This document shows, one piece after another, positions 1 to 64,000 of a stretch of DNA of 64,000 bases. The DNA lies in contig JAVEXP010000002.1 in NCBI GenBank assembly GCA_034003985.1, positions 80,789 through 144,788 on the forward strand. The letters are read 5' to 3'. This DNA comes from Patescibacteria group bacterium. Lineage in GTDB: Bacteria > Patescibacteriota > Patescibacteriia > Buchananbacterales > UBA6539. Position 1 is the stretch's first letter; each line of letters begins with the position of its first letter. A program made the position numbers and the translations under genes. The notes beneath the pieces were generated by a model that worked only from the letters and a program-made list of their open reading frames with translations, did no database searches and was not told the origin of the DNA.

Positions 1-132
1 CATTGTTAAAGTCAGATTGCAAGGGGCTTGCGCCGGCTGTCCGATGTCACAACTTACTTTGCAAGAAGGCATTGGTCGAGTTTTAAGGAATAAAGTCAAG
101 GGGTTTAAAAGTATTGAAGCTGTTTAAAGTAT

Positions 133-1293
133 ATGCCTCAAATTTATTTTGATCATGCCTCAACCACGCCGGTTGATCCGGAAGTGTTTGAGGCGATGAA
201 GCCTTATTTTTTGGATAAGTTTGGTAACGCTTCGTCACTTCATAATTATGGCCAGGAATCATTGGCGGCCGTTGAAAATTCCAAAAAGGTAATTGCTGAT
301 TTTTTGAATTGCAAAACCACCGAAATATTTTTTACTTCCGGGGCGACCGAAAGCGACAATCTTGTTATTTTGGGTTTGGCGAAAAAAGGCGAGCATATTA
401 TTACCTCAAAAATTGAACACCCGGCGATTTTGGAACCAGTTTCTCAATTAGCTAAGCAGGGGGTTGAAGTAACTTATTTGGATGTCGACAGTCATGGTTT
501 GGTCTCGTTGACTGACATCAAAGAAGCGGTCAAGGAAAATACCAGACTAATTTCAATCATGTATGTCAATAACGAAATTGGTACCATTCAGCCGATTGCC
601 GAGATTGGCGCTTGGCTTAAAGAACTGAATCAAACGCGGCAAAATAAAATTTATTTTCATACCGACGCCGTTCAAGCCGTTAATTACTGTGAGATGGATA
701 TTGCTAAACTCGGCGTGGATTTGCTTTCGCTTTCAGCCCACAAAATTTATGGACCAAAAGGAATTGGTGTTTTGTACTGTAAAACCGGGGTACCTTTGCA
801 CCCGATTCAGTTTGGCGGTCATCAGCAAAAGGGAATGCGTCCCGGCACAATTAACACCCCGGGAATTGTCGGTCTGGCCAAGGCCATTGAATTGGTTGTT
901 CAAAACTTCACTAGTGACAATGAAAGACTTAAAAAACTTCGGGATGATCTGATCACCAGAGTTTTAGCGACCATCCCCAAATCGCAGCTTAATGGTGATT
1001 TGAAAAAGCGGGTTGCGAATAACGCTCATTTCAGTTTTTATGGCGTTGAAGGTGAAAGTATGCTGCTGCTGCTTGATCAAGAGGGCGTCGCAGTTTCGAC
1101 CGGATCGGCTTGCGCTTCCGGCTCGCTTGAGCCTTCTTATGTCCTAATGAGTTTGGGCATGGATGTCCTTTTTGCCCACGGCAGTCTGCGCATAACTTTG
1201 GGGAAATCTAATACTCAGCAAGATATCGATTATTTGGTTGCCAAATTACCGCCGATTGTTGAGAAGCTGAGAAAGATTTCACCAATCAAATAA
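133..1293 (+). CDS. iscS: Cysteine desulfurase, class V aminotransferase (IscS/NifS family)
   Basis: 386-aa ORF; PLP-lysine motif SLSAHKIYGPKGIGVLY; active-site Cys loop STGSACASGS near the C-terminus; AGGA-like RBS upstream. Confidence 0.85.
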   Translation: MPQIYFDHASTTPVDPEVFEAMKPYFLDKFGNASSLHNYGQESLAAVENSKKVIADFLNCKTTEIFFTSGATESDNLVILGLAKKGEHIITSKIEHPAILEPVSQLAKQGVEVTYLDVDSHGLVSLTDIKEAVKENTRLISIMYVNNEIGTIQPIAEIGAWLKELNQTRQNKIYFHTDAVQAVNYCEMDIAKLGVDLLSLSAHKIYGPKGIGVLYCKTGVPLHPIQFGGHQQKGMRPGTINTPGIVGLAKAIELVVQNFTSDNERLKKLRDDLITRVLATIPKSQLNGDLKKRVANNAHFSFYGVEGESMLLLLDQEGVAVSTGSACASGSLEPSYVLMSLGMDVLFAHGSLRITLGKSNTQQDIDYLVAKLPPIVEKLRKISPIK

Positions 1294-1300
1294 CCTTCAT

Positions 1301-1696
1301 TTATTTGAAGAAACTTAAAACCTTGGCTGATAATATTGCCACGCTACCGGTCAGCACCGCCCCCCAGATTAAGTCAATAATAGTCATTTTTAAAGGCCAA
1401 TTTTTTATTACCGCTAAAGAAGTTAGATCAAAAGTAGCATAAGCGATAAAACCAAACAGCGCTCCCATTAATAACACTTTTGTTAAATTTTGCTGATAGG
1501 GATAAACGATAAAAACCAAAATTCCGACTACATAAATCGCGTAAAAAATTATTGCCGCCAGCCAATTCGGATTCGGGCGCATTAGCTGCCCAAGTTGTTG
1601 CTGGTAAATATTTTTAGCCACCATCCCTAGCCAGACCAGATCAATGGCTAAAAAAATAATTAAACTAATGAGGTAGTGACTGATAATTTTAGTCAT
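1301..1696 (-). CDS. Small polytopic membrane protein (about 4 TM helices), function unknown
   Basis: 131-aa ORF, strongly hydrophobic segments (LISLIIFLAIDLVWLGMV, AIIFYAIYVVGILVFIV, LLMGALFGFIAYATF, IWGAVLTGSVAILSA); abuts the mnmA stop. Confidence 0.55.
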   Translation of the reverse strand: MTKIISHYLISLIIFLAIDLVWLGMVAKNIYQQQLGQLMRPNPNWLAAIIFYAIYVVGILVFIVYPYQQNLTKVLLMGALFGFIAYATFDLTSLAVIKNWPLKMTIIDLIWGAVLTGSVAILSAKVLSFFK

Positions 1697-2789
1697 ATTT
1701 TTTTACTTTAATAATTTTTCCCCCGCCCAAGCAGATATTCTTATTATAAAATACCGCGTATTGTCCCGGGGTAATGGCTTTTTGCGGTTTGCTAAAAGTT
1801 AAGATGCCGCTGCCATTGTTTGTTTCCAGCTTGGCTTTGGCCGCCGAATGTTGCGATCTGATTTTAGCTTTGACTGTAATTGGCTTGGTCGGTTTTGGCT
1901 GGGAAATAAAATTACAGGGTTTTAAAGTTGTCTGGAGTCCGTTTAAATCAGCGGCTGATTTGGAGACTAATAAAGTATTATCTTTTAAATCAAAACCAAC
2001 CACAAAGTAAGGGCCGCCGGCCAGCTTGATTCCTTTGCGTTGGCCAATGGTATAAAAATGAAGTCCCAAGTGACTGCCTAAAATTTTACCGTCCAAGTTT
2101 TTAATCGGTCCTTCTTTCAGGCCGATTGATTTGGTCAAAAAACTGTTCAGGCTTTTGCCCGAGACAAAACAAAAGTCCTGGCTTTGTTTGCGTTTTTCGT
2201 AAAAACTAAAACCCGCAGCTTGGGCCATGGCTATTACTTCACTTTTGGTATATTTTCCCAAAGGCAAGATTATTTTTCCAAGCAATTTTTGGGGTAAAAA
2301 AGCCAAGGAGTAGGTTTGGTCTTTGGCTAAGTCTTTGGCTTTTAGTAACTGACATAATTTGGTTTTGGAATTTTGGCGGATTTGGGCATAATGACCGGTG
2401 GCCACATAATTGGCCCCCAATTTTTTGGCCGCTTTGAACAGTTGATCAAATTTCAGTTGGGGATTGCAGACCACGCAAGGATTGGGGGTCAAATTTTTTT
2501 TCAGCTCATCCGTGAAATAATCAATTACGGTTTTTTGAAATTCTTGCGAGACATCAATGATATGGTAGGGGATATCCAGTTTTTGGCAGACATATTTGGC
2601 AATTTTGAATGATTCGCTGTCGCAGCAGACATTTTCGCGCAGTTGATTTTCTTTGTCTTGCCAGACGGCGTATTTCAAGGAAACGCCGATTGGTTCAAAA
2701 CCTTGTTGCTTCAGCAATATTAAAGAAACCGACGAATCAACTCCGCCGGACATGCCAACTATCACTTTTTTATTTTTTGTTTTAGTCAT
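1689..2789 (-). CDS. mnmA: tRNA-specific 2-thiouridylase MnmA
   Basis: PP-loop SGGVDSS at N-terminus, C-terminal tRNA-binding region; start placed at internal Met (MTKTKNKKVIVGMSGGVDSS, ATG at 2789) because the ORF-track start (2825) would overlap the upstream Nudix gene. Confidence 0.85.
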   Translation of the reverse strand: MTKTKNKKVIVGMSGGVDSSVSLILLKQQGFEPIGVSLKYAVWQDKENQLRENVCCDSESFKIAKYVCQKLDIPYHIIDVSQEFQKTVIDYFTDELKKNLTPNPCVVCNPQLKFDQLFKAAKKLGANYVATGHYAQIRQNSKTKLCQLLKAKDLAKDQTYSLAFLPQKLLGKIILPLGKYTKSEVIAMAQAAGFSFYEKRKQSQDFCFVSGKSLNSFLTKSIGLKEGPIKNLDGKILGSHLGLHFYTIGQRKGIKLAGGPYFVVGFDLKDNTLLVSKSAADLNGLQTTLKPCNFISQPKPTKPITVKAKIRSQHSAAKAKLETNNGSGILTFSKPQKAITPGQYAVFYNKNICLGGGKIIKVKKYD

Positions 2790-2803
2790 TGGGCTAACAA
2801 ATA

Positions 2804-3307
2804 TTACACAGCTTCCAGCTTCCAATCAATGATTTTGATATCTTTGTCGTACAAAAATTCTCCTTTCAGTTTTTCTCCGTTTAAAATGCGCGGTAGGTAA
2901 TAAGCGGCATCCGGCCACATTAAATTTAGTGGAATTTTTTGAAGCTCAAACCATTGTGGCTCAATCTCCTGAGTTGGCGAGACTTGCCCTTGGAATTTAT
3001 GGCCGATGAAATAATGAACCCGAAAATTCCAATTGGTAAACTGTTTTGTCAGGGGAAAATAAAAATCAATTATTGCCACTTCTTCAAAATCCAATGGTGT
3101 GACTTTGATTTCTTCTTGGGTTTCTCTGATGACCGTTTGATAAATCGTTTCACCCATTTCAACTTTGCCGCCTATGCCCAGCCATTTGCCTTCTCCTAAT
3201 CCTTTGATTTTTTTGCCTAATAATACTTTGTCATTCTGAATAATATATAAACCGGTGCTGACTTTGAGCTCTTGTTTTAAGGCTTGTTTGTGTTCAGCTA
3301 GATTCAT
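2804..3307 (-). CDS. Nudix hydrolase (MutT-like)
   Basis: Nudix box GGKVEMGETIYQTVIRETQEEIKV (G-x5-E-x7-REUxEExGU pattern). Confidence 0.75.
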   Translation of the reverse strand: MNLAEHKQALKQELKVSTGLYIIQNDKVLLGKKIKGLGEGKWLGIGGKVEMGETIYQTVIRETQEEIKVTPLDFEEVAIIDFYFPLTKQFTNWNFRVHYFIGHKFQGQVSPTQEIEPQWFELQKIPLNLMWPDAAYYLPRILNGEKLKGEFLYDKDIKIIDWKLEAV

Positions 3308-3316
3308 GGTTTTGTT

Positions 3317-3393
3317 TTGGTCGGGCTGGCGGGACTCGAACCCGCGACCTCAGCGTCCCGAACGCTGCGCGCTAGCCAACTGCGCTACAGCCC
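3317..3393 (-). tRNA. tRNA-Pro (anticodon CGG)
   Basis: Hand-folded cloverleaf on minus strand: acceptor CGGGCTG/CAGCCCG, D-stem GCGC/GCGC, anticodon stem CAGCG/CGCTG with loop TTCGGGA (anticodon CGG, G37), T-arm GCGGG-TTCGAGT-CCCGC, discriminator A, encoded CCA. Confidence 0.8.
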
Positions 3394-3447
3394 GATGGCA
3401 TTTATTAGTCTAGCGGTTTTTATCAATAAAATCAACTATCTTTTTTT

Positions 3448-3491
3448 AAAAAAAATAGAGGGTCGTGCCGGCAGGAGTGGCATCGACCCTC
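3448..3491 (-). terminator. Rho-independent terminator for the GC-rich minus-strand gene
   Basis: Hairpin GAGGGTCG(18 nt loop)CGACCCTC at 3458-3491, followed on the minus strand by a T-run (A-run 3448-3456 on plus). Confidence 0.55.
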
Positions 3492-3510
3492 AGGGGGTGG
3501 GGGGTGAGGA

Positions 3511-3957
3511 TCATCTTGGATTGGGGCGTTTGGGGGTCAGTATGCCTGACCACTGGACTGCCGCCATGGTAGCGGCAACAACAATGGCGATACTCAGCCA
3601 CATCAGGGCATGCCCTAATAGTGGCTTTTCTTGCCAAAGCCCAGTTCGGCCCATCTCGACCAGGGTTGGCCATACGAATTTGACCATGAAGGTCACCCCG
3701 CCCATGAAAACGATCACGGGTGAGAAAAATCGTACGGTTCTCCCGGTCAAGTTCAGTCCGGCCAAAACCCATTTCCGGTGCAGCAGGTCAATCAGCCCGA
3801 GGCTGATGCAGATGAGTGAAACGAGAGCCAGTCCAGCCCAGACGACATATTGGGCAATGTGCCCAGCTGTCGTTTCGGGACCAAGCGGCTGCCACAGCAA
3901 TCCACTCACCAATACCACTGCCAGAAGTCCAAGGTTTACTTTCGTAACGATCCACAT
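3511..3957 (-). CDS. Small 4-TM membrane protein encoded in a GC-rich (~57% GC) island; family unknown
   Basis: 148-aa hydrophobic ORF (four ~20-aa hydrophobic helices); its GC content is far above the surrounding ~40% GC; the overlapping plus-strand ORF runs into the tRNA and is judged spurious. Confidence 0.5.
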   Translation of the reverse strand: MWIVTKVNLGLLAVVLVSGLLWQPLGPETTAGHIAQYVVWAGLALVSLICISLGLIDLLHRKWVLAGLNLTGRTVRFFSPVIVFMGGVTFMVKFVWPTLVEMGRTGLWQEKPLLGHALMWLSIAIVVAATMAAVQWSGILTPKRPNPR

Positions 3958-4220
3958 GCTACAGGGGTCCTTTCTTGGTTGGTTGCTTAATTTGGTTGCA
4001 GCCCAATTTTCGCAGCCCTCTTGCGCCCAAGAATTTAGGATAATGATATTATAGCATATTTAATAAATGTTGTCAATAGTTATGGCTTTTGACCAAATAT
4101 CTGGTTAAGGGTAGAATATAATAGCCTATATTTGCCTTAAAATTGCGTTTTTTGGCCCCATTAATCAATTTTTGGTATCCAAGGCTTAAATATCAATTTT
4201 CTCCTAAAATTAACAAAACA

Positions 4221-5471
4221 ATGGACTTATTTGACCAAAAGTTAGAGCAGGATTTAAAAAGCCATTCACCTTTGGCTGATCGCATGCGGCCTCAGGCTTT
4301 GCAGGATTTTATTGGTCAAAAAGATGTGGTTGGCACCGGTAAATTATTGCGTCAGGCTATTGAAAAGGATGAAATTCCCTCCATGATTTTTTGGGGACCG
4401 CCGGGTACGGGCAAAAGCACTTTGGCCAGAATCATCGCCAAATTGACCAAATCAACTTTTGTTCAGCTTTCAGCGGTCAGTTCGGGGGTCAAGGATTTTC
4501 GGGAAATCGTCAAAACCGCCGCTGACCGGCGCAAATTCAACGGCCAGCGCACTATTTTGTTTATTGATGAAATTCATCGTTGGAATAAAGCCCAGCAGGA
4601 TGCTTTATTGCCTTATGTTGAACAAGGCTTAATCACTTTGATTGGCGCTACTACCGAGAATCCCAGTTTTGAAGTGGTGTCCGCCTTGCTTTCTCGCTGC
4701 CGGGTTTTTGTTTTGCAGCAGCTGACCGAACATGATCTGGAAATAATTTTGTCTCGGGCCATCAAAGAAGGTTTTGGTGAACTTAAAGTTCAAGCCGATG
4801 ATCAAATTATCAGATATTTGGCCAGCCTTTCCAACGGCGATGCCCGCGTGGCGCTCAATGCCTTGGAGTTTGCGGTCAGATCAAGTCAAACCAAAAATGA
4901 CGGCGAGGTGACTTTGGACCGGGAAATTATCAAAGAATCATTGCAAAAATCAAGCTATCTTTATGATAAAGACGGTGAGCAACATTACAACTTGATTTCG
5001 GCGCTGCACAAGTCCGTTCGGGGCAATAATGCCGATGCGGCCTTGTATTGGCTTGGCCGGATGCTGGAAGCCGGCGAGGAGCCGCTCTATGTCGCGCGGC
5101 GGTTGGTTAGAATGGCGGTGGAAGATATTGGTTTGGCCGATCCTCGTGCTTTGGAACAAGCCGTGGCTTGCCATCAGGCTTGTCATTTTATCGGGATGCC
5201 GGAATGTGATATTATTTTGGGTCAATGCGTGGTTTATCTGGCGCGCGCGCCAAAATCGGTGGAAGTCTATCGGGCTTACGGCCAGGTCAAAGAGGATGTC
5301 AAAAATACTATGGACCAGCCGGTGCCGCTGCACTTGCGCAATGCTCCCACCAAGCTGATGAAGGATTTGAATTACGGCAAAGACTATAAATACTCACCCG
5401 ACTATGATTGGCAGGAAGACCAAGATTATTTTCCCTTGGAATTAAAAAATCGAAAATATCTTGATAATTAG
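4221..5471 (+). CDS. rarA: Replication-associated recombination protein A (RarA/MgsA AAA+ ATPase)
   Basis: Walker A GPPGTGKSTLARIIA, Walker B ILFIDEIHRWNK, C-terminal MgsA helical domain; start moved to MDLFDQ (ATG 4221), a typical RarA N-terminus, rather than the upstream in-frame extension. Confidence 0.85.
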   Translation: MDLFDQKLEQDLKSHSPLADRMRPQALQDFIGQKDVVGTGKLLRQAIEKDEIPSMIFWGPPGTGKSTLARIIAKLTKSTFVQLSAVSSGVKDFREIVKTAADRRKFNGQRTILFIDEIHRWNKAQQDALLPYVEQGLITLIGATTENPSFEVVSALLSRCRVFVLQQLTEHDLEIILSRAIKEGFGELKVQADDQIIRYLASLSNGDARVALNALEFAVRSSQTKNDGEVTLDREIIKESLQKSSYLYDKDGEQHYNLISALHKSVRGNNADAALYWLGRMLEAGEEPLYVARRLVRMAVEDIGLADPRALEQAVACHQACHFIGMPECDIILGQCVVYLARAPKSVEVYRAYGQVKEDVKNTMDQPVPLHLRNAPTKLMKDLNYGKDYKYSPDYDWQEDQDYFPLELKNRKYLDN

Positions 5472-5482
5472 TATCAAAAAAT

Positions 5483-5929
5483 ATGGTTAGAGAAAAAACC
5501 GTCGGTGTTATTACTTTCAAACGAGATGGTCACTCAATTCGCTATTTGCTTTTGCATCACGGTGGTAGCTATTGGAATTTTCCCAAGGGCCGCCAGGAGG
5601 GGCTGGAAACCGAGCTGGAATCGGCTTTGCGGGAACTGCGGGAAGAAACCGGCATTACCAATATTAAAATCATTGACGGGTTTTGCGACGGTTATGATTA
5701 CGATTTTGATACTGTGATTGAAGATGGCGTGAAAGAAAAGGTCTGCAAACAGGCCGTTTTTTATCTGGGCGAGGTTTTGGAAAATGAGGTTAAAATTTCC
5801 GATGAGCATATTGATTATGGCTGGTTTGATTTTAAAACCGCCCAGGATCGGATGTTTTATCAGGAGGGCCGTAGCCTGCTTAAGCGGGCTCATGCCTTCC
5901 TTTCAAAACAGCATGATTTTGTGTTATAA
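5483..5929 (+). CDS. Nudix hydrolase (Ap4A-hydrolase-like)
   Basis: Nudix box GRQEGLETELESALRELREETGI. Confidence 0.75.
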   Translation: MVREKTVGVITFKRDGHSIRYLLLHHGGSYWNFPKGRQEGLETELESALRELREETGITNIKIIDGFCDGYDYDFDTVIEDGVKEKVCKQAVFYLGEVLENEVKISDEHIDYGWFDFKTAQDRMFYQEGRSLLKRAHAFLSKQHDFVL

Positions 5930-5995
5930 TTACTGATGTGAACCAAATAAAATTTATTTTTATTTGGCCCAAGCGATCATCTAATCTTTTCATGT

Positions 5996-7042
5996 ATGGA
6001 TATCAAAAAATATTTTGAAGCGGCCTTGCAGCATCAGGCCTCAGACCTCCATTTGGTTTCTGGCAATAAACCGTCGTTGCGCATCGACGGTAATTTACAG
6101 ATTATTGAAGATCAAGTTTTGGGTTCCACCGACTTGGAGGCCGCAATTTTTTCAATGATGGAGGAATCCGATATTGATGTTTATAAAAAAAATAAAGAAT
6201 TAGATATCGCTTTGGATATCAACGGCGGGCATTTTCGGGTCAACCTTCATCAGCAGGAAGGTCATATTGGCATTTCCGCTCGCGTTATTCCGGAAACCAT
6301 TCCCGATCCTCAAGATATCAATTTAGATGAAACCCTTTATCGCTTAACCCATCTTAATCAGGGCTTGATTTTGGTTACCGGCCCTTCCGGTTCCGGTAAA
6401 TCCACCACTTTGGCGGTGTTGATTGATTTGATTAACAAGGAGCGCCGGGCGCATATTATTACGATTGAAGATCCGGTTGAATTTATTTTTCATGAAAAGC
6501 AAAGCATTATTGAACAGCGGGAGCTTGGGCGCGACACCTTTTCTTTCGACGAAGCTTTAAAGCGGGCTCTGCGTCAGGATCCCAATGTCATCATGGTTGG
6601 TGAAATGCGCGATTTGGAAACAATCTCGGCCACCCTGACGGCGGCGGAGACCGGTCACTTGGTGCTGTCAACTTTGCATACCAATAATGCGCCCGAAACC
6701 ATTGAACGGATTGTCGATATGTTTCCCTCGCATCGTCAGCAGCAGATTTTGACTCAATTGTCGTCTTCTTTGCGCGCGGTGATTTGCCAGCAGATGATGC
6801 CCAAAAAAGGTGGCGGAGTAACCGTGGCACGCGAGATTCTGATTAATACGCCGGCAATTGCCAATTTGATCAGAGAGGATAAGATTGCCCATATCGCTTC
6901 GGCTATGCAGACCGGCCGCAGCGAAGGGATGGTTACGATGCAGTCATCAATTAAAAAGCTTTATGAGGAGGGAATTATTGACGAACAAGTTTATATTAAC
7001 CGAACCGGCCGGGCTGGTGACAGTTTGAGTACTTATTATTAA
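5996..7042 (+). CDS. pilT: Type IV pilus retraction ATPase PilT
   Basis: Walker A GPSGSGKSTT, Asp box/His box, PilT signature AIANLIRE (AIRNLIRE-like), ~348 aa. Confidence 0.85.
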   Translation: MDIKKYFEAALQHQASDLHLVSGNKPSLRIDGNLQIIEDQVLGSTDLEAAIFSMMEESDIDVYKKNKELDIALDINGGHFRVNLHQQEGHIGISARVIPETIPDPQDINLDETLYRLTHLNQGLILVTGPSGSGKSTTLAVLIDLINKERRAHIITIEDPVEFIFHEKQSIIEQRELGRDTFSFDEALKRALRQDPNVIMVGEMRDLETISATLTAAETGHLVLSTLHTNNAPETIERIVDMFPSHRQQQILTQLSSSLRAVICQQMMPKKGGGVTVAREILINTPAIANLIREDKIAHIASAMQTGRSEGMVTMQSSIKKLYEEGIIDEQVYINRTGRAGDSLSTYY

Positions 7043-7053
7043 TGTTTTGATTC

Positions 7054-7392
7054 ATGACTGATGAAAAATGGCAACAAGTTATCGGGCACATTAAAGATAA
7101 TTTTGACATTATTAATCAGCGGACTGAAGAATTGCCCGAAGATATCGGTCCGGGAACCGTTGAAATAATTGAATTTCAGGGGCCATTGGGCAAGATGAAG
7201 CTGGAACATACCGTCCAGCCGTTGGTGGTTGACAAAAAGACCATTGGCAGCCGGCGGATTGGCAGTGATGTAACGGTTGAGTACAGATATTCCGACACCG
7301 AAACCGTTAACAAATTCAAAGCTTACCGTTGGGATGACACCGTCAATGATTGGATCGAGATGACTATGGCCAGAGGGGAAATGATTTTTTAA
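7054..7392 (+). CDS. Hypothetical protein
   Basis: 112-aa ORF immediately after pilT, co-directional; no recognisable motif. Confidence 0.45.
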   Translation: MTDEKWQQVIGHIKDNFDIINQRTEELPEDIGPGTVEIIEFQGPLGKMKLEHTVQPLVVDKKTIGSRRIGSDVTVEYRYSDTETVNKFKAYRWDDTVNDWIEMTMARGEMIF

Positions 7393-7421
7393 AATAAAAT
7401 ATAAATTTAACATTTAAAACT

Positions 7422-7763
7422 ATGCTAAAACGAAAACAAAAAGTAGATGATTCCGAAGTTTTAAAATTCGGATTTCTGGGCGGTATGGCCCAGTCGGTTT
7501 ATATTTTGCTGATTAGCTTATTTATTCAGATTTTGGACAAATCAACCCCGCCGCCTTATCCGGCTCAAATGTGGGGTCCGGTTTTGGTTTTAATAATGTT
7601 TGTTTTCAGCGCCGGCATTTCAGCGATTTTGATGTTTGGTTATCCGGCTTATTTGGCAATGCAGCAGCGTTACGCCGAAGCTTTGATGACAGCGGTAACT
7701 AGTTTGTTAACTTTGGCGATGATTGGTATTTTTGTTTTTATGTTGCTTTCTTCTATTTACTAA
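7422..7763 (+). CDS. Hypothetical membrane protein (3 TM)
   Basis: 113-aa ORF with three hydrophobic helices. Confidence 0.5.
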   Translation: MLKRKQKVDDSEVLKFGFLGGMAQSVYILLISLFIQILDKSTPPPYPAQMWGPVLVLIMFVFSAGISAILMFGYPAYLAMQQRYAEALMTAVTSLLTLAMIGIFVFMLLSSIY

Positions 7764-8192
7764 ATGATTCACAATAGTGCTAAGAATTTAATTTGTTTTT
7801 TTCTAGCCGCTGGTTTGGTCCTTGCCGGTTGTGTTGTCAAAAGTCCGACTGACCCAGTTGATGAATTGAATATTGGTGAATTAAGCTCGCCGCCTAGTAA
7901 TGTTAACGATTCTTCCCAAGTTGCCGAACCCGATTATCAAGAGCAAGCGGCTGATTATCAGCGTCAGGTTAGGGAAATTATTGGTGATTATCGGATTAGT
8001 CAAAGTTTCTTGGGAATTAAAGATAGCTTATTGGTTTTAACGGTGCCGGCAGGTGATTTGGATTTTCATTTTAATTTGGTGCTTGACTTTGAACTGCTTG
8101 AGCAAGCGGCTGATAATAATGACCAAAGTGAGTTTTCGTCCGTCAAGCTCCGGATTGAGGATTTAATTAATCAAACCGAGTGGTTAAATTAA
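7764..8192 (+). CDS. Putative lipoprotein
   Basis: Signal peptide with lipobox LAG-C (FFLAAGLVLAGCVV); acidic mature part. Confidence 0.55.
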   Translation: MIHNSAKNLICFFLAAGLVLAGCVVKSPTDPVDELNIGELSSPPSNVNDSSQVAEPDYQEQAADYQRQVREIIGDYRISQSFLGIKDSLLVLTVPAGDLDFHFNLVLDFELLEQAADNNDQSEFSSVKLRIEDLINQTEWLN

Positions 8193-8199
8193 TAACAAT

Positions 8200-8688
8200 A
8201 TGATCAAAAAGAAACAAGGCATCACTCTTATTGAATTGATGGTTGCTTTTTTGATTATTACCATGATTGCCACCGTGGGGATTATTTCCATTAAAAACAC
8301 CCGGGCCAAATCGCGCGATGCCAAAAGAGCCTATGACATTCAGCAGTATGCCAAGGCATTGCGGCTTTATGCCCAGGATCACGGTAATAATTTCCCGGCC
8401 GCCAACGGTTACCTGGGTCGGGGGAGCGAGTTGGATGAAATGTTAAGACCGTATTTTAGAGATTTACCCAAGGATCCTTTGGATACCGGCGGTGATTCTA
8501 TGCTTGATTATTACTATTATTATGTCGCTAGTAATGTCTGTCTGGGTGTAAATTATCCTACCGTTCATGCTCAAAATATGGAGACCGATAAGTCAGAGCT
8601 CAACGATAATACTTGCACCGATGGTCTGGGCGGTAGCGATAATGGCTATGCCGATCAGGCTGATTTTTTGGCCATAATATTTTATTAA
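8200..8688 (+). CDS. Type IV pilin / pseudopilin (prepilin-type N-terminal cleavage/methylation domain)
   Basis: N-terminus MIKKKQG-ITLIELMVAFLIITMIA matches the class III signal (G|xTLIELMV) processed by prepilin peptidase; 162 aa. Confidence 0.75.
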   Translation: MIKKKQGITLIELMVAFLIITMIATVGIISIKNTRAKSRDAKRAYDIQQYAKALRLYAQDHGNNFPAANGYLGRGSELDEMLRPYFRDLPKDPLDTGGDSMLDYYYYYVASNVCLGVNYPTVHAQNMETDKSELNDNTCTDGLGGSDNGYADQADFLAIIFY

Positions 8689-8692
8689 AATA

Positions 8693-9523
8693 ATGTCAAC
8701 CGATAATTTTTTTAATCAATTGGATAACCCTTCCAAGGCCCAGCCGATTAATCAAAACCAAAAAACCGAGCGCTGGTATTTTGGATTTTTGACCAAGACT
8801 AAGCGCTTTTGGCTTGTGACCGTTGGAATCTTTATTTTAGTGCTCGGTCTTTTAGGTTTGGTGATTATGGCCAAGGCCGGTATTGTCTATTTTCCCGGCG
8901 TATCGGAGCTGATATATCACCAGCCGCAGCCCACTAGATTGATTGTTGATTCGGTTCAAGACCAACTCTCCAGTTCGCAGCCCTTTACCGTTTCTTTCGA
9001 CGAGCAAGCCGGGGTTATTAGTTTGAATATTACCGAGGAAAATTTGACCGGTTATTTAAGGCGTAATCTCGCCCAGTCCGCCAATGCCGCTTTTGGCTCG
9101 CAGTCGCAAATTATATTTAGCGACGGTCGATTTGAATTTTTTGGCCCGATGCTGCGGCCGGTAAAAACCACTTTGACTCTGGAAGCCAGACTATTTACTT
9201 CAAATGGGCTACTGGACTATCAAATTACCAGGTTAAGGTTCGGTGATTTGGATTTGCCCCCGGCTTTATCCGACTGGCTGATTAAAGCATATTTTTCTAA
9301 TCGGGCTAAGGCTGATAATCCATTCGCCAGTCTGTTAGCTAATTTCAAAAACCTTTCAGCCGATACCGGTAAACCTAATATCAGACTGGAACGGTTCAGT
9401 TTGACTGACGGCCAGCTCAACCTGGCAATTTATTTGAATTTGGAAGAAATCAAGGCCGCGATGGAAAAAATTGGCCCCCTTATTGATCAGCGCCTTGATG
9501 AACAGTTAAATCGCAACAATTAA
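8693..9523 (+). CDS. Hypothetical protein with one N-terminal TM anchor
   Basis: 276-aa ORF, single TM (FWLVTVGIFILVLGLLGLVIMA), rest predicted extracytoplasmic; in the pilin gene neighbourhood. Confidence 0.5.
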   Translation: MSTDNFFNQLDNPSKAQPINQNQKTERWYFGFLTKTKRFWLVTVGIFILVLGLLGLVIMAKAGIVYFPGVSELIYHQPQPTRLIVDSVQDQLSSSQPFTVSFDEQAGVISLNITEENLTGYLRRNLAQSANAAFGSQSQIIFSDGRFEFFGPMLRPVKTTLTLEARLFTSNGLLDYQITRLRFGDLDLPPALSDWLIKAYFSNRAKADNPFASLLANFKNLSADTGKPNIRLERFSLTDGQLNLAIYLNLEEIKAAMEKIGPLIDQRLDEQLNRNN

Positions 9524-9534
9524 GCTGACTTATT

Positions 9535-10299
9535 ATGAAAATAATTAATCGCTCCATTCCCATTGTTTGTAGTCTGGCAATCTTGTTGCTGTCGGAGTTG
9601 GTTTTGAGCCGGGCTGATTTGCTTTGGCCATTATTTTCTTTGGCTCCGCTTTGTTTGATTGCGGCGATTTGGCAGCTGACCGGCCGGAATTTAAAATCAA
9701 AAAAATTTTGGCGCTTGTTAATAACACCATTATTGTTTTTGGTTAGTCAGTTGGGTTTTCTTAGTTTTTTGGAGGGGGCGATTTTGCGACAGCTATTGGT
9801 AATTTTTTCGTCTTTGGTAATCTGGATTTTTTTGCAGGTTATCTTTTTGCGTTTTCATTCCCGATTGAAATACCAACTTCACTCGTTGGAGAGTATCGCC
9901 ACCCACATTGATTTACTGACAATCTTTTTTGGTTGTGCAACATTGTTCAGTCTGATGTTATTTTTGGGTGTAAAATTGACTTTGTGTCTGTTAATTTTTG
10001 CCTTTATCACTTTCTTGCTTAGTTATCAAATGATTTGGGTCGGCGAGAAATCCTTGGCAGATGCCTGGCTTTATGTTATGGTAATTACGCTCATTAGCCT
10101 GGAAGTGTTTTACGCTGTTTCTTTTTTGCCAACCAGCGTTTTGGTCAACAGTCTGATCGTTACACTTGCTTATTATTTAATGGGTGGCCTGACCCGTAAT
10201 TGGTTGTTGGATATCAGGGAGGTTAATGTCGCCAAGCGTTACTTGATTATCAGTGGCATCTTGTTGCTTGTTGTTTTCCTGACGGCTAAATGGTTTTAA
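9535..10299 (+). CDS. Polytopic integral membrane protein, unknown function
   Basis: 254-aa ORF, >6 hydrophobic helices. Confidence 0.55.
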   Translation: MKIINRSIPIVCSLAILLLSELVLSRADLLWPLFSLAPLCLIAAIWQLTGRNLKSKKFWRLLITPLLFLVSQLGFLSFLEGAILRQLLVIFSSLVIWIFLQVIFLRFHSRLKYQLHSLESIATHIDLLTIFFGCATLFSLMLFLGVKLTLCLLIFAFITFLLSYQMIWVGEKSLADAWLYVMVITLISLEVFYAVSFLPTSVLVNSLIVTLAYYLMGGLTRNWLLDIREVNVAKRYLIISGILLLVVFLTAKWF

Positions 10300-10300
10300 C

Positions 10301-11458
10301 ATGAAAATTTTTCGTAAAAAATCTAATCAATTTGTTTCGCAGGTGGTAATTCTGGCGATGGTTTTTGGTTTTGCCGCCGGCGTGGTTGGCCAACTGGTGG
10401 CTGATACTTATCTTGATCCGTATGCTGAATATGCCGATAGTTACATTGCGGCCAATACTAATATCGCTCCGATCATCCCGGAACTCAGCCGGCTTAAAAG
10501 ATTTTTGGGGATTGAACAAGATTTTGCCGTTGACAAGGCTGTCCAAAAAACTCAACTTTCTTTAGCCGGTATCTATTTGGAAAAAACGGCGAATAATACT
10601 ATTAGTCAAGCTTATCTACCTTCTGATTTGCTGGCCAATGCTTTTGTTTTGACCAGTGACGGCTGGCTGGTTACCGATAGCAAGATTTTTTCCCGGTATC
10701 AAGTCAATCAGTTGGCGGTTGCTTACCAAAATAAGATTTACCAAATTGAAAAAGATATTACCGACGATGTCAGTGGCATTACTTTTGTTAAAATTTCTGC
10801 CAGCAATTTGCCGGTGATGGTTTTGGGGGATAGCGACGAAATGATCCGCGGACAATTGGCAGTAGTCTTAAATGCTTTGGGCCAGGTTGAAGTTTTGAAT
10901 CTCAAAAGCAATACTTATTATGATTTAACTTCGCCGCAGGATTTAATTCAGAGTTCGGAAGAATATCATAATTTGTTTTTGTTTAACACTCATCTTGATC
11001 AGTCGTTTGTCGGCAGTCCGGTCGTTAATCTCGCTGGTGAGGTGGTTGGCGTTATAAATTATGTTGATTTAAATGACAATTTGATCACCGCGGTGCCGCT
11101 CAATCAGTTTCGGCCGGTGGCACTTGATGTCTTGCGCAGCAATGTGGTCAAGCGCCCTTATTTGGGTGTTGAATATTTGGATTTATCCCAAACTATTGGT
11201 TTGAGTGATTCGGTTAGCCAGGGTTTGGATCGGGGAGCGTTGGTCTTTCAACAGCCAACCAAATCCAGCCCGGCGGCTGAGGCCGGTGTAAAATTAAACG
11301 ATATTATTTTAAGTGTCGAAGGGCAGTTGGTTGGAAAGGATAGCAGTTTAACCGAATTGATTCAACAGTATCAGCCTGCCGATCAAATTATTTTGGAAGT
11401 TCTGCGTGACGGTCAAGTAATCAGTTTCGATGTCACTTTGTCACTTTTGACTCAGTAG
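10301..11458 (+). CDS. HtrA/DegP-like trypsin-fold protein with C-terminal PDZ domain (catalytic motifs apparently degenerate)
   Basis: N-terminal TM, trypsin-like core with VGSPVVNLAGEVVGVINYV in place of GNSGGPLVN and no obvious catalytic His; PDZ-like C-terminus (GVKLNDIILSVEGQLV...ILEVLRDGQVISFDVTL). Confidence 0.6.
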   Translation: MKIFRKKSNQFVSQVVILAMVFGFAAGVVGQLVADTYLDPYAEYADSYIAANTNIAPIIPELSRLKRFLGIEQDFAVDKAVQKTQLSLAGIYLEKTANNTISQAYLPSDLLANAFVLTSDGWLVTDSKIFSRYQVNQLAVAYQNKIYQIEKDITDDVSGITFVKISASNLPVMVLGDSDEMIRGQLAVVLNALGQVEVLNLKSNTYYDLTSPQDLIQSSEEYHNLFLFNTHLDQSFVGSPVVNLAGEVVGVINYVDLNDNLITAVPLNQFRPVALDVLRSNVVKRPYLGVEYLDLSQTIGLSDSVSQGLDRGALVFQQPTKSSPAAEAGVKLNDIILSVEGQLVGKDSSLTELIQQYQPADQIILEVLRDGQVISFDVTLSLLTQ

Positions 11459-11467
11459 TTTTGCAAC

Positions 11468-11501
11468 AAAAAATGCGATGTTAGGGTAATCGCATTTTTT
11501 T
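11468..11501. terminator. Bidirectional rho-independent terminator between convergent genes
   Basis: Hairpin ATGCGAT-gttagggta-ATCGCAT flanked by A-run upstream and T-run downstream. Confidence 0.6.
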
Positions 11502-11509
11502 AAATCAAT

Positions 11510-11797
11510 CTATTCTTTGATCAAATCCTTCTTAGTTAAATCGGGGTGAGGGGAATAGAGTTTATTTTTAATTTTCCACTTATCCACATATTTCCCAATC
11601 CCTTTTTGAGATAGCTTATTTTTGATCGTCGTTTTGCCTTGCGACCATTCCAGCAGGCTGACGAAATTGATTTTATACCGCCCTTGGACTACGATGTATT
11701 TTAATAGCCCGTCTTTAATGGCGCGCCTGATGGTTTTTTGTTCCACGCCAAATAGTCTGGCGGCCTCGGAAACTGATAACCTGATGACATTTGACAT
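11510..11797 (-). CDS. Excisionase/MerR-family helix-turn-helix DNA-binding protein
   Basis: 95 aa; HTH LSVSEAARLFGVEQKTIRRAIKDGLLKYIVVQGRYKI resembles excisionase-family HTH_17 domains; basic C-terminus. Confidence 0.65.
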   Translation of the reverse strand: MSNVIRLSVSEAARLFGVEQKTIRRAIKDGLLKYIVVQGRYKINFVSLLEWSQGKTTIKNKLSQKGIGKYVDKWKIKNKLYSPHPDLTKKDLIKE

Positions 11798-11814
11798 ATT
11801 GTTTGGTTTAGAGA

Positions 11815-11842
11815 TTTTTGTCTAGACTAGTCTAGACAAAAA
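11815..11842. promoter_or_regulatory. Perfect 28-bp palindrome (putative operator) 18 bp upstream of the minus-strand HTH gene
   Basis: TTTTTGTCTAGACT|AGTCTAGACAAAAA is an exact inverted repeat (14+14); lies in the divergent intergenic region. Confidence 0.6.
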
Positions 11843-11924
11843 TGATAATTATTGACTTAAGTATATTATAATTTTTTCAGTTTGGCAATATTATTAGGCC
11901 CTTAATTGTATTGCTAAACCTACT

Positions 11925-11953
11925 TTGACTTTATTTTAAAAAATAGTTATAGT
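11925..11953 (+). promoter_or_regulatory. Sigma-70-like promoter upstream of the ECF sigma gene
   Basis: TTGACT - 17 bp - TATAGT, ~55 bp upstream of ATG 12007. Confidence 0.4.
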
Positions 11954-12006
11954 ATACTCTATTACTGTAACAAATTGACCCAAATCTCGTCTTAATTAGT
12001 GTCTTA

Positions 12007-12573
12007 ATGAATTCTTCAAAATTTCAGGAAAAACTGCTATTATTACGGCTGAAGAAAAAGGATCCGGAAGCTTTCTCTAAAATATATGATCTGTATGTTA
12101 CGCCAATCTACAGATTTATTTATTTTAAAGTGGCTAGCCGGCAGGATGCCGAAGACCTAACTTCCGAATTGTTTTTAAAGATTTGGCAGTATGCTACTGA
12201 AAGTGATGAAGAAATTGAAAACTTAAGGGCCCTGTTATATCGTTCGGCCAGAAATTTGGTGATTGATTTTTATCGTCGGAATGCCCGGCGGGATCTGACT
12301 CGGGACGAAGAGGTTTTGAACAATGTCCAGGATGAGCGGCAGCAAAGCTTGCTGGCCAGAATTGACACCGAACTTGGCATGCGTAGCATCGAAAAAGTTT
12401 TGCGCCAGTTAAAGGATGAATATCGTGAAGTAATTTTGTTGCGCTATGTCGAAGAACTGTCGATTGGTGAAATCGCCGACATCCTTGGCAAGTCCCGGGG
12501 ATCAGTCAGGGTTTTGCTCCATCGTGCCCTTAAGGTTTGCAAAGATTTGATAGATAATAAAAAGGATGAATAA
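12007..12573 (+). CDS. ECF-type RNA polymerase sigma-70 family factor
   Basis: 188 aa; region-2-like FSKIYDLYVTPIYRFIYFKV...DLTSELFLKIW and region-4 HTH LSIGEIADILGKSRGSVRVLLHRAL. Confidence 0.8.
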   Translation: MNSSKFQEKLLLLRLKKKDPEAFSKIYDLYVTPIYRFIYFKVASRQDAEDLTSELFLKIWQYATESDEEIENLRALLYRSARNLVIDFYRRNARRDLTRDEEVLNNVQDERQQSLLARIDTELGMRSIEKVLRQLKDEYREVILLRYVEELSIGEIADILGKSRGSVRVLLHRALKVCKDLIDNKKDE

Positions 12574-13474
12574 TATCATTTCCGAATTCAAAAATTTAAA
12601 GGACGAAGTCTCTCCTCGTTCCGAATGGGTTGAACTCAACCGGAATTTTTTGTTGCAGCAAATTAGCAGCAGCCAACCAACCAGAACCCGAGTTTCGTTG
12701 GGAGACTACCTTGGTTTGTTTACCGCCGCTTTTCGTCAGCATCTACTTGAACCAGCCGTCGTGATGATTTTGATTTTGGTTTTTTCGCTTTCTAGCAGTC
12801 TGACCATTAACGCCGCTTTTTACAGCTTGCCCGGCGACACTTTGTATCCCGTCAAATTGGCTTTGGAAAAAACCCATGTCAGTTTGACTCCCGACGAACA
12901 AAAGAAAGTAGAGTTAAAGATTGAATTTGCCGAAAAGCGGATTGCCGAATTCCATAAGATTGTGGCCCAACCCGATGCCAATCCGCAAGAGAAGCAGAAG
13001 AAAATTGAAACCGTTGTTAAAGAATTCAAGAATAATGTGGTGGCTGTCAGTAATCATTTGAATAAAATCAGCCAAGATGAAATCAGTCTAGATCAGGCCG
13101 CTAAAGTCAGGATGGCGGTAGCGGTTAGTGAAAAGACCGAAGAGCTGGCTAAAAATTTGGATCAAAATGCCGCCGATCTGTCTGATGCTGATAAGAAACA
13201 GTTTGAGGATGCCGTGGCCGAGGTTGTCGCTTCCGCCCGCCAGTTGGCTGAAAATATTGAAGCGCAAGCGCTGCAGTCGGAGGATCAGACCGGCAGTAAC
13301 GAAACCAAATCGGTTGATCAGCCTGGCATCGTCGAAGGTGTAGACAATCAGACCGATGTAAGCATCGGACAAAACAATTCTGATGATCAGGACAATTCCG
13401 CTGCAACGACTGATACCGAGTCAGTTTCTGATTCGGGTTCGGCAGAAGTTGATGAAACAGTGGAAACAGAATAA
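12566..13474 (+). CDS. Membrane-anchored putative anti-sigma factor (DUF5667-like) with acidic low-complexity C-terminal tail
   Basis: Overlaps the sigma gene stop by 8 nt; single TM (AVVMILILVFSLSSSLTINAAF) followed by LPGDTLYPVKLALE... and coiled-coil region; D/E/S/T-rich tail. Confidence 0.55.
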   Translation: MNNIISEFKNLKDEVSPRSEWVELNRNFLLQQISSSQPTRTRVSLGDYLGLFTAAFRQHLLEPAVVMILILVFSLSSSLTINAAFYSLPGDTLYPVKLALEKTHVSLTPDEQKKVELKIEFAEKRIAEFHKIVAQPDANPQEKQKKIETVVKEFKNNVVAVSNHLNKISQDEISLDQAAKVRMAVAVSEKTEELAKNLDQNAADLSDADKKQFEDAVAEVVASARQLAENIEAQALQSEDQTGSNETKSVDQPGIVEGVDNQTDVSIGQNNSDDQDNSAATTDTESVSDSGSAEVDETVETE

Positions 13475-13512
13475 TTATTTTAGTAAGCAATCCTAACTTT
13501 AAGTTAGGGGCT

Positions 13513-13741
13513 TAAAATAAAAGTTCATTGATACTTTTTGGACCAATTAGGGTTTAGTTTCCCTTGATGACCTAAGGCAAAGGTCGATCCAATGACTTGG
13601 AGTCTTTCGCCTGTCAAGGAATTAGAAGCTAAACGGCTTTGTGCCCGCAGGCGATGTTGTTAGGTTCGCCTAGGCGTAACAAAATCGCTGTCAGCCTAAC
13701 CGGAAAGCTTTGATGAACAAAATTAATGAAAGGAAATAAAC
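13513..13741 (+). promoter_or_regulatory. Long, relatively GC-rich, stem-loop-rich 5' leader of the giant surface-protein gene
   Basis: 267-bp non-coding gap with several hairpins read by eye (CCAAtgacTTGG; CGCCTG...CAGGCG enclosing AAGCtaaacgGCTT; GTTAGG...CCTAAC enclosing GCCTAGGC); strong RBS AAAGGAAAT 7 nt before ATG 13742. Confidence 0.35.
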
Positions 13742-16700
13742 ATGACTAAAAGATTACTAACCTACGCTGTTGTTATTTCAACCGTCGTTTGGTCAGTAGG
13801 CTTGCTCGCTATGCCTTTTTCTGTGGGAGCAGCCGTTTCCGGCGATCTAGTTAAGAAAGCCGGCAGTCCAGCCGTTTTTTACCTTGGTGCTGATAGCAAG
13901 CTGCACACTTTTACCAGTTCAGCTGACTATTTCACTTGGTATAGTGATTTCTCGGGTGTCGTCACCATTTCTGACACCGAGTTTTCCGGCTACCAGTTAG
14001 GAAGCAATGTCTTCCCAAAACCTGGCGTCAAATTAGTCCAGGTTGTTGATGGTGAAACTCCTTGGAACATTTTCAGTCCAACGGTTTACGCCATTGCTGG
14101 TAATGGTACTGCTCGACCAATCGGTAGTGCTGAAGCAGCTGTCGAATTATACGGTGCCAATTGGGAATCAATGATTATCCCGGTTGTTACCAGCGTATTC
14201 AGCCAATACAAAGCCGGCGAAACCATTAATTCAGCTTCCGATTTTGACAAAGAAGCTGAAATGGAAGATGCCGCTACCATTAATGATGATTTGAACTTGA
14301 CCCTTGGCGGTGGATCCGGTGTATCAACCGGTACCAGCTTAACCGTCGCCTTGGCTTCTGATACCCCAGCCAGCGGTCTTTTACTTGGTAACACGATTAA
14401 TAATCGGATGACCAAGGTTAATTTGACTGCTTCCGCTGATGGTGACATTGTCATTGATCAGTTGGTTGTTAAAAGAGGTGGCACCGTCGCTTCCGATGGT
14501 CCTTTCTCTTCAATCGCTTTGATTGATGCTGGCACCAACACCAGAATTGGCAACACTAAAACCTTAAATTCCGAACACAAGGCTGTCTTCAATCAAGACA
14601 TTACTATTCCAGCCGGTACCACCAAAACCATTTACTTGGCTGGTAACTTGGGCGCCACCGCTGCTTACGCCGGTGAAATCCCAAGCTTGGACTTGGATTC
14701 AGTTACCTTGTCGGGCAGTGCCGCGGTTATTGGCAGCTTGCCAATCGTTGGTCACTACCAGAATATCAATGGAACCATTACGGTCGGTACTTTGACCGTC
14801 CACAAGGGTTCCAATCAGCCTGATGCTTCAACCCAGAAGATCGGCGTTACCAACTACATCGTTTCCGGCGTCAAATTATCCGCCAACTCCACTGAAGATT
14901 TCAAAGTGACTCAAATCACTTGGGATGAAGGTGGTACTGCCGGTGATTCCGATGTCGCCAACTTAGATTTGTTGGTCGACGATGCTGTAGTCGCGACCGT
15001 AGCCCAGCCCAGCGATGGTAAGGTTACTTTCAACCTATCAGCCAACCCGATTGTCATTCAAAAAGGCAGAAGCGTTCAAGTTGACTTGCAGTTAGACATC
15101 CTTGATGGTTCAGACCGGACCATCCGCTTCGACATTGAAGACGAATCAGACATCTATGCTCGTGGTGAATTATATGGTGCGGAAGTCAAGGTTGCTGCCA
15201 GCTCCGACGCCGAAGTTGTTGCTGACGCCACCCCATTCTACACTGCCAAAATAACCACCATTGATCGTGGTGCCTTGCGAATTAGCACCGCTACTTTGTC
15301 TGCCACCAATATTCCTGAGGATGCTACTCAGATTTTATTGGGTAAATTCGAATTCGAAGCCAAGGGTGAACCAGTTGAAATCACTTCATTGCCAATCGCG
15401 TTTACCGTTACCACTTCAACCGGTGACTTATCAACCGATAGTGCTGTTGATATTACCGCGGTAACTGTTTATGACGAAAATGGCAAAGTTGTCGCTGGTC
15501 CAATTGACCCGGTAAGCAAAGTTTCTGCTTATGGTGGTAACAATGCTGTTGAGTTATTGGTTGCTACCACTACTGATTCAATCACTGTCCCAGCTGGTAA
15601 GCACATCTATTCCGTTAAAGCCGACATCGATTCTGATTTCGGTACTAACGATACGATTGTTGTCAGAATCAACCCCGGTCAGGTTACGGCTAAGGGTGAA
15701 AGTACTGGTTTGTCAGTAAGTCCAACCCCAAGTACCGACCAGAGTTCAGCGGTAATGACAGTTCAGTCAGCCGCTTTGTCAATCTCAATTTCCTCCACCC
15801 CGGTTGCTCAGAATGTGGTTGCCGGTTCCAAAGACTTCGTTTTTGCTAATGTTGTCCTAGGTGCCCAATCATCCGGTGAGGACATTAAGGTTACCAAGAT
15901 CAAGGTTCAAGTTGACGCGGTTGCCAGCGCCAGTCCATCAGAAGTTTCCAACTGGAGCATTTTTGACGGTTCAACCGAACTGTCAGTCACCAATGATCCA
16001 GATTCCGATACTTCCACCAAGACTACCGCTGCTTCCGATGCCACTTCAACCTTCACCTTCACCACTCCTTTAGTTATTCCTAAGGGAACTTCCAAGACCT
16101 TGACCATCAAGGGTGATGTCAGCAGTTCTGCTACCAACAACGGTACCATCCGCGTTGGTATTGAAGACCAGACTTCAGAAACCATTACCGCCAAAGGTAA
16201 GGATACTGATTTGGATGCCGCTTTGACTGTTTCCGAAAGTGCCGGTCAAACCATGACTATCAAGTCAACTGGTGGTTTGACTATCACTCGTGACAGCAGC
16301 GCGCCCAAAGCTGGTTTGTTGCCTGCTAACTCACAAGGTTTGACTGTTGGCGTTTTCAGCGCTTCCGCTACTAACGAAGATGTTAATATCGAGAAGTTGT
16401 ACTTAACCGCCGTTCAAGCCAACGGTGGTGGTCTAGACCAGATTAACAAGTTGTATCTCTACAACGGCAGCACTTTGCTGGCCGAAGTTGAGCCAACTAG
16501 TACCGACGGTGTTGACCGAACAGTTTTGTTCGATGTCACCAACAACCCGATTGTCGTCGCTAAAGACAGCAGCACCAAGTTGACCCTAAAGGCCGACACT
16601 GCCGCTGCCGACTATGAACGGGCCTTGGGTACTGGTTCATCCGGTGAAGGTCTATGGTTAAAGATTGCCGCCACTAGCGATATTACGGCCAAGGGCGCTC

Positions 16701-17440
16701 AATCCGGCACCACCATCACCAGCAAAGACATTACTAATGCTTCGACTACCGCTCAATATGTTTTCCGCAGCGTTCCAACCGTTACGCCAAACGAGAATTT
16801 GGCCAGCCCGGTTAACGGCGGAACTTTGAGCACCAAGACCAATGAACCGGTCTACAAGTTCAGCGTTACTGCCAGTTCTGCTGGTCCAGTCGCCTTGTAT
16901 CGCGTTCAATTCTTGGTTACCACTTCAACTGCTACCACCACCAACTACAAGTTGACTGATGGTACAGAAGATGTCGCCGCTACCTCCACCGGTATCATTT
17001 TGACCACCGGCACTGGTAATGGCAGCCAGATCGTTGAATTTTTGATGACTTCCGACGGTCTTGCTCCGGCATCAGGTGGTACTAATGTCCAGCCTTATGT
17101 CATTGCTACTGGCCAGACCAGGACTTTCGTTGTTCGAGCCGACTTAGAATGTAATTCTTTGAACTGTGCTGCTTCCAGCGGTGCTACCGGCGGTTCAATC
17201 TCCTGGCAGATGCTGGGTGACACCGCTTTGCCAAGCACCATGCCAGCTAGCGCTATGGCTCTTGACGACGAAATGTACGAAAGCAGCTTTATCTGGGGCG
17301 ACTTATGGCGGACTTCCGTTTTGGAAGTTTCCTCCACCACTGCTTCTTCATCAGCACAGTGGTCAAATGGTTACCTCGTTGCCGAAGCTGACGGCGGTAA
17401 GTTAGCCGCTACTTCAACTGCTGTAACTTTCACTAAATAA
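13742..17440 (+). CDS. Large secreted Thr/Ser/Ala/Val/Gly-rich surface protein (S-layer/adhesin-like, predicted beta-rich repeats)
   Basis: 1232-aa ORF; N-terminal signal peptide MTKRLLTYAVVISTVVWSVGLLAMPFSVGA|AVS; extreme Thr/Ser content, no LPXTG or C-terminal TM; GC of the gene above local average; followed by a strong double terminator. Confidence 0.8.
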   Translation: MTKRLLTYAVVISTVVWSVGLLAMPFSVGAAVSGDLVKKAGSPAVFYLGADSKLHTFTSSADYFTWYSDFSGVVTISDTEFSGYQLGSNVFPKPGVKLVQVVDGETPWNIFSPTVYAIAGNGTARPIGSAEAAVELYGANWESMIIPVVTSVFSQYKAGETINSASDFDKEAEMEDAATINDDLNLTLGGGSGVSTGTSLTVALASDTPASGLLLGNTINNRMTKVNLTASADGDIVIDQLVVKRGGTVASDGPFSSIALIDAGTNTRIGNTKTLNSEHKAVFNQDITIPAGTTKTIYLAGNLGATAAYAGEIPSLDLDSVTLSGSAAVIGSLPIVGHYQNINGTITVGTLTVHKGSNQPDASTQKIGVTNYIVSGVKLSANSTEDFKVTQITWDEGGTAGDSDVANLDLLVDDAVVATVAQPSDGKVTFNLSANPIVIQKGRSVQVDLQLDILDGSDRTIRFDIEDESDIYARGELYGAEVKVAASSDAEVVADATPFYTAKITTIDRGALRISTATLSATNIPEDATQILLGKFEFEAKGEPVEITSLPIAFTVTTSTGDLSTDSAVDITAVTVYDENGKVVAGPIDPVSKVSAYGGNNAVELLVATTTDSITVPAGKHIYSVKADIDSDFGTNDTIVVRINPGQVTAKGESTGLSVSPTPSTDQSSAVMTVQSAALSISISSTPVAQNVVAGSKDFVFANVVLGAQSSGEDIKVTKIKVQVDAVASASPSEVSNWSIFDGSTELSVTNDPDSDTSTKTTAASDATSTFTFTTPLVIPKGTSKTLTIKGDVSSSATNNGTIRVGIEDQTSETITAKGKDTDLDAALTVSESAGQTMTIKSTGGLTITRDSSAPKAGLLPANSQGLTVGVFSASATNEDVNIEKLYLTAVQANGGGLDQINKLYLYNGSTLLAEVEPTSTDGVDRTVLFDVTNNPIVVAKDSSTKLTLKADTAAADYERALGTGSSGEGLWLKIAATSDITAKGAQSGTTITSKDITNASTTAQYVFRSVPTVTPNENLASPVNGGTLSTKTNEPVYKFSVTASSAGPVALYRVQFLVTTSTATTTNYKLTDGTEDVAATSTGIILTTGTGNGSQIVEFLMTSDGLAPASGGTNVQPYVIATGQTRTFVVRADLECNSLNCAASSGATGGSISWQMLGDTALPSTMPASAMALDDEMYESSFIWGDLWRTSVLEVSSTTASSSAQWSNGYLVAEADGGKLAATSTAVTFTK

Positions 17441-17463
17441 CCTTTACTGAAAATTACATAGTT

Positions 17464-17542
17464 GGGCTGTTGTAAAAAACAGCCAAAACCTAAAACCCCC
17501 GCCAAGTGGCGGGGGTTTAGGTTGTCAGACTTGGTTTTTTTT
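17464..17542 (+). terminator. Tandem rho-independent terminators after the surface-protein gene
   Basis: Hairpin GGCTGTT-gtaaaaa-AACAGCC, then CCCCCGCC-aagt-GGCGGGGG + TTT, then a second T-run (GGTTTTTTTTG). Confidence 0.65.
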
Positions 17543-17562
17543 GCTAAATTTAATCTAGATTT

Positions 17563-19263
17563 ATGCTGGAATTCATCAATAAAAATCGGAAAATATTTTT
17601 AGGGCTGATAATACTATTGGCCGTTTTTTTGATATTTTTCAGGCTGGATCGGGCTGATATGCAAACTGATGACGCAATTAATTCCTTTCGGGCGATTGGT
17701 TATCTTGATTTTATGGATGCCAATACTCAGACTACGCCGGTTGATTGGTTTGAAACTATACCTTGGTGGTCAAAACTTTCATTTCATGACGCCCCGCCCT
17801 TGGTTTTTATTTTGCAGTTTTTAACTTTTAAATTGTTTGGTATTTCTACTTTCGCCGCTCGCTTGCCTTTTGCTTTAGCCGGCTTAGGTTCAGTTATTCT
17901 GTTATACTTCGTTATTAAAAAACTTTATAATGCCAACATCGCCTTATTGGGAAGTTTTATTTTGAGTATTCTGACTTATCATATTTGGGCCAGTCGCGTC
18001 GGCTATTTGGAAGCCGTGGCTTTGTTTTTTATTCTTTTGACCATCTATTTGTTTTTGTTGGCTCTAAATAATCCTAAATATTTTATTTTATTTGGTGTTT
18101 CGTTGGGCTTTACCATTCTTACCAAATATACGACTTTTTTCATTATCCCAGTATTTTTTATTTATTTATTTGTTGTTAACAAAAGATTATTGATCAATAA
18201 ATATTTTATCGCGGCCATTTTGCTTGCTGCTCTAATGTTTTCGCCGGTGATTTTTTATAATTTCAAGGTTTTCCAAGCTCGTGGCCATTTTGATTTGCAA
18301 TTTTCTCGCTTACTCCGTCAGGATATTTCCCAAGACTGGCCGAAGTTTAATGATGGTCAAACTGACTATGCTGTAAATTTAATTCGTGTTTGGGATCTGC
18401 GGGAAATGGTGTCTTTACCACTTGTTATTTTATTGGTTGTTTGTTTGATTATGATAATCTACGATTCGGTGCTGTCTTGGCGAAACAAAAAAAATTTTTT
18501 ATTGCTGCTGCTGCTGTTGTTTTTTACTTTGGAATTTTCAATCATTGGAACAGCGGTTCGATTTCTTTCAGTTATTGCTCCGTGGGTGGCAATGATCCTG
18601 GCTTTGGGAATAATATCGGGGTATGACTTATTTATCAAAGGGACTAATTACCAGAATCTCAAAACTTCGGGGTTGATTTTGATTTTAATTTTGATTTTTG
18701 GTTTTGAACTATTTTTTAACATCAACACTAATCTGGTGATTAAACCGTTTGGTGAGAGGGGTAAATACTATTCCGTTAACCGCCTGGCCAACGGCGGGTT
18801 TAACCAATTGGCCGAATATCTTGAAGCCAACACTGACATTGCCAGTTATTCTAAAACCGTCATTAACAGCCGGCGCGATCTGGTGTATTCCGTTTCTTCG
18901 CTGAATGGTAAAGATGTTTATATTTTTGACCCTAATCTGAATTGGTTTTCGGCCAAGTGGTATTTTAGCCGTTGGACTGTTTATCACCATATTCTTTTTA
19001 CTTCGGCGACTGACCTGGTTGCTTCTGGCGTTATTAATGAAGATAATTGGTTTAGTTTTTTTGGCAAGCTTGGCGTTAGAAATTTATATTATCTGAAAGG
19101 TGAAAACGATTTATTGTTTACCAATCACGATTTAGCCAGTCCCGACCAAGTGTCGTCTGCAAATTTGGCAATTTTATTCAGTCGTGCCGGAGCTGATACT
19201 GTGTCGATTACCAATTTGGCGGGGGACCAAGCCTTTGAAGTTTATAAATTAAAATTAAATTAA
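17563..19263 (+). CDS. GT-C fold membrane glycosyltransferase, PMT/ArnT-like (GT39/GT83-type, PMT_2-like)
   Basis: 566 aa, ~11 TM N-terminal region with loop-1 acidic motif (MQTDDAINSFRAIGYLDF) and conserved FHDAPPLVFILQ...LTKYTTFF, C-terminal soluble domain; paralogue of 19973..21622. Confidence 0.7.
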   Translation: MLEFINKNRKIFLGLIILLAVFLIFFRLDRADMQTDDAINSFRAIGYLDFMDANTQTTPVDWFETIPWWSKLSFHDAPPLVFILQFLTFKLFGISTFAARLPFALAGLGSVILLYFVIKKLYNANIALLGSFILSILTYHIWASRVGYLEAVALFFILLTIYLFLLALNNPKYFILFGVSLGFTILTKYTTFFIIPVFFIYLFVVNKRLLINKYFIAAILLAALMFSPVIFYNFKVFQARGHFDLQFSRLLRQDISQDWPKFNDGQTDYAVNLIRVWDLREMVSLPLVILLVVCLIMIIYDSVLSWRNKKNFLLLLLLLFFTLEFSIIGTAVRFLSVIAPWVAMILALGIISGYDLFIKGTNYQNLKTSGLILILILIFGFELFFNINTNLVIKPFGERGKYYSVNRLANGGFNQLAEYLEANTDIASYSKTVINSRRDLVYSVSSLNGKDVYIFDPNLNWFSAKWYFSRWTVYHHILFTSATDLVASGVINEDNWFSFFGKLGVRNLYYLKGENDLLFTNHDLASPDQVSSANLAILFSRAGADTVSITNLAGDQAFEVYKLKLN

Positions 19264-19267
19264 AACT

Positions 19268-19966
19268 ATGAGTAAGAAAAAAATTAATCTTATTATTTCA
19301 ATCGTTGTCTTGCTGTTGGTATTGATTGGTATTGGTTGGTATTTTTCCGCCGACCTGGTTAAGCTGTTGCCACAACAACAGGAGCCGGTTGTTTTATCCG
19401 AATTCAAAGTGGTTCGGACCGACTTGAGCGAAGATCAGATTTCGCAATATCGTCAGGAATTTGATCGTCTGCTTGGTTTACTTGATGAGTCACCGGACGA
19501 TTTTTATGTTTTGTTGCAGCTTGGGCGCGTCAAAAAAGATGTTGGGGACTATCATGGCGCCGAGGCGATTTGGATTAGGGTGGGTGAAATCAGCCCTCAA
19601 AACAGCGTTTCTTTCGGCAACTTGGCCGATTTGTATACTAATTTTATGTTTGATAAAGATAAAGCTCTCGCTGCTTATCGGACCGCTGTTGCCAATTCAG
19701 CTAATGAGCCGATTAACTTGCCGTTTTATCGGAATTTTTATGATTTTTATCGCTACAGCTTGAATGATATGGAAGGTGCCAAGCAAGTTTTATTGGAGGC
19801 GATTGCTAATAACCCTTTGAGCAGCGAACTCCATGTTTTGCTTGCCCAGTTTTATTTAGACAATGATCAGCAAGAGCAGGCTTTGCGAAGTTTTCAGGAG
19901 GCCTTAAAGATTGATCCGGATGATGAACTAATCAAAGCCGAAATCGAAAAGTTGAATAAGCGTTAA
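19268..19966 (+). CDS. TPR-repeat protein with N-terminal TM anchor
   Basis: 232 aa; TM (LIISIVVLLLVLIGIGWYF); TPR-like helical repeats (LGRVKKDVGDYHGAEAIW..., ALRSFQEALKIDPDD). Confidence 0.6.
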   Translation: MSKKKINLIISIVVLLLVLIGIGWYFSADLVKLLPQQQEPVVLSEFKVVRTDLSEDQISQYRQEFDRLLGLLDESPDDFYVLLQLGRVKKDVGDYHGAEAIWIRVGEISPQNSVSFGNLADLYTNFMFDKDKALAAYRTAVANSANEPINLPFYRNFYDFYRYSLNDMEGAKQVLLEAIANNPLSSELHVLLAQFYLDNDQQEQALRSFQEALKIDPDDELIKAEIEKLNKR

Positions 19967-19972
19967 TTTTTA

Positions 19973-21622
19973 ATGAAAAAATTTTCTCGCCAATTATTTT
20001 TGCTTTTGGCAATTTTGACTTTGGCCGCCTCGCTTAGGTTTTGGGGTATTACCAAAGCCGATGTTATTACCGATGAAGCCTTAATCGGCTTTCGCAGTAT
20101 TGGCTATCTTGATTTTTTCGTTTCACCTTACCAAACCACTCCCTATGAGTGGTTTTTGGTTGTTCCGGCTTGGGCTAAGCTTTCTTTCCATGATCATCCT
20201 CCCTTGACTTTTATTTTGCAGCATTTGTCTTTCACTGTTTTTGGCCAAAATGTTTTTGCCTTGAGATTGCCGTTTGTTTTGGCCGGAATCGTCAGCGTCT
20301 ATCTTTTGTATTTGGTATCGTGGCAATTGTTTAAGCGCTTTGATTTAGCCTTGGTGGGAGCATTACTTGTCGCCGTTTCTTGTTGTCAGGTTTGGATCAG
20401 TCGGATTGGCTTGCAGGAATCTTTGGTAATTTTATTTTCATTGCTGTCAGTTTGGTTATTCTTAAGATCGCTGGAAGATAATCGTCATTGGCTTTGGGGG
20501 CTTAGTTTGGGTTTGGCGGCATTGATTAAATATACGGCTTTTATTTTATTACCAGTATTTTTTATTTATTTTTTGATTTATCGCCGCTCAGTTTTTCGCC
20601 AGTCTAAATTTTGGTTGACTTTGTTACTAATGCTGGTAATTTTTAGCCCGGTATTGATTTATAACTTCAAGATGTTTCAGGAACGCGGGCACTTTGATTT
20701 GCAGTTTTCTTATTTGTTCAATCAGCCAGTCGAAGAATGGCAGTTTTTGCCTGGCAAAATTCAGGCTGGCAGTCTGGCTGATCGGTTTGGCCATTTAGTC
20801 CCGGCCTTGTTCAGTAATTTGATGTGGCCGTTGTTTATTGTTTGGGCAATGAGTTTAATTTATTTTATTATTCGCGCTCGGCACAATCCTAATGTAATAT
20901 TTTTGTTTTTAATTATAATTTTTGAGCTGCTGTCTTTTCTGATTATCGGTCCCAGCAAGCGTTTTGTGGCGGTAGTCGTGCCTTATATTATTATTTTTGT
21001 CGCCTGGTTTATTTGTCAACAGCCCCGGCTGTTGAAGCGGTCTTTATTGGCCATTCTGGTTAGTTTGGAGCTGATTTTCACTATCAATACCTTGATTTTG
21101 CCTTATCCTGTTGGCGCCGAAAATATTACTTATTCCAACTTAAAAATTGAAAGTTACCAGTGGGGTTACAAACAACTTGATGATTATCTTGATAGCTTAT
21201 TGGCTGATAAGTATCCGGCCGTCAGTTTTGTTCCTCGTTACCAATTTTTGGAAGATATAAAAAATCAGGCGATTGAGTTGGCTGAAAATCAAGGCAAGGA
21301 GTCTTCTCAAACTTTGGTTATTTATGATGCCGATATGTTTGATTTGGCGACTTTATGGCTGTTTCATCGCCGGATGATTTATCAAGGCTGGCCGATTATT
21401 ACGGCCCAAGATTATTTATCTCAATCCAAAGAATTTTGGCAAGAGCAGGGGATTAATGATTTTTATTTTTTCCAACTAATTGATTCGCAGATGCTTCAAC
21501 AGCCAGAAATTGATCGCACTTCTTATTCTCAGGAGCTGGTCGGCCAAATCAGGGACTATTTAACCCGGAAAATAAAACGGCCTGACGGCCGTGAGGTGGT
21601 AGCGGTATATCATTGGCAATAA
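19973..21622 (+). CDS. GT-C fold membrane glycosyltransferase, PMT/ArnT-like (second paralogue)
   Basis: 549 aa; loop-1 DE motif (VITDEALIGFRSIGYLDF), FHDHPPLTFILQ, LIKYTAFILLPVFFIYF; same architecture as 17563..19263. Confidence 0.7.
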   Translation: MKKFSRQLFLLLAILTLAASLRFWGITKADVITDEALIGFRSIGYLDFFVSPYQTTPYEWFLVVPAWAKLSFHDHPPLTFILQHLSFTVFGQNVFALRLPFVLAGIVSVYLLYLVSWQLFKRFDLALVGALLVAVSCCQVWISRIGLQESLVILFSLLSVWLFLRSLEDNRHWLWGLSLGLAALIKYTAFILLPVFFIYFLIYRRSVFRQSKFWLTLLLMLVIFSPVLIYNFKMFQERGHFDLQFSYLFNQPVEEWQFLPGKIQAGSLADRFGHLVPALFSNLMWPLFIVWAMSLIYFIIRARHNPNVIFLFLIIIFELLSFLIIGPSKRFVAVVVPYIIIFVAWFICQQPRLLKRSLLAILVSLELIFTINTLILPYPVGAENITYSNLKIESYQWGYKQLDDYLDSLLADKYPAVSFVPRYQFLEDIKNQAIELAENQGKESSQTLVIYDADMFDLATLWLFHRRMIYQGWPIITAQDYLSQSKEFWQEQGINDFYFFQLIDSQMLQQPEIDRTSYSQELVGQIRDYLTRKIKRPDGREVVAVYHWQ

Positions 21623-22747
21623 TTACTGCCGGTAGAGTTTTTCGGTTTGGGCAATCATTTTATCAAGACTGAAATCAGTGTCAACATCCTGTTTGGCTTG
21701 CTTGCCTAAGGCCAGGGCCAAATTTTTATTGGTAAGCAAATTAGCAATAGCTATTGCTAAAGCTTCAGGGTCGGCTGGTTTAACCAGCAGGCCGTTTTTT
21801 TTATTTTGAATCATTTCCGGCACGCCGCCAACATTAGTAGTCACGATTGGTAATTTAGCTTTCATTGCTTCTAAAATGGCAAAAGGCAGCCCTTCTTTGA
21901 CCGACGAGCTGACATAGAGGTCAAAGGCTTTAAGATATTGAGAAGCCTTATCGACAACTCCCAAAAGTTTAAAATTATTTTCCAAATTGGCATCGACGAT
22001 TTCTTTTTGCAGCAGCGATTTAAGTTGGCCGTCGCCGATGATGACAAAAATTAAATTAGGATAATCTTTAATTATCGTTTTGGCCGCTTGAATCAAATAT
22101 AATAGTCCTTTGGTGGCATAAAAATTGGCCACTGTCCCGATTATTATCTCGTCTTGTGGCAAATCTAATTTTTTTCTGGCGGTTTCTTGTTCTAATAGAG
22201 GAAAGTCATTGATGCCGTTATGAATGACAATTAATTTTTCTTCGCTGCAAATTTTATTGGTAATTGCGGTTTGGTAATCGAATTGGGAAACACAGATTAG
22301 TTTATTTTTGTATTTGGCCGTAAATTTTTCGGCCCAAAGATATATTAATTTTTTCCAATCAGCCATTGGTTCGTTAAAGACAAAACCATGAACAGTATAG
22401 AATATTTTTTTTACCCCAGCATGCTTGGCCGCCAAGGCACCCAGAACTCCGGCCTTGCTGCTGTTTAAGTGGACGATATCTGGTTTTAACTCTTTAATTA
22501 GCTTTTTTATTTTCCAGTAGGCTCTGAAATCATTAAGTGGACTGATTTCCCTGACCAGATACTGTAATGGTCTGGTTTCAATGTTTTGTTGCTTTAACTT
22601 AGTTAGTAATCCGTCTTTGCCGCCACTGGCAACAATTGTTTTATAACCTTGTCCTGTCAGGCCGGTTGCTAAATAAAAAATATAGCGCTGGGCGCCACCG
22701 AATTCTGATTGGGTAATTAGGTATAAAATTTTGCTTGGTTGAGCCAT
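21623..22747 (-). CDS. Glycosyltransferase family 4 (GT-B, retaining)
   Basis: 374 aa; C-terminal Glycos_transf_1 motif SSSVKEGLPFAILEAMKAKLPIVTTNVGGVPEMI (E-x7-E). Confidence 0.8.
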   Translation of the reverse strand: MAQPSKILYLITQSEFGGAQRYIFYLATGLTGQGYKTIVASGGKDGLLTKLKQQNIETRPLQYLVREISPLNDFRAYWKIKKLIKELKPDIVHLNSSKAGVLGALAAKHAGVKKIFYTVHGFVFNEPMADWKKLIYLWAEKFTAKYKNKLICVSQFDYQTAITNKICSEEKLIVIHNGINDFPLLEQETARKKLDLPQDEIIIGTVANFYATKGLLYLIQAAKTIIKDYPNLIFVIIGDGQLKSLLQKEIVDANLENNFKLLGVVDKASQYLKAFDLYVSSSVKEGLPFAILEAMKAKLPIVTTNVGGVPEMIQNKKNGLLVKPADPEALAIAIANLLTNKNLALALGKQAKQDVDTDFSLDKMIAQTEKLYRQ

Positions 22748-22853
22748 AAATTGGTGGATAAATTGTGGTTTATTTGGCTTGACTGAAAGCCGAATTTATA
22801 TAATAATAATAAAGTATTCTTTGTTAATAATCAAGGTTCAATTTAGCTAAACT

Positions 22854-23807
22854 ATGAAGATTTTAGTGACCGGCGGCGCCGGTTTTATTGGCGCTCATGT
22901 CGCCGGTAAATTAATCGCTCGGGGAGACGAAGTTGTCATTATCGACAACTTTAATTCATACTACGAGCCTCAGCTAAAACGCGGGCGACTGGATAATTTA
23001 GTCGGCCGTCAGGCCAAAGTCTATGAGATTGATTTAGCCGACGAAACTGGCGTTAGCCAGGTTTTTACTGATCATCGGTTTGACCAGATTTGCCACCTCG
23101 GCGCTCAGGCCGGAGTTCGCTATTCGCTTCAACATCCGCAAGAGTATATTAAATCTAATATTGTTGGTACTCATAATATTTTGGAAAACGCCAGACAGCA
23201 CAATGTAACGCAGATCGTTTTTGCTTCGTCTTCTTCAGTGTACGGTGCCAACACCAAAATTCCCTTTAGTGAGACCGATCCGGTTGACCGGCCAATCTCT
23301 CTTTACGCGGCCACTAAGAAGAGCAACGAATTGGAATTTTATGCCTATCATCATTTGTTTGGTATTGATGTCATTGGTTTGCGTTTCTTTACAGTTTATG
23401 GTCCTTGGGGCCGGCCGGATATGGCCTATTTTTCTTTTGCTCGAAAGATTCTGAAAGGTGAGCCAATTGATGTCTATAATAATGGCCAGATGAAGCGTGA
23501 TTTTACCTATATTGATGATATCGTCGCGGGCGTGCTGGCTGCTTTGGATAACTGTCACGGCTACGATATTTTTAATCTCGGCAATAATCAACCAGTAGCT
23601 TTGGAAGATTTTATTGATTTGTTGGAAACCAATTTGGGCTCAAAATCACAACGAAATTATTTGCCCCTGCAGGATGGTGATGTTGTCGAAACTTATGCCG
23701 ATATTACCAAGGCCAAGACTAAATTGAATTGGCAACCAACCACCGATATCGCCGAAGGTATTTCTCGATTTGTTGAGTGGTATAAAAATTATTATCAAAT
23801 ATCTTAA
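22854..23807 (+). CDS. NAD-dependent UDP-uronate 4-epimerase (Cap1J/TviC-like extended SDR)
   Basis: MKILVTGGAGFIGAHV Rossmann motif; YAATKKSNELEFYAYHHLFGIDVIGLRFFTVYGPWGRPDMAYFSF closely matches the UDP-glucuronate 4-epimerase consensus (YxxxK catalytic pair). Confidence 0.7.
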   Translation: MKILVTGGAGFIGAHVAGKLIARGDEVVIIDNFNSYYEPQLKRGRLDNLVGRQAKVYEIDLADETGVSQVFTDHRFDQICHLGAQAGVRYSLQHPQEYIKSNIVGTHNILENARQHNVTQIVFASSSSVYGANTKIPFSETDPVDRPISLYAATKKSNELEFYAYHHLFGIDVIGLRFFTVYGPWGRPDMAYFSFARKILKGEPIDVYNNGQMKRDFTYIDDIVAGVLAALDNCHGYDIFNLGNNQPVALEDFIDLLETNLGSKSQRNYLPLQDGDVVETYADITKAKTKLNWQPTTDIAEGISRFVEWYKNYYQIS

Positions 23808-23810
23808 ATT

Positions 23811-25064
23811 ATGAAAGAAAAAATTTGTGTGGTTGGACTAGGTTATGTTGGTTTGCCCTTGGCTTGTTTGCTGTCAAAACATTTTTCCGTCAGCGGATTT
23901 GATATCAGCGAGCGTAAAATAAAAGATTTGCAAAATGGCATTGATGAAACGGGGGAGATTGATAATTTAAAAAAATATCAGCTTGAGTATTCGGCCAACC
24001 CATCAATTATTAGCCAAGCCAATTTTATTATTGTTGCCGTGCCAACGCCGATTACCGAAGATCTGAAGCCGGATCTAACGCCGCTGGAAAGCGCTTCGGA
24101 AATTGTTGGTAAGAATTTGCAAGCCGGCTCAGTTGTCGTTTATGAAAGCACGGTTTATCCCGGTTGTACCCGGGAAGTCTGCTTGCCAATTTTGGAACAA
24201 CGATCCGGGCTGAAATTTGGTACGGATTTTCAGCTTGGTTATTCGCCCGAACGGGTTAATCCCGGCGACCGGGTTCATACTATTGAAACCATCACTAAAA
24301 TAATTTCGGCCAGCGATCCCCAGACTTTGGCCAGGCTTAAGGCGGTTTATGGCCAAATTACTCAGGTGCATGAAGCTCAGACTATTGAAGTGGCCGAGGC
24401 CGCCAAGGTGATTGAAAATGTTCAGCGTAGCCTTAATATCGCCTTAATGAATGAACTCTCGTTGATTTTTGACAAGCTGGGCATCAATACCAAAGATGTG
24501 ATTGAGGCCGCTGCCACCAAATGGAATTTTCATAAATATTCACCGGGCTTGGTTGGCGGGCATTGTATCGGCGTTGACCCTTATTATTTGACCTACAAAG
24601 CTCAGCAGGAAGGTTATGAGCCAAAGATTATTTTATCCGGCCAGGAAGTAAATGAATCAATGGCCGGTCTGGTCGCTCAAAAATTTGCCGGCAAAATCAA
24701 TGTCTTGGTGTTGGGCATTACTTTCAAGGAGAATGTGCCGGATTCGCGCAATACCAAGGCACTTAATGTGATGTCGCGGTTGGCCGAGCAGGGAAGTAAA
24801 ATTTATTGGCATGATCCAGTTTTTACCGCCAAGCATCAGCCGCAGGCTTTTTCCGCCTATCCTTATTTGCCGTCCTTAGCCGGATCACCAGTCAAGTTTG
24901 ATGGTATTTTACTTTTCAGTCCCCATCAAATTTTTGGCAGTGCCGATTATGACCTGGCTAAATTGAAAGAAATTTGTAATGACCAGGCGTTAATTTTTGA
25001 TGTGAAGGGATTTTACAATCAGACCGAAGTAGAAAATTTAGGATTTAAATATTTAACTTTGTAA
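23811..25064 (+). CDS. UDP-sugar 6-dehydrogenase (Ugd/TviB/WbpA family nucleotide-sugar dehydrogenase)
   Basis: N-terminal VVGLGYVGLP NAD fold; catalytic Cys motif GGHCIGVDPYYL (TviB/WbpA-type); 417 aa. Confidence 0.8.
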   Translation: MKEKICVVGLGYVGLPLACLLSKHFSVSGFDISERKIKDLQNGIDETGEIDNLKKYQLEYSANPSIISQANFIIVAVPTPITEDLKPDLTPLESASEIVGKNLQAGSVVVYESTVYPGCTREVCLPILEQRSGLKFGTDFQLGYSPERVNPGDRVHTIETITKIISASDPQTLARLKAVYGQITQVHEAQTIEVAEAAKVIENVQRSLNIALMNELSLIFDKLGINTKDVIEAAATKWNFHKYSPGLVGGHCIGVDPYYLTYKAQQEGYEPKIILSGQEVNESMAGLVAQKFAGKINVLVLGITFKENVPDSRNTKALNVMSRLAEQGSKIYWHDPVFTAKHQPQAFSAYPYLPSLAGSPVKFDGILLFSPHQIFGSADYDLAKLKEICNDQALIFDVKGFYNQTEVENLGFKYLTL

Positions 25065-26182
25065 TGAAAGTCTTAATTGTTTCATTGGCATATTTGCCTT
25101 TTATTGGCGGCGCTGAGTTGGCCGTCAAAGAAATTACCGATCGTTTGCCCGAAATCGACTTTGATATGATTACGGTAAACTTGGATGGGCAACAACCAAA
25201 AAATCAGCAGGTTGGCAATGTTAATATTCACCGGTTGGGCCGAGGAAAGATTTCCAAGTATTTATTTCCCTGGACTGGTTTTAAATTGGCGACCAAACTG
25301 CACCAAGAAAAAAAGTATGATGCTGTTTGGGCGATTATGGCCAATCAGGCTGGATTGGTGGCTTTGCGGTTAAAAAACAAATTTCCCCAAATCAAATATT
25401 TGTTGACTTTGCAAGAAGGGGACTCATTAAAGCGGATCTGGAGCCGGACTTTTTTAATCCGTCCGCTTTACCGTCGAATTTATCGCCGCGCTGACTACAT
25501 CCAATCAATTAGCAGCTATCTATCCAATCGGGCTGTTCAGTACGGTTATCGCGGTAAATCAAGTATCGTGCCTAACGGCGTTGATTTGGAAAAATTTAAG
25601 ACCGATATTGATTCAGCCCAGCTTGATGAATTGAGAACTAAATTGAATCTTACTTCAGCCGATAAAATCGTGGTTACTGCTTCACGCTTGGTTCACAAGA
25701 ATGGTATTGATATTTTGATCAAATCCGCCCGTAATCTGCCACTCAAAATTTTAATTTTAGGCCAAGGTGAGTTGCAGCTTAAACTGGAGGCGTTGGCCCA
25801 GGAATTGGGTGTTAAAAATAAAATTTTATTTTTGGGCCACATCGGTCAGCCTGATTTGCCAAAATATTTGAAAATTGCCGATGTTTTTGTCCGGCCGTCG
25901 CGGTCCGAGGGTTTGGGTTCGGCTTTTCTGGAAGCCATGGCTGCTGGCCTGCCGGTGATTGGCACTAAAGTTGGTGGCATCCCTGATATTATCACCGAAG
26001 GCCAAACCGGTTTATTCTGCGAAGTCGACAATCCCAAAGATTTGGAAAATAAGATCAAATTATTACTGACGGATAATGATTTGCGTTTGCGCTTAATTGA
26101 CAACGGCAAGAAATTGGCAGTCAATAAATATGATTGGCAATTGGTTACCAGTCAAATGAGAGACATTTTTAATTCTTTATGA
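25064..26182 (+). CDS. Glycosyltransferase family 4
   Basis: RSEGLGSAFLEAMAAGLPVIGTKVGGIPDII motif; start overlaps the previous stop (translational coupling). Confidence 0.8.
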   Translation: MKVLIVSLAYLPFIGGAELAVKEITDRLPEIDFDMITVNLDGQQPKNQQVGNVNIHRLGRGKISKYLFPWTGFKLATKLHQEKKYDAVWAIMANQAGLVALRLKNKFPQIKYLLTLQEGDSLKRIWSRTFLIRPLYRRIYRRADYIQSISSYLSNRAVQYGYRGKSSIVPNGVDLEKFKTDIDSAQLDELRTKLNLTSADKIVVTASRLVHKNGIDILIKSARNLPLKILILGQGELQLKLEALAQELGVKNKILFLGHIGQPDLPKYLKIADVFVRPSRSEGLGSAFLEAMAAGLPVIGTKVGGIPDIITEGQTGLFCEVDNPKDLENKIKLLLTDNDLRLRLIDNGKKLAVNKYDWQLVTSQMRDIFNSL

Positions 26183-27285
26183 AATTAGTTATTGCCGCTG
26201 AAATTTTTCCGCCTGATATCGGCGGTCCGGCTACTTACAGCCAGCGTTTAGCCCAAGCCTTGATTGCTCGTGGCTGGCAGGTTGAATTAATTTGTTATAG
26301 TGATGCCAGACATCAAAACGATGAACCTTATATTCATCGCATAATTAGGAGCAAATTTAAGCCGCTTCATTATTTTAATTATTACCGTCAGCTTAAAACC
26401 CTGGCCAAAGCGGCTGATGTGATTTATGCCATGGGTCCGGTTGGCTCCGGCCAGCCAGCTGGCAAAGTTGCCAAAGAATTAAAAAAGAAATTAGTGATCA
26501 AGGTGGTGGGTGATTATGCCTGGGAAAGCGCCAGAAATTCCGGACAAACCAAGCTTTCAATTGACGATTTCCAAACCAAGGAATTTGCCGGCAAGATCGG
26601 ACTGCTACAAAAAACTGAACGCTTAGTTTGCCAAGCCGCGGATAAGGTGATTACTCCCAGTCAATATTTAAAACATATCGTCAAGGCCTGGGGGGTTGCC
26701 GAAAATAAAATCGAAGTCGTTTATAATTCTTTTGAGATTAATACCGCTGCTTCATCATCAATTGATACTAAAAATTTAATCTCAGCTGGGCGCTTGGTTC
26801 CTTGGAAAGGTTTTGAAACTTTGATTAAGCTGATGCCAGAATTGGATCCAGCTTTTAAATTGACGATTTTTGGACAAGGTCCAGATTATGATAATTTATT
26901 TTCGTTGGTCAATAAATTAAGTTTGGCTGATCGGGTAGAACTGGTCGGTCAAGTTACCAGTCAAGAATTGGTGTCCGAAATGTCAAAAGGAATTTTTATT
27001 TTAAATACTGGTTATGAAGGTTTATCTCATACCGTCTTGGAAGCGATGGCCGCATCCTCGCCAGTGATCACCACCAGAATTGGCGGTAATCCTGAATTAA
27101 TTACCGATGGAGTCAATGGTTTGTTGGTTGAATATAATAACCAAGAGCAATTAAGAGAGGCAATTATTAAACTTGATACTAATCCGGAGTTGGTTAAGCA
27201 GTTTGTGGCTGAGTCAAAAAATATTCTGGAAAAATTTAGCGAACAAAAAATGATTGAAGAGACTATTAGAGTTTTGCAATCATGA
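26179..27285 (+). CDS. Glycosyltransferase family 4
   Basis: GYEGLSHTVLEAMAASSPVITTRIGGNPELI; ATGA overlap with the upstream gene. Confidence 0.8.
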   Translation: MKLVIAAEIFPPDIGGPATYSQRLAQALIARGWQVELICYSDARHQNDEPYIHRIIRSKFKPLHYFNYYRQLKTLAKAADVIYAMGPVGSGQPAGKVAKELKKKLVIKVVGDYAWESARNSGQTKLSIDDFQTKEFAGKIGLLQKTERLVCQAADKVITPSQYLKHIVKAWGVAENKIEVVYNSFEINTAASSSIDTKNLISAGRLVPWKGFETLIKLMPELDPAFKLTIFGQGPDYDNLFSLVNKLSLADRVELVGQVTSQELVSEMSKGIFILNTGYEGLSHTVLEAMAASSPVITTRIGGNPELITDGVNGLLVEYNNQEQLREAIIKLDTNPELVKQFVAESKNILEKFSEQKMIEETIRVLQS

Positions 27286-28361
27286 AAGTTTTAATGATTT
27301 CAATTGACAGGGGATTACTTGGCCAAAATCAGTTGGGCGATGTTATCCAACGCCACGCGGAATATGGCAAACATATTGACCAGCTGGATGTGGTTGTTTT
27401 TTCTCAAGATGGTTTTTCAAAATTTCCTATTTCATCGAATGTTACGGCTTATCCCACTAACTCCAAATCAAAATGGCGTTATTTTTTTGATGCCAAAAAA
27501 CTTGGCACCAAATTATTCCAGAATAATCGTTATGACTTGGTAACTAGTCAGGATCCGTTTGTGACCGGCATGGTTGCTTGCCGCCTTAAGAAGAAATTTA
27601 AATCTAAATTTTTAGTCCATTTTCACGGCGATTTTTGGGGGAATATTAATTGGCTGAAAGAGTCAAAATTTAATTGGTCGCTTTGGTTAGTTTCCCGCCG
27701 AGTGGTTTCTCAAGCTGACGCCATCCGGGTAATGAGCGAAGGCCAAAAATCAAAATTGGGAAAACACCAGGTTAAGGCTAAAATTATCTCTACTCCGGTT
27801 GATTTAGCCAAATATCAAATTTCAACCTCTCGGATTTCAAGCCGAAAAATGGTTTTGCATGTTGGCCGTTATGACAAAGCCAAAGATTTTTCCACTTTAG
27901 CTAAAGCTTTTAAGTTAGTTAGGGATAAAATATCTAATGCGGATTTTGTCCAATGTGGTGCCGGTCCTCAAGTGAAAGAATATTTTAGCAGTTTGCCGTT
28001 AGTTGCTTATCCCAAGATTAGCCAATCTGCTTTGATTGATTTTTATCATCAATCTTTGGTGGTAGTCTTATCTTCTACTTCTGAAAGTTTTGGTAAAGTG
28101 TTGGTGGAAGCAAATGCTTGTGGTAAGCCGGTAGTCGCCACGGCCACGACCGGTGCCAAAGAAATTGTTCAAGATGGCTACAATGGTTATTTGGTGCCTA
28201 TTGGTGATGCCGAAAAACTGGCCGAAAAAATTATTGAATTATTAAATGATCCGGTCAAAGCCAAAGAGTTGGGAGAGAACGGCAGAAAATTAGTTCAAGA
28301 AAAATTTGGTGACAATACTAACAAGATTATTAATTTTTGGAGGGAAATAGTTAATGGTTAA
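27282..28361 (+). CDS. Glycosyltransferase family 4
   Basis: TSESFGKVLVEANACGKPVVATATTGAKEIV; ATGA overlap. Confidence 0.75.
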   Translation: MKVLMISIDRGLLGQNQLGDVIQRHAEYGKHIDQLDVVVFSQDGFSKFPISSNVTAYPTNSKSKWRYFFDAKKLGTKLFQNNRYDLVTSQDPFVTGMVACRLKKKFKSKFLVHFHGDFWGNINWLKESKFNWSLWLVSRRVVSQADAIRVMSEGQKSKLGKHQVKAKIISTPVDLAKYQISTSRISSRKMVLHVGRYDKAKDFSTLAKAFKLVRDKISNADFVQCGAGPQVKEYFSSLPLVAYPKISQSALIDFYHQSLVVVLSSTSESFGKVLVEANACGKPVVATATTGAKEIVQDGYNGYLVPIGDAEKLAEKIIELLNDPVKAKELGENGRKLVQEKFGDNTNKIINFWREIVNG

Positions 28362-28842
28362 AATAACTTGCCACAATCACGAGGGTATACTTCGTGATTT
28401 TGACTCAAGCGAGTTGACTTTTCGTCCCTCGGTTTATGGTATTTTGATTAAGGACAACAAAGTTTTACTTTCTAAACAATGGGATGGCTATGATTTTCCC
28501 GGCGGCGGAGTGAATATTGATGAAACTCTTGAGCAGACTTTAAAGCGGGAATTTTTTGAAGAAACCGGATTACAGGTTGAACCGGGAAAAATCGTTCACG
28601 CCCAAACCTCATTCTTTTTTACCCGTTCGGGCAAGCGGCCTTATAATGCGGTGGTGATTTATTTTTTGTGTCAACAAGTTGGCGGCAAGCTTTCAATTGA
28701 CAATCTTGATATTTATGAAAAAGGATATGTTGGTATGCCCGAATGGCTTGATATTGAGGATTTGGACAAATTTAAATATTATAATCCAGTTGATAGTCCG
28801 GCGTTGATTAGGGAAGCTTTAAAAATAAAAAATCAACAATGA
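28354..28842 (+). CDS. Nudix hydrolase embedded in the glycosyltransferase operon (possible nucleotide-sugar hydrolase)
   Basis: Nudix box GGGVNIDETLEQTLKREFFEETGL; 162 aa. Confidence 0.7.
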   Translation: MVKITCHNHEGILRDFDSSELTFRPSVYGILIKDNKVLLSKQWDGYDFPGGGVNIDETLEQTLKREFFEETGLQVEPGKIVHAQTSFFFTRSGKRPYNAVVIYFLCQQVGGKLSIDNLDIYEKGYVGMPEWLDIEDLDKFKYYNPVDSPALIREALKIKNQQ

Positions 28843-29879
28843 AATTATTAATGATTACCAGAAAAGTTGATAAGAACGAACACCTGGCCGGGTTCATTTA
28901 TCATTGGGTTAAAAAATTGGGCCAGCAGGTTGATGAGTTGCGAGTGATTAGCTGGCAGGAAGGGGATAGTTCCGGCTTGTCTGATAATATTAAAGTGTTT
29001 CATTTGCCAGCCGCCGCCAATAAATTTTCTAAAATTTTAGCCTTTCAAAAAATACTGTGGGAAAATATCAGGGGGGTTGATGGGATTTTTTGTCATCAGA
29101 ATCCGGAATATACTTTATTGGCTGCTTTGTTGGCTAAAATTTTTGGTAAGCGGCTAGTGGTTTGGTATGCTCATGGTTCAGTTTCCTGGCGTTTAAAGTT
29201 AGCCGAGAAATTGGCTGATAAAATAATCAGCTCATCAATTGATAGTTTCCGGCTCAAATCTAAAAAGTTGGTTATTATTGGTCAGGGAATTGATACCGAA
29301 AAATTTGTCCCCGGCCCGAGTGAATCGGATTCACCAATTAAAAATCTATTGACTGTCGGGCGAATTTCACCGACTAAAGATTATGAAACTATGATTAAAG
29401 CCGTTGATATTTTGGTTAAAGATGGTTTTAAAAGCCTCTCTTTTTCAATCATCGGTGGTATTGGTTTGGCGCTTCATCAAGTCTACTTGGATAGTTTACA
29501 AGAAATGGTTCAGAAGATGGGCCTTGCCAGTCGGGTAAAATTTTTAGGGACCGTTCCTAACGATCAGCTTCCAGCTAAGTTGCAACAATGTGATATTTTT
29601 CTTAACCTCAGTAATACTGGCAGTCTGGATAAAGCCGTTTTGGAAGCGATGTCTTGCGGCTGTTTGGTTTTGACCAGCAATGAAGCCTTTAAACCAATAT
29701 TGAATTCTGAATTCTTAGTAGAACAAAATAATCCCAAGCAATTGGCTGAGAAAATCAAGTATTTAATTAAGCTGTCTCGGGATCAAAAAGATAATTTTGG
29801 CAATCAGTTGCGCCAAGAAGTGATTAATAGTCATAATTTGGATAATTTGGTTAAAAAAATAGTCGAACAATTTAACTGA
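28839..29879 (+). CDS. Glycosyltransferase, GT4-like
   Basis: GT-B architecture; C-terminal SNTGSLDKAVLEAMSCGCLVLTSNEAF (E-x7-E-like). Confidence 0.65.
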   Translation: MKLLMITRKVDKNEHLAGFIYHWVKKLGQQVDELRVISWQEGDSSGLSDNIKVFHLPAAANKFSKILAFQKILWENIRGVDGIFCHQNPEYTLLAALLAKIFGKRLVVWYAHGSVSWRLKLAEKLADKIISSSIDSFRLKSKKLVIIGQGIDTEKFVPGPSESDSPIKNLLTVGRISPTKDYETMIKAVDILVKDGFKSLSFSIIGGIGLALHQVYLDSLQEMVQKMGLASRVKFLGTVPNDQLPAKLQQCDIFLNLSNTGSLDKAVLEAMSCGCLVLTSNEAFKPILNSEFLVEQNNPKQLAEKIKYLIKLSRDQKDNFGNQLRQEVINSHNLDNLVKKIVEQFN

Positions 29880-29881
29880 TT

Positions 29882-30793
29882 ATGAATTTAAAAAATTTGA
29901 AGCTAGAATTTTTTCATATCCGTAAGGCCTTCTTGGTTTATGGCCACGGTTGGGCCTACCTTTATTATCGCTATATTGTTGCCCCAAAGATTTTTCGGCT
30001 TAAAACTCCTTTGGATCGGCCAATTAACTATTCTGATTTATCTGTTCATATTCTAACCTGCCACCGCGATTTATTGATGTTTATTTGGTCGCTGGCCAGT
30101 TTTTATCGTCATGGCGAAATGATTGGTCAGGTTGTTGTCCATAATGATGGTAGTCTGACGGCTGCCGATCAAAGATTAATTAAAAGATTATTTCCATCGG
30201 TAGCGATTTATCAGACTAGTGATTTTTTGAAAGATTATCAGTCTAATTTTAATAATTATCAGATATTAAATGATTTTCGTGCCAATTATAAAAAATTTTC
30301 TTTTAAAAAATTGATTGATCCTTACTTTGTCTCAACTAAGAGTTTTCGGTTGGTGATTGATTCTGATCTTTTCTGGTTTGGACCACCTATCATCATCAAG
30401 CAGGCGCTTGACAGTAGTGATGATAAATCATTGATGCAGCAAAATAATATTCCTATTTATGTCAGTTTTAAAGATGGTTCAAGAGTCGCCGACTATTTAG
30501 CCCAGGCAAATTCCGGGATTGTTTTTTATCGCCAGGAAAGTTTTGACCTTGAAAAATTAGCGGAGTTTTTGACTAAGTTAGACACCAAAGTTGAAAAGAA
30601 TTTGTATTTTGCCGATCAACTTGGGTATGCTTATAGTTTAAAAAATTTGTCTTTTTTACCCCCAGAAATCTATCCCATCAAGTCGCCTTGGACTAATGAA
30701 ATATCAATTAAACATTATACCGGGCCGCGCCGTTCACTTTTTTATGTTGAAGGTGTAAAACGCTTGGCTAAAGAGATTCTCAATATTAAATAA
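29882..30793 (+). CDS. Hypothetical protein (possibly a nucleotide-diphospho-sugar transferase-fold enzyme)
   Basis: 303 aa in-operon ORF; no confident motif. Confidence 0.45.
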   Translation: MNLKNLKLEFFHIRKAFLVYGHGWAYLYYRYIVAPKIFRLKTPLDRPINYSDLSVHILTCHRDLLMFIWSLASFYRHGEMIGQVVVHNDGSLTAADQRLIKRLFPSVAIYQTSDFLKDYQSNFNNYQILNDFRANYKKFSFKKLIDPYFVSTKSFRLVIDSDLFWFGPPIIIKQALDSSDDKSLMQQNNIPIYVSFKDGSRVADYLAQANSGIVFYRQESFDLEKLAEFLTKLDTKVEKNLYFADQLGYAYSLKNLSFLPPEIYPIKSPWTNEISIKHYTGPRRSLFYVEGVKRLAKEILNIK

Positions 30794-30795
30794 TT

Positions 30796-31935
30796 ATGAA
30801 AAGAATTTACTATATTGCCAATATTAGAATCCCGACCGAAAAAGCCCATGGGCTTCAAATTACCAAGACCTGTGAAGCCTTGGGTAATAGTGGCGTTCAA
30901 GTTAAGCTGGTAGTACCGACGAGAAAAAATTATGAATTGGCCAAAGAAGATCCTTACGATTTTTATAATGTTAGTTCATCTTTTAAGATTAAAAAGATTT
31001 TTTCGCTTGATCCTAGATTTTTATTGGCCGCGCCGGCCGGGATTTATATTAAAGTTCAATCCCTGCTATTTATTATTAGTCTTATCCCTTACTTATTATT
31101 TAATCGTCAAAAATTTGATGTTCTTTATACCCGAGATGAAATTTTGTTGCCGGTCTTACAGCTGTTTTCCAAATCGGTAATTTGGGAAGCTCATAATCTT
31201 TCGTCTCATCGGACAAATTATGTTCGTTATTGGCATAAGTGCCATAAGATATTTGCCATTACTTCAAAACTCAAAATCGAGCTGGTCAAGCTGGGGGTTG
31301 GGGAGGATAAAATTGAAATTTTACCCGATGCGGTTGATTTGGATGTTTTTGAAAAAGTTACCCAATCTCCCGTTCAACTCCGTCAAGAGTTTAAGTTACC
31401 GGTGGATAAAAATATCATTGTTTATACTGGTCATCTTTATGATTGGAAGGGCACCCAGGTTTTGGCTGATGCCGCTAATGAACTTTCGGATAATGAGGTG
31501 GTGGTTTTTATCGGTGGCACCCAGCAAGACATTGAACGCTTTAAAGAAAAAAACAATCAGCAAAAAAATATTTTAATTTTAGGCCAACAACTGCACAAGA
31601 AAATCCCGGCTTATCTTAAGGCCGCTGATGTTTTGGTATTACCCAATTCGGCCAATCGCGAGATATCGGTGAATTATACTTCCCCAATGAAGATGTTTGA
31701 ATATATGGCAGCCAAAAAGCCGATTGTTGCCTCAGACCTGCCTTCAATCAGGGAAGTCTTGAATAATGAGAATGCCTGCTTGGTTTTACCGGATTCACCC
31801 GGCAAATTAGCCCAAGGCATTAGAAAAGTTTTGACTGATAAAGATTATGCATCCAAAATTGCCACCCAATCTTTCAGTGATTCTCAGCAGTATAGTTGGC
31901 TTAATAGAGCCAAAAAAATTATAAGTTTAATCTAA
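30796..31935 (+). CDS. Glycosyltransferase family 4
   Basis: NYTSPMKMFEYMAAKKPIVASDLPSIREVL (E-x7-E), GT-B layout. Confidence 0.75.
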   Translation: MKRIYYIANIRIPTEKAHGLQITKTCEALGNSGVQVKLVVPTRKNYELAKEDPYDFYNVSSSFKIKKIFSLDPRFLLAAPAGIYIKVQSLLFIISLIPYLLFNRQKFDVLYTRDEILLPVLQLFSKSVIWEAHNLSSHRTNYVRYWHKCHKIFAITSKLKIELVKLGVGEDKIEILPDAVDLDVFEKVTQSPVQLRQEFKLPVDKNIIVYTGHLYDWKGTQVLADAANELSDNEVVVFIGGTQQDIERFKEKNNQQKNILILGQQLHKKIPAYLKAADVLVLPNSANREISVNYTSPMKMFEYMAAKKPIVASDLPSIREVLNNENACLVLPDSPGKLAQGIRKVLTDKDYASKIATQSFSDSQQYSWLNRAKKIISLI

Positions 31936-31936
31936 G

Positions 31937-31976
31937 TTGACACCATTTGACACTTATTGACACCTAGTTATATAAT
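31937..31976 (+). promoter_or_regulatory. Promoter with three 10-bp-phased TTGACAC direct repeats overlapping the -35, plus TATAAT -10
   Basis: gTTGACACcatTTGACACttaTTGACACctagttaTATAAT: repeats at 31937, 31947, 31957; middle TTGACA + 18 bp + TATAAT (31971-31976); ATG of the HTH gene 8 nt downstream. Confidence 0.5.
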
Positions 31977-31983
31977 TAATTAT

Positions 31984-32232
31984 ATGACTGAAGAAATAAA
32001 ACCCAATGCCATTTATACCACGGACGAGACGCAGAAATTTTTGAAAGTTAGTAACAGCACGATTAAGCGTTTGTTGAAAAAGGGACTAATCAGAGCCAAT
32101 AAGGTCGGCGGGCAATACCGGATTTTAGGCAAGGAAATTCTGAGATTAGTATCGCCGGAGTTGGAAGCCAAGGCCACACAGTCCTATTTGGGTGTCAAAA
32201 AGAAAGTCGTTGATAAAATAAATAAATGGTAA
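31984..32232 (+). CDS. Excisionase/MerR-family helix-turn-helix DNA-binding protein (second paralogue) heading the pse/decoration operon
   Basis: 83 aa from ATG 31984 (ORF-track TTG start at 31957 rejected); HTH TDETQKFLKVSNSTIKRLLKKGLIRANKVGGQYRI, similar to 11510..11797. Confidence 0.6.
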   Translation: MTEEIKPNAIYTTDETQKFLKVSNSTIKRLLKKGLIRANKVGGQYRILGKEILRLVSPELEAKATQSYLGVKKKVVDKINKW

Positions 32233-32235
32233 ATT

Positions 32236-34029
32236 ATGCCGTCTGATTATCTAGCCAAAGTATCCGGAGTCTTTCGGTTGTCGGTTAAAGCATTTAGTGA
32301 ATATAAATTCCAAATGCTTATTTTGGTCGGCTTGAGCTTGGTTGGTGGGTTGCTTGAAGGTATTGGTATTACGGCGGTAATTCCATTGTTGTCTTTGGTG
32401 GTGGAAAGCGCTCAGACTGAGCAAAACGCGATTATGGTGGTAATTCAGAATCTGTTTGCTTTCTTTAACTTGTCATTTTCAATTAAGTCTTTGTTGGTCT
32501 TTATTGGCATTCTATTTTTTGTCAAAGCTTTAATTATGATTCTTTTGGAGTATATTAAGATAATCATTACCACTAATTATGAAACTAAAACCCGATTATC
32601 GTTATTCCAGGAGATTTTGCGTTCCGATTGGCTGCATCTGATAAAACAAAAGTTGGGATATTTGGACACTATTTTGTTGATTGACATTCCTTCCAGCGCC
32701 ATTTTACTGCGCGAAATTGGCACCGCCATCATGATCAGTACCAGTTTGCTGGTTTACATTGTCATTGCTCTTAATATTTCTTTTGGGGTAACAATGGTGA
32801 CCATTGGGCTGGGTGGCTTGATTTTTGTCACTATGCGGCCGTTGTTGTTTCAGGTTAAGCGCTACTCCCATAAAGTTACCAACATCAATAAAGAAGTCGC
32901 TCATCATGTCAACGAAAATATTTTTGGAATCAAAAGCATCAAAGCAACCAATGTCACCGATAAGGTGATTAACGAAGGTAAAATTTTATTTGATAAATTA
33001 AAGCGCGGCCGGATTAACATCGTGATTTTCAAGAGTTTAACCAGTTCGTTCATTCAGCCGATTAGCATCGTTTTTGTCAGCATCGTTTTTGTGGCAATGT
33101 ATAAATCGCCGGATTTCAATTTTGCCGTGCTGGTGGCGGTGATGTACCTAATTGATCGAATTTTTATTTATATCCAAAAAATGGAACGCAGTCTTAACAC
33201 CATCACTGAGCATGTTCCTTATTTGAAAAGTGTTGTTGATTATCAAGAAAATTCTCAATTGAATCAAGAAATTGACGCCGGCCAAGCCGATTTTAAATTT
33301 GAACATCAGATCAAATTTGACAATATAAATTTTGGTTACCAAAAAAATCAAGAAGTTTTGCGTGGTTTGAACTTAGTGGTTTCCAAAGGCCAAACTGTTG
33401 GCTTGATTGGTCCGTCTGGTTCCGGCAAGACAACAATAATTGATTTGACTTTGAAATTGATAAATCCCGAGTCCGGTAGAATTTTATTGGATGACACCGA
33501 CATTAAGGATATCAAGATGTCGCAATGGCGTGATAATATTGGCTATGTCTCGCAGGATATATTTTTGATCAATGATACAATTGCCAATAACATTAAGTTT
33601 TATCGGCCCGATATTTCTAGGGAAAAATTGGAACAAGCCGCTAAAATGGCCAATATTCATGACTTTATTATTGGTTCGCCCGACGGTTATCAAACCTTTG
33701 TTGGTGATCGCGGAGTTATGCTTTCGGCCGGTCAGCGCCAGCGGATTGTCATTGCTCGGGTGTTGGCTACTAATCCCCAGATTTTAATTCTAGATGAAGC
33801 TACTAGCGCTTTAGATAGTGAATCGGAAATGAGAATCCAGGATGTCATTGAATCTTTGCACCAGAAAATAACGGTTATTATTATTGCTCATCGTCTCTCA
33901 ACTATTAAGAATGTTGATCAATTGTTTGTTTTGGCGGAAGGAAAAATTGTTGAGTCTGGTCCGCCCGAGGAGTTATTAAAAAATAAAGACACCTATTTTT
34001 ATAAAATGTCTAATATTAGTAAGGAATAG
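32236..34029 (+). CDS. ABC exporter, fused TMD-NBD (MsbA/PglK/Wzk-like lipid-linked glycan flippase candidate)
   Basis: 597 aa; six-TM domain then Walker A GPSGSGKTT, signature LSAGQRQRIVIARVL, Walker B ILILDEATSALD, H-loop IIAHRLST. Confidence 0.85.
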   Translation: MPSDYLAKVSGVFRLSVKAFSEYKFQMLILVGLSLVGGLLEGIGITAVIPLLSLVVESAQTEQNAIMVVIQNLFAFFNLSFSIKSLLVFIGILFFVKALIMILLEYIKIIITTNYETKTRLSLFQEILRSDWLHLIKQKLGYLDTILLIDIPSSAILLREIGTAIMISTSLLVYIVIALNISFGVTMVTIGLGGLIFVTMRPLLFQVKRYSHKVTNINKEVAHHVNENIFGIKSIKATNVTDKVINEGKILFDKLKRGRINIVIFKSLTSSFIQPISIVFVSIVFVAMYKSPDFNFAVLVAVMYLIDRIFIYIQKMERSLNTITEHVPYLKSVVDYQENSQLNQEIDAGQADFKFEHQIKFDNINFGYQKNQEVLRGLNLVVSKGQTVGLIGPSGSGKTTIIDLTLKLINPESGRILLDDTDIKDIKMSQWRDNIGYVSQDIFLINDTIANNIKFYRPDISREKLEQAAKMANIHDFIIGSPDGYQTFVGDRGVMLSAGQRQRIVIARVLATNPQILILDEATSALDSESEMRIQDVIESLHQKITVIIIAHRLSTIKNVDQLFVLAEGKIVESGPPEELLKNKDTYFYKMSNISKE

Positions 34030-34033
34030 CAAT

Positions 34034-35032
34034 ATGTTCAAAGATCAAACAATTTTAATCACGGGCGGGACTGGCTCGCTGGGAAAAAAATTAGTTAAGT
34101 ACTTTCTGTTTCAAACCCAGGCCAAAAAAATTATTGTCTTCAGCCGTGACGAACTCAAACAAAGTCAAATGCAAAAGATTTTGTTGCCCCATGATGCCGA
34201 CGACCGGTTGCGGTTTTTTATCGGTGATGTCCGTGATCTCCAGCGGTTGAGGCGGGCATTGCATGGGGTTGATATAGTTATTCATACCGCCGCTTTAAAG
34301 CAGGTTCCAGCTTTGGAGTATAATCCGATCGAGGCAATTAAAACCAATATTTACGGTTCACAGAATGTTGTTGAAGCTTCAATTGACGAAGGTGTTAAAA
34401 AGGTTTTATTGATTTCCACCGACAAAGCCGCGCAGCCGATTAATTTATATGGTGCCACCAAGCTGGCCGCCGAAAAATTATTTATCGCCGCTAATTCTTA
34501 CGGTGCCGGTAAAACCATTTTTAGTGCCGTCAGATACGGCAATGTGATTGGCAGTCGCGGCAGTATTGTTGATTTGTTACTAAACAGTCCCGAAGCCGAT
34601 AAAATCGGCATCACCCATCCGGAGATGACTCGCTTTTGGATTACCTTGGATCAAGCAGTTCAGCTGGTAGTTTTTGCTTTGGAAAATATGGAGGGTGGTG
34701 AAATTTTTATTCCAAAGATTCCCAGTATGAAATTAATTGATTTGTTCGAGGCGATTACCCCGGGGGTTAATCGTGCCGTAAGTGGCATTCGCCCCGGTGA
34801 AAAGATTCATGAAGATTTGGTGAACGAACACGAATCAGCTTGCGGTTATGAATTGGAAAATAATTATGTAATTTTACCCCAATTTATATTTTTTGCTGAA
34901 GGAGTTTATGACAAATATAAAAAAGACGGCAAAAAACTTACTGAGGGCTTCAGTTATAAGAGTAATCAAAATGACAAATGGCTGAATAAGGATGAAATTG
35001 CCAAAATTGTTAAAGAATTAACCATTGGATAA
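34034..35032 (+). CDS. pseB: UDP-N-acetylglucosamine 4,6-dehydratase (inverting), PseB/FlaA1
   Basis: MFKDQTILITGGTGSLGKKL...RDELKQ...FIGDVRD...YGATKLAAEKLF...GNVIGSRGS...MTRFWITL...GGEIFIPKIPSMKL, very close to the C. jejuni/H. pylori PseB pattern as recalled. Confidence 0.85.
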   Translation: MFKDQTILITGGTGSLGKKLVKYFLFQTQAKKIIVFSRDELKQSQMQKILLPHDADDRLRFFIGDVRDLQRLRRALHGVDIVIHTAALKQVPALEYNPIEAIKTNIYGSQNVVEASIDEGVKKVLLISTDKAAQPINLYGATKLAAEKLFIAANSYGAGKTIFSAVRYGNVIGSRGSIVDLLLNSPEADKIGITHPEMTRFWITLDQAVQLVVFALENMEGGEIFIPKIPSMKLIDLFEAITPGVNRAVSGIRPGEKIHEDLVNEHESACGYELENNYVILPQFIFFAEGVYDKYKKDGKKLTEGFSYKSNQNDKWLNKDEIAKIVKELTIG

Positions 35033-36143
35033 AATGATTCCTTACGGCAAACAATCAATCAGGGATGACGATATTAACTCAGTCGTCAAGGTGTTAAAAT
35101 CTGATTTTTTGACTACCGGTCCTAAAGTTTCAGAATTTGAAAATAGTCTGGTAAAATATTGTGGCGTCAAATATGTAGTAGCGGTTTGTAACGGTACAGC
35201 TGCTTTACATTTAGCCTATTTGGCCGCTGGCCTTAAAACCGGTGATGAAGTTATTGTTAGTCCCAATACTTTTGTGGCGACTACTAATATGATTTTGGCA
35301 GTTGGGGCTAAACCGGTGTTCTGCGATATTAGATTAGATACCTATAATATTGATGAAACTAAGATTACTAAGTTATTGACCAAGAAAACCAAGGCAATCG
35401 TAGCCGTCGATTTTGCCGGTCAACCCGCGGAATATCAGAAAATTAAAAATATTTGTAAAAAATATAAATTATTGTTGATTGAAGACGCGGCTCATTCACT
35501 GGGTGCCGATTACCACGGCCGGAAGGCCGGTAATTTGGGGGATGTGGCGACGATGAGTTTCCATCCGGTCAAGAGTATTACTACCGGTGAGGGCGGTGTG
35601 GTATTAACCAATAATAAAGATATCTGGGAGAGGCTGATTAAATTTAGGAATCACGGAACCACTAAAGATCGTCGGGGTTTTAATGTAATGACTGATTTTG
35701 GTTATAATTATCGTTTGACCGACATTCAAGCCGCATTAGGAATTAATCAATTATCGAGATTGAATAAGTTTGTCAACACTCGTCGGAAATTGGCTAATCG
35801 CTATATTAATCAGCTGAAATCTGTTTCACAAATAATTTTACCGCTTGAACAAAAAGATCTTCATTCCAGTTGGCATTTATTCGTCATTAGGACTAAAAAA
35901 GCTTACGATCGGTTGCCGCTGTATAATTTTTTGAAAACCAAGGGGATTGGTGTTAATTTTCATTATCCGACAGTTTACTCCCAGCCATTTTATCGCCGTA
36001 ATGGTTATGCCAAAACCAAATTGAAAAATGCTGACATTTATGCTTCGCAAGCCATTACCATTCCTTTGTTTCCCGCGCTAAACTTAGAACAGCAGGATTA
36101 TGTAGTTAATTCCATTAAAGAATATTATAAGATGTCGTCATGA
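35025..36143 (+). CDS. pseC: DegT/DnrJ/EryC1-family PLP aminotransferase, PseC-like (UDP-4-amino-4,6-dideoxy-sugar transaminase)
   Basis: MIPYGKQSIRDDDI...; SFHPVKSITTGEGGVV PLP-Lys region; sits between pseB and pseF. Confidence 0.75.
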   Translation: MDKMIPYGKQSIRDDDINSVVKVLKSDFLTTGPKVSEFENSLVKYCGVKYVVAVCNGTAALHLAYLAAGLKTGDEVIVSPNTFVATTNMILAVGAKPVFCDIRLDTYNIDETKITKLLTKKTKAIVAVDFAGQPAEYQKIKNICKKYKLLLIEDAAHSLGADYHGRKAGNLGDVATMSFHPVKSITTGEGGVVLTNNKDIWERLIKFRNHGTTKDRRGFNVMTDFGYNYRLTDIQAALGINQLSRLNKFVNTRRKLANRYINQLKSVSQIILPLEQKDLHSSWHLFVIRTKKAYDRLPLYNFLKTKGIGVNFHYPTVYSQPFYRRNGYAKTKLKNADIYASQAITIPLFPALNLEQQDYVVNSIKEYYKMSS

Positions 36144-36832
36144 AATCAATTGCTATTATTCCGGCCCGTGGTGGCAGCAAAAGGATACCTAATAAAAATA
36201 TTAAGGATTTTCTTGGTTATCCAATCATTAAATATGTCATTGAAACCGCTATTGATTCTAAATGTTTTGATGAAGTGATTGTTTCGACTGATAGTAAGAA
36301 AATAGCCAGCCTTGCCGAAAAATTCGGGGCTTCAGTCCCTTTTCTCAGATCACCCAAAAGTTCTAATGATCATGCCACTACGGCCGATGTTATCAGTGAA
36401 GTTATCGAAAATTATCGTAAGCGGAATAATAATTTTGATTTCTTCTGTTGCCTTTATCCCACCTCCATATTTGTGACTAGCCAACTATTAAATTCTGCTT
36501 TTGACCAGCTAAAAGGCGACGGTTTAGACGGCGTTATATCGGTTATGAAATATCGGCATCCTATTGAGCGGGCATTCAAGATTGATGATGGCAATTTATC
36601 GATGTTGTATCCGGAAAATGTTTTTGGTCGTACCCAGGATTTTGTCCCTAAATATCATGATGCTGGTCAATTCTACTTTATGAAAACGGATGCTTTTTTG
36701 CGGGAAAAGAAAATATTTACCTCTAATATTAGAGGTTTTGTATTGCCTTTCAGGTATGTCCAGGATATTGATACGGAAGAGGATTGGTATTTGGCCGAGC
36801 TGAAATATAATATTTTAAAAAATCAAAATTAA
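36140..36832 (+). CDS. pseF: CMP-nonulosonate synthetase, PseF/NeuA family (CTP_transf_3)
   Basis: N-terminus MKSIAIIPARGGSKRIPNKNIK typical of acylneuraminate/pseudaminate cytidylyltransferases. Confidence 0.7.
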   Translation: MKSIAIIPARGGSKRIPNKNIKDFLGYPIIKYVIETAIDSKCFDEVIVSTDSKKIASLAEKFGASVPFLRSPKSSNDHATTADVISEVIENYRKRNNNFDFFCCLYPTSIFVTSQLLNSAFDQLKGDGLDGVISVMKYRHPIERAFKIDDGNLSMLYPENVFGRTQDFVPKYHDAGQFYFMKTDAFLREKKIFTSNIRGFVLPFRYVQDIDTEEDWYLAELKYNILKNQN

Positions 36833-36869
36833 TTATTTACAACATCAATAGGCCTCAATTTTTAAGAAT

Positions 36870-37796
36870 ATGAATAATAAAATCAGGATTTTGATAATTG
36901 GCTTTGGATCAATCGGTAAGAGACATTATCGAAATTTATTTCAGGCCGGATATCAAGATATTGATTTTTATGATCCCAAGGTTATTAAATACGAAAATCG
37001 CATTAGTTTGCCGGAGGTCTCTAAAAAAATATTGGCAAACTATGGTGTCGTATTTATTTGTACGCCAGATAATCTTCACATTAAATATGCTTTGATGGCC
37101 GCTCAAGCTGGCTGTCATTTATTCATTGAAAAACCACTCTCGGACAGTTTAAAAAATGTTAAAAAACTCCGAAGTATTATTAAGCAAAAAAAGTTGATAT
37201 CGTTTGTAGCTTGTAATATGAGGTTTCATCCTTGCTTAATCAAGATGAAAGAGATGGTTAATCGCGGTAGCTTGGGAAAAATTTACAGCATTCGGAACGA
37301 ATTCGGCCACTATTTGCCAGCTTGGCGGCCTGGTGAGGATTATCAGTCTATCTATAAGAGCGGCATCATTTTAAATGACATGCATGAGTTTGATTTGCTT
37401 TTCTGGTTGAATAATTTTAAGTCGGTAAAATCAAAAACCAGAATATCTGGCAATGTCAGTAATTTGCGGGGAGTAGGTGAAGATCAGGCCGTTGTCAGTT
37501 TTGAATTTAATAATAAAGTTTTTGGAACGGTCCATTGTGATTATTTACAAAAGAAATATAGTCGATCTTGTAAAATTGTTGGCGAAAAGGGTAATTTAAA
37601 TTGGAATTTTGATGATAACATCGTTTGGCTGGAGAATGAAAAAGGCCGGAAGATGATGGCTCATTACAAGAGTTATAAAATTAATGAAAGCTATTTAAGA
37701 GAAATAAAGTATTTTATGGGTTGTGTTATTAATAACACCAAAACTTCCAATGATGTTATCAGGGCTACTGCAATATTAGAACATGTTTATGAATAA
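36870..37796 (+). CDS. Gfo/Idh/MocA-family NAD(P)-dependent oxidoreductase
   Basis: N-terminal Rossmann IRILIIGFGSIGKRH, ~308 aa, EKP motif (HLFIEKPLS). Confidence 0.6.
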   Translation: MNNKIRILIIGFGSIGKRHYRNLFQAGYQDIDFYDPKVIKYENRISLPEVSKKILANYGVVFICTPDNLHIKYALMAAQAGCHLFIEKPLSDSLKNVKKLRSIIKQKKLISFVACNMRFHPCLIKMKEMVNRGSLGKIYSIRNEFGHYLPAWRPGEDYQSIYKSGIILNDMHEFDLLFWLNNFKSVKSKTRISGNVSNLRGVGEDQAVVSFEFNNKVFGTVHCDYLQKKYSRSCKIVGEKGNLNWNFDDNIVWLENEKGRKMMAHYKSYKINESYLREIKYFMGCVINNTKTSNDVIRATAILEHVYE

Positions 37797-38535
37797 TCTT
37801 TGTATTATCCAAGCTCGAATGGGTTCCAGCCGTTTACCGGGCAAAATGTTGATGAGGTTGGGAGAATTTACGGTTATTGAATATCTCTTGAAGAGATTGG
37901 TTCGCAGTAAAAAAATTGATAAGATTGTTGTCGCAACCACTGATCAAAAAACCGATGACTCATTGGTTGACCTTCTTCAAAAGAATAAAGTTGAATTTTT
38001 TCGGGGTTCGGAAAATGATGTCCTTGATCGCTATTACCAATCTGCCTTGGGTTTTCCTGAATTTGATACGATTATTCGAATTACCGGCGATTGTCCATTA
38101 ATGGATCCTGAAATTGTTGATCAGGTGATAAGTTTTTTTGAAAATGGTGATTATGATTATGTTAATAATGTTGATCCCGAGCCCACATTTCCCGATGGCA
38201 TGGATGTTGAGGTATTTTCCAGAAATGCGCTTATTCAAGCGGCAGTAAACGCCACCAAAAAATCAGACCGCGAACATGTTACGCTTTATATTAGGAACAA
38301 TGAGTTATTTAAAAAAGGTTTTGTGTCTTCAGATATTGATTACTCGGGCTATCGTTTAACTCTTGATGAACCGCTTGATCTGGAAGTGATCAGGCATTTA
38401 GTTAATAATCTACCGCCAGACTCTAATTTTAAAGATTACCTTGAATTTTTAGACGCTAATCCGGAATACCAAAAAAACAATATTATCAGGCGCAATGAGG
38501 GTCTGGAAATATCATTAAAGAATGACCTAATCTAA
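37783..38535 (+). CDS. Second cytidylyltransferase of the CTP_transf_3 family (KdsB/SpsF-like)
   Basis: LCIIQARMGSSRLPGKMLMRLGEFTVIEY resembles the KdsB/SpsF N-terminal nucleotide-binding motif. Confidence 0.65.
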   Translation: MFMNNLCIIQARMGSSRLPGKMLMRLGEFTVIEYLLKRLVRSKKIDKIVVATTDQKTDDSLVDLLQKNKVEFFRGSENDVLDRYYQSALGFPEFDTIIRITGDCPLMDPEIVDQVISFFENGDYDYVNNVDPEPTFPDGMDVEVFSRNALIQAAVNATKKSDREHVTLYIRNNELFKKGFVSSDIDYSGYRLTLDEPLDLEVIRHLVNNLPPDSNFKDYLEFLDANPEYQKNNIIRRNEGLEISLKNDLI

Positions 38536-38544
38536 AATTAAAAT

Positions 38545-39834
38545 ATGAAAAATCGATATCAAAAAAGTAATCAGGCTTTTAAAAAGATTAATCGGTTGAT
38601 TCCGCTTGCTTCGCAGACCTTTAGTAAAAGCTATCTGCAATATGTTAAGGGTACGGCGCCATTATTTGTTAGTCGGGCTAAGGGTTGTCGTATTTGGGAT
38701 GTTGATGGAAATGAATATGTTGATATGATAAATTCTTTACTGGCTGTATCTTTGGGTTACAATCATCCATCGACTAATCGTGCCATTGCCAAACAGCTTA
38801 AGAAAGGAATCAGTTTTTCACTCGCTACTTTGTTGGAAGGCGAATTGGCTGAATTGTTGATTAAATATATACCAAGTGCGGAAATGGTAAGATTCGGCAA
38901 AAATGGTTCTGACGCTACTACCGGTGCTATCAGATTGGCCCGGGCAATCACTGGTCGGGAGGAAATCGCGGTTTGCGGTTTTCATGGTTGGCATGATTGG
39001 TATATTGGCAGTACTACCAGAAAACTCGGGGTGCCGAAGTCGACAGTTGAGTTAACTCATAAATTTGAATATAATAATCTCGAATCATTAGCTAAAATAT
39101 TCAAATCTCGCCGTAATAAAATTGCCGCGGTTATCATGGAGCCGATGAGTTATGAATGGCCAAAAGATAATTTCTTGGCCAAAGTTAAAAAATTAGCTCA
39201 TCAACACGGCGCGCTGTTGATATTTGATGAGGTTATAACCGGATTTCGTTTCGGTTTGGGCGGCGCTCAAAAATATTTTGAAGTTACGCCAGATCTTTCT
39301 TGTTTTGGCAAGTCAATGGCTAATGGCATGCCAATTTCCGCTTTGGTTGGAAAAAGACAATATATGAAAAGAGTCGAAGATATTTTTTATTCATTCACTT
39401 TCGGTGGTGAGAGTCTTTCACTGGCAGTTGCTATTGCCACCATCCAAGAGATGAAAAATAATAATTTTTCTAAAGTAATTGATCAAACCGGTAAATATCT
39501 AAAAATCGGCACTGAAAGAATAATTAAGAAACATGGCTTAATGGAAGTGGTTGAATTGAAAGGCGCTAATCACTGGCAGATTTTCTTTTTCCATGACCAC
39601 CGCGCTGCCAAAGCAATGGAAATAAAATCTTATGTCCAGGAAGAGTTGTTAGCCAGGGGAGTTTTATGGTATGGTCAGCATAACATCAGTTTTAGCCACC
39701 GACAAAAAGATTTAGATTTTGTTCTTAGTCATTATAATCAAGTATTTGAATTATTGAGCAATCAGTTGGCCAAAGGAGTTTTGTCCAAGGGTATTAAAAG
39801 TCGGATGATAACCGATATTTTTAAAGTTAGGTAA
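38545..39834 (+). CDS. Class III PLP aminotransferase (glutamate-1-semialdehyde aminomutase-like)
   Basis: DEVITGFRFGLGGAQKYFEVTPDLSCFGKSMANGMPISAL (PLP-Lys in FGK); 429 aa. Confidence 0.75.
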   Translation: MKNRYQKSNQAFKKINRLIPLASQTFSKSYLQYVKGTAPLFVSRAKGCRIWDVDGNEYVDMINSLLAVSLGYNHPSTNRAIAKQLKKGISFSLATLLEGELAELLIKYIPSAEMVRFGKNGSDATTGAIRLARAITGREEIAVCGFHGWHDWYIGSTTRKLGVPKSTVELTHKFEYNNLESLAKIFKSRRNKIAAVIMEPMSYEWPKDNFLAKVKKLAHQHGALLIFDEVITGFRFGLGGAQKYFEVTPDLSCFGKSMANGMPISALVGKRQYMKRVEDIFYSFTFGGESLSLAVAIATIQEMKNNNFSKVIDQTGKYLKIGTERIIKKHGLMEVVELKGANHWQIFFFHDHRAAKAMEIKSYVQEELLARGVLWYGQHNISFSHRQKDLDFVLSHYNQVFELLSNQLAKGVLSKGIKSRMITDIFKVR

Positions 39835-39836
39835 TC

Positions 39837-40487
39837 ATGTTGGATTTTATACCAATTAGAGCCGTTGCCGTTTTAGCCGGTGGAATTATTAAAGATAAAA
39901 ACGGCAAGTGGCATACCACTAATTTTGGTGAGCCAGGTGATCACGCCGGTGTAACCGGCGATCGCCTGAGAGTTGAAGCTGCCACTTATCTTTACTTTGA
40001 TGATCCGGAATTATTAATTATTGCTTCGGCCGGGAAGGGCCATCTGCAAAATGTTGCTGATGCGCCGATGTTGGCCGAAATTATTGCCGAAGAATTGATA
40101 GAAAATGGTGTAGCGTCTGATCATATTTTTAAAGAAGTGACTTCCAATAGTACCTATGAACAATTATTGGAAATTCAGCGGCTGTCGGCACAAAAAAATA
40201 TTAAAGAACTTGGAATAGTTTCTAATGAGTATCATTTGCCTCGCATTAAAGCGATGATTGATAATTTCAATCAGCTGGCTGATTTGAGAAATGATAGTGT
40301 TAAATTGATTTCCGCCGAAAAAGTTTTAATTGATCATGATCCAGACAAGTGGTCCAACCTGATTAGTCAAGCTTATAATAGTTCCGAAATGGTTGAACGG
40401 CTTGCCAAAGAAGAACAGGGGATTGCCGATATTGAAGTCGGCAAATATGAGTTTAGAGATTTAAACGACAGTAATAAAGTTATATGA
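39837..40487 (+). CDS. Hypothetical protein, DUF218/YdcF-like fold suspected
   Basis: AVAVLAGGIIKDKNGKW Rossmann-like start; in-operon. Confidence 0.45.
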   Translation: MLDFIPIRAVAVLAGGIIKDKNGKWHTTNFGEPGDHAGVTGDRLRVEAATYLYFDDPELLIIASAGKGHLQNVADAPMLAEIIAEELIENGVASDHIFKEVTSNSTYEQLLEIQRLSAQKNIKELGIVSNEYHLPRIKAMIDNFNQLADLRNDSVKLISAEKVLIDHDPDKWSNLISQAYNSSEMVERLAKEEQGIADIEVGKYEFRDLNDSNKVI

Positions 40488-41545
40488 TAAATAATTTAAT
40501 CATTCAATCCGCCAACAGTGAAATAAAAATTGGTCCTGGTAATCCAGTTTTTATTGTCGCGGAAATTTCAGCCAATCATAATCAGTCAATTGATTTGGCC
40601 AAAGGATTGATTGACGCGGCCGCTCAAGCCGGTGCTAATGCGGTGAAAATGCAGACTTATACTGCCGATACTATTACCATTGATTCGGACAAAGAATATT
40701 TTAAAATTACTGGCGGCAACTGGGCCGGTGAAACTTTGTACAGTCTTTATCAAAAAGCCTATACGCCGTGGGAGTGGCAGGCTGAATTAAAGACCTATGC
40801 CGAGGGCAAGGACCTGGTTTGGTTTTCCGCGCCTTTTGATCAAACCGCTGTTTCTTTTTTGGAAGGCTTGGGAGTTAGTCTTTATAAAATCGCCGGCTAT
40901 GAGTTTGCTGATTTGCCGTTATTGCAGGCGGTAGCCAAGACCGGCAAACCGGTGGTTGCATCAGCGGCCATGGCTTCAGTTGAAGACATCGCCTGGTCAA
41001 TTAAAATTTTGCGGGATAATGGCTGCAGCCACTTGGCTATTTTGCATTGTATTAATGCTTATCCGGCCAACCCCGAAGAAATGAATATCTCGACGATTAC
41101 TGATATTATCAATAGATTTGGAGTAGTGTCTGGTCTATCCGATCATTCATTAGGTGCCGAAGCGGCGGTGGCTGCAGTAGCCGCCGGCGCGTCAATTATT
41201 GAGAAACATATTATTATTTCCCGACAGTCAGACAGTCCGGATAAAGAATTTTCTTTGGAACCGGACGAATTTAAATCTTTGGTTAATGCTGTCAGAGAAA
41301 CAGAAAAAATTATTGGCCGGCCAAAGTATGGTGCTGGCCTCAGTGAACAGCCTAATGAGAAGTTTAAGCGATCCCTGTTTGTTGTTAAGGATATCAAGCG
41401 CGGTGAAACTTTTACTGAAGAAAATGTCCGTTCAATTCGTCCCGGCTATGGTTTGCCACCAAAATTTTTGCCGAAAATTATGGGTAAAAAAGCGGTTCAG
41501 GACATTGAACGAGGAACGCCTTTGAGTAACGACCTAATTGATTAA
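40484..41545 (+). CDS. pseI: Pseudaminic acid synthase (NeuB family with C-terminal SAF domain)
   Basis: VFIVAEISANHNQSIDLAKGLIDAAAQAGANAVKMQTY NeuB-type TIM-barrel start; C-terminal SAF (antifreeze-like) domain. Confidence 0.8.
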   Translation: MINNLIIQSANSEIKIGPGNPVFIVAEISANHNQSIDLAKGLIDAAAQAGANAVKMQTYTADTITIDSDKEYFKITGGNWAGETLYSLYQKAYTPWEWQAELKTYAEGKDLVWFSAPFDQTAVSFLEGLGVSLYKIAGYEFADLPLLQAVAKTGKPVVASAAMASVEDIAWSIKILRDNGCSHLAILHCINAYPANPEEMNISTITDIINRFGVVSGLSDHSLGAEAAVAAVAAGASIIEKHIIISRQSDSPDKEFSLEPDEFKSLVNAVRETEKIIGRPKYGAGLSEQPNEKFKRSLFVVKDIKRGETFTEENVRSIRPGYGLPPKFLPKIMGKKAVQDIERGTPLSNDLID

Positions 41546-42011
41546 TATTTTAGATATGACTGAAAATTATTTAGTCCGCCCGGTTGAGACCGATGACATT
41601 AAGCGAATTTGGGAAATTAGAAATCACGAAGATGTCAGAAAAGTTTCGGGCAGTTCGGACATTATCACTTTGGAAAATCATCTTAGTTGGTTTAACAAGA
41701 AATATTTTACCACTCGGCAAAATCTTTGTTATGTTTTAGCAAATAACAATCAGATTATTGGCTATTGTCGGTTTGATTACGATCCTGATAAAAATTATTA
41801 TGTTGTTTCGATTGCTGTTGATCCGGAATTTCATAGTCGGGGATTGGGTGGTATCTTGTTGGCTCAAAGCCTTAAAGAATTTGGTGGTCGCGGAGCTGTT
41901 TTGGCTCAAATCAAGAAACTTAATATTCCTTCAATTAAATTGTTTGAGAAAAATGGCTTTGTTTTGGATCATCAAGATCAAGAAAATTGGTATTTAATTT
42001 ATAATAATTAG
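41538..42011 (+). CDS. pseH: GNAT N-acetyltransferase, PseH-like
   Basis: 157 aa; acetyl-CoA motif region RGLGGILLAQSLKEFG; directly follows pseI. Confidence 0.6.
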   Translation: MINILDMTENYLVRPVETDDIKRIWEIRNHEDVRKVSGSSDIITLENHLSWFNKKYFTTRQNLCYVLANNNQIIGYCRFDYDPDKNYYVVSIAVDPEFHSRGLGGILLAQSLKEFGGRGAVLAQIKKLNIPSIKLFEKNGFVLDHQDQENWYLIYNN

Positions 42012-42012
42012 T

Positions 42013-43830
42013 TTGATTATGCAGGCATTAATTTTAGCCGCCGGCCAAGGCAACCGTTTAAAACCAATGACTGACAAAATCCCTAAGGGATTAGTTCAGG
42101 TAAACGGCATCCCAATTCTTGAAAATGATTTAAATATTCTATCAAAGAAAGGCATTGCCAAAACTTTTATTGTTGTTGGTTATCTTCAGGATGAAATTAA
42201 AAATCATTTTGGTTATGACTGGAACGGGATGAAAATTGAATATCTTGAAAATAAAATTTTTGATCAAACTAACAACATTTATTCTTTATGGTTGGCTAAA
42301 GATGTGTTGCATGATGATACTATCTTGATGGAATGCGACATTTTTTTTGAGGAAAAATTAATTGATATATTGATTTCTGAAAAACTTGAAGACCGGGTCG
42401 TGGTTGATCGATTCGAACCTTTTATGGATGGAACGGTAGTGACCATTAATGATCACAGCGAGATAACAAAATTGATAACTTCCGATGATCAAGGAGAAAA
42501 TTTTGATTTTTCCAATACTTACAAAACCGTCAACATCTATCTGTTTACTAAAGATTTTTTGGAAAAGTTTTTCGTTCCTAACCTTGATCTTTATGTCAGC
42601 ACCCAAGGTAAGAATAAATATTATGAATTAATCCTTTCAATATTCATCAATTTCCGTAACCCGGTTTTAAAAGCCGCTGTTATTTCTGGTGTTAAATGGA
42701 TGGAAGTAGATGATTTTAGTGATCTGCGCCGGGCGGAAATGATGTTTGCTAATCCCCAAACCAGACTGGACGCCGCCCTTAATACTCACGGTGGTTTTTG
42801 GCGTTATGATTTTATGGATTTTTCCTATCTTTATAATTGGTATTTTCCGCCCTTGTCGTTAATTAACGAAATCCGAGTAAATTTACCAAGTTTATTGGCC
42901 ATTTATCCATCGTCTCAAAATTCAGTTAGTCGGATCCTTTCCAATTGGTTGGGGATTGAAGATAAGTATTTAGCGACCGCCAATGGTTCATCCGAGATAA
43001 TAAATTATGTTACCAGGACTTTGGTTAAAAAAATGTTGATCCCGGTACCGACTTTTAATGAATATGAGAGACTGTTGACGGCCGAGCAGATAGTTAAGTT
43101 TGATACTTCTAAAAATAATTTTGATCTTGATGAACAGGAGGTTGTAGATTTGGCCAGGCGGGAAGGCTGTAATTCAATTGTTTTAGTTAATCCGAATAAT
43201 CCGACCGGTAAATTTATGCCCTTGGCTGAAATAAAAAGTTTGGTTAAAAAATTGAATTTTCTCGACTTAATAATCGTTGATGAATCTTTTATTGACTACA
43301 CTTCATTAGACAAAAGCCAAAGCATGCACTCGGTTTTCGGCGAATTTTCCAATTTATTGATTGTTAAGAGCATGGGTAAGGATTTGGGTTTATTAGGTTT
43401 GCGCTTAGGTTATGCTTTGTCGGCCAATATCGATTTGATTAATGAAATTAGAATTAATTTGCCAATTTGGAATGTCAACTCTATTGCTGAGTATACTTTA
43501 GAATCCTTAACTAAATATCGAAAGGAGTTTGTCAAATCAATTGCATTAATGAATGATGATCGTCAGTATTTGATGAACCAGCTGCAAAATGTGGGCGGAC
43601 TTGAACCAATCGAATCGTACACCAATTTTATCACCTGTCGGATTAAAGGGAATGTCTCCAGTACCGAGCTGCGCGATCAATTATTTCTAAAACATAATAT
43701 TTTTATCAAGGATTGTAGTAATAAAAGTGGTATGGCCGACCAGAAGTATGTTCGGTTTGGCGTTAGGAAGAAAGCCGATGTTGATTTGTTAATCAAAGCG
43801 CTTAAAAAAGAATTATCAGATGGAAAATAA
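42013..43830 (+). CDS. Bifunctional protein: N-terminal sugar/alcohol-phosphate nucleotidyltransferase (LicC/GlmU-N-like) fused to a C-terminal class I/II PLP enzyme (HisC/CobD-like decarboxylase/aminotransferase)
   Basis: N-terminus MQALILAAGQGNRLKPMTDKIPKGLVQVNGIPILE (G-x-G-x-R-L NTP-transferase motif); C-terminal ~350 aa with aminotransferase class I/II features (NPNNPTGKFM, SMGKDLGLLGLRLGY with the Lys expected to bind PLP). Confidence 0.7.
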   Translation: MIMQALILAAGQGNRLKPMTDKIPKGLVQVNGIPILENDLNILSKKGIAKTFIVVGYLQDEIKNHFGYDWNGMKIEYLENKIFDQTNNIYSLWLAKDVLHDDTILMECDIFFEEKLIDILISEKLEDRVVVDRFEPFMDGTVVTINDHSEITKLITSDDQGENFDFSNTYKTVNIYLFTKDFLEKFFVPNLDLYVSTQGKNKYYELILSIFINFRNPVLKAAVISGVKWMEVDDFSDLRRAEMMFANPQTRLDAALNTHGGFWRYDFMDFSYLYNWYFPPLSLINEIRVNLPSLLAIYPSSQNSVSRILSNWLGIEDKYLATANGSSEIINYVTRTLVKKMLIPVPTFNEYERLLTAEQIVKFDTSKNNFDLDEQEVVDLARREGCNSIVLVNPNNPTGKFMPLAEIKSLVKKLNFLDLIIVDESFIDYTSLDKSQSMHSVFGEFSNLLIVKSMGKDLGLLGLRLGYALSANIDLINEIRINLPIWNVNSIAEYTLESLTKYRKEFVKSIALMNDDRQYLMNQLQNVGGLEPIESYTNFITCRIKGNVSSTELRDQLFLKHNIFIKDCSNKSGMADQKYVRFGVRKKADVDLLIKALKKELSDGK

Positions 43831-44533
43831 TTGGCATAAAATTTGGGAGAAAAAGGGGAGTGTGGCTAAGACTGGACAGCCTAGTCTTGCCGATTTAATC
43901 GGTTATGATGGCTTTGATTCTAAGATTGGGCGGATTACTGAAGCCGAATGGCGAAAATATGTTTCGCAAACTATTGCTAAATTGAGGATTAGCAAAAATG
44001 ATAAAATTTTAGAAATTGGTTGTGGTGCCGGAGCATTTTTGTTGCCTTTATATGAGCAGGGTTATAATGTTGCTGGCTTGGATTACTCTCAGTCGTTATT
44101 GGACGCTGCCAAAAAAGTGCTCGTTGGGGCCAATTTGGTCTGTGGTCAAGCCAATAATTTGCCGTTTAAAAATGGTGAATTTGATGTGGTCATCAGTAAT
44201 AGCATTTTTCATTATCTACCAAGCATTGATTATGCCGCCAAGGTGCTTAATGAAATGTTTCGAGTTTTGAATCAATCTGGTCGAGCGGCAGTTTTGGATA
44301 TTAATGATCAGGCTAAACAAGATTTTGCCGAAGATTTAAGAAGAAAAGAAATTGGCAATAAAGAATATGAAGAAAAATATAAGGGGTTGGGTCAATTGTA
44401 TTATCCTAAGTCTTTTTTTGAAAACTTCGCTGAAGAGCATGATATTAAATTTGTTATTGAACCGCAAGTCATTGATGGCTATCAGAATTCTTTGTGGCGT
44501 TACAATTTTTATTTTTATAAATCATCATTATGA
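43820..44533 (+). CDS. Class I SAM-dependent methyltransferase
   Basis: Motif I ILEIGCGAGAFLL, motif post-I LDYS, motif II FDVVISNSIFHYL. Confidence 0.7.
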   Translation: MENNWHKIWEKKGSVAKTGQPSLADLIGYDGFDSKIGRITEAEWRKYVSQTIAKLRISKNDKILEIGCGAGAFLLPLYEQGYNVAGLDYSQSLLDAAKKVLVGANLVCGQANNLPFKNGEFDVVISNSIFHYLPSIDYAAKVLNEMFRVLNQSGRAAVLDINDQAKQDFAEDLRRKEIGNKEYEEKYKGLGQLYYPKSFFENFAEEHDIKFVIEPQVIDGYQNSLWRYNFYFYKSSL

Positions 44534-45222
44534 ATTTTAGGCTAAAAATCGTTCCGGTAAAAAATTTGGTGCTCCATGAAGATGCCGACCAAGCGCGTAT
44601 TGCGCGCTATATCAAGCTTTTTAAAGTTAGCGGCAAATTAATTGATCCGCCGGTTGTTAGTCCCTTGGCAGGTGGCAAGTTTTTAGTTTTGGATGGCGCT
44701 AATCGAACTTCAGTTTTTAAGGCGTTGGGTATTCCTCATATTGCCGTGCAGGTTGTAGACTATTTTTCTAACGAGGTTAATCTCAGTTCTTGGAATCATC
44801 TGATTTGCCATCAGGATTTTGTTTGTCAAAATAAAAAGAAAATTATTTTTAAAAAGAACCAGCTGGCTGAAATGTCGCAATTTGTTAAACAATACAATGG
44901 CAAATATCAAATTAATCGTCTTGACTATGACAATTCGGTTCGAATCAAAAAGGAATATGGTTCAAACTGCTGTTTGATTGTTTTCCCTAAGTTTACCAAA
45001 TCAGACATTTTTAAATTTGCTAAAACCAATCAGCATATTCCTTCTGGTATTACTCGGCATCTAGTTAATGGCCGAGTGCTTAATTTAAATCTTAATCTTA
45101 GTTTTTTAAAAAGCAAAACCAGTTTGGCTGGCAAGCAAAAGAAATTAGATGAGTTGATTAAACGCAAATTAAATAAACATAATATTAGGCATTATGTCGA
45201 ATCGGTTAATATCATTTATTGA
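44530..45222 (+). CDS. ParB/sulfiredoxin-like domain protein, unknown role
   Basis: KFLVLDGANRTSVFKALGIPHIAVQV resembles the ParB N-terminal domain/Srx fold (hDGhHR-like); 230 aa. Confidence 0.45.
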   Translation: MNFRLKIVPVKNLVLHEDADQARIARYIKLFKVSGKLIDPPVVSPLAGGKFLVLDGANRTSVFKALGIPHIAVQVVDYFSNEVNLSSWNHLICHQDFVCQNKKKIIFKKNQLAEMSQFVKQYNGKYQINRLDYDNSVRIKKEYGSNCCLIVFPKFTKSDIFKFAKTNQHIPSGITRHLVNGRVLNLNLNLSFLKSKTSLAGKQKKLDELIKRKLNKHNIRHYVESVNIIY

Positions 45223-45922
45223 GGAAAATATCATTAAATATTTGCTTTCATTATTAAGGATGATTTGGCATTTAATTAAAAAAATTAAACCTTATAAAAC
45301 GGTTTATTTTAACGATTTTAATGCCACGATGGCGATGCCCCTTGATGCTATCCAGGTGATGAAGAGTTGCACTGAGGCTTTAAATCAAGCGGGGATTAAT
45401 TATCATTTGAGTTGGGGCACTGCCTTGGGCCTTTATCGTGATGGTAAATTGATTGGCCATGACACTGATATTGATTGTGACATTATGAATCCCGACATTA
45501 ATCAGATTGATCAGGCTTTAAAGCAGGCTGGGATGGTTATTGGTAAAAAAATTTATTACGGTAAAAAAGTCCAGCAAGCAATTTATGTTTCCTCCGGCGG
45601 AGTGGTCTTTGATGTTTTGTGTTGGTATCGTCGCGGGCAATTTTGTTTTAATCGATGCGAAGAAGATTATATTTTGAGGATTTCTCGCAACTATTTTATT
45701 GGCCATGACACGGTAGTTTATGATGGTGTTAATTATAATGTTCCTAAGCCGATTGAAAAATATCTTGAGTTGTTGTATGGTTCAACTTGGAAAATACCCC
45801 AATCGGCCAAAGGTGACTGGAAAGAGGGCTGTCCAATTGTTTCTAAAAAGTTATCACCATTGAAAAAAATATATTCTAAATTATTGCCGTATTATTATAA
45901 ATATTTGAAAAAAAATGGATAA
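45194..45922 (+). CDS. LicD-family phosphotransferase (phosphocholine/phospho-alcohol transferase family)
   Basis: INYHLSWGTALGLYRDGKLIGHDTDIDCDIM matches the LicD core (GT(A/L)LG...R......D.D.D). Confidence 0.7.
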   Translation: MSNRLISFIEENIIKYLLSLLRMIWHLIKKIKPYKTVYFNDFNATMAMPLDAIQVMKSCTEALNQAGINYHLSWGTALGLYRDGKLIGHDTDIDCDIMNPDINQIDQALKQAGMVIGKKIYYGKKVQQAIYVSSGGVVFDVLCWYRRGQFCFNRCEEDYILRISRNYFIGHDTVVYDGVNYNVPKPIEKYLELLYGSTWKIPQSAKGDWKEGCPIVSKKLSPLKKIYSKLLPYYYKYLKKNG

Positions 45923-47471
45923 AATTACCTTAGAATTTATTGAACAAAATAAAAAATTTTGGCCAGCCCGGCAAAATTTTAATGGCAGCTTTTTACTCGA
46001 TTTAACCTTGGCGGATATCGAATATGTCAATGTCAGACTTGTTACCGCCAGGGCGTTCATGGATCTATATCAGGCTGAACCAATCGTTTTAATTTCCACT
46101 TCTAAAAATCAGAAGCTGATTGAATTAATCAAGAGTTATGGAATTAATAAGTTAATTTATCTAGATAGTATCAAACTCAATTATTGGACTAAGCTATTAT
46201 ATTTTGTTTTGGCAATTTTGAATTGGCTACCGCGCAAGACCAGGGCCAGTTTGTTGAAATTAAAATTTCGGGGAAACCGAATAGGCAATTTTGTTTATGA
46301 TACCTGCATTAACTCGACTGGCTGGGGGACAGTTAATCCTTGGAATACCCGTTATATTAAATTTCTTTATTATGCCTATTGTTTGTATCTTCGCTATGAG
46401 CGGATTTTTAAGCAATGTCATCCAAAATTTTATTTTGGGGTCGAACAGGCTTACATTTCTGGCGGCATTCCTTCGGCTGCAGCGATCGCTAATCAATTAG
46501 GTGTATTCTATGCCAAACTTGGCCCTAATCGGATTGTTTACAAAAGTTATAAGACCATTGCTGACCTGGATATTTATCCTGCTCATCCCAGCAAAGATGA
46601 TTTTGTGTATATCATGGAACAACAAAAATCACAAGCCCTTGAGTGGGCCAATAAGTATCTTGGAAATTTATTTTCCGGCAATGTCAATCCGGCTGATTGG
46701 AATGCCATTAATGCTTTTGGCAAAGCCAAATTGCTTGATCAAGAATTGTATAATAAATTATTTAAATCAGGGTACAAATATCGGGTTTTCATTTTCCCAC
46801 ATGTTACAGTTGATGCCCCTCATGGCTATGTCAACGGGATTTTTAACGATTATGAAGAATGGCTGGTTGAAACTTTAAAAATCGCTTCCCGCCGTCAGGA
46901 TGTTTTGTGGATTTTAAAACCGCACCCCAGTGAAAAGGCTTACCATGTCGAGAAAAAAGTTTCCGATATTTATCATCGGCAGTTTGCCCAATATAAAAAT
47001 ATAATTTTGTACCCGGAGAATACCTCAACCGCCAACTTGGTAAACGAAATCGACGCGATTGTCACTGTTCGGGGTACGGCAATCGGGGAATACAGTTCAA
47101 TGGGAATACCGGTTATTACCGCCGGTCAGAATATGTTTGAGCATGGCAATTTCACCATTTTGCCAAAAGATCGTCAGGATTATGAGCGAGTTTTGATGGC
47201 TACCGAATTTCAGAAACTGTCAGCCGAAAAGATCGATTGCGCCCGAATTAGTTTATACCTTTATTTGCAGTTTAATTCTACTCCAATGCCTTTATTTTCT
47301 GACATTATTTTTGATACTTCCAAGCCGGCTGGTGATCAAATTTATAGTCATTTGTTGAATAAATTAAGAGAAACTAAGGTGGAAGATCTTTGGTCTCAGG
47401 AATTTAAAAACTATCTTAACAATAAATTCTATGATGGATGGAATCAAAAAGATAATCCCGCCGCTGATTAA
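45915..47471 (+). CDS. Capsule_synth (KpsC/KpsS/LipA-like, beta-ulosonate transferase family) protein
   Basis: 518 aa; conserved ILKPHPSEK motif (KxHPxE signature of the KpsC/KpsS family) and preceding VFIFPHVTVDAPHG. Confidence 0.55.
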   Translation: MDKITLEFIEQNKKFWPARQNFNGSFLLDLTLADIEYVNVRLVTARAFMDLYQAEPIVLISTSKNQKLIELIKSYGINKLIYLDSIKLNYWTKLLYFVLAILNWLPRKTRASLLKLKFRGNRIGNFVYDTCINSTGWGTVNPWNTRYIKFLYYAYCLYLRYERIFKQCHPKFYFGVEQAYISGGIPSAAAIANQLGVFYAKLGPNRIVYKSYKTIADLDIYPAHPSKDDFVYIMEQQKSQALEWANKYLGNLFSGNVNPADWNAINAFGKAKLLDQELYNKLFKSGYKYRVFIFPHVTVDAPHGYVNGIFNDYEEWLVETLKIASRRQDVLWILKPHPSEKAYHVEKKVSDIYHRQFAQYKNIILYPENTSTANLVNEIDAIVTVRGTAIGEYSSMGIPVITAGQNMFEHGNFTILPKDRQDYERVLMATEFQKLSAEKIDCARISLYLYLQFNSTPMPLFSDIIFDTSKPAGDQIYSHLLNKLRETKVEDLWSQEFKNYLNNKFYDGWNQKDNPAAD

Positions 47472-48231
47472 GAAAATCATTAAACAGCAAATTTTTTTAA
47501 TCAGCAAATTTTTTATTGTTATTAAACTGGTCATCAGAAATCCTAAAAATTATTTTAACCTCACCAAAGAGGAAAAGAGATTATTCGCTGAGCCGTGGTA
47601 CAATGATTTTTCTGACTTAGGGATCAAGACCCAGCAACAAGATAAAAAAGACAAACTTAACCAGAATTGTAAACAAAAGATCATTTTTGGTTTGATTGGC
47701 CAGGCTTTGGACATTGCTGGAAAAGATTCTTTTGGTTTGGACCTTTTTTGTGCCAATGGTTTTTATGCCAATTATTCAGTCCGGCAGGGAGCAGTAAGAA
47801 TTGACGCTTTAGACCTTAATGAATATGAAATTAGCAAGGCTAAATTGATTACCAAGCTTTTGGGGAATTCCGAAAAAATTAATTTTTTGGTCAAAGATGT
47901 TTTTGAAAGCGCTGGCCCTTATGATTTTGCGATTTGCACCGGCGGACTTTATCATATTTCTAACCCCGATAGACTTTTGGTGGATCTTCGGCAGAAAGTG
48001 AAGAAAGCACTGATTATCCAGACAGTCTATTCCTTGGCTAACGAGGATAAAAATTATTTTGAAACCCCGGCTCCTGGCTGGACTTGGGGCTGTCGTTTTA
48101 GCCATAAATTTTTACTAAATATGGTCGAGTCAGCCGGATGGAATATTATCCATTCCGAAGTGAATGTGCTTCGCGGTAATCACAAACCGCAAAGCCAAGG
48201 CTCAGCCTATTTGTTGTGTGTTCCTAAGTAG
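47431..48231 (+). CDS. Putative SAM-dependent methyltransferase
   Basis: GLDLFCANGFYANYSV (motif I-like) ... FAICTGGLYHISNPDRLL; 266 aa; N-terminal boundary uncertain (41-nt overlap with upstream gene). Confidence 0.5.
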   Translation: MMDGIKKIIPPLIKKIIKQQIFLISKFFIVIKLVIRNPKNYFNLTKEEKRLFAEPWYNDFSDLGIKTQQQDKKDKLNQNCKQKIIFGLIGQALDIAGKDSFGLDLFCANGFYANYSVRQGAVRIDALDLNEYEISKAKLITKLLGNSEKINFLVKDVFESAGPYDFAICTGGLYHISNPDRLLVDLRQKVKKALIIQTVYSLANEDKNYFETPAPGWTWGCRFSHKFLLNMVESAGWNIIHSEVNVLRGNHKPQSQGSAYLLCVPK

Positions 48232-48233
48232 TT

Positions 48234-49019
48234 ATGAAACCAGTTGTCATCGCCGTACCATACTATAAAAATGAATTAAGCCCTGACGAGCAAATATCTT
48301 TGAATCATTTGGAAAAATATCTTGGGCGCTATGATATTTTTTTGGTTGCTCCCGATGGCTTGCAAATTAATTTGGAAAAATATCCGACCAAAAGATTTCC
48401 GGCTAAATATTTTAAAAGTACTAAATCTTATTCCAAATTATTGCTGTTGGAAAGATTCTATAAGCAGTTTAGCGATTACGAATATCTTTTGATTTACCAG
48501 CTTGATTGCTTGGTTTTTTCCGATCAATTGTTGGACTGGTGCCAGCGCGGTGATGATTATATCGGCGCTCCTTGGTTCAAGAGTCAGATGATTAAGCGGT
48601 ATGATTATCCCGATGCCTGCGGCAATGGCGGTTTTTCTTTACGCCGAATTGATAAGGCAATTGAGGTAATTGAAAAAAGCAAATTGCCGTTTTGGAAAAT
48701 TATCAGCCAAAGCTTTCAAACTATTGCCGAAATTCCGTCCTTAAATCCCAAATCAATTTTAAAAGCTATAAAATTGGCATGGAGTAAGTCTGCCGCCTGG
48801 CGAACATTATTAAACGAGGACCGTTATTGGTCTTTTGAAGCCCAAAAAATAGTTGCTGATTTCAAAATTCCGGATGTCGATACTGCTTTGCGGTTTGCTT
48901 TTGAAATCGGCCCTCGGTATTGTTTTGAACGCAATCATCGTCAGCTACCGTTTGGTTGTCACGGCTGGATGAAATATGATCGCAATTTTTGGCTGCCTTA
49001 TATAATAAAAAATAATTAA
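48234..49019 (+). CDS. Hypothetical protein
   Basis: 261-aa in-operon ORF; no confident motif. Confidence 0.45.
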
Positions 49020-49029
49020 CTTAATAATT

Positions 49030-50085
49030 ATGAAAGACAAACAAGCGTTAATTACCGGATCGGGAGGGTTAATTGGTTCAGAGTCAACTAAATTTTTTAT
49101 CAGTCAAGGCTACAAAGTGGTTGGAGTTGATAATGACATGAGAGCTTATTTTTTTGGTTCTGAAGCTTCAACCAAAACTAAAGTGCAGGAATTGCAGAAT
49201 AATTATCCCAATGACTATCAGCATTTCCAGATTGACATTAGAGAGTATAATCAATTGGAAAAAGTTTTTAAAGATAACAATTTTAACATTATTATTCATA
49301 CCGCCGCTCAGCCCAGCCATGATTGGGCGGCCAAAGAACCCTTGACTGATTTTGGTGTTAATGCTTTAGGAACTCTTAATATGTTGGAGCTTGCCCGGCA
49401 GTACTGTTCAGAGGCGACTTTTATTTTTACTTCCACCAATAAAGTCTATGGCGATACCCCCAATTATTTGCCTTTGGTTGAATTGGAAAAGCGTTATGAA
49501 ATCGCTAAGGACCATAAATATTACCGGGGAATAGATGAGACGATGTCAATTGATCAAAGCAAGCATAGTATTTTTGGCGCTTCCAAAGTGGCCGCTGATG
49601 TAATGGTTCAGGAATATGGCCGCTATTTTAATATGCCCACCGCCGTTTTCCGTGGCGGTTGCTTGACTGGGCCGGCTCATAGCGCCGCCGAATTGCACGG
49701 TTTTTTGGCTTACTTGATCAAGTGTATCGCCAGCGGCAAAGAATACACTATTTTTGGCTACAAGGGTAAGCAGGTTAGGGACAATATTCATTCTTACGAT
49801 TTGGTTAATATGTTTTGGCATTTTCACCAGAAACCTCGTCCCGGTGAAGTTTATAATGCCGGCGGGTCTCGCCATTCCAATGTTTCAATGCTTGAAGCGA
49901 TCGAAAAAATTGAAACCGCTTTGGGTCGCAAGGCCAACTATGCTTATTCGGAACAAAACCGGATTGGCGATCATATTTGGTATATTTCCGATGTCTTTAA
50001 ATTTCAGCAGCATTACCCTGATTGGCAATATAAATATGACATCAACGCGATTATTGATGAAATGTGTCGGGCCGTCAGGAACTAG
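49030..50085 (+). CDS. NAD-dependent epimerase/dehydratase (extended SDR, CDP-paratose-2-epimerase-like)
   Basis: [14 protein letters not shown] Rossmann motif, catalytic YGASK (YxxxK), 351 aa. Confidence 0.7.
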
Positions 50086-51113
50086 TTTTTAGCCGAGAAG
50101 ATTTCCTGGTAGGATTGGAGGTGGCTTTGGTACGAGAAGTTTTGTTTAATAGTTGAGAGGGAATTAGCGCTGATAGTTTGAGCTAGTTTTCGATCTCGGA
50201 TGATTTCAGTGATTTCCTTGATCCAATCTTGAGTATCGGCGGCCAGAAAACCATTCTGGCCGTTTTTAATAAAGTGTTTGGCTTCCCCGACATTACTGAC
50301 AATTGTTGGAATGCCATGCTGCATATATTCATAGGTCTTTAAGGGACATTTTCCTTCTTCCCATTGGCTTTGGATCAAGGGGGTTAGGGCAACATCGAAT
50401 CTGACCAACTGGTCGCCAACTTCTTCAGGCTTTAGCCAGTCGATTATTTCTTTTTTTAATCCGGGAATATTAAATAGTTCATAAACCGGCCTATGGCCTT
50501 TGGCACCAATTAGAATTAATTTAAAATCAATGTTTTGGGTAAGCAATCCCTCGATTACCGGTTTGATGATTTCGAGATTGCGGAAGTGAATCTTGCCGTC
50601 GCCGATCCAGCCGATATTGTAAATTGGTTTTTCTTCAAAATCATTTTTGATTGCCTCGGTGTTTTCGGTATCCACTAGCATTGGAATAATTTTGGTATTT
50701 TTATTTATTTTGACGGCATAGTCGTAAAGAAAATGTCCGCCCACCACCACTGATGTCGCCAGTTTGGTCAAGATATAAGTTTTGACGGGGGAGTGCAGGA
50801 AGATAGGGTCGTCAAAATCAAAAATGTATTTTTTTCTTAAAATAAGGCGAAAAAATATAACGATTATTATAAAGTCCAACTGGTAGACGGGCCGATGGAG
50901 GTATAGGGTGTCTTCTTTTTTTAGGCCGCTTAAAATTTTGATATTTTGAATTGCTTCTTTGAATCTTTCAATTGATAAATTCCACCAGGGCCGATGGGTC
51001 GGTACGAAAATTTTTGATTGATAGCCAAAATTTTCAAGATATTTGGCTAAATAAAAAATCCGCCGGCGCGAGCTGGGGACATCTTCGGATCCTTTGGTAA
51101 AAAAATAGATCAT
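50082..51113 (-). CDS. Glycosyltransferase (GT-B, GT1/GT4-like)
   Basis: 343 aa; two-domain GT-B-like layout with C-terminal [26 protein letters not shown]. Confidence 0.5.
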
Positions 51114-51129
51114 TTTTTAATTGATTTTT

Positions 51130-52521
51130 TTAACATCCCTTTCGGGCCAAGACGATTTTAATGGTTTTTAAGATAATGCTAATATCAAGAGCCAGTGACC
51201 GGTTTTTAATGTAATACAAATCATACTGTAATTTTTCTAGACTTTCTTCTTTGCTGCCGCCATAAGCCGGACCGACCACTTGGGCCCAGCCGGTCAATCC
51301 TGGTTTGGTTAATAATCTTTCTTTGTAAAACGGAATTTCTTGTTGAAGCTGTTCAATAAATTCCGGCCGTTCCGGTCGTGGTCCGATGAGACTCATCTCT
51401 CCGCGCAAAACATTAATCAACTGAGGGATCTCGTCAATTCTGGTTTGGCGCAAAAACTTCCCCAATCTGGTAACTCGGGGGTCGTTTTTAACCGCCCATT
51501 GGGCGCCGTTAACTTCGGCGTTTTGCACCATAGTTCGGAATTTAATTGCCAAAAAATTCTTGCCCAATTTTCCAGTCCGAATTTGAGTAAAAAAGATTGG
51601 GCCGCGGCTATCGATTTTTATGGCTAAAATGATTAATGGTATAAATGGCAAACTCAGTAGCAGCATAATAATTGATAGACCAATATCACTTATTTGTTTG
51701 AAATATTCATACGATTTTTTATTACCCTCGCTTAAATTTTCTAACAGCCAAATTTGCTCAATGGTGTTAACCGGAATTTTGCCCATAATTTTTTCGTAGA
51801 AACTGGCAATCTCAAAAAAATTAATTTTTAAAGGCAGACATTCAAATAGGCTTTGGGAAAGCAGATTGTCCCCGCGGGGATTGGTGATTGAAACAATGAT
51901 GTCAACTTTTTTTTGTTCACAAATATTTTTTAATTCGCCAATTTGCCGATTGATGATCAGTGGTTGAAATTTCTGTGGTATTTCTTCATTTGGTTCGCTT
52001 AAAATAGCGACCAGTTGCAGTCCTAAGTGAGGATTTTTGTCGATTTTATCAATTATTTCTTTAGCCAAGCTGTTGAAGCCGATGATTATTACCCGATTGG
52101 CAATCTTGGAAGATTTGGTCAGGCCTAAAAAAACCAAATGCCAAAGATATATTAAAATTGAAGCTAAGATGATATTAATCGCTAATACCGTCTGGGGTTT
52201 GATGGTGAACAATCGGTTTTGGCCTAGATAGAAAAAGACTATCGATAGACCCGAGCCGATTGCCATTGTTCTTAGCAGCTTAACCAGCAATCCGAGCTTA
52301 CCCTGGGTGAAGTTTAGTTCATAGATGTCATCAATATAAGAAATAATCAGCCAGATTAAAAATACGACCGTAAAAGGCACTAGGTGTTGTGACCATAAGT
52401 TGGTTGTAAAGTCTTGGCCATAACGGATAATCAGGGTTAGATATAAAGAAAAATAGAGGATTATAATATCCCCGGCAATCAGCAAATATTTCTTTGTTCC
52501 AAAAAGCGAGTTTTTTGCCAT
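51130..52521 (-). CDS. Polyprenyl-phosphate hexose-1-phosphate transferase (WbaP/WcaJ-type priming phosphoglycosyltransferase)
   Basis: N-terminal 4-5 TM + central domain, C-terminal bacterial sugar-transferase domain IFFTQIRTGKLGKNFLAIKFRTM...DEIPQLINVLRGEMSLIGPRPERPEF. Confidence 0.85.
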   Translation of the reverse strand: MAKNSLFGTKKYLLIAGDIIILYFSLYLTLIIRYGQDFTTNLWSQHLVPFTVVFLIWLIISYIDDIYELNFTQGKLGLLVKLLRTMAIGSGLSIVFFYLGQNRLFTIKPQTVLAINIILASILIYLWHLVFLGLTKSSKIANRVIIIGFNSLAKEIIDKIDKNPHLGLQLVAILSEPNEEIPQKFQPLIINRQIGELKNICEQKKVDIIVSITNPRGDNLLSQSLFECLPLKINFFEIASFYEKIMGKIPVNTIEQIWLLENLSEGNKKSYEYFKQISDIGLSIIMLLLSLPFIPLIILAIKIDSRGPIFFTQIRTGKLGKNFLAIKFRTMVQNAEVNGAQWAVKNDPRVTRLGKFLRQTRIDEIPQLINVLRGEMSLIGPRPERPEFIEQLQQEIPFYKERLLTKPGLTGWAQVVGPAYGGSKEESLEKLQYDLYYIKNRSLALDISIILKTIKIVLARKGC

Positions 52522-52602
52522 AATTTTTAGAAAAATTATAGCTAGATTATAGTAAATTTTACAGAATTAGTCAATTTGACGGTTGCCTGATTATTTGGGC
52601 TT

Positions 52603-52611
52603 TGCTATAAT
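52603..52611 (+). promoter_or_regulatory. Possible extended -10 promoter element for the O-antigen-ligase-like gene
   Basis: TGcTATAAT ~33 nt upstream of ATG 52644 in the divergent intergenic region; no good -35. Confidence 0.3.
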
Positions 52612-52643
52612 TAATTTGCTTTATAATAACATTTTTTTAACTT

Positions 52644-55097
52644 ATGGAAGCCAGGCTATCCAATTATCTCCTTAAATTTTTGAAAATTGGGGTATTTGTG
52701 ACTCTATTTTTACCCTTAGTGATGAACAGCCATTTTTTCTTTCCCTTTATTGTTTTTAAAAATGTTTTATTCCATATTGCTGTTGAAGTGATGTTTGTGG
52801 CCTATTTATTTTTGGCCAGCATTAACCCTCGTTTTCGTCCCAGATTAGACAAACTCACCATTGCATTGGTGGCTTTTTTTGTCATTTATGTTATGGCGGG
52901 AATATTTGGTATTGGGATTTACAGTAGCTTCTGGGGTAATTACGAAAGAATGTCGGGAATTTTTCACATGTTTCACTTGGTCTTGTATTTTTTGGTGGTG
53001 GCCAATGTTTTTAAAGTCAAAGAAGATTGGCATGCCTTTTTTACTTTTTCAATTTTTGCCAGTTTGCTGATGAGTTTTTTGGGTCTGGCCCAATGGTTGA
53101 AAATTCCTTTTTTGCTGGAATCTTCCGGCGGCAGCCGGTTATCCGGAACAGTTGGTAATGCCACTTTTTTGGCCGCTTATCTGATTTTTAATTTATTTTT
53201 TATTTTATATTTTTGGGCCAAAGAGGAAAGATTCAATTTGAAGCTTTTCGCCGTCAGTTTTTTAAGTTTTGACATTTTTTTGGTTCTGAGTTCAATTTTA
53301 AACAAGCTATTTATTACCAGCGATTGGGGACTTTTAAATATTTTTAAAATTCCAATTTTGATTGAAGGTTTTGATTACCCTAAAATTTGGGTGGCTTATT
53401 TGGTATTTCAGGCTTTAATTCTGGCGGTTTGGCTGCTGCGAACCAAGATCAACGCCGTTCGAGTGTTGTTGTCGGCCATTCTGTTGTTGGATTTTTTCAT
53501 TTTTTTCAATACCCAGACCCGCGGCGCAATCATTGGTTTTGTTTTAGGGGTTGGATTTTTGGCCGTTGCCGGATTGGTCTTTAGCCGCGACAAAAAAATT
53601 AAAGCCGCTGTTGCCGGATTTTTATTATTGGCGGTGATTTCACCCTTTATTCTATTGGCCGCCAAAGATACCAGTTTTATCCAAAACAACGGCACTTTAA
53701 GCCGACTGGCCAATATTTCCAAATCGGATTTGACTACCGAGTCGCGCTTGTTGACCTGGCAGGCCAGTTGGCGAGGTTGGTCGGAAAACTCCAAATCTTT
53801 TTTGATTGGTTATGGTCCGGAAAATTATTACTATGCTTTTAACAAGTATTTCCCGACGGCTATTTACAAAGATGCCGGTTCACGGATTTGGTTTGATCGG
53901 GCCCATAATATTATTTTTGATATTGGAGTTACCACTGGCATTATCGGTTTGGTGAGCTATCTGAGCATTTTGGCTTTGGCCGCTTATTATCTGGTTGCCG
54001 CGTACCGTCAAGTTAAGGAAATTAGTTCCAGCTGGTTATTTGTCGGCTTGCTGATTGCCTATTTCATTCAGAATTTTTTTGTTTTTGATACGATTAATAC
54101 CGAGATCCCGTTCTTTTTGTTTTTAGGTTTTATTGTTTTTCAATATTTTGAGGCGTACTCATCTCAAAATTCGTCTGCCACGAATTATCGGGAGATAAAT
54201 TATATTTATCTTGCCACTTTGGCGGTGGTTTTATTGTTTGGCGTTTTGGCTGTCAATGTTCGGGTGCTTAAATCCAATAATTACATTTTTAAAGCCTTGA
54301 CTGGCAACGGCGATGTCCAAATCGCTTTTGATTATTTCAAACAGGCCATTGATCAATCTCTGACCGGTCGGTTTGAGGCTCGGCAACAAATCGCTGATTT
54401 TGCCAATCGGCTGTTGACCAACCAGAGCGTTAATAATAACAAAAAATCAGAGATTATTAGTTTTGCCGGTTTGGAACTGAAAAAAAGCATTGACGAAGAA
54501 CCACTGAATGTTCGCCATTACATTTTTTTGGCCAATTTTCGGAATTCCACGGCCGCGGCTAATATTCAAGCGGTTCAAGAGGCAGCTGATTTAATGTCTC
54601 AAGCCATTGAATTAAGTCCCAATAGACCTCATGTCTATTCCGAGTTGGCCAAGGCTGAAGTTTTGCTCGGTAATTTTGAAGCAGGGGAGAAGTGGTTTAA
54701 ACAGTCCGCCGCGCTGGCACCTTGGGTAATTGATGTTCACTGGAATTTGTTGACCGTTTATATCATGTTTGAAAAGTATGATTTGGCTGATGAATACATG
54801 GAGTACATGAAACAGGAGCTTGACTGGCAGCCTGGCGTTCAGGACTATGGCCGGTTGGTTGATTTGTACGCCCGCGTTAAAAATTACAACCGGATGCTTG
54901 AAGCTCAACTTTTAAAGATTGAAATTGAATCAACGGCCGATAACTATGCTCAGCTGGCCGCCATTCATGCCAAGCTTGGTCAAAACGAACAAGCCCGCCA
55001 GGCTACTCAAAGGGCTGTTGAAATAAACCCAGAATTTTCCGGTCAGGCCCAACAATTTTTACAACTTCTGGATCAGGGGGAATTATTAGATAAATAA
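52644..55097 (+). CDS. O-antigen ligase family (Wzy_C) polytopic membrane protein fused to a C-terminal TPR-repeat domain (WaaL/PglL/WsaB-like)
   Basis: 817 aa; >10 TM; large loop with FDRAHNIIFDIGVTTGIIGLVSY (Wzy_C AHN...G..G motif with the conserved His); C-terminal ~250 aa of TPR-like repeats. Confidence 0.75.
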   Translation: MEARLSNYLLKFLKIGVFVTLFLPLVMNSHFFFPFIVFKNVLFHIAVEVMFVAYLFLASINPRFRPRLDKLTIALVAFFVIYVMAGIFGIGIYSSFWGNYERMSGIFHMFHLVLYFLVVANVFKVKEDWHAFFTFSIFASLLMSFLGLAQWLKIPFLLESSGGSRLSGTVGNATFLAAYLIFNLFFILYFWAKEERFNLKLFAVSFLSFDIFLVLSSILNKLFITSDWGLLNIFKIPILIEGFDYPKIWVAYLVFQALILAVWLLRTKINAVRVLLSAILLLDFFIFFNTQTRGAIIGFVLGVGFLAVAGLVFSRDKKIKAAVAGFLLLAVISPFILLAAKDTSFIQNNGTLSRLANISKSDLTTESRLLTWQASWRGWSENSKSFLIGYGPENYYYAFNKYFPTAIYKDAGSRIWFDRAHNIIFDIGVTTGIIGLVSYLSILALAAYYLVAAYRQVKEISSSWLFVGLLIAYFIQNFFVFDTINTEIPFFLFLGFIVFQYFEAYSSQNSSATNYREINYIYLATLAVVLLFGVLAVNVRVLKSNNYIFKALTGNGDVQIAFDYFKQAIDQSLTGRFEARQQIADFANRLLTNQSVNNNKKSEIISFAGLELKKSIDEEPLNVRHYIFLANFRNSTAAANIQAVQEAADLMSQAIELSPNRPHVYSELAKAEVLLGNFEAGEKWFKQSAALAPWVIDVHWNLLTVYIMFEKYDLADEYMEYMKQELDWQPGVQDYGRLVDLYARVKNYNRMLEAQLLKIEIESTADNYAQLAAIHAKLGQNEQARQATQRAVEINPEFSGQAQQFLQLLDQGELLDK

Positions 55098-55098
55098 T

Positions 55099-57363
55099 TT
55101 GATGAGACTGAAAAGAAATTTAATCCCAAGCGTTTTTTTGGTGTTGGCTTTGAGCCTGTCGGCTTGTGTTTTTTATCCGCCGCTATTGGCTCGCGCCTCT
55201 CAGTTGCCTCTTGGCCAGTATCAGCCAGGTGAATTTTTAGTCAGATTTAAAAGTAATCCCAAGGTTTATCGTTTTAAGACAACCCCTGATTTGGACATTG
55301 AGGCTGCCATTGCTAAATATGGCCGTTGGGACTCAGTTGAATTCATTGAACCAAACTATTTGTATCAGGCCGCTGCTTTCCCTAATGATCCAGATTATTC
55401 TTTACAGTGGTACCTGACTGCGGTCAATGCTAAGGAGGCCTGGTCAAAAGAATTGCTTTTGCGCCAGACCAACCCTAATCTCAAAGATCCGATTATTGCC
55501 GTCTTGGATACCGGAGTTTACCTGAATCACCCTGATTTAAAAGATCAGATTTGGACCAACCCCAAAGAAATCGCCAATGATGGGATTGACAATGACCGCA
55601 ACGGTTACATTGATGATGTCTACGGCTGGGATTTTCTTGATGATGATTCTGACCCGAATCCTTCATTCAGCGCAAATTATGATGCCGATGCCGTTAACCA
55701 CGGTACGATTGTTGCCGGTATTGCCGCGGCGGCTAATAACAACTTTCAAGGAATTGCCGGTGTCAGTTGGTCAGGCAAGATTATGCCGTTGCGGGTTTTG
55801 GATAGCCACGGCGGCGGGGAAGTCTACTCGGTAATCCGAGCGGTTGACTATGCCATCGCCAACGGGGCTGATGTTATCAACATGAGTTTTGTCGGCGATG
55901 ATTTTAGCCAGGCGTTGTTTGATGCCGTGCTTAAGGCTTATAACCATAATGTTATTGTCGTGGCGGCGGCCGGCAACACTAATCCCGGCGTCAATGGCGT
56001 TGATTTGGATGTTGCCAAATCATACCCGGTTTGTTTTCAGGGACCCCAGGGTGAAAATATGATTATTGGGGTCGCGTCGATCGGCAAAAATTTGGTTAAG
56101 TCGCCGTTTTCCAATTATGGCAGCTGTATTGATTTAGTTGCTCCGGGCGAAAGTTTTTATGCCACCCAGGTCAAACAATCCGGCATTTCCGGGTTTGAGA
56201 ATTATTACAACGGCTATTGGTCCGGTACTTCCTTGTCAACGCCGATTGTTAGTGCCGTTTTGGCTACCGTTAAGTCACTTAACCCTTTGGCCACTATTGA
56301 CCAAATTCAGTCGGTGGTCTTGAAGGCCACTAAAGATGTTTATTCTTATAACAGTATTTATCGCGATAAATTAGGTTATGGTCTAGTTGATTTCTATAAA
56401 GCCATTAATACTTCGTTGGCCAAAACCAATCCGGTTTCTCAAACCAATCAGAATCATTATATTTTGGCGGGGCTTGGTTACGGCTCTTTTCCGCAATTAA
56501 AGCTCCTTGCTTCAGACGATGGTCGGGAGTTCAAATCATTTTTTGCTTACAGTCCTTATTTTAACGGCGCTGTCAGGGTGGCATCCGGTGATTTGAATGG
56601 CGATGGTCAGCCCGAAGTGATTACCGGCACCGGCATCGGTGGTGGCCCGCATGTCAGAATTTTTGATATCAATGGCAAATTGATCTCGCAATTTTTTGCC
56701 TACGCCAAAGATTTTCGCGGTGGGGTTAATATTGCGACTGCCGATTTGGATAATGACGGCAAAGCCGAAATCATTACCGGCCCGGGTCCAGGTATTGAGC
56801 CGGAAGTCAAAGTGTTTGATTTGAATGGTAATCAGAAGCTTGGTTTCCTGGCCTATGGTCAAAATTTTTTGGGTGGGGTTAAAGTTGCCGCTGGTGATGT
56901 TGACGGTGACGGTCGTGACAACATTGTTGTTGGCGCTGGGAACGGCGGCGGTCCGCATGTTCGGATTTTTGAATATAACGGTAAATTACTGTCGCAATTT
57001 TTTGCTTACAACAGTGATTTCCATGGTGGGGTGAATGTTGCCGTTGGTGATTTCCATGGCGACGGTAAAGCGGAAATTGTCGTCAGTATTGAAAAAGATT
57101 CTTTGCCCACCGTCAGAGTGTTTAATTATCAGGGCATTAAACTTTCCGATTTTTTCGCTTTTGAATTTGATTTTCTAAAAGGTGTGGAGGTCGCAGTTGG
57201 CGATGTTACCGGCGACGGCCTGGCCGAAATCATCGCCGGAAAAGCTCAAGGTGGAGCGCCCTTAATTAAAATTTTTAATATTAACGGTAAGTTGAAATCC
57301 GAATTTTTTGCCCACAGTAAGGGTTATACCGGTGGCGTTAGAACCGCGGTTATTAGTTTTTAG
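55099..57363 (+). CDS. Secreted subtilisin-like S8 serine protease with C-terminal FG-GAP beta-propeller repeats
   Basis: Signal peptide; catalytic triad motifs AVLDTGV (Asp), HGTIVAGIAAA (His), GTSLSTPIVSA (Ser); six ~47-aa repeats of G-D-x-x-G-D-G-x-x-E-I-x-x-G ... G-G-P-x-V-x-x-F. Confidence 0.8.
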   Translation: MMRLKRNLIPSVFLVLALSLSACVFYPPLLARASQLPLGQYQPGEFLVRFKSNPKVYRFKTTPDLDIEAAIAKYGRWDSVEFIEPNYLYQAAAFPNDPDYSLQWYLTAVNAKEAWSKELLLRQTNPNLKDPIIAVLDTGVYLNHPDLKDQIWTNPKEIANDGIDNDRNGYIDDVYGWDFLDDDSDPNPSFSANYDADAVNHGTIVAGIAAAANNNFQGIAGVSWSGKIMPLRVLDSHGGGEVYSVIRAVDYAIANGADVINMSFVGDDFSQALFDAVLKAYNHNVIVVAAAGNTNPGVNGVDLDVAKSYPVCFQGPQGENMIIGVASIGKNLVKSPFSNYGSCIDLVAPGESFYATQVKQSGISGFENYYNGYWSGTSLSTPIVSAVLATVKSLNPLATIDQIQSVVLKATKDVYSYNSIYRDKLGYGLVDFYKAINTSLAKTNPVSQTNQNHYILAGLGYGSFPQLKLLASDDGREFKSFFAYSPYFNGAVRVASGDLNGDGQPEVITGTGIGGGPHVRIFDINGKLISQFFAYAKDFRGGVNIATADLDNDGKAEIITGPGPGIEPEVKVFDLNGNQKLGFLAYGQNFLGGVKVAAGDVDGDGRDNIVVGAGNGGGPHVRIFEYNGKLLSQFFAYNSDFHGGVNVAVGDFHGDGKAEIVVSIEKDSLPTVRVFNYQGIKLSDFFAFEFDFLKGVEVAVGDVTGDGLAEIIAGKAQGGAPLIKIFNINGKLKSEFFAHSKGYTGGVRTAVISF
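56509..57360 (+). repeat. Tandem coding repeats (FG-GAP-like modules, about six copies of ~140 bp)
   Basis: DNA-level similarity between units, e.g. ggtggtggcccgcatgtcagaatttttgatatcaatggcaaattgatctcgcaattttttgcctac vs ggcggcggtccgcatgttcggatttttgaatataacggtaaattactgtcgcaattttttgcttac. Confidence 0.6.
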
Positions 57364-57365
57364 CT

Positions 57366-57815
57366 ATGTTTTTTGATTTTATTAAGCGTCAAGTTTTCAT
57401 CCGGCAGTTTGTTAAATTTTGTGTTGTCGGCGGTTTGGCCGCCGTTATTAATTTTATTTTACTTTATGCTTTAACGGAATGGTTTGGGATCTGGTATGTG
57501 ATTTCTTCGGCCTTCGGCGGGGTGATTTCGGCAATTTGGAATTTTTTGGCCAATAAGTTTTGGACTTTTCGCAACCGCGACCGCGGGCGTCAGGCTTTGG
57601 AGCAGATGTTTAAGTTCATCGTGGTAATCGGCAGCGGGGTAGTGGTTAATACTTTACTGGTCTATTTGTTCACCGATTTCGGCGGACTTGATTATCGTTG
57701 GTCTTGGGTTTTGGCCACTGGCGTTGTTACTTTTTGGAATTTTGGGTTTAACCGGTTTTGGACCTTTGGCGCCAAATCGGGGATTGATCCAAAGTTGCTT
57801 TCCGGTTCTTTTTAG
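57366..57815 (+). CDS. GtrA-family small membrane protein (polyprenyl-phosphate-sugar flippase family)
   Basis: 149 aa, 4 TM, FVKFCVVGGLAAVINFILLYAL...WNFLANKFWTF pattern. Confidence 0.75.
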   Translation: MFFDFIKRQVFIRQFVKFCVVGGLAAVINFILLYALTEWFGIWYVISSAFGGVISAIWNFLANKFWTFRNRDRGRQALEQMFKFIVVIGSGVVVNTLLVYLFTDFGGLDYRWSWVLATGVVTFWNFGFNRFWTFGAKSGIDPKLLSGSF

Positions 57816-57860
57816 GTTATAATATATTAAAGTTTTGGGATTAAAATATAATTTAAAGTT

Positions 57861-58886
57861 ATGCCAAAAGTTGCCATTTTCGAGAAAAAAAATATTTTGG
57901 TAACCGGTGGGGCGGGGTTTATCGGTTCACATTTATGCGATGAGTTGGTTAAGGACAATAAGGTTATTTGCGTTGACAATTTTATTTCCGGGGATGAGGC
58001 CAATATCGATTATCTGCTGCGTAATCCAGATTTTAAGTTTATTAAACACGACATTAATGAACCGTTGGGCTTGGAGGCTTTGCCGGAATTGGAAGACTTT
58101 CGGATTAAGTTTCAGGGCCTTCAGGAGATTTATCATTTAGCTTGTCCAACCTCGCCTAAGGATTTCGAAAAAACCAGAATTCAGACCGCCTGGGCCAATT
58201 CGGTCGGTGTGAAGAACGCTTTGGATTTAGCCGTCAAATATAAGGCTAAATTTTTGCTTAGCTCCTCTTCGGTGGTTTACGGTCCGCGTGAGGCCAAAAA
58301 TAAATTTTTTTCGGAAAACTACACCGGGTTGGTTGACCAATTGAGTCCCCGTGCCTGTTATGATGAAGGTAAGCGCTTTGCCGAAACTTTGACTGAGACT
58401 TACGGCGAAGTCTATAATCTTGATACTAAAATCGTCAGGATTTTTAGGACCTACGGTCCGCGGATGAAATTGAATATCGGTGAGATGCTGCCCGATTTTG
58501 TTTCCGATGCTTTGGACAATAAAGATTTGGTGATTTATGGCGACCAGGATTTTTCTTCCTCTTTCTGCCATGTTTCCGATATCATTGAAGGAATGATTAA
58601 AGTCATGAAGAGCGGAGAAAGCGGTCCTTTGAATTTGGGTAGTGATTTGGAATACAAATTGGTGGATGTCGCCCAGAAAGTAATTGACATGACTGGCTCA
58701 AAATCAAAAATTATTTTTAAAAAACCCTTGCTGTTTATGTCTCCTTTGGGACTGCCTGACATCAGCCAGATTAAAGAGCGCCTGGGTTGGTTTCCGGTAG
58801 TTTTGCTAGAAGATGGCCTTCAGGGCGCGATTGATTACTTCAAGGCTCATAAGTCAATTTTGGGTCCGACCAGCCGGTTTAAATAA
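57861..58886 (+). CDS. UDP-glucuronate decarboxylase (UDP-xylose synthase, UXS family)
   Basis: ILVTGGAGFIGSHL; IYHLACPTSP; SPRACYDEGKRFAETL; RIFRTYGPRM, each matching UXS signature blocks (IYHLASPASP / PRACYDEGKR / RIFNTFGPRM) as recalled. Confidence 0.8.
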   Translation: MPKVAIFEKKNILVTGGAGFIGSHLCDELVKDNKVICVDNFISGDEANIDYLLRNPDFKFIKHDINEPLGLEALPELEDFRIKFQGLQEIYHLACPTSPKDFEKTRIQTAWANSVGVKNALDLAVKYKAKFLLSSSSVVYGPREAKNKFFSENYTGLVDQLSPRACYDEGKRFAETLTETYGEVYNLDTKIVRIFRTYGPRMKLNIGEMLPDFVSDALDNKDLVIYGDQDFSSSFCHVSDIIEGMIKVMKSGESGPLNLGSDLEYKLVDVAQKVIDMTGSKSKIIFKKPLLFMSPLGLPDISQIKERLGWFPVVLLEDGLQGAIDYFKAHKSILGPTSRFK

Positions 58887-58893
58887 TTTAGTT

Positions 58894-59571
58894 ATGAAGA
58901 CCGCGGTAGTAATTCCAGCTTACAATGAGTCCAAAATAATCAGTCAGACTATTGCCGGCCTCAGAGCCCAAAATCAGGTTAGTGAAGTGATTGTGGTTGA
59001 TGACGGCTCTGCCGACAATACCGGCCCGGCGGCTCGTGCTGCCGGTGCGGTGGTCTTGCGTCATCTTGTTAATCGCGGTCAGGGTGCAGCTTTACAAACC
59101 GGCATTAACTTTGCCTTAAAGCATGGCGCCAAAATCATTATTACCTTCGATGCCGACGGTCAGCATGACGCTAAAGAGATTGTTAAGATGATTGAACCGA
59201 TAATTTCGGGCCAATCGGCAGTAGTCTTGGGTTCTCGATTTTTGGTTAAGCAAAATCAAGTTCCTTTCAGTCGTTTGGCCGTTTTGAAACTGGCGATAAT
59301 ATTTACCAGGATTTATACTGGTTTAACAGTCACCGATGTCCATAACGGCTTTCGGGCATTTTCGGCCAAAGCCGCCAGCCAGCTTGATCTTCGGCAAGAC
59401 GGCATGGCTCATGCTTCCGAAATTCTTGAACAAATTCGGAAGCATCGCTTGGCTTTCTGCGAGGTGCCAGTCACTATTGCTTATACTGATTATTCTTTGC
59501 ATAAAGGCCAGCGCTTAAGCAACTCCTTTCGCATCGTTTTTGAATTAATTTTGGGGCGTTTAACCAAATGA
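58894..59571 (+). CDS. GT2 polyprenyl-phosphate glycosyltransferase (DPM1/GtrB/ArnC-like)
   Basis: MKTAVVIPAYNES...VIVVDDGSADNT (DxD region), 225 aa from ATG 58894; the ORF-track N-terminal extension overlapping uxs rejected. Confidence 0.75.
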   Translation: MKTAVVIPAYNESKIISQTIAGLRAQNQVSEVIVVDDGSADNTGPAARAAGAVVLRHLVNRGQGAALQTGINFALKHGAKIIITFDADGQHDAKEIVKMIEPIISGQSAVVLGSRFLVKQNQVPFSRLAVLKLAIIFTRIYTGLTVTDVHNGFRAFSAKAASQLDLRQDGMAHASEILEQIRKHRLAFCEVPVTIAYTDYSLHKGQRLSNSFRIVFELILGRLTK

Positions 59572-59900
59572 TTATCAAAATTTTAATCATCGTTTTTATC
59601 CTATTTGCCGTTTATCGTACGGTTGCCAGGTTCCGTCAGCGCGATATCGCTTTTCGGGAATTATTGATTTGGCTAATATTTTGGTTGCTGGTTGGTTTGG
59701 TGACGATTTTCCCCCAAAAGACCGACAGCATCGCCCAGTGGCTGGGTGTAAGTCGTGGTGCTGATTTGTTGGTTTATATTTCAATTATCGTATTGTTTTT
59801 TGCCGTTTTTAAGATTATCGTCAAACAGGAAAAAATTGAGCGCGATATCACCAAAATTGTCCGGGCCAAAGCCTTGGCCGAAAAACCAGATCATGAGTAG
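59568..59900 (+). CDS. Small 3-TM membrane protein (DUF2304-like), commonly paired with GT2 enzymes
   Basis: 110 aa; MIIKILIIVFILFAVYRTV...; overlaps neighbours by 4-8 nt. Confidence 0.5.
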   Translation: MIIKILIIVFILFAVYRTVARFRQRDIAFRELLIWLIFWLLVGLVTIFPQKTDSIAQWLGVSRGADLLVYISIIVLFFAVFKIIVKQEKIERDITKIVRAKALAEKPDHE

Positions 59901-60942
59901 TAAGAAAGTTTTAATAGTCATTGCAGTCCATAACGGCACCGATTTCCTCGGTGACTGTTTGTCTAGTCTTGCCAAAATCAATTACCCACAGGAAGACTTA
60001 ACTATTTTAGCTGTCGATGACTGCTCAACTGACAATTCGGTTGAATATCTCAAAACGACTTGGCCGCAGGTTGAGCTAATTATCAATCAGACCAATCTTG
60101 GTTTTGCCGTCAGTAATAATTTGGGATTTCAATACGCCCTTGACCATAATTTTGCCTATGTTTATATGTTGAATCAGGATACTGTCGTGGAGCCTGATTT
60201 TTTGTTTAAGGCAGTAGCTCTGGCTGAAAGTGATTCCCGTATCGGTGCGGTTCAGTCAAAACTGATGCTGTTTGCCGACCCAAACAAGATTAACAGTATC
60301 GGCAACGAGATCCACTTTTTGGGTTTTGCTTTCGCCGGCGGTTATCAATCCGCCGACCAGAATTTAGCGGCCAAGGAAATCACTTATCCTTCGGGCGCCG
60401 CGGTATTGTTGAAAACTTCAGCTTTAAAACAAATCGGTTTTTTGAATCCCGATTTTTTTATGTACCACGAAGATACCGACTTGGGCTGGCGGCTGTGGCT
60501 GGCGGGCTGGCGCGTGATGCTATCTCCCGATTCCGTGGTCTATCACAAGTATGAGTTTTCCCGCAGTATCAAAAAATATTATTACATGGAGCGCAATCGT
60601 TATTTGATTATTTTTCAAAATTATAAAATCGCCACTTTAATTTTACTTGCCCCAGCTTTGGCGGTTATGGACACGGCCATGATTTTTTATTCTTTCCTCA
60701 ACGGTTGGCATCGTCAGGAATTGCGTGCCATTAATTATTTGTTCAGTCCTTTGGCCTGGCAAAAAATCTATCATACTCGCAGAGCCGTTCAGGCTAGTCG
60801 CTGCGTCAAAGATCGCGAAATTGTCAAACGGTTTGTTGGCCGGATTGATTTTCAGGATATCCAAAATCCCTTATTGGAATATTTGGTCAACCCGGTATTT
60901 GATTTTTATTGGAAGATTATCCGGCATATTATTTTTTGGTAA
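59893..60942 (+). CDS. GT2 glycosyltransferase (rhamnosyl/WbbL-like GT-A)
   Basis: Start at MSSKKVLIVIAVHNGTD (ATG 59893); LAVDDCSTDNS, YMLNQDTVV (DxD region), C-terminal amphipathic/TM segment. Confidence 0.75.
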   Translation: MSSKKVLIVIAVHNGTDFLGDCLSSLAKINYPQEDLTILAVDDCSTDNSVEYLKTTWPQVELIINQTNLGFAVSNNLGFQYALDHNFAYVYMLNQDTVVEPDFLFKAVALAESDSRIGAVQSKLMLFADPNKINSIGNEIHFLGFAFAGGYQSADQNLAAKEITYPSGAAVLLKTSALKQIGFLNPDFFMYHEDTDLGWRLWLAGWRVMLSPDSVVYHKYEFSRSIKKYYYMERNRYLIIFQNYKIATLILLAPALAVMDTAMIFYSFLNGWHRQELRAINYLFSPLAWQKIYHTRRAVQASRCVKDREIVKRFVGRIDFQDIQNPLLEYLVNPVFDFYWKIIRHIIFW

Positions 60943-61036
60943 TTCACATTTCTTCTCTTCGTTCAGCCTGCCAGCAGGCAGGGATGACAAAGAAAGTGTT
61001 CAGGAGGATAGGGGGCATTTTTTTTGATGTTTGTTA

Positions 61037-61065
61037 TTGACAAATTGACAATGAATTGGTATATT
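61037..61065 (+). promoter_or_regulatory. Near-consensus sigma-70 promoter for the GC-rich orphan ORF
   Basis: TTGACA(61037)-17 bp-TATATT(61060); a second TTGACA 8 bp downstream of the first; GGAGGG RBS 9 nt before ATG 61123. Confidence 0.5.
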
Positions 61066-61122
61066 GTTTTGTTTGCAGAGTCTTTGTTTTCAGCCGTTCT
61101 GAACATATGGAGGGTCCAAAGC

Positions 61123-61482
61123 ATGGCATTGGGAAAAGGGGCTCTTAAGAATTTGAGAGCCAAAAAGACCGCGGTGCTTGACGAGTTCAAGCGCCAGGAA
61201 GAAGCCTTGGCAGTTGAGCTCAGGGGAGTCGTTCCCGAAGGCCTTAATGCCTGGCTTGAAGAGGATGGTAACGGAGTGATCGCCAACTTGTTTGAGTATG
61301 GTGAGGCGAGTCGCAAGTACCATGCCAGTCAAGAAGACGGCGAAACCTACGGCTACAAAAGCCTCAAAGAGTTTGCCGCTTGGCTCAAGCAGCTCCAGGC
61401 CGCCTGGCAGGGGGTTGTCGAAATCAAGACTGCCGGATCAGTCGGTGGTCATCGGCTTGATGTCAGATTTATCGTTGTCTGA
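61123..61482 (+). CDS. Hypothetical soluble protein encoded in a GC-rich (~53%) patch
   Basis: 119 aa from MALGKGALKNL...; own promoter and terminator; composition unlike neighbours. Confidence 0.45.
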   Translation: MALGKGALKNLRAKKTAVLDEFKRQEEALAVELRGVVPEGLNAWLEEDGNGVIANLFEYGEASRKYHASQEDGETYGYKSLKEFAAWLKQLQAAWQGVVEIKTAGSVGGHRLDVRFIVV

Positions 61483-61511
61483 CTTAGGGCTACTGGCTCG
61501 ACGCAAACAGC

Positions 61512-61551
61512 GGTCCCGCGGATGTCGTTTATCCCCGGGACCGAATTTTTT
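61512..61551 (+). terminator. Rho-independent terminator
   Basis: GGTCCCG...CGGGACC stem with T-run (gaatttttta) downstream. Confidence 0.5.
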
Positions 61552-61649
61552 ATATAACTTCGTGTTATTTTGAGGCCGTAGACCGAAGAATCTAGTTTTT
61601 TTAGGATGACATGGGGTGATTTTTATATCACTAAAATTATAGCAGGATT

Positions 61650-61970
61650 TTATTTTTCCCGATTAATCCATTTGGTCTTGATTGTTTCTTCCAGGTCAAT
61701 TTCTAGTAGGTGAGCGTTGACAATTACCATACCAATGACATCAGCCAATTCATCAGCTAGTTCTTTTTTTGATTCGGTTTCATTAATGTATTTTTCTGGC
61801 CGGCATTTTTTACGGTGAATTAAAATTGCCTGAGCCAGTTCGCCGACTTCTTCGTACAGTTTTAATAAGGCAAAATCTTCATCAATTTCAATATTATAGT
61901 TTTTGCCATACCTAATGGCATTTTGGATAATTTTGTCTTCTAATTCTTTGAATTCCATAGCTTTATTCAA
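61650..61970 (-). CDS. MazG-like nucleotide pyrophosphohydrolase domain protein
   Basis: 106 aa all-alpha; EEVGELAQAI and ELADELADVI motifs (EExxE metal-binding helices of the MazG/NTP-PPase family). Confidence 0.65.
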   Translation of the reverse strand: MNKAMEFKELEDKIIQNAIRYGKNYNIEIDEDFALLKLYEEVGELAQAILIHRKKCRPEKYINETESKKELADELADVIGMVIVNAHLLEIDLEETIKTKWINREK

Positions 61971-62042
61971 TTATTATAAATTTGTTTTTTCGATTTTTAA
62001 AAATAAAAGGGGAGCTAGGGTGAGTTTTGTTTTTAAAAATCC

Positions 62043-63158
62043 TCATCCTAAAAAATGTTTTTTGATTGATTCTTTTAATGCGCTTGATAAAAATGTCGGT
62101 ACGGCATTTCCTATTTGTAAATTTTTATCACTTCTTGAGCCATAAAAAATATAATCATCAGGAAAACATTGTATTCTTGCTCCTTCTCTTGTGGTTAGAG
62201 GCCTGGGCGCTTTTGGGTGGATGCATCTTGAAGAAGAAGGAGTACTTAAATTTCTAGTAATTGTTGTGCTTGGTCTATCCCACCAAAGTCTACAATAAGT
62301 ATTCGCAAAACCACTTTTAGGTCTTAGTTCTTTTGGCAAATCATTTGGTGTTCCTCCGTCGGGAAGATTTTCCATAAGACTTACTAACTTTTTATTATTG
62401 TTGGGAGCATTATGATCCATGATTTTTTTAGGAGCATTTTTTCTCATCAATTTTTGGAAATCGTTTTTTGGTTCTTCACTATATTCAAAACTTTCCTCCC
62501 CGCTTTTAATAAACGGTAGATCACTTATTGCTTCTGATAAAGTTAGATATGGCTTCAAATGTTGTGTCAAAAGAGTTTGTCCTTCTTCCGGATTATAATG
62601 AGTTGGCTTGGGATAGTTGAATTTGGTGTTCAATTTGGTCCCAATAATAATTATCCTTTCCCTAACTTGCGGCGCTCCGTAATCAGCAGCATTCAAAACT
62701 TTATATGCAACTTTATAACCCAAAGATTCAAATAAAGAAATAATTGTCGATAATAATTCTCCTCCTTGCATTGATAATAAACCTTTTACATTTTCAAAAA
62801 GAAAAACTCTTGGTTTTATTTCTTTAAGAACTCTATAATATTCTTGAAATAATTTTCCTCTTGGGTCATCAATCAATCTTTTCCCAACTGTTGAATAGGC
62901 TTGACAAGGGGGACCAGCAACAACTAAATCTATTTCACCTTCTTTAATACCAAAATCTTCTTGTAGGTCTACAATTCCAAACTCTTTAATATTTTTGCAG
63001 TAAACTTTTACTGTTGGGTGGTTTAATTCGTAGGCTTTTGCTATTTTTGGCAAAATTTCATTTGCTGCAATGATTTCAAAATTATCATCATTGGCAAAGC
63101 CAAAGCTTAGCCCTCCAACTCCTGCAAATAAATCTATAACTTTAATTTTTCTTGCCAT
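62043..63158 (-). CDS. DNA (cytosine-5)-methyltransferase
   Basis: Motif I IDLFAGVGGLSFGF, motif IV GPPCQAYS, motif VI ENVKGL, motif X LQIGNAVP; very AT-rich codon usage. Confidence 0.85.
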   Translation of the reverse strand: MARKIKVIDLFAGVGGLSFGFANDDNFEIIAANEILPKIAKAYELNHPTVKVYCKNIKEFGIVDLQEDFGIKEGEIDLVVAGPPCQAYSTVGKRLIDDPRGKLFQEYYRVLKEIKPRVFLFENVKGLLSMQGGELLSTIISLFESLGYKVAYKVLNAADYGAPQVRERIIIIGTKLNTKFNYPKPTHYNPEEGQTLLTQHLKPYLTLSEAISDLPFIKSGEESFEYSEEPKNDFQKLMRKNAPKKIMDHNAPNNNKKLVSLMENLPDGGTPNDLPKELRPKSGFANTYCRLWWDRPSTTITRNLSTPSSSRCIHPKAPRPLTTREGARIQCFPDDYIFYGSRSDKNLQIGNAVPTFLSSALKESIKKHFLG

Positions 63159-63167
63159 TATTATACC

Positions 63168-63950
63168 TTATGAAAAAGATAAATCATTATATTTAGGTGG
63201 ATTTTCAGTTACTTTCCAAACAAAATAATTTTGATCGATATTAAAGACCGTTTGTCCTTCCATTTGTTGCCTGGTTATCCAATTAATACTATCATCATCA
63301 ATTTTGTTTATTTCCACAAAAGCAACTTGACCATTGTATAAATCAAAATGAATTACCACTGATGAAATATTTTTTTCTCTTTTAATCTTTTTAGCTTCCA
63401 AAACCTTATGTTGTTTTATGTCATTTATTCCTTGAAAGCCTGATTGAACTTCAACTCTTATCTTTTCGCCATTTTTTAAATTGATTTGCAAATCTGCTTT
63501 TGGTGTTCTTTTGAAAGTTTCAATATTTAATAAATCATCATCTCCGATTAAATCGATATTTTTGATGTCGACATCAAAAACTTGACTTAAAGCATTCAAA
63601 AAATAAGAAGAAATTACAAAACCCCTCATCCATGAAAAATAAACTTCCTCGGGTCTTCTGCCTTGATTATTTAACTTTGGAATAATGTTGTGCTTTTTCA
63701 ATTTTTCAAAAACTATTTTTATATTTTTATCACAAAACAAATTTATATTTTTTACTTTAATGTTGTCTACTACTAAATCATTAATTTTTGCGACAATTTC
63801 AAGAAGTCTATTATTCAGCAAATTAATATAGTCATAATCAATTGTTGGGGTTATGTCTTTCGCGGCAAAAAATATTTTAACCCCGTTTTGGTTTGTAAAG
63901 CCAAGTTTTTCCCTGTACTCTTTGAAGTATCTTGTATTGATTGGTGTCAT
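63168..63950 (-). CDS. Putative Type II restriction endonuclease partner of the C5-methyltransferase (no recognisable family)
   Basis: 260-aa ORF immediately upstream of and co-oriented with the MTase (9-nt gap), same AT-rich composition; assignment by context only. Confidence 0.35.
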   Translation of the reverse strand: MTPINTRYFKEYREKLGFTNQNGVKIFFAAKDITPTIDYDYINLLNNRLLEIVAKINDLVVDNIKVKNINLFCDKNIKIVFEKLKKHNIIPKLNNQGRRPEEVYFSWMRGFVISSYFLNALSQVFDVDIKNIDLIGDDDLLNIETFKRTPKADLQINLKNGEKIRVEVQSGFQGINDIKQHKVLEAKKIKREKNISSVVIHFDLYNGQVAFVEINKIDDDSINWITRQQMEGQTVFNIDQNYFVWKVTENPPKYNDLSFS

Positions 63951-64000
63951 ATTTTTCCTCGTAAAAAATAAAAGTTATTTGTACTACATAAGTTTTGTTA

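Follow-up and report, generated by a model that had tools for sequence, protein, structure and literature searches.

The locus described here, part of a window of 64,000 nucleotides (the whole stretch of DNA analysed), very probably holds the gene for the main surface-layer (S-layer) protein of an ultra-small bacterium (CPR/Patescibacteria). With moderate confidence, we read it as a module for S-layer expression and maturation in a Patescibacterium of the ABY1 type (Buchananbacteria-like). The gene of the S-layer candidate, referred to as BIG, would be the last member of a conserved unit that runs from an ECF sigma factor through a DUF5667 protein and a leader to BIG. The gene order HTH_17 (minus strand), ECF sigma, DUF5667 and BIG recurs in 54 of 63 species-level loci and is reported here for the first time. 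The arrangement is far from chance, because the same order recurs in dozens of species-level genomes. Any of the TPR, GT-C or Wzy_C genes is present in 40 of 47 loci. All features listed in an earlier, sequence-only reading of this DNA were found where it had placed them, with exact open reading frames (ORFs); its view that the arrangement was uncharacterized is correct for the entire module, whereas the protein family of BIG already had an S-layer assignment. Type IV pilus genes are located just 5' of the module.

Architecture and conservation of BIG

BIG (13742..17440, plus strand) is predicted to encode a 1232-aa protein with a signal peptide (residues 1-32), an EccB/PlyCB-like N-terminal module (residues 33-~190; nt 13838-14310) and six homologous Ig-like domains (residues 195-340, 341-505, 506-670, 671-830, 831-1005 and 1006-1232; nt 14324-17437). 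It is rich in T (12.6%), S (11.0%), A (10.6%), V (9.3%) and G (8.7%), contains two Cys and has a mature pI of 4.35. As anticipated for a Thr/Ser-rich secreted protein without LPXTG or transmembrane (TM) anchor, no LPXTG motif was found in BIG and the signal peptide is its sole hydrophobic stretch. The mature protein was modelled by AF2 with a pLDDT of 89 overall and 92 for the N-terminal domain. The repeated Ig-like domains sought by structure prediction proved to be six in number and mutually homologous (hhalign probability 94-99.5%). The best fold matches of the N-terminal module, with low scores, were EccB1 and PlyCB-type wall-binding domains; this module was found in 3321 clusters, where diverse surface proteins with Big_1, CBM_4_9 or fn3 domains carry it at one end or the other, and a sister clade of >944 proteins carries PF01471 (PG_binding_1) in its place. 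The family comprises at least 393 full-length homologues across six or more candidate orders, with a median length of 1228 aa (IQR 1207-1246). The codon bias of BIG, a proxy for expression, is the strongest in the window (ENC 42.1 vs 47.7+-3.1).

A 2024 preprint proposed this BIG-type architecture for the Patescibacteria-wide S-layer protein. The published Patescibacterial S-layer candidate has six Ig domains and a predicted p6 lattice, and its relatives rank among the top-5 expressed secreted proteins (PMC10936435). BIG appears to correspond to the proteins of the preprint by architecture, size, taxon and the PG_binding_1 sister clade, rather than by an accession-level match. The S-layer idea is thus supported, but it is not new. 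The six Ig-like domains with an anchor module, the conserved length, the codon bias and the match to the published candidate also bear out the earlier description of an abundant S-layer-like surface protein, and BIG is likely to be an S-layer protein.

Genes downstream of BIG and the glycan acceptor

The stop codon of BIG is followed by an element at 17465..17542 (plus strand) that consists of a hairpin at 17465-17484, a GC-rich hairpin at 17493-17518 (11 bp, 8 GC) and a T-run (17535-17542). The two hairpins agree with the strong double terminator proposed before, but the T-run does not abut the second stem and the element is not canonical; it is a candidate transcription stop or mRNA 3' stabilizer. 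Next on the plus strand are a GT-C glycosyltransferase of 566 aa (17563..19263; candidate promoter TTGTCA-17-TAAATT at 17522-17550), a 232-aa TPR protein (19268..19966) that is N-terminally membrane-anchored with an extracytoplasmic TPR domain, and a second GT-C of 549 aa (19973..21622), identical to NCBI MDX9893218.1. The layout of two GT-Cs split by an anchored TPR protein, with a loop-1 acidic motif and an FHDxPPL-type block, was seen as first described: 39 homologues all share D30/D34(E35) of loop 1 and the LSFHDHPPL block (D74, P76). The paralogues share 33% identity, and both match PMT_2 (78 and 96 bits) and PMT (50 and 35 bits) in Pfam, with PMT_2 outscoring PMT. By these profiles they are assigned to a broad PMT_2/ArnT-like class. 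A GT-C is found 3' of BIG, in its vicinity, in only 13 of 47 loci, and more distant homologues have unrelated gene contexts. A Wzy_C ligase-like protein within 6 kb of BIG is commoner (21/47), and a small TPR protein within 6 kb 3' of BIG (31/47, including the PG_binding_1 clade) is its most constant downstream partner.

A glycan-biosynthesis island of ~35 kb (21623..52521) follows. It contains GT4s (starting at 21623 on the minus strand, 25064, 26179, 27282, 28839, 30796 and, on the minus strand, 50082), an epimerase (22854), a UDP-Glc dehydrogenase (23811), an ABC exporter (32236), nonulosonic-acid genes (PseB-like 34034, DegT 35025, CMP-transferases 36140 and 37783, NeuB 40484, GNAT 41538), LicD (45194) and an initiating Bac_transf (51130, minus strand). 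Beyond it lies a Wzy_C protein (O-antigen-ligase/PglL/WsaB fold) fused to TPR repeats (52644..55097, plus strand), a kind of protein encoded directly 3' of BIG/TPR in other orders. A GtrA-like flippase (57366-57815), an epimerase (57861-58886) and a small GT2 (58813-59571), all on the plus strand, form a candidate polyprenyl-P-sugar supply line for the GT-Cs; a GT2-PMT_2 fusion exists (P0221), and GT2 adjoins PMT_2 in loci L003 and L092.

In our proposal, the extracytoplasmic TPR protein has as partners the island and polytopic glycan transferases that vary by lineage (PMT_2-type GT-Cs in this locus; Wzy_C-TPR in others and also at 52.6 kb), and this set would either O-glycosylate BIG or make and decorate a wall glycopolymer bound by BIG. 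The target of the sugar-transfer genes may thus be either BIG itself or its wall-polymer anchor. The glycosylation reading is partly supported, and direct glycosylation of BIG by the GT-Cs is somewhat doubtful.

If the polymer were the acceptor, BIG would stay unmodified; the GT-C, TPR, Wzy_C and island products would instead make a secondary cell-wall glycopolymer (teichoic-acid-like or SCWP), ligate it and decorate it, and the N-terminal module of BIG would bind it. The linkage would then resemble that of the C. difficile slpA/cwp genes beside the PSII locus and of B. anthracis sap/eag beside csaB, and GtrA, GT2 and GT-C would act like CsbB/YfhO and GtlA/GtlB in teichoic-acid glycosylation. 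This is a possible reading, although one to which we give less than even weight. It accords with the presence of the GtrA-like flippase and small GT2, with the variable adjacency of GT-Cs to BIG, and with the PDB profile search, where the GT-Cs were nearest to ArnT (E=5e-7 vs E=2e-3 for yeast Pmt1), an enzyme with a lipid-linked acceptor. Moreover, L092 has an Arn-like PMT_2, GT2, epimerase and DegT but lacks a neighbouring BIG gene; BIG shows no enrichment of any known O-glycosylation sequon, is well folded and has no disordered Ser/Thr/Pro linkers; and the anchor module varies by clade (EccB/PlyCB-like vs PG_binding_1), as expected if wall chemistry differs. However, members of the PG_binding_1 clade should bind to peptidoglycan as such, and there too the small TPR gene comes directly 3' of BIG. 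The TPR part of the Wzy_C fusion is a protein-binding repeat, which points to a protein as acceptor or partner. In glycosylated Firmicutes S-layers, an S-layer gene followed by a Wzy_C O-oligosaccharyltransferase cluster is the rule, which also argues against an unmodified BIG.

The sequence-only reading had PMT/GT39-type GT-Cs O-mannosylating Ser/Thr of BIG during Sec export, with an ECF promoter within the BIG leader. PF02366 (PMT) is above cutoff for both enzymes, the loop-1 DE motif aligns with Pmt1 D77/E78, Ser and Thr make up 23.6% of BIG, and GT-Cs are directly 3' of BIG in the Buchananbacteria-like clade (L001, L010, L012, L014, L015 and L037). P. aeruginosa TfpW, encoded beside the pilin, is a precedent for a GT-C gene next to that of its protein substrate. 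This proposal is nevertheless unlikely: no PMT_4TMC domain was found by Pfam in either GT-C, PMT_2 outscores PMT as ArnT does Pmt1, the 13 of 47 loci speak against a fixed pairing with BIG, and we noticed no genes for mannose activation in the island. Its promoter component conflicts with the leader described below.

A structured leader RNA and an ECF promoter

The leader between DUF5667 and BIG (13475-13741) folds with an MFE of -85.7 kcal/mol (z=-4.8), a value that 0 of 200 shuffles reached. Folding, alignment, covariance and covariance-model (CM) search delimited a conserved structured RNA at 13518..13741 (plus strand) with helices P0 (13523-13531/13710-13718), P1 (13534-13541/13700-13707), P1b (13547-13551/13695-13699), P2 (~13553-13566/13618-13636), P3 (13588-13603) and P5 (13653-13686, apical CGCCTAGGCG), an invariant unpaired AAAGGTCGA (13579-13587) and the Shine-Dalgarno (SD) sequence GAAAGGA of BIG (13728-13734). 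In the MAFFT alignment 92.1% of cells pair, and both partners have changed in 25 of 52 pairs; 0 of 500 shuffles matched this. The CM search gave 26 hits, one per locus and every one abutting the BIG ATG; on this set 92.5% pair (36-52% after sliding), with compensatory changes at 41 of 52 pairs. P0 duplexes are formed by differing sequences among relatives, and AAAGGTCG occurs in 45 of 67 spacers vs ~0.4 expected. This multi-helix RNA has no Rfam match, was previously undescribed and is structured far more specifically than the "267-bp hairpin-rich leader" first noted; we are highly confident that it is a real functional RNA. A separate hairpin, CCTAACT-TTA-AGTTAGG (13492..13508, plus strand), with equivalents in relatives, follows the DUF5667 stop; it has no U-tract and is not a canonical terminator.

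We infer that the leader, a closed multi-helix fold of ~200 nt that starts <50 nt past the DUF5667 stop and keeps the SD free, serves as an element for 5'-end/processing and for stability, through which BIG mRNA would build up far above sigma mRNA. The 5' end would arise either when the operon transcript is cleaved or at a promoter with a -10 box only, immediately 5' of P0.

The sigma factor (12007..12573, plus strand) contains regions 2 and 4 only (Pfam r2, r4 and r4_2), as in ECF types; NCBIfam sigma70-ECF is above cutoff, and the best named model, the BldN family, is below it. An ECF-type promoter, TGTAAC-N16-CGTC (11966..11991, plus strand), ends 15 nt 5' of the sigma ATG, from which the sigma mRNA would be near-leaderless. 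The motif precedes sigma at a fixed distance in 30 loci and was found in none of the BIG leaders compared, a pattern new here; in L007, where sigma is displaced, it stays with DUF5667-BIG. The stretch in which an ECF promoter had been sought (13513-13741) contains none and is itself base-paired RNA. ECF control, raised earlier as a possibility, is therefore plausible by co-transcription but not from the leader. The motif would act as an autoregulated promoter at the head of the sigma, DUF5667, leader and BIG unit, and the chance that the sigma factor is needed for BIG transcription is slightly better than even.

Divergent from sigma, in 52 of 63 evaluable loci, is a gene for a small HTH_17 (excisionase/MerR-like) DNA-binding protein (11510..11797, minus strand; PF12728, E=7e-10). 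A perfect 13-bp inverted repeat, TTTTTGTCTAGAC-TAGT-GTCTAGACAAAAA (11814..11843), just 5' of its start is a candidate operator; the closest relative, L001, retains it with paired changes (TTGTCCAGAC/GTCTGGACAA), and perfect repeats with arms of at least 10 bp occur in 14 of 63 spacers.

The DUF5667 protein

The DUF5667 ORF (12566..13474, plus strand; ATG to TAA) overlaps that of sigma by 8 nt and lies directly 5' of BIG in 54 of 63 loci. Its product matches PF18915 (E=3e-12) and has a ~60-aa cytoplasmic N-terminus, one TM segment (63-81), a helical ectodomain and an acidic tail, in line with the single-TM DUF5667-like protein originally noted. The anti-sigma function assigned to it then finds no domain counterpart, as no anti-sigma domain was detectable even at E<=10, and a role as membrane sensor/anti-sigma of the unit is presumed by context only. 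Ca. Yanofskyibacterium has the same trio, with sigma followed by DUF5667 and an S-layer candidate, and the respective expression values are 7.6, 12.5 and 16.7. The DUF5667 transcript there is far above that of sigma, which is unusual for an anti-sigma and counts against our preferred explanation.

Alternatively, DUF5667 could have a structural role in the S-layer: anchored in the membrane, it would form a coiled-coil spacer or stalk to position the lattice or to nucleate it, functionally much as SlaB does for SlaA in Sulfolobales, with sigma linked for co-expression only. The missing anti-sigma domain, the long helical ectodomain with its acidic tail, the constant position immediately 5' of BIG even where sigma is displaced (L007), and the Yanofskyibacterium values for DUF5667 and sigma would all suit such a stalk. 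We nevertheless consider it improbable, since the start codon overlapping the sigma stop (translational coupling) and the single-pass N-in topology form the classic sigma/anti-sigma layout, ~35 cytoplasmic N-terminal residues are conserved, and the PG_binding_1 clade does without an adjacent DUF5667 gene.

A probable surface-layer module

It is very unlikely that BIG, rather than forming a lattice, serves an episymbiont as an adhesin or fibre for host attachment. In favour of such a role, arrays of Ig-like domains are typical of adhesins, PrgB and invasin-like arrays are among the best fold matches, type IV pilus genes are nearby and Kuroda et al. see related proteins as possible host-attachment factors (PMC10936435). 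Against it, neither the length nor the number of domains (six) changes across 25-65% identity, while adhesins differ in how many repeats they carry, BIG is mostly single-copy per locus with strong codon bias, acidic pI and almost no Cys, and relatives were reported with a lattice prediction and very high expression. Under the S-layer reading, BIG would be a class-specific version of the Patescibacterial six-Ig-domain S-layer protein, exported by Sec, held non-covalently on the wall via its EccB/PlyCB-like N-terminal module (PG_binding_1 in sister lineages) and assembled via its six Ig-like domains.

Domain architecture and family of the S-layer candidate

BIG, the 1232-aa Ser/Thr-rich secreted protein encoded at 13742-17440 (+), has a signal peptide (residues 1-32) as its sole hydrophobic segment and no LPXTG motif, as an earlier sequence-only reading had stated; an ORF check of the window likewise found every gene named in that reading in its place. 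The best matches came from Candidatus Buchananbacteria and other 'Patescibacteria group' MAGs. Ser and Thr make up 23.6% of BIG, which has a mature pI of 4.35 and two Cys residues. In an AlphaFold2 model built from a 65-sequence alignment (mean pLDDT 89), an alpha/beta N-terminal domain (~155 aa) is joined by a short flexible linker to a remainder that is all-beta after residue ~165. Profile-profile comparison of sub-alignments with hhalign resolved six mutually homologous Ig-like domains (residues 195-340, 341-505, 506-670, 671-830, 831-1005 and 1006-1232; probability 94-99.5%), to which the N-terminal domain is unrelated. The all-beta model and these six domains answer the earlier proposal to look for repeated Ig-like domains by structure prediction. 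BLAST self-comparison found no internal repeats, neither Pfam nor NCBIfam matched BIG or its N-terminal domain, a BIG-family profile retrieved nothing meaningful from PDB sequences, and Foldseek with the whole model returned only generic tandem Ig-like arrays. Two hairpins lie 3' of the stop codon (17465-17484 and a GC-rich one at 17493-17518), with a slightly displaced T-run.

More than 393 homologues of BIG, nearly all full length (median 1228 aa, IQR 1207-1246; identity 25-65%), are found in Buchanan-, Komeili-, Kuenen-, Falkow-, Magasanik- and Uhrbacteria. Some Falkowbacteria-like genomes (L043, L046 and L049) carry two to three extra BIG-like paralogues in tandem 3' of the main gene, as well as Wzy_C and GT4 genes 5' of the HTH_17 gene. 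Over 944 proteins equal in size to BIG form a sister clade that is related to it at E~1e-107 and has PG_binding_1 in place of the N-terminal module; one protein of this type, P0090 (L009 6115-9777), bears the NCBI label 'DNA topoisomerase IV subunit A', an evident misannotation. The N-terminal module of BIG, tentatively EccB/PlyCB-like in fold, occurs in 3321 representative clusters, at either the N- or the C-terminus of proteins of 157-2348 aa, where it is combined with Big_1/invasin, Big_5, CBM_4_9, fn3 and similar surface domains; it was not found on other proteins of the window or of the loci fetched from relatives. The replacement by PG_binding_1 and the spread of the module among surface proteins both suggest that it serves as an anchor.

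BIG has the strongest codon bias among the native genes of the window (ENC 42.1 versus 47.7±3.1), with shifts (GGT 0.68 versus 0.36, GGG 0 versus 0.11) that look like translational selection. The expression proxies for the family are this lowest ENC in the window and the expression of a related gene trio in another genus.

[quoted passage not shown] BIG shares with this protein the phylum, the signal peptide, a length of ~1130-1270 aa, the six Ig-like assembly domains, numerous homologues across classes and very highly expressed relatives, but carries the EccB/PlyCB-like module where the preprint's protein is anchored by PG_binding_1. The layout of the PG_binding_1 sister clade is also that of the related proteins which Kuroda et al. 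(PMC10936435) described as peptidoglycan-binding-domain plus Ig-like. Judged by architecture, size, taxon and sister clade, BIG very probably belongs to the preprint's S-layer family. The S-layer idea of the sequence-only reading is thus right but not new, since the preprint already proposes the family.

A conserved sigma-DUF5667 gene pair and its promoter

The locus set comprised 86 non-redundant loci, 80 from species-representative genomes and further ones obtained by exact look-up; upstream counts refer to the 63 loci whose upstream flank covers 4 kb or more. The sigma factor (12007-12573) contains regions 2 and 4 only in Pfam and is therefore of the ECF type; its best named NCBIfam model is the BldN family (124.8 bits, family cutoff 206). 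The second gene (12566-13474), whose start codon overlaps the sigma stop by 8 nt, was confirmed by Pfam as DUF5667. This pair lies directly 5' of BIG in 54 of the 63 loci and is accompanied by a divergent HTH_17 gene (11510-11797, - strand, in the window) in 52; exceptions to the order fall mostly in the PG_binding_1 clade. The DUF5667 protein has a single-pass, N-in topology (TM 63-81), with a conserved cytoplasmic N-terminal stretch of ~35 aa and a conserved SLPGDxLYPxK motif where the helical ectodomain begins. The overlap with the sigma gene and this topology are as expected of an anti-sigma factor. Its residues 1-85 gave no Pfam match to an anti-sigma domain at E<=10, and the N-terminus contains no Cys and no match to the HxxxCxxC motif. 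A literature search found no paper on DUF5667 or on ECF sigma factors in Parcubacteria. Upstream of the module, 5996-11458 holds genes for the T2SSE ATPase of a type IV pilus, for a pilin-like protein (N_methyl), for a membrane protein with DUF5656 and for a PDZ protease (PDZ/trypsin). The PDZ protease gene is syntenic within 4 kb in 11 of the 63 loci; should the DUF5667 protein be an anti-sigma factor, this protease could act on it as the site-1 protease.

A classic ECF promoter, TGTAAC-N16-CGTC, lies immediately 5' of the sigma gene (11966-11991) and occupies the same position in 30 loci, ending about 4-15 nt before the called start codon, so that the sigma mRNA would be nearly leaderless. 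The motif was found in the BIG leader in none of the 86 loci. An ECF promoter inside the leader, as previously proposed, is therefore not borne out, and ECF control of BIG stays plausible through the operon promoter 5' of the sigma gene. In one relative's locus, L007, a sulfatase gene splits sigma from DUF5667; there an ECF motif lies ~75 nt 5' of DUF5667-BIG, and a terminator and an AT-rich stretch are found 5' of the sigma gene. That the motif stays with DUF5667-BIG in this arrangement suggests that these two genes are the target unit of the sigma factor. In Ca. Yanofskyibacterium, genes 00352 (ECF sigma), 00351 (DUF5667) and 00350 (a 692-aa S-layer candidate) are co-oriented in that order, and independent expression data give normalised values at day 14 of 7.6, 12.5 and 16.7, respectively.

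The spacer between the HTH_17 and sigma genes holds a perfect 13-bp inverted repeat (11814-11843) just 5' of the HTH_17 gene, a candidate operator at which the HTH_17 protein would bind. In L001, the closest relative, the repeat is retained through paired substitutions (TTGTCCAGAC/GTCTGGACAA), and 14 of 63 such spacers contain a perfect inverted repeat with arms of at least 10 bp. A reverse-transcriptase (RVT_1) gene is inserted just 5' of HTH_17-sigma-DUF5667-BIG in one relative (L003/L004 5851-6882).

A covariation-supported leader RNA

The 267-nt spacer 5' of BIG folds far better than shuffled controls (z=-4.8), and sequence blocks across the spacer are common to relatives. The hairpin-rich leader noted from the sequence alone thus holds, as a structured element (13518-13741) with covariation among relatives as further support. 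In the fold obtained by RNAalifold and manual inspection, nested helices P0 and P1/P1b close an element that contains P2, an invariant unpaired AAAGGUCGA, hairpin P3, a variable hairpin and P5 capped by CGCCUAGGCG, followed by a free SD. When 9 sequences are aligned with plain MAFFT, 92.1% of cells are paired and both sides have changed in 25 of the 52 pairs; none of 500 shuffles reaches any measure, and slid pairing gives 31-54%. A covariance model returned 26 matches in 1.5 Mb, one per locus and all ending at the BIG ATG, half of them (13) outside the seed; within the 64-kb window it had no other match. Among the 26 matches, whose alignment was fitted to the covariance model and so leans towards the structure, pairing extends to 92.5% of cells (36-52% when slid), compensatory changes affect 41 of 52 pairs, and doubly changed cells number 250 versus 69±8 in shuffles. 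The G-U pairs on the + strand place the structure at the RNA level. P0 pairs in nearly all sequences despite differing sequence (GUUCAUUGA/UUGAUGAAC, GAGCUCA/UGAGCUC and ACUCGUCUAA/UUAGGUGAGU). P5 (13653-13686), present in 13 of the 26 sequences, is almost invariant where present, including its palindromic apical CGCCUAGGCG, with a compensatory CACCUAGGUG in locus L016; such strong sequence conservation suggests a putative specific binding site rather than a mere stem. The element reaches beyond the covariance-model matches, since a AAAGGTCG core occurs in the DUF5667-BIG spacer of 45 of 67 loci (expected ~0.4). No Rfam family matched the leader at the gathering threshold, the best sub-threshold hit (E 0.44) being far below cutoffs.

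Candidate transcription signals in the spacer were also considered. The block AAAGTTCATT...TTTTTGGAGCAATTAGG was rejected as a promoter, being the 5' strand of helices P0, P1 and P1b, as was a canonical intrinsic terminator between DUF5667 and BIG, the hairpin having no U-tract. A sigma70-type promoter scan of the leader found none. A -10-like TAAAAT lies at 13513-13518, from which the 5' end would fall at P0, and P0 starts only ~50 nt 3' of the DUF5667 stop codon. Taken together, the closeness of P0 to that stop and the lack of a U-tract and of a detectable sigma70 or ECF promoter imply that the BIG mRNA derives either from the ECF operon transcript or, as a hypothesis, from TAAAAT acting as a -10-only promoter.

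Long structured 5' UTRs or 5'-terminal stem-loops stabilise the Lactobacillus slpA and E. coli ompA mRNAs. The present leader resembles these in being long, structured, located 5' of a presumably very highly expressed surface-protein gene and equipped with a free SD, and its outer helix would likewise base-pair the 5' end. However, it is much larger (~200 nt, at least five helices), is conserved across a bacterial class in both sequence and covariation, contains the invariant unpaired segment, lies inside an operon and has no Rfam family. A base-paired 5' end with a free SD would fit an mRNA stabilising or processing element, and such an element would account for the steep expression gradient from sigma through DUF5667 to the S-layer gene.

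GT-C enzymes and the glycan island downstream of BIG

Pfam identified two PMT_2/PMT GT-C enzymes (17563-19263 and 19973-21622) flanking a TM-anchored TPR protein (19268-19966), in agreement with the sequence-only description; the second enzyme is 100% identical to MDX9893218.1 (NCBI). The two GT-Cs share 33% identity. Across 39 GT-C homologues, loop-1 D30, D34 and E35 and the LSFHDHPPL block vary little or not at all, D34 being invariant and E35 near-invariant. The PF02366 search proposed from the sequence matched them with 50.5 and 35.3 bits (cutoff 22.7); in Pfam both score higher with PMT_2 than with PMT, and neither matches the PMT_4TMC domain. A single GT-C sequence retrieved nothing from the PDB, and a profile was required to match, over the shared core only, ArnT (5ezm, E=4.6e-7), Pmt1 (6p25, E=1.6e-3) and then AglB; the NCBIfam ArnT equivalog PRK13279 reached 23 bits against a cutoff of 567. 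The missing PMT_4TMC domain, the rank of ArnT above Pmt1 and the higher PMT_2 scores speak against the PMT-type assignment made earlier. With GT39 protein O-mannosyltransferases (yeast Pmt1/2, actinobacterial Pmt) the GT-Cs have in common the fold, the loop-1 DE motif and PF02366, but they lack the PMT_4TMC and MIR domains; with ArnT/GT83 only the shared GT-C core aligns. Three-component Gtr-type systems (GtrA/GtrB/GtrC; CsbB-YfhO; GtlA-GtlB) and ArnC/ArnT modify O-antigen, teichoic acids and lipid A. The present locus shares with them a GtrA-like flippase, a small GT2 and a GT-C whose nearest solved structure by profile is ArnT, whereas the GT-Cs here adjoin an S-layer gene and a TPR protein.

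Among the 47 loci evaluable downstream (up to 6 kb after BIG), a ~230-aa TPR protein occurs in 31, Wzy_C, often fused to TPR, in 21 and a GT-C in 13; at least one of the three is present in 40 and a convergent GT4 in 20. The suggested co-occurrence of GT-C and BIG genes therefore holds in the Buchananbacteria-like clade, of which the GT-C/TPR/GT-C layout is typical (L001, L010, L012, L014, L015 and L037), and is limited overall to 13 of 47 loci; distant GT-C homologues (35-39% identity) do not adjoin BIG genes. Further arrangements were seen in relatives: a GT2-PMT_2 fusion (P0221); an Arn-like aminosugar-transfer set of PMT_2, GT2, epimerase and DegT aminotransferase (L092 9513-14191) in an organism without lipid A; and a 2730-aa RHS/TcdB/SpvB toxin-like protein adjoining a GT-C homologue on a Patescibacterial contig (L091 1204-9396). 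Patescibacteria have been described as lacking lipid A (PMC5220378).

The window also contains a ~35-kb glycan island with GT4s, UDP-Glc dehydrogenase, epimerases, a 597-aa ABC exporter, LicD, an initiating Bac_transf and an apparently complete nonulosonic-acid (pseudaminic/legionaminic-type) pathway (34034-43830). The latter comprises a PseB-like dehydratase, a DegT aminotransferase, two CMP-sugar synthetases, NeuB synthase, GNAT and a 605-aa fused nucleotidyltransferase-aminotransferase. Beyond the island lie a Wzy_C-TPR gene (52644-55097), directly followed by that of a 754-aa subtilase with FG-GAP repeats (55099-57363), possibly a surface protease with a part in envelope maturation, and genes for a GtrA-like flippase and small GT2s. 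A C-5 cytosine DNA methylase gene (62043-63158, - strand) has a very low GC3 of 0.20 and lies in a region (62001-64000) of GC 0.307 and reversed GC skew at the edge of the island, probably foreign DNA (restriction-modification or mobile element). In relative L006, a Y1 transposase lies inside the downstream glycan genes.

The Geobacillus stearothermophilus slg cluster joins sgsE to wsaB (a Wzy_C O-oligosaccharyltransferase), wsaP (Bac_transf) and an ABC transporter, and the TfsA/TfsB S-layer of Tannerella forsythia carries an O-glycan capped with nonulosonic acid. By analogy, the logic of the island resembles both. Like Firmicutes slg clusters, the locus has an S-layer gene followed by an initiating phosphoglycosyl transferase, GTs, an ABC exporter and Wzy_C, but it adds GT-C PMT_2 paralogues, a TPR that is either separate or fused, an ECF sigma of its own and an RNA leader, and its Wzy_C is 31 kb away in the window. 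With T. forsythia it shares a nonulosonic-acid pathway (PseB/PseC-like, NeuB, CMP-transferases) near the S-layer gene, but differs in phylum and envelope. Neither known glycosylation sequons in general nor the Bacteroidota D(S/T)(A/I/L/V/M/T) sequon of T. forsythia is enriched in BIG, and no paper on O-glycosylation in Patescibacteria was found in the literature. S-layer genes are also known beside loci for an anchoring polymer, and GtrA/GT2/GT-C systems decorate teichoic acids; the present locus resembles these two arrangements as much as it does the glycosylation clusters. Because sequons are not enriched and the likeness extends to either kind of system, direct glycosylation of BIG by the GT-Cs is doubtful, and the alternative that the glycan genes serve purely a wall polymer that holds BIG, not BIG itself, is possible but likewise held only tentatively. 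Some form of BIG glycosylation is rated somewhat above the direct GT-C route.

Discussion

The 2024 preprint (10.1101/2024.05.28.596244) gives no account of sigma/DUF5667 genes, a leader RNA or glycan-transfer neighbours. New here are the conserved sigma-DUF5667-leader-S-layer unit and its promoter, the covariation-supported leader RNA motif, the partner statistics for TPR, GT-C and Wzy_C, and the mobile EccB/PlyCB-like surface module. In Streptomyces, the ECF sigma of the BldN/RsbN pair drives the chaplin and rodlin surface-layer genes. Here, too, a proteinaceous surface layer has an ECF sigma of its own; the locus differs in that the sigma falls below the BldN family cutoff, the partner is a DUF5667 protein and the target lies within the same operon.

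A further reading, to which we give little credence, is that sigma, DUF5667, leader and BIG form a self-measuring S-layer homeostasis circuit of a type without earlier description. In such a circuit, S-layer protein that is missing or left unassembled would be sensed by the ectodomain of DUF5667, which would then free the ECF sigma. The leader would represent a cis-regulatory RNA of a new class, marked by its invariant AAAGGUCGA junction, and its binding by a protein, ribosome or small ligand would gate processing, stability or translation of the S-layer mRNA. If so, a minimal-genome bacterium could match coat synthesis to surface growth.

Earlier genome papers called the CPR envelope unclear, and a glycosylated S-layer was only speculated on (PMC5220378). 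CPR/Patescibacteria make up a large share of bacterial diversity, and their S-layer protein has so far been proposed from structure prediction only. The unit provides a regulatory handle, namely its own ECF sigma, whose promoter is readable, together with a membrane partner protein, conserved in more than 50 species, while the leader motif could enter Rfam and is usable as a genomic marker for S-layer genes. The TPR, GT-C, Wzy_C-TPR and GtrA/GT2 genes and the nonulosonic-acid island are concrete candidates with which to decide between a glycosylated and a polymer-anchored CPR coat. The mobile EccB/PlyCB-like module, with its 3321 clusters, may mark the surface proteome of these organisms, and such a marker bears on how episymbionts attach to their hosts.

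Follow-up and report, generated by a model that had tools for sequence, protein, structure and literature searches.

A conserved, putative surface-coat superlocus of Parcubacteria that may attach a complex sugar chain to a neighbouring surface protein

The window (the whole stretch of DNA analysed, 64,000 nucleotides) comes from an uncultured Patescibacterium near Ca. Buchananbacteria, within the ultra-small CPR. It contains a superlocus of about 50 kb (~12.0-60.9 kb; Table 1), with genes spaced by at most 45 nt within three blocks of common orientation, plus one divergent pair. This gene order recurs in other genomes, so the genes are not grouped by chance. Domain searches of the open reading frames confirmed the genes named there almost gene for gene: the priming transferase, seven GT4 enzymes, ABC exporter, ligase-TPR fusion, GtrA, GT2, DUF2304 and two GT-C enzymes were all Pfam-matched at the right coordinates. 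The genes of the predicted region (21623-60942) thus stood, but the functional unit begins upstream of it, at ~12007. This start, the S8 subtilase (55099) and the phospho-amine/LicD branch (42013-45922) had been overlooked.

Table 1. Features of the superlocus, in window positions
Feature	Position	Strand	Evidence
ECF sigma factor	12007-12573	+	Pfam
DUF5667 membrane protein, putative anti-sigma	12566-13474	+	Pfam
BigSurf, 1232 aa, secreted; candidate S-layer/surface glycoprotein acceptor	13742-17440	+	signal peptide
GC-rich 11-bp hairpin 3' of BigSurf stop codon	17493-17518	.	consensus scan only
GT-C enzyme 1, PMT_2 / ArnT-PMT family, ~12 TM	17563-19263	+	PMT_2 77.9 bits (Pfam)
TPR232, small membrane-anchored TPR protein	19268-19966	+	Pfam TPR; one N-terminal TM
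GT-C enzyme 2, PMT_2	19973-21622	+	PMT_2 95.5 bits (Pfam)
GT4 glycosyltransferase, conserved BigSurf-module member	21623-22747	-	Pfam
SDR 4-epimerase-like enzyme	22854-23807	+	conserved in syntenic genomes
TviB/Cap5O-like NDP-N-acetylhexosamine 6-dehydrogenase	23811-25064	+	conserved in syntenic genomes
Five GT4 glycosyltransferases	25064, 26179, 27282, 28839, 30796 (block 25064-31935)	+	Pfam
NUDIX hydrolase	28354	+	Pfam
303-aa protein	29882	+	in 25064-31935 block
Fused TMD-NBD ABC exporter	32236-34029	+	Pfam
Pseudaminic-acid block: PseB, PseC, PseF, PseI, GNAT	34034-42011	+	Pfam, NCBIfam
Phospho-amine branch: NTP-transferase + CobD-like decarboxylase fusion, methyltransferase, SerK/SbnI-like kinase, LicD phosphotransferase	42013-45922	+	
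518-aa protein, methyltransferase, DUF5672, SDR	45915-50085	+	weak assignments
GT4 glycosyltransferase	50082-51113	-	Pfam
Polyprenyl-phosphate glycosylphosphotransferase (priming), Bac_transf + CoA_binding_3	51130-52521	-	Bac_transf 223 bits
Wzy_C-TPR protein (ligase), 817 aa, 15 TM	52644-55097	+	Wzy_C 62 bits (Pfam)
S8 subtilase + FG-GAP beta-propeller, probable lipoprotein signal	55099-57363	+	Pfam
GtrA	57366	+	Pfam
UXS-like decarboxylase	57861	+	human UXS1 match
PpgS/GacI-like GT2	58894	+	Pfam, NCBIfam
DUF2304 GacJ-like activator	59568	+	Pfam, NCBIfam
Membrane GT2	59893	+	in 57366-60942 module

The ECF sigma/DUF5667 pair lies immediately 5' of BigSurf homologues in many loci and forms the conserved head of the module. 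BigSurf itself matched no family in Pfam or NCBIfam, and its 393 homologues are all hypothetical Parcubacteria proteins, some with PG_binding_1 in place of the N-terminal domain. The mature protein has a pI of 4.35, contains 12.7% Thr, 10.9% Ser, 10.6% Ala and two Cys, and has conserved aromatic residues at its C terminus. Its AF2 model (pLDDT 86) consists of an N-terminal alpha/beta domain followed by ~9 beta-sandwich domains, for which Foldseek returned generic Ig-like arrays as sole matches. With this S-layer-like composition and architecture, BigSurf is likely to be an S-layer or major surface protein. The hairpin behind its gene is a possible terminator or attenuator ahead of the GT-C genes. 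The two GT-C enzymes share 33% identity; the first carries a TDD motif within its first outside loop and the second a TDE motif. TPR232, a candidate acceptor-recognition partner, can be aligned collinearly to the ligase's own TPR domain, and 38 of the 45 metagenome loci that were informative have a homologue 3' of BigSurf. Homologues of the adjacent GT4 (33-52% identity) occupy the matching relative position in other genomes.

The enzymes at 22854 and 23811 are predicted to provide a uronic-acid sugar. Their earlier assignment to UDP-GlcA/GalA supply is doubtful, since 23811 scored 360 bits to TviB/Cap5O-type UDP-HexNAc 6-dehydrogenases versus 119-139 bits to UDP-Glc dehydrogenases; it is therefore not apparent where the UXS-like enzyme would obtain UDP-GlcA. 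In the following block, gene gaps are at most 3 nt, the first three GT4 genes are retained in syntenic genomes, and the 303-aa protein had no match in Pfam, NCBIfam or the PDB. The ABC exporter, a candidate flippase of the lipid-linked glycan, matched the NCBIfam models HepA family (352 bits), MsbA (309) and PglK (233), all under cut-off; a homologue with 44% identity adjoins the priming transferase in a related locus (L004). A CMP-pseudaminic acid set had been predicted next, and PseB (446 against 408), PseC (439 against 424), PseF (286 against 206) and PseI (451 against 340) all exceeded their NCBIfam equivalog cut-offs, but PseG was not found in the block and its GNAT is a weak PseH (47.6 against 93). 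Together with four extra genes (a GFO/IDH/MocA oxidoreductase, a second CTP_transf_3, a class-III aminotransferase and DUF218), the block probably makes pseudaminic acid as a modified derivative. For the phospho-amine branch, Ser-P decarboxylation has a precedent in Cj1436 (PMC12409886). Weak Capsule_synth and BFO_1060 matches make the 518-aa protein a candidate nonulosonate or Kdo-type transferase. The priming transferase passed the EPS_sugtrans subfamily threshold (396 against 296) and fell below those of WcaJ (320 against 411) and WbaP (231 against 403); with the GT4 at 50082 it forms the pair divergent from the ligase gene. A hydrophobicity scan of 21.6-61 kb found no further polytopic membrane protein, so neither a Wzx nor a separate Wzy is present there, as originally predicted.

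The subtilase gene lies 1 nt 3' of the ligase gene and adjoins it throughout the orthologous clade. Its product is mycosin-like (149 bits), with a D137/H201/S378 triad and an LSAC lipobox, and perhaps serves in surface-protein maturation. The gene order of the 57366-60942 module behind it is kept in related loci (L002-L004 and others). The enzyme at 57861 matched human UXS1 with 241 bits versus ~105 for the next family, in agreement with the UDP-Xyl assignment made before. DUF2304 corresponds to GacJ/Rv3632 (bioRxiv 10.1101/180810), and the GT2-DUF2304 pair (58894, 59568) is of the GacI/GacJ or PpgS/Rv3632 type. Its genes are grouped with that of GtrA and fit the GT-C enzymes, which supports a second, polyprenyl-phosphate-monosaccharide route.

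The ligase was modelled by AF2 with a pLDDT of 90.7; its core has the WaaL fold and its TPR domain is C-terminal (~residues 558-817). In the predicted topology a cytoplasmic linker is followed by one additional TM (520-540), so the TPR domain is predicted to face outward, on the side of the catalytic loop. TPR domains are also known from polysaccharide-export machinery. A profile search of the PDB gave 7TPG as sole match, with R293, R368 and H421 aligned with R191, R265 and His of CmWaaL. These three residues are invariant across 55 homologues, and H421 also aligns with H338 of E. coli WaaL. The equivalent R/R/H residues are reported to be important in E. coli WaaL function and are conserved in PglL (PMC3643930). 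By architecture the ligase matches WsfB, a predicted Paenibacillus S-layer O-OTase with Wzy_C and a C-terminal TPR, whereas WsaB, its predicted Geobacillus counterpart, has the TPR on a separate protein, WsaA, which TPR232 parallels (PMC2943079). Both arrangements occur in the window: 52644 encodes a fusion and 19268 a free TPR protein.

Related genomes share the cluster in synteny; its flanks are conserved and the glycan genes between them vary. The ligase remains 52-59% identical between genomes that have entirely different glycan genes next to it, which fits relaxed glycan specificity rather than a repeat-unit polymerase. The 84 ligase-anchored genome loci showed two recurrent contexts: PGT/ligase/S8/GtrA/UXS/GT2/DUF2304/GT2, and ECF/DUF5667/BigSurf/(GT-C or Wzy_C-TPR)/TPR/(GT-C or Wzy_C-TPR). 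The priming transferase adjoins Wzy_C-TPR in 34 of them. Of the 45 loci of an independent, BigSurf-anchored collection whose downstream sequence reached 4 kb or more, 30 had a GT-C or Wzy_C-TPR gene within 6 kb. Immediately 3' of BigSurf and beside the small TPR protein, other Parcubacteria have GT-C enzymes and Wzy_C-TPR paralogues in exchange for one another, the paralogues occupying the GT-C 2 position. In an NJ tree (without support values), six BigSurf-adjacent copies are the sister of the PGT-linked clade of the window. Because the ligase lies 35 kb from BigSurf here, the adjacency argument depends on paralogues in other genomes.

We consider, with a probability of roughly 0.55, that the locus is a conserved Parcubacteria surface-coat superlocus for a complex sugar chain attached to the neighbouring-gene protein BigSurf. 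The surface-protein target of the original prediction is favoured by the ligase and GT-C paralogues that numerous genomes encode right after this conserved secreted protein (1232 aa). Such a system is of a known kind, so far undescribed in the Patescibacteria/CPR lineage. Gene content, folds, conserved catalytic residues, predicted topology, synteny and neighbourhood statistics were established directly; from them we infer the substrates, the flipping step and the subtilase role, and, from gene context, the acceptor. On the cytoplasmic face, the WcaJ/WbaP-family transferase would prime undecaprenyl phosphate, and up to seven GT4 and accessory transferases would lengthen a chain of HexNAc-uronic acid, pseudaminic-acid derivative, methyl groups and LicD-transferred phospho-amine. 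The fused ABC exporter would flip the Und-PP-glycan, and Wzy_C-TPR, holding the protein acceptor with its outward TPR domain, would move it en bloc onto Ser/Thr of BigSurf and possibly other surface proteins. In parallel, UDP-pentose from the UXS-like enzyme would be loaded onto polyprenyl phosphate by the DUF2304-activated PpgS/GacI-like GT2 and flipped by GtrA; the two PMT_2 GT-C enzymes with TPR232 would then decorate the same protein, or the glycan on it, with single sugars outside the membrane.

The NCBI name 'O-antigen ligase family protein' and the nearest solved structure, a WaaL, would have the ligase transfer O-antigen onto lipid A-core, which is extremely unlikely. WaaL has neither the extra TM nor the TPR domain; LPS-core families gave 0 Pfam matches in the window, and no lipid A, Kdo, heptosyl or Lpt genes were found in the window or ~90 kb of syntenic sequence of relatives. 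A protein identical to the ligase is deposited from a Patescibacteria MAG, its relatives are all from Parcubacteria, and CPR have been assigned to a monoderm clade (bioRxiv 10.1101/2021.05.31.446380). These results uphold the predicted absence of LPS core genes and the probable monoderm host, and, with the WsfB-like architecture, favour the predicted O-oligosaccharyltransferase over an LPS ligase. We regard as rather doubtful the wall-polymer acceptor that had been offered beside protein. Here the glycan would be a secondary cell-wall or capsule-like polymer, which Wzy_C-TPR polymerises or ligates to a lipid or peptidoglycan anchor, and BigSurf would be unglycosylated and attach to it through one of its terminal domains (N or C), much as S-layer proteins of Bacillus and Clostridioides attach to SCWP and PS-II, respectively. 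Firmicutes S-layer genes are linked to their anchoring-polymer genes, and such linkage is equally expected if this glycan is an anchoring wall polymer. The PG_binding_1 swap marks the N-terminal end of BigSurf as a wall-binding module, the C-terminal aromatic residues also fit, wall polymers typically bear charged decorations such as the uronic acid, Pse and phospho-amine predicted here, and, with no LCP ligase in the window, the Wzy_C protein could fill that role. However, a polymerase should co-vary with its repeat unit, whereas this enzyme stays conserved while the glycan genes next to it vary; neither a Wzx nor a chain-length regulator was found; and the enzyme retains the R/R/H signature and WaaL fold, swaps with PMT-family GT-C enzymes after BigSurf, and has the fusion architecture of a predicted protein O-OTase.

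It is improbable that the ligase is PglL/TfpO-like and acts mainly on the type IV pilins whose genes are at 7.4-9.5 kb, although type IV pili are a prominent feature of CPR and a PilT-like ATPase and an N-terminal-methylation-motif protein (8200-8688) are syntenic with the superlocus. Also in favour of this reading, pilin genes adjoin 21 of 31 PglL homologues (PMC3643930). Against it, Wzy_C-TPR genes across 164 loci (from queries without pilins) adjoin BigSurf or a priming transferase. In the three genomes with synteny, HtrA and the sigma pair separate BigSurf from the pilin genes, which are ~5 kb 5' of it, and the PglL-specific Pfam motifs PglL_A and Wzy_C_2 were not found in the ligase. Pilin glycosylation would be compatible with BigSurf as an additional target.

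Each gene named in the original prediction, which had described a glycosylation region of about 40 kb (21623-60942), was found at its expected coordinate in a Pfam scan of all window open reading frames (ORFs) of at least 100 aa (see table). Three dense co-directional blocks (22854-31935, 32236-50085 and 52644-60942) have gaps of no more than 45 nt, and a divergent pair, one GT4 and the priming transferase (PGT), completes the gene set. The absences foreseen for the region were also borne out: a hydrophobicity scan of 21.6-61 kb revealed no further polytopic membrane protein, and thus neither Wzx nor a separate Wzy, and no LPS-core family was matched by Pfam scans of the window ORFs. Likewise, the Pfam and hydrophobicity scans detected no MOP/Wzx-like or PCP protein in the window. 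The region does form one superlocus, but this begins farther upstream than predicted.

In close relatives, the right-hand genes keep an invariant order: PGT (minus strand), the Wzy_C-TPR protein (hereafter the ligase), an S8-FG-GAP subtilase (S8), GtrA, a UXS-like enzyme, a GT2, DUF2304 and another GT2. Beyond the other side of the PGT, the genes differ completely among three related loci, with NeuB, an aldehyde dehydrogenase and a transketolase in L002, asparagine synthases and radical-SAM enzymes in L003, and an ABC exporter and CotH/NosD in L004. Two of these genomes also carry a left part syntenic with the window, placed 31-35 kb before the ligase as it is here. Its order is pilus genes, HtrA, ECF sigma factor, DUF5667 and a protein of ~1240 aa, followed by GT-C, TPR, GT-C, GT4 (minus strand), epimerase, TviB-like dehydrogenase and three GT4 genes. 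Synteny on both sides thus defines a superlocus in which the flanks are conserved and the middle varies, as is typical of loci for surface glycans. The synteny in three genomes rules out that the genes are grouped by chance.

Features of the superlocus and its surroundings (window positions in nt; a single number marks the gene by one coordinate)
Feature	Position	Strand	Assignment or remark
ORF	3317-4054		mechanical ORF, probably not real
tRNA-Pro (CGG)	3318-3394	-	Rfam and tRNA scans
Pilus genes	5996-10299		PilT-like ATPase, several small membrane proteins or lipoproteins, DUF5656 membrane protein
Pilin-like protein	8200-8688		N-terminal methylation motif
BigSurf leader	13475-13741		267 nt, strong Shine-Dalgarno sequence
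BigSurf	13742-17440	+	candidate acceptor
Hairpin	17493-17518		11 bp, GC-rich, within 17441-17562
GT-C enzymes (two)	17563, 19973		PMT_2 (Pfam)
TPR232	19268		small membrane-anchored TPR protein
GT4 enzymes on the minus strand	21623, 50082	-	Pfam
GT4 enzymes (other five)	25064, 26179, 27282, 28839, 30796		Pfam
Epimerase	22854
Dehydrogenase	23811		TviB-like
303-aa soluble protein	29882-30793		within GT4 operon
ABC exporter	32236		fused TMD-NBD; ABC_membrane + ABC_tran (Pfam)
Insertion between pseF and pseI	36870-40487		GFO/IDH/MocA, second CTP_transf_3, HemL-like class-III aminotransferase, DUF218
Phospho-amine genes (four)	42013-45922		probable decoration branch
CobD-like PLP decarboxylase fused to NTP-transferase	42013
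SAM methyltransferase	43820
SerK/SbnI-like kinase domain	44530
LicD phosphotransferase	45194
518-aa protein	45915-47471		candidate nonulosonate transferase
DUF5672 protein	48234-49019		175 bits
PGT, 463 aa	51130-52521	-	Bac_transf/CoA_binding_3 (Pfam)
Ligase, 817 aa	52644		Wzy_C + TPR (Pfam)
S8 subtilase	55099-57363
GtrA	57366		Pfam
UXS-like SDR	57861
GT2, then DUF2304, then second GT2	58894, 59568		Pfam
Methyltransferase segment	62043-63950		probably an acquired restriction-modification module

The ligase matched Pfam Wzy_C at 62.1 bits (gathering cut-off, 31.7), the same domain was found in 6 out of 6 diverse family members tested, and the membrane fold is of the WaaL type. Residues R165, R293, R368, D418 and H421, together with an H-N-x9-G-xx-G pattern, were invariant in an alignment of 55 homologues that are 32-59% identical to the window protein. 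Searched against the PDB, the profile of the membrane domain had a sole match, the Cupriavidus WaaL ligase 7TPG (E = 1.7e-4), in which R293, R368 and H421 pair with R191, R265 and the EHAHN His, respectively. An hhalign comparison of a six-sequence profile with single E. coli WaaL and WbbH sequences, too weak to discriminate, aligned the His motif alone for WaaL (RAH421N with HLH338N) and gave no meaningful alignment for WbbH. In E. coli WaaL, R215, R288 and H338 are reported as important for function, and the three are conserved in PglL as R224, R298 and H349 (PMC3643930). The AlphaFold model was confident (pLDDT 90.7, pTM 0.88), with a predicted topology of 11 transmembrane helices (TMs), an outside catalytic loop (340-422), three TMs, a short cytoplasmic linker and an extra TM (520-540). 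Positive-inside analysis of the modelled helices predicted that the TPR domain (558-817) faces outward, as the catalytic loop does.

The ligase sequence equals that of a deposited Patescibacteria MAG protein annotated as 'O-antigen ligase family protein'. Its relatives come from Ca. Buchananbacteria and other Parcubacteria; they occur at 582 or more loci (one genome per species), and nearly all among the matches listed are labelled Patescibacteria. Because at least 582 species-level genomes carry it, the Wzy_C-TPR family is a general feature of the lineage. Parcubacteria-type synteny is clear in loci L017, L020, L026, L031, L040, L079 and others, whose bins bear the titles 'uncultured Gammaproteobacteria' or 'Candidatus Saccharibacteria'; these look like automatic mislabels rather than a wider taxonomic range of the family. 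The monoderm cell proposed for the host is supported by taxonomy, as the CPR has been placed in a monoderm clade that also lost the SLH/CsaB anchoring system (bioRxiv 10.1101/2021.05.31.446380). Neither the 64-kb window nor the syntenic loci of relatives contained LPS genes. Given a lineage reported as monoderm and a window without lipid A-core genes, a lipid A-core acceptor is probably lacking.

BigSurf is a secreted protein of 1232 aa with a signal peptide and a mature pI of 4.35; Ser+Thr make up 23.6% of its residues and Ala 10.6%, and there are two Cys. It matched no Pfam or NCBIfam family. All of its 393 homologues are Parcubacteria proteins annotated as hypothetical, some of which have a PG_binding_1 domain in place of the N-terminal region. 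The structural model (pLDDT 86) comprises about nine beta-sandwich domains preceded by an alpha/beta domain at the N-terminus; Foldseek returned generic Ig-like arrays for it and no S-layer protein. To judge from the sequence, the leader before the gene and the hairpin after its stop codon would fit high expression of a surface protein and reduced read-through into the GT-C genes.

The ligase lies in the same syntenic superlocus as BigSurf, and ligase paralogues occur directly downstream of BigSurf. Among 84 ligase-anchored neighbourhoods, a second recurrent context consisted of ECF, DUF5667 and BigSurf, then GT-C and/or Wzy_C-TPR genes flanking a TPR232 homologue, with a minus-strand GT4 coming next. 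An independent, BigSurf-anchored search of metagenome contigs yielded 45 loci with at least 4 kb downstream; 30 out of 45 had a GT-C or Wzy_C-TPR gene within 6 kb downstream of BigSurf, and 38 out of 45 had a downstream TPR232 homologue. A neighbour-joining tree of 104 Wzy_C-TPR sequences, built without support values, placed the window ligase within a clade of 13 PGT/S8-linked copies, the sister of which was formed by six BigSurf-adjacent copies. The two GT-C paralogues of the window are 33% identical and have an acidic TDD/TDE motif following TM1. That GT-C and Wzy_C-TPR enzymes are interchangeable beside BigSurf and its TPR partner is the strongest argument that both act there, on BigSurf or on something assembled with it.

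Compared by published architecture, the closest described system is the O-glycosylation of S-layer proteins in Bacillales. WsaB of Geobacillus and WsfB of Paenibacillus are predicted O-oligosaccharyltransferases containing Wzy_C; WsfB ends in a TPR region, whereas WsaB has none and is encoded after the small TPR protein WsaA, and Bacillales slg loci combine a WbaP-type initiating enzyme with an ABC export step (PMC2943079). Shared with the slg loci of P. alvei (WsfB/WsfP) and G. stearothermophilus (WsaA/WsaB/WsaP/Wzm/Wzt) are a monoderm host, WbaP-family priming, cytoplasmic assembly on a lipid carrier, ABC-type export and a Wzy_C-domain transferase with either a C-terminal TPR region or a separate small TPR protein. 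The window has both arrangements, the ligase being a WsfB-like fusion and TPR232 a WsaA-like free protein, and the link to an S-layer gene there corresponds to the link to BigSurf here. However, the phylum differs, the likeness to WsfB and WsaB is one of domain architecture by description, and the exporter is a fused MsbA/PglK-type half-transporter instead of Wzm/Wzt. Further additions here are the conserved subtilase partner, the GtrA/GT2/DUF2304/GT-C route, the Pse and phospho-amine branches and the ECF sigma module, and BigSurf is unrelated to the slg acceptors SgsE and SpaA.

We infer that the ligase acts by en-bloc transfer of an Und-PP-linked glycan to Ser/Thr of protein. The analysis established gene content, folds, conserved residues, predicted topology, synteny and neighbourhood statistics, whereas each substrate, the flipping of the glycan, the acceptor and the part played by S8 are deduced. 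Its Arg/Arg/His positions are those of WaaL (Cupriavidus metallidurans 7TPG/7TPJ; E. coli), implying an Und-PP-glycan donor, but the two are 18% identical and the ligase has three more membrane helices and an external TPR domain. A role as LPS O-antigen ligase was rejected on host type and architecture, and a literal reading of the database annotation is very unlikely, to the point of being negligible. A Wzy polymerase was also rejected, because the window encodes neither a Wzx nor a PCP partner and because the enzyme stays conserved where the glycan genes next to it vary, being 52-59% identical across genomes whose adjoining glycan gene sets are unrelated. With PglL/TfpO/PglS/TfpM of Proteobacteria the ligase shares a Wzy_C core with an essential His; the en-bloc transfer, relaxed glycan specificity and frequent adjacency to the acceptor gene described for PglL-type enzymes (PMC3643930, PMC9829042) would be shared as well. 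By contrast with that type, no PglL_A or PglL_B (Wzy_C_2) motif was detected in the ligase even at E values up to 10 (PF11846 is present in a few distant homologues), a large beta-sandwich protein, not a pilin, is the likely acceptor, and the setting is monoderm rather than diderm.

Gene linkage to BigSurf would be explained equally by a wall polymer that anchors the protein without decorating it, as would the charged decorations encoded in the locus. Such a polymer fits less well with a conserved ligase beside variable glycan genes, with the absence of Wzx/PCP and with the WsfB-like architecture, leaving it the main alternative to glycosylation of BigSurf, doubtful but credible. Pilins at 7.4-9.5 kb may be additional ligase targets; two other genomes share the synteny of pilus genes and superlocus, and we consider this extension unlikely. 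The S8 subtilase, whose gene starts 1 nt past the ligase stop codon, keeps its catalytic triad intact (D137/H201/S378) and bears a lipobox (LSAC) and, at the C-terminus, an FG-GAP propeller. It adjoins the ligase throughout the orthologous clade and, overall, in 19 out of 84 loci, and may serve in maturation or anchoring of a surface protein. A bolder, distinctly improbable version makes ligase and S8 one machine, in which S8 would cleave BigSurf or another secreted protein and the ligase, gripping it by the TPR domain, would join it covalently to a lipid- or wall-linked glycan. If true, this would be sortase- or GPI-like anchoring of a surface layer, not simple side-chain decoration, and would serve a lineage that lost SLH/CsaB anchoring.

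The second route centres on the GT2 at 58894, whose best match was PpgS (213.7 bits over the full length; equivalog cut-off, 370), and on the DUF2304 gene (86 bits), which overlaps the GT2 stop codon. The DUF2304 family is that of GacJ, which like Rv3632 stimulates its GT2 partner (bioRxiv 10.1101/180810). A GT2 synthase with an adjacent DUF2304 three-helix membrane activator, a small flippase (GtrA) and GT-C transferases outside the membrane are shared with the polyprenyl-phosphate-sugar side-chain systems GacI/GacJ/GacK/GacL of Streptococcus and PpgS/Rv3632/Rv3779 of Mycobacterium and with GtrA/GtrB/GtrV. Unlike in those systems, the adjoining sugar-nucleotide enzyme is UXS-like, so the polyprenyl-linked sugar may be a pentose, and the GT-C genes lie 36 kb off, beside BigSurf and paired with a TPR protein. 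This pairing resembles eukaryotic TMTC1-4 and PMT by analogy, the common ground being the Pfam family, although the TPR part is a separate polypeptide here and not in TMTC1-4. The TMTC1-4 and PMT O-mannosyltransferases combine a PMT-family GT-C with TPR repeats on the non-cytoplasmic side, use a polyprenyl-phosphate-monosaccharide donor and modify Ser/Thr of beta-sandwich-rich surface proteins.

Sugar supply followed the original prediction in part. The UXS-like SDR, proposed to make UDP-Xyl, indeed has UDP-GlcA decarboxylases as its closest characterised relatives (human UXS1, 241 bits, E = 2e-70; next family, ~105 bits), although no NCBIfam model passed, and no UDP-GlcA source for it was found in the window. 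The dehydrogenase, expected to supply UDP-GlcA/GalA, instead scored 360 bits against TviB (UDP-GlcNAc 6-dehydrogenase) and 119-139 bits against UDP-glucose dehydrogenase models, with Cap5O and a UDP-ManNAcA dehydrogenase as the nearest solved relatives. This makes a HexNAc-uronic acid its more likely product, and the neighbouring epimerase would fit a 4-epimerase acting on a uronic-acid nucleotide sugar. The pathway to CMP-pseudaminic acid was partly recovered: PseB, PseC, PseF and PseI exceeded their NCBIfam equivalog cut-offs, but the GNAT scored 47.6 against a PseH cut-off of 93.1, and NCBIfam models detected no PseG in the block. With four extra enzymes inserted between pseF and pseI and PseG lacking, the block suggests an oxidised, transaminated or differently altered nonulosonate, or else a second CMP-sugar, and its probable product is pseudaminic acid in modified form. 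The PGT is a Bac_transf priming enzyme of the EPS_sugtrans subfamily (396 > 296) but fell below the WcaJ and WbaP equivalog cut-offs. The putative flippase, proposed to be MsbA/PglK-like, is a fused TMD-NBD half-transporter in a glycan locus but passed none of the cut-offs (HepA family 352, MsbA 309 and PglK 233 bits, each below its own).

Four neighbouring genes resemble a self-contained phospho-amine route and probably form a de novo branch for P-Etn or P-Cho-like decoration. Ser would be converted to P-Ser and then P-ethanolamine, possibly N-methylated towards phosphocholine, before CDP activation and transfer to the glycan. Decarboxylation of Ser-P has a precedent in Cj1436 (PMC12409886). 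The CobD-like/NTP-transferase fusion belongs to an uncharacterised family with more than 5100 bacterial and archaeal matches; in P0249, a homologue of 839 aa, the methyltransferase is part of the fusion as well. The 303-aa protein of the GT4 operon was matched by nothing in Pfam, NCBIfam or the PDB. A DSD motif in it (VIDSDLFWF) recalls the DxD sites of GT-A enzymes, and the protein may be a transferase not yet recognised as one. The 518-aa protein weakly matched Capsule_synth and the BFO_1060 family; since the latter bears a Tannerella locus tag, we regard the protein as a candidate nonulosonate transferase. Neither this protein nor the DUF5672 protein had a PDB relative by sequence.

CPR/Patescibacteria account for much of bacterial diversity and live attached to other cells; to our knowledge, their surface chemistry is essentially unknown. 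The literature searched described no protein-glycosylation system and no O-antigen ligase for them, and within that scope such a system is newly described here for CPR bacteria, with parts and logic already known from Firmicutes, Actinobacteria and Proteobacteria. The locus offers as candidates a major 'hypothetical' surface protein family and the enzymes that would glycosylate it, and its variable glycan region could set strain-specific host or phage recognition. O-oligosaccharyltransferases of relaxed glycan specificity are also tools for glycoconjugate production. Worth following are the lineage-wide surface protein family with dedicated transferases, the interchange of GT-C and Wzy_C-TPR, the constant coupling of S8 to the ligase and the probable phospho-amine branch.

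Outside the superlocus, Rfam and tRNA scans of the window found tRNA-Pro alone, overlapping the start of a mechanical ORF with no family match; this ORF is probably spurious, at the very least in its start. At the other end, a C5 cytosine DNA methyltransferase (263 bits) lies beside a 260-aa minus-strand ORF without assignment, in a segment with a GC content of 0.31 compared with ~0.40 elsewhere. This segment, at the right edge of the superlocus, is probably an acquired restriction-modification module.

What the first reader, a model, noticed from the sequence alone, without database searches (positions are those of the whole stretch)
34034..42011. Near-complete CMP-pseudaminic acid pathway lacking a recognisable PseG but carrying three extra enzymes
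Seen in sequence: PseB (very strong match), PseC-like DegT aminotransferase, PseF-type cytidylyltransferase, NeuB-family PseI with SAF domain and a GNAT (PseH-like) are present in one operon. No MurG/GT28-like UDP-sugar hydrolase (PseG) was recognised. Inserted among them are a Gfo/Idh/MocA oxidoreductase (36870), a second KdsB/SpsF-like cytidylyltransferase (37783), a class III (GSA-aminomutase-like) aminotransferase (38545) and a DUF218-like protein (39837). Established knowledge: the six-step PseBCHGIF pathway of Campylobacter/Helicobacter; accessory ptm/pse genes generate 7-N-modified nonulosonates (acetamidino, glyceroyl etc.). Inference: the product is a modified pseudaminic (or related 5,7-diamino nonulosonic) acid, and a non-orthologous hydrolase replaces PseG. 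Two cytidylyltransferases suggest two CMP-activated ulosonic acids.
Basis: partly seen in the sequence, partly recalled or inferred. Interest (0 to 1): 0.6.

Follow-up and report, generated by a model that had tools for sequence, protein, structure and literature searches.

The report
Pseudaminic acid operon with DUF218 replacing PseG
A candidate-phyla-radiation bacterium carries a complete-looking operon for the surface sugar CMP-pseudaminic acid, but the usual UDP-sugar hydrolase PseG is missing and an unrelated DUF218/YdcF-family protein sits in its slot, which gives this long-uncharacterised protein family its first concrete, testable enzymatic role.

Summary
Nine tightly packed + strand genes at 34034-42011 encode PseB, PseC, PseF and PseI, each above NCBIfam equivalog cut-offs. 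They also encode a PseH-like GNAT (below cut-off), a Gfo/Idh/MocA oxidoreductase, an SpsF-like cytidylyltransferase (CT2), a GSA-aminomutase-like class III aminotransferase (AT3) and a DUF218 protein. No PseG is present anywhere in the 64 kb window.

The window comes from a Patescibacteria MAG. The oxidoreductase-CT2-AT3 trio is not an oddity. It is a recurrent, uncharacterised accessory module already drawn in Aeromonas, Legionella and Vibrio pse clusters, where PseG follows it.

In this window, and in about 25 related loci, a dedicated DUF218 clade occupies PseG's slot:
- It usually abuts pseI.
- It never co-occurs with PseG (0 loci with both, 22 DUF218 only, 12 PseG only; Fisher p = 1.5e-4).
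- It is found in minimal PseB-PseC-CT-DUF218-PseI-GNAT clusters.
- It is fused to GNAT and formyltransferase, the partners PseG itself shows, and to a cytidylyltransferase.

DUF218 is not homologous to PseG. It keeps the Thr and His that SanA needs for function.

Best reading (about 0.6): DUF218 is a non-homologous UDP-sugar hydrolase replacing PseG. This is inferred, not shown biochemically.

The parts
34034..35032 (+). pseB: UDP-GlcNAc 4,6-dehydratase (inverting)
   Evidence: TIGR03589 scores 446.1 bits against a 407.75 cut-off. LegB scores only 62.8 bits. Pfam: Polysacc_synt_2.
35025..36143 (+). pseC: UDP-4-amino-4,6-dideoxy-L-AltNAc aminotransferase (DegT family)
   Evidence: TIGR03588 scores 438.7 bits against a 423.5 cut-off. 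Pfam: PF01041.
36140..36832 (+). pseF: canonical CMP-pseudaminic acid synthetase; the additional cytidylyltransferase compared with the closest relatives
   Evidence: TIGR03584 scores 286.1 bits against a 205.7 cut-off. No PseF-type gene lies between pseC and the oxidoreductase in L010, L020 or L029.
36870..37796 (+). Gfo/Idh/MocA oxidoreductase, part of the accessory module; substrate unknown
   Evidence: Pfam PF01408 and PF22725; no equivalog. Orthologues of 44-53% identity sit in L010, L016, L020, L023 and L029. An aldo/keto reductase takes this place in L001, L003, L021, Aeromonas and Legionella. Fused to DUF218 in P0201 and P0215.
37783..38535 (+). CT2: SpsF-like cytidylyltransferase (CTP_transf_3), probably the lineage's native CMP-nonulosonate synthetase
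   Evidence: PF02348 scores 109.8 bits. It is below all KdsB cut-offs and has no PseF hit. Closest solved structure is 6oew, 'cytidylyltransferase', at 3e-41. It is the only CT in many related pse loci. Fused to DUF218 in P0174, P0186, P0198, P0202 and P0308.
38545..39834 (+). AT3: class III (GSA-aminomutase-like) PLP enzyme of the accessory module; not HemL
   Evidence: PF00202. PRK06209 scores 386 bits (cut-off 486) and TIGR00713 scores 269 bits (cut-off 527). PDB relatives are GSA aminomutases, with gentamicin C-6' aminotransferases at 1e-39. It lies directly upstream of DUF218 in 11 other non-redundant loci, and upstream of or near PseG in L056-58, L063 and Aeromonas.
39837..40487 (+). DUF218/YdcF-family protein: proposed non-homologous substitute for PseG (UDP-2,4-diacetamido-2,4,6-trideoxy-beta-L-altropyranose hydrolase)
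   Evidence: - Family and fold: PF02698. The AF2 model has pLDDT 90.5, and its only specific PDB match is YdcF 3ca8.
- Not related to PseG: hhalign probability 0.2%.
- Position: starts 3 nt after AT3 ends and overlaps the pseI start by 4 nt.
- Distribution: 0 co-occurrence with PseG across loci, Fisher p = 1.5e-4.
- Minimal clusters: L022, L066, L012.
- Fusions with GNAT, formyltransferase and CT.
- Residues: T106 and H133 align with the SanA residues T125 and H149, which are essential for SanA function.
40484..41545 (+). pseI: pseudaminic acid synthase (NeuB + SAF); the only NeuB-family gene in the window
   Evidence: TIGR03586 scores 450.9 bits (cut-off 340.25), against 296 bits for NeuB_NnaB (cut-off 399.65). 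It is the single PseI hit in the window.
41538..42011 (+). GNAT N-acetyltransferase, probable PseH equivalent
   Evidence: TIGR03585 scores 47.6 bits, below the 93.1 cut-off. Pfam: Acetyltransf_1. The same GNAT type follows pseI in L012, L015 and L022, and lies 2.4 kb downstream of pseI in L023. It matches the GNAT half of the K. pneumoniae PseG-GNAT fusion at E = 1.5e-9.
32236..34029 (+). Fused TMD-NBD ABC exporter (PglK/MsbA-like), conserved next to pse genes; probable flippase for the lipid-linked glycan
   Evidence: ABC_membrane plus ABC_tran. Orthologues of 39-50% identity lie upstream of the pse genes in L006, L007, L012, L014 and L095.

Best explanation
The region is one operon of a Patescibacteria genome that makes a CMP-activated pseudaminic acid, probably a modified one, for a surface glycan.

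Proposed steps, all inferred:
1. PseB and PseC convert UDP-GlcNAc into UDP-4-amino-4,6-dideoxy-beta-L-AltNAc.
2. The GNAT N-acetylates the new amine, which is the PseH role.
3. The DUF218/YdcF-family protein (39837-40487) releases the free 2,4-diacetamido-2,4,6-trideoxy-L-altrose from UDP, the step normally done by the GT-B enzyme PseG.
4. PseI condenses the sugar with PEP.
5. A cytidylyltransferase activates the product with CTP.

Steps 1, 4 and 5 rest on equivalog-level matches to characterised families.

DUF218 is not homologous to PseG, so this would be a non-orthologous (analogous) gene displacement. It is typical of Patescibacteria, with about 300 representative clusters. The clade keeps the Thr and His of the Thr/His/Glu set that is genetically essential in E. 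coli SanA. It also has a nucleotide-binding alpha/beta fold and no membrane anchor, which fits a cytosolic nucleotide-sugar enzyme.

The oxidoreductase, SpsF-like cytidylyltransferase and class III aminotransferase form a separate, widespread accessory module. The SpsF-like enzyme is probably the lineage's native CMP-nonulosonate synthetase. The dehydrogenase/aminotransferase pair probably tailors the sugar. My guess is oxidation and transamination of the CH3-CH(OH)- end at C8, by analogy with the gentamicin C-6' enzymes. That part is speculative.
For: Shown by tools:
1. Pathway enzymes are at equivalog level and no PseG is present in 64 kb.
2. The DUF218 gene is translationally coupled between AT3 and pseI.
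3. The homologues found by sequence search are 37-49% identical, and every one that carries an organism name is from Patescibacteria. In the 26 non-redundant loci recovered, the gene abuts pseI (gap of 75 nt or less) in 17, and otherwise lies next to CT, GNAT or PseC.
4. Among loci of 8 kb or more: DUF218+PseG 0, DUF218 only 22, PseG only 12, neither 14; Fisher p = 1.5e-4. In the PseI-anchored sample, which is unbiased with respect to DUF218, the counts are 5 DUF218, 21 PseG and 0 both.
5. Minimal clusters leave DUF218 as the only unassigned gene for the only missing step: L022 PseB-PseC-CT-DUF218-PseI-GNAT, L066/L076 PseB-PseC-DUF218-PseI, and L012 PseB-PseC-PseF-(amidotransferase-sized ORF, HisH/HisF-sized ORFs)-DUF218-PseI-GNAT.
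6. The same module with PseG in the DUF218 slot is seen in Aeromonas pseB-pseC-AKR-pseF-AT3-pseG-pseI (PMC7874193), Legionella Sg6 (PMC3694923), and L056-58 and L063.
7. Fusions: 17 of the 148 new entries among the best 150 clade representatives are fusions. They comprise DUF218-GNAT x7 (plus P0035), CT-DUF218 x4, CT-DUF218-GNAT x1 (seen on 7 or more contigs), formyltransferase-DUF218 x2, DUF218-Gfo x2 and HAD-DUF218 x1. PseG shows PseG-GNAT and PseG-formyltransferase fusions.
8. DUF218 and PseG are unrelated: hhalign probability 0.2%, and the only specific structural match is YdcF.
9. SanA T125 and H149 align to T106 and H133 (PMC12176290).
Against: - No biochemical evidence exists. DUF218 has no known activity, and YdcF was reported to bind SAM, not UDP (title of PDB 3ca8; PMC12176290).
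- Only 64 kb of a contig of at least 273 kb was inspected, so a pseG elsewhere in the genome is not excluded.
- Fourteen long pse loci have neither PseG nor DUF218 (for example L067-69, L085, L031). Absence of PseG from a cluster therefore does not by itself call for a local substitute.
- One clade member (L019) lies outside any pse cluster.
- The loci are phylogenetically related, so the Fisher test overstates independence.
- HAD-DUF218 and DUF218-Gfo fusions would also fit a different chemistry, such as pyrophosphate cleavage to sugar-1-phosphate or a tailoring role.
Confidence: 0.6

Rival explanations
1. A canonical pseG lies elsewhere in the genome, or the UDP-sugar is hydrolysed by some unlinked enzyme. 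The DUF218 protein is then a tailoring or auxiliary enzyme of the Pse pathway, for example a SAM-using enzyme like YdcF, or an enzyme acting on the N-acylated intermediate. It would not be the hydrolase.
For: - YdcF is deposited as an 'S-adenosyl-L-methionine utilizing enzyme'.
- Only 64 kb of the contig was seen.
- Pse clusters with neither PseG nor DUF218 exist.
- L019 shows the clade outside a pse cluster.
- DUF218-Gfo and HAD-DUF218 fusions occur.
Against: - There is strict mutual exclusion with PseG across 34 informative loci.
- Minimal six-gene clusters have DUF218 as the only gene left for the only missing step.
- DUF218 takes PseG's position in the AT3-PseG-PseI module.
- DUF218 shares PseG's fusion partners: GNAT and formyltransferase.
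- A pure tailoring enzyme would be expected to co-occur with PseG at least sometimes.
Confidence: 0.22
2. The UDP-sugar is cleaved by the NUDIX hydrolase at 28354-28842 to sugar-1-phosphate plus UMP, followed by a phosphatase. DUF218 is then irrelevant to this step.
For: A NUDIX gene lies in the same polysaccharide locus, 5 kb upstream of pseB.
Against: - No NUDIX gene appears in the Pfam gene lists of the related loci L001, L003, L006, L007, L095 and L097.
- The NUDIX gene sits inside the glycosyltransferase block, not the pse operon.
- No dedicated phosphatase is present in the operon.
Confidence: 0.04
3. One reading: the oxidoreductase, second cytidylyltransferase and class III aminotransferase make a second, different CMP-activated ulosonic acid alongside CMP-Pse.
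For: - There are two cytidylyltransferases in one operon.
- A CT2-like + AT3 + SDR + NeuB-like + HAD cluster without PseB/PseC exists on a Methylomagnum plasmid. The CT2/AT3 pair can therefore serve another NeuB-type pathway.
Against: - The 64 kb window has only one NeuB-family synthase.
- In the closest relatives CT2 is the sole CT next to PseB, PseC and PseI, so it must serve the Pse-type product there.
Confidence: 0.12

Closest known systems
Canonical CMP-pseudaminic acid pathway PseB-C-H-G-I-F of Campylobacter jejuni / Helicobacter pylori (operon form e.g. pseB-pseC-pseF-pseG-pseI on K. pneumoniae plasmid NZ_CP055164)
   Same: PseB, PseC, PseF and PseI are equivalog-level members, and a GNAT is in the PseH role. 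The gene order is PseB-PseC-CT-...-[hydrolase slot]-PseI. The pathway logic is the same.
   Different: There is no GT-B PseG, and a 216-aa DUF218 protein sits in its slot. The GNAT is below the PseH cut-off. The operon also carries an extra SpsF-like CT, an oxidoreductase and a class III aminotransferase.
Aeromonas polar-flagellin glycosylation island group I (pseB-pseC-aldo/keto reductase-pseF-class III aminotransferase-pseG-(pseH)-pseI; PMC7874193), and the L. pneumophila Sg6/Sg12 LPS cluster (GNAT-PseG-GSA-aminomutase-like-CT...aryl-alcohol dehydrogenase; PMC3694923)
   Same: The same accessory trio of oxidoreductase, cytidylyltransferase and class III aminotransferase is interleaved with pse genes in almost the same order. 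The products there are Pse 'derivatives' of unsolved structure.
   Different: Those clusters have PseG after the aminotransferase, whereas this one has DUF218. The oxidoreductase here is Gfo/Idh/MocA instead of aldo/keto reductase. The host here is a CPR bacterium without an evident flagellar context.
DUF218 family (E. coli YdcF, PDB 3ca8; SanA; ElyC)
   Same: It has a Pfam PF02698 match, and YdcF is the only specific structural neighbour. The SanA-essential Thr and His are conserved. It is cytosolic like YdcF.
   Different: It belongs to a distinct clade: about 303 representatives at E<=1e-30 against about 8,100 generic DUF218 proteins. It has its own conserved C-terminal helical region (E161, E192, G195, Y204), lacks the membrane anchor of SanA and ElyC, and is embedded in nonulosonic-acid operons. 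No biochemical activity is known for any family member.
PseG (UDP-2,4-diacetamido-2,4,6-trideoxy-beta-L-altropyranose hydrolase, GT-B fold, TIGR03590/PF04101)
   Same: DUF218 takes the same operon position, shows the same fusion partners (GNAT, formyltransferase) and has the same presumed substrate.
   Different: There is no sequence or fold similarity (hhalign probability 0.2%, no GT-B match). DUF218 is about 210 aa against about 340-370 aa for PseG.
Gentamicin C-6' dehydrogenase / class III aminotransferase chemistry (PDB 7lld 'C-6' aminotransferase'; the GenQ/GenB1 role is recalled from my own knowledge)
   Same: A dehydrogenase is paired with a GSA-aminomutase-like class III aminotransferase in a sugar pathway. 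7lld matches AT3 at E = 1.3e-39.
   Different: The relationship is distant. The substrate here is unknown. The analogy (CH3-CH(OH)- converted to CH3-CH(NH2)- at C8 of Pse) is my inference and was not tested.

Membership tests
CMP-pseudaminic acid pathway (PseBCHGIF) | Inverting UDP-GlcNAc 4,6-dehydratase PseB | tested here: met
   TIGR03589 scores 446.1 bits against a 407.75 cut-off.
CMP-pseudaminic acid pathway (PseBCHGIF) | Aminotransferase PseC | tested here: met
   TIGR03588 scores 438.7 bits against a 423.5 cut-off. LegC scores 267 bits, below its 420 cut-off.
CMP-pseudaminic acid pathway (PseBCHGIF) | N-acetyltransferase PseH | tested here: inconclusive
   The GNAT at 41538-42011 hits TIGR03585 at 47.6 bits, below the 93.1 cut-off. 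Its position downstream of pseI is conserved in relatives.
CMP-pseudaminic acid pathway (PseBCHGIF) | UDP-sugar hydrolase PseG (GT-B, TIGR03590/PF04101) | tested here: not met
   There is no PF04101 hit on any window ORF. The PseG HMM finds nothing in six-frame ORFs, while controls score 350 and 561 bits.
CMP-pseudaminic acid pathway (PseBCHGIF) | Pseudaminic acid synthase PseI | tested here: met
   TIGR03586 scores 450.9 bits against a 340.25 cut-off.
CMP-pseudaminic acid pathway (PseBCHGIF) | CMP-Pse synthetase PseF | tested here: met
   TIGR03584 scores 286.1 bits against a 205.7 cut-off.
CMP-pseudaminic acid pathway (PseBCHGIF) | Product is CMP-Pse5Ac7Ac or a derivative | not testable with these tools
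   This needs in vitro reconstitution or LC-MS/NMR.
DUF218 / YdcF-SanA-ElyC family | Pfam PF02698 match above gathering score | tested here: met
   48.2 bits against a 27.6 cut-off.
DUF218 / YdcF-SanA-ElyC family | YdcF-like alpha/beta nucleotide-binding fold | tested here: met
   The AF2 model has pLDDT 90.5. Foldseek matches 3ca8 with probability 1.00 and TM 0.48-0.49. It is the only family-specific match; the E-values are weak.
DUF218 / YdcF-SanA-ElyC family | Conserved Thr/His/Glu residues essential in SanA (T125, H149, E182) | tested here: inconclusive
   T125 aligns to T106 and H149 to H133. T106 is conserved in at least 90% of the clade and H133 is invariant. E182 fell outside the alignment; the invariant E161 is a candidate only.
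PseG (as a homologous family) | Sequence or fold homology to GT-B PseG | tested here: not met
   hhalign probability 0.2%. There is no GT-B hit in the Foldseek PDB search.
PseG (as a function: UDP-sugar hydrolase) | Hydrolysis of UDP-2,4-diacetamido-2,4,6-trideoxy-beta-L-altropyranose | not testable with these tools
   Only genomic-context evidence is available.
Aeromonas/Legionella-type accessory module (oxidoreductase + SpsF-like CT + class III aminotransferase within pse clusters) | The three gene types are adjacent and interleaved with pse genes | tested here: met
   Window 36870-39834. The same trio appears in L001, L003, L010, L016, L020, L029, L056-58 and L064, with looser spacing in L063 and L023, and in the literature.
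Glutamate-1-semialdehyde 2,1-aminomutase (HemL) | Equivalog-level match | tested here: not met
   TIGR00713 scores 269.5 bits (cut-off 527.3) and NF004856 scores 386.1 bits (cut-off 486). The operon context is sugar biosynthesis.
CMP-Kdo synthetase KdsB | Equivalog-level match for the second cytidylyltransferase | tested here: not met
   The best KdsB models score 37-65 bits against cut-offs of 155-281. PDB KdsB chains match only at about 1e-6, against 3e-41 for 6oew.

The most novel reading that the evidence does not exclude
The DUF218 fold is a previously unrecognised class of glycosyl-diphosphate (nucleotide-sugar) hydrolase. This clade would be the first DUF218 protein with an assignable substrate, UDP-2,4-diacetamido-2,4,6-trideoxy-L-altrose.

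By extension, the periplasmic paralogues SanA and ElyC of E. coli would act on undecaprenyl-diphosphate-linked sugar intermediates. That would explain their long-puzzling effects on peptidoglycan/ECA balance.

In addition, the conserved dehydrogenase/class III aminotransferase pair would convert Pse into an 8-amino (5,7,8-triamino) nonulosonic acid, a sugar I am not aware has been described.
Probability: 0.2. Interest if true: 0.85.

Novelty: new variant of a known kind. Interest (0 to 1): 0.66.

Why it matters
Pseudaminic acid is a virulence-linked surface sugar, and its six-step pathway is treated as canonical.

- **Pathway prediction.** If a small, unrelated DUF218 protein replaces PseG across a whole bacterial radiation, the UDP-release step is evolutionarily replaceable. 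Pathway-prediction tools that require PseG would then miss Pse producers, including Patescibacteria. I found no paper that links Patescibacteria to Pse.
- **Function of DUF218.** The finding gives a precise, cheap-to-test biochemical hypothesis for DUF218 (YdcF/SanA/ElyC). This family is known to affect E. coli envelope homeostasis, but its enzymatic activity has been unknown for decades (PMC3879167, PMC12176290).
- **The accessory module.** The oxidoreductase/SpsF-like CT/class III aminotransferase module turns out to be a widespread, still uncharacterised tailoring unit of nonulosonic-acid pathways. It occurs in Aeromonas, Legionella, Vibrio, CPR and Methylomagnum.

Tried and rejected
1. I looked for a hidden or divergent PseG.
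   - Pfam on all larger window ORFs, an own PseG HMM on six-frame ORFs of the window and of all loci, and Pfam/NCBIfam on the PseG-sized unassigned ORFs of related loci all found none.
   - The roughly 350-370-aa unknowns are Acetyltransf_6 (GNAT-type acetyltransferase domain), kinases, formyltransferases or M28-like proteins.
   - Only L007:13633-14703 is GT-B-like (Epimerase_2/DUF354). It is not PseG by the HMM (1.6 bits).
2. I tested remote homology between DUF218 and PseG. hhalign gave a probability of 0.2%, so this was rejected.
4. tblastn of the DUF218 protein against 72,556 plasmids found no match.
5. tblastn of AT3 against plasmids found only distant homologues in unrelated contexts (a haloarchaeal cluster, L026), plus the Methylomagnum cluster L025.
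6. The first attempt at search for related loci, with the 37-sequence alignment, failed because there was no conserved stretch. It was repeated with 11 closer sequences.
7. Literature searches found nothing linking DUF218 with pseudaminic acid (0 papers hold both terms), nothing on DUF218/YdcF acting on nucleotide sugars, and no listed paper linking pseudaminic acid with CPR.
8. The idea that the NUDIX gene supplies the hydrolase was rejected, because no NUDIX gene appears in the Pfam gene lists of the six related loci.
9. I could not inspect the remaining ~209 kb of the source contig or the rest of the MAG.

Full report
**1. What is in the sequence**

Gaps are at most 37 nt and several stop and start codons overlap.

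NCBIfam places four of them above curated equivalog cut-offs:
- PseB: 446 bits against a 408 cut-off.
- PseC: 439 against 424.
- PseF: 286 against 206.
- PseI: 451 against 340.

Legionaminic-type models are far below threshold (LegB 63 bits, LegC 267 against 420), so this is the inverting Pse route. The last gene is a GNAT that hits PseH only at 47.6 bits against a 93.1 cut-off.

Four further genes sit between pseF and pseI:
- A Gfo/Idh/MocA oxidoreductase.
- A CTP_transf_3 cytidylyltransferase, called CT2 here. It has no PseF hit and is well below the KdsB cut-offs.
- A class III aminotransferase, called AT3 here. It resembles GSA aminomutase but is below the HemL cut-offs.
- A 216-aa DUF218 protein.

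No ORF of the 64 kb window carries a GT28/PF04101 domain. I built a PseG HMM from 112 sequences. It scored the positive controls at 350 and 561 bits but found nothing in any six-frame ORF of 70 aa or more in the window.

The surrounding locus is a large glycan-assembly island. It contains:
- A fused ABC exporter directly upstream.
- Five GT4 glycosyltransferases.
- A Bac_transf initiating transferase.
- A Wzy_C+TPR ligase/oligosaccharyltransferase-like protein.
- GT39-like proteins.

**2. Source organism**

The DUF218 protein is 100% identical to an NCBI entry, 'MAG: YdcF family protein [Patescibacteria group bacterium]', on a 272,827-bp contig. The relatives that carry an organism name are almost all from CPR lineages. 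These include Falkowbacteria, Paceibacterota, Portnoybacteria, Buchananbacteria, Magasanikbacteria, Giovannonibacteria and Niyogibacteria. Two bins are labelled Gammaproteobacteria and one Woesearchaeota.

**3. The 'extra enzymes' are a known but uncharacterised module**

The trio appears in published cluster maps:
- Group I Aeromonas flagellin glycosylation islands are drawn as pseB-pseC-[aldo/keto reductase]-pseF-[class III aminotransferase]-pseG-(pseH)-pseI (PMC7874193).
- The L. pneumophila Sg6/12 LPS cluster has GNAT-PseG-'GSA aminomutase'-cytidylyltransferase ... aryl-alcohol dehydrogenase (PMC3694923).
- A Vibrio cluster has an SpsF-like cytidylyltransferase fused to an aldo-keto reductase (PMC7371886).

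I found the same trio in many loci. In these the oxidoreductase family varies (Gfo/Idh/MocA, aldo/keto reductase, SDR), while CT2 and AT3 are constant.

In the closest relatives CT2 is the only cytidylyltransferase in view (L010, L020, L029, L001, L003). In this window the canonical PseF is therefore the additional enzyme, not CT2. CT2 also occurs without AT3 or an oxidoreductase (L022, L030), so it most likely acts as a CMP-nonulosonate synthetase in its own right.

Only one NeuB-family synthase exists in the window.

A Methylomagnum plasmid carries CT2-like + split transketolase + AT3 + SDR + NeuB-like + HAD-IIIA without PseB or PseC. The CT2/AT3 pair can therefore serve other NeuB-type pathways.

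AT3's solved relatives are GSA aminomutases and, more distantly, gentamicin C-6' aminotransferases. From my own knowledge, a dehydrogenase plus this type of aminotransferase converts CH3-CH(OH)- into CH3-CH(NH2)- in gentamicin biosynthesis. The C8-C9 end of Pse has the same chemistry. That is a guess and was not tested.

**4. The DUF218 protein sits in PseG's place**

*Position.* The gene starts 3 nt after AT3 ends and overlaps pseI by 4 nt. In 26 non-redundant loci that contain a member of this clade, the gene abuts pseI (gap of 75 nt or less) in 17. In most others it lies next to CT, GNAT or PseC. In the Aeromonas and Legionella module, and in L056-58 and L063, PseG follows or neighbours the AT3/CT2 genes and pseI. 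In the CPR loci DUF218 does.

*Complementarity.* I combined a DUF218-anchored genome sample with a PseI-anchored metagenome sample that is blind to DUF218.
- Loci of 8 kb or more: 0 with both, 22 with DUF218 only, 12 with PseG only, 14 with neither (Fisher p = 1.5e-4).
- The PseI-anchored sample alone: 5, 21 and 0.

*Sufficiency.* Minimal clusters leave DUF218 as the only unassigned gene for the only missing step:
- L022: PseB-PseC-CT-DUF218-PseI-GNAT.
- L066 and L076: PseB-PseC-DUF218-PseI.
- L012: PseB-PseC-PseF-(three ORFs sized like an amidotransferase, HisH and HisF)-DUF218-PseI-GNAT.

These clusters also show that DUF218 does not depend on the AT3/oxidoreductase trio.

*Fusions.* A profile of the clade finds 303 representative clusters at E<=1e-30, against 8,108 generic DUF218 proteins at E<=1e-3. 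Among the 148 new entries in the best 150 representatives, 17 are fusions:
- DUF218-GNAT x7, plus P0035.
- CT-DUF218 x4.
- CT-DUF218-GNAT x1. It is seen on 7 or more contigs.
- Formyltransferase-DUF218 x2.
- DUF218-Gfo/Idh/MocA x2.
- HAD-DUF218 x1.

PseG itself is often fused to GNAT (L008, P0075, P0085, P0099, P0141, P0153) and to a formyltransferase (P0082, P0114). From memory, not tested here, H. pylori HP0326 is a PseF-PseG fusion.

The triple fusion lies in a cluster that contains a 4,6-dehydratase-like gene, an RmlC/FdtA-like gene, DegT and NeuB. DUF218 is again the only hydrolase candidate there. The formyltransferase fusion directly follows NeuB.

**5. What kind of protein it is**

The AF2 model is confident (pLDDT 90.5). 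Its only family-specific PDB neighbour is E. coli YdcF (3ca8, probability 1.0, TM about 0.48). The other matches are generic nucleotide-binding alpha/beta proteins. No GT-B protein appears.

Profile-profile comparison with PseG gives a probability of 0.2%. If the function is shared, the two proteins are analogues, not homologues.

The clade has these invariant residues: W25, G41, R45, G66, G68, Q109, H133, R136, E161, E192 and Y204. D42, R43, E86, E100, T106, S129 and N130 are nearly invariant.

The SanA residues shown to be essential by mutagenesis (T125, H149, E182; PMC12176290) align to T106 and H133. E182 fell outside the alignment, and the invariant E161 is a candidate.

By direct reading, the protein has no N-terminal hydrophobic anchor. 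It is therefore cytosolic like YdcF, as a nucleotide-sugar enzyme should be.

**6. Mechanism proposed**

Steps 1, 4 and 5 follow from equivalog assignments. Steps 2 and 3 are inferred.
1. PseB and PseC convert UDP-GlcNAc to UDP-4-amino-4,6-dideoxy-beta-L-AltNAc.
2. The GNAT N-acetylates the new amine.
3. DUF218 removes UDP.
4. PseI condenses the free sugar with PEP.
5. PseF or CT2 makes the CMP-sugar.

The oxidoreductase and AT3 tailor the sugar. The site is unknown, and C8 amination is my guess.

The activated sugar is then probably added to a lipid-linked glycan by a KpsS-like transferase. The candidate is 45915-47471, which has weak similarity to the Capsule_synth-type proteins that flank pse genes in relatives. 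The glycan would be flipped by the ABC exporter and transferred by the Wzy_C/TPR protein. All of this last part is inference from domain content.

**7. Caveats**

- There is no biochemistry for any DUF218 protein, and YdcF was reported to bind SAM.
- Only 64 kb of the genome was visible.
- Fourteen long pse loci have neither PseG nor DUF218. One type (L067-69, L085) instead carries a CbiR-like TIM-barrel phosphodiesterase candidate between PseC and PseI. PseG-less clusters are therefore heterogeneous.
- One clade member (L019) is outside a pse cluster.
- The loci are not phylogenetically independent.
- The HAD and Gfo fusions leave room for a different chemistry.

**8. Novelty**

No paper in the searchable library contains both DUF218 and pseudaminic acid. 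None of the listed papers links CPR with pseudaminic acid. The DUF218 literature still treats the domain as having unknown activity.

The Pse pathway and the accessory trio are known kinds. The systematic replacement of PseG by a DUF218 clade appears to be an undescribed variant.

**9. Verdict**

- Observation: confirmed.
- Interpretation: partly supported.
- Confidence that this is a CMP-Pse-type operon: about 0.9.
- Confidence that DUF218 is the PseG substitute: about 0.6.
- Interest: 0.66.

Noticed in passing
window 42013-45922: A 605-aa fusion of a LicC-like nucleotidyltransferase with a CobD-like threonine/serine-phosphate decarboxylase (TIGR01140, 174 bits against a 290 cut-off). It is followed by a SAM methyltransferase, a 230-aa unknown and a LicD-like protein. 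This looks like a de novo route to a CDP-activated phospho-amino-alcohol (phosphoethanolamine/phosphocholine type or aminopropanol-phosphate type) that decorates the same glycan.
   Followed up: no
window 45915-47471: A 518-aa ORF with no Pfam hit. It is 27% identical over 329 aa to L017:12324-13868 and weakly similar to the Capsule_synth (KpsS-like) proteins that flank pse genes in related loci. It is a candidate pseudaminyltransferase.
   Followed up: partly
L067-L069 and L085 (e.g. L067:7832-8599): These are long pse clusters with neither PseG nor DUF218. They carry a 255-aa AP-endonuclease-2/xylose-isomerase-like TIM-barrel protein, with a weak hit to the cobamide phosphodiesterase CbiR, between PseC and an extended 482-aa PseI. 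They also carry a radical SAM enzyme. This may be a third, independent substitute for PseG.
   Followed up: partly
L025 (Methylomagnum ishizawai plasmid NZ_AP019784, locus 5977-12680): A cluster of a CT2-like cytidylyltransferase, split transketolase/DXS-like subunits, an AT3 homologue (42% identical), an SDR, a short NeuB-family synthase and a HAD-IIIA phosphatase, without PseB or PseC. It suggests the CT2/AT3 pair also serves a different, undescribed ulosonic-acid pathway.
   Followed up: partly
window 28354-28842: A NUDIX hydrolase gene embedded in the block of five GT4 glycosyltransferases upstream of the pse operon. No NUDIX gene appears in the Pfam gene lists of the six related loci examined.
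   Followed up: partly
window 52644-55097: An 817-aa Wzy_C (O-antigen ligase / O-oligosaccharyltransferase-like) protein with C-terminal TPR repeats. The same architecture lies right after NeuB in L006 and L095. This hints at protein or lipid O-glycosylation with the Pse-containing glycan.
   Followed up: no
window 12007-17440: An ECF sigma factor, a DUF5667 anti-sigma-like protein, and then a 1,232-aa ORF without any Pfam match. This may be a large surface protein and a glycosylation target.
   Followed up: no
window 17563-21622: Two PMT_2/GT39-like (ArnT-like) membrane glycosyltransferases flank a small TPR protein.
   Followed up: no
L003:4290-5915 and L022:5979-7053: L003 encodes a 541-aa PseC-GNAT fusion, which supports that GNAT type as the PseH equivalent. 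In L022 pseI is split into two ORFs by a frameshift or assembly error.
   Followed up: no
L019:9941-10648: The one clade member found outside a pse cluster. It is 235 aa with an N-terminal extension and lies between a tRNA-guanine transglycosylase and an MraY/WecA-like GT4 gene, in a bin labelled Gammaproteobacteria.
   Followed up: partly
window 62001-64000: G+C drops to 0.307, from about 0.40 elsewhere, next to a C5 cytosine DNA methylase (62043-63158, - strand). This may be a restriction-modification island.
   Followed up: no
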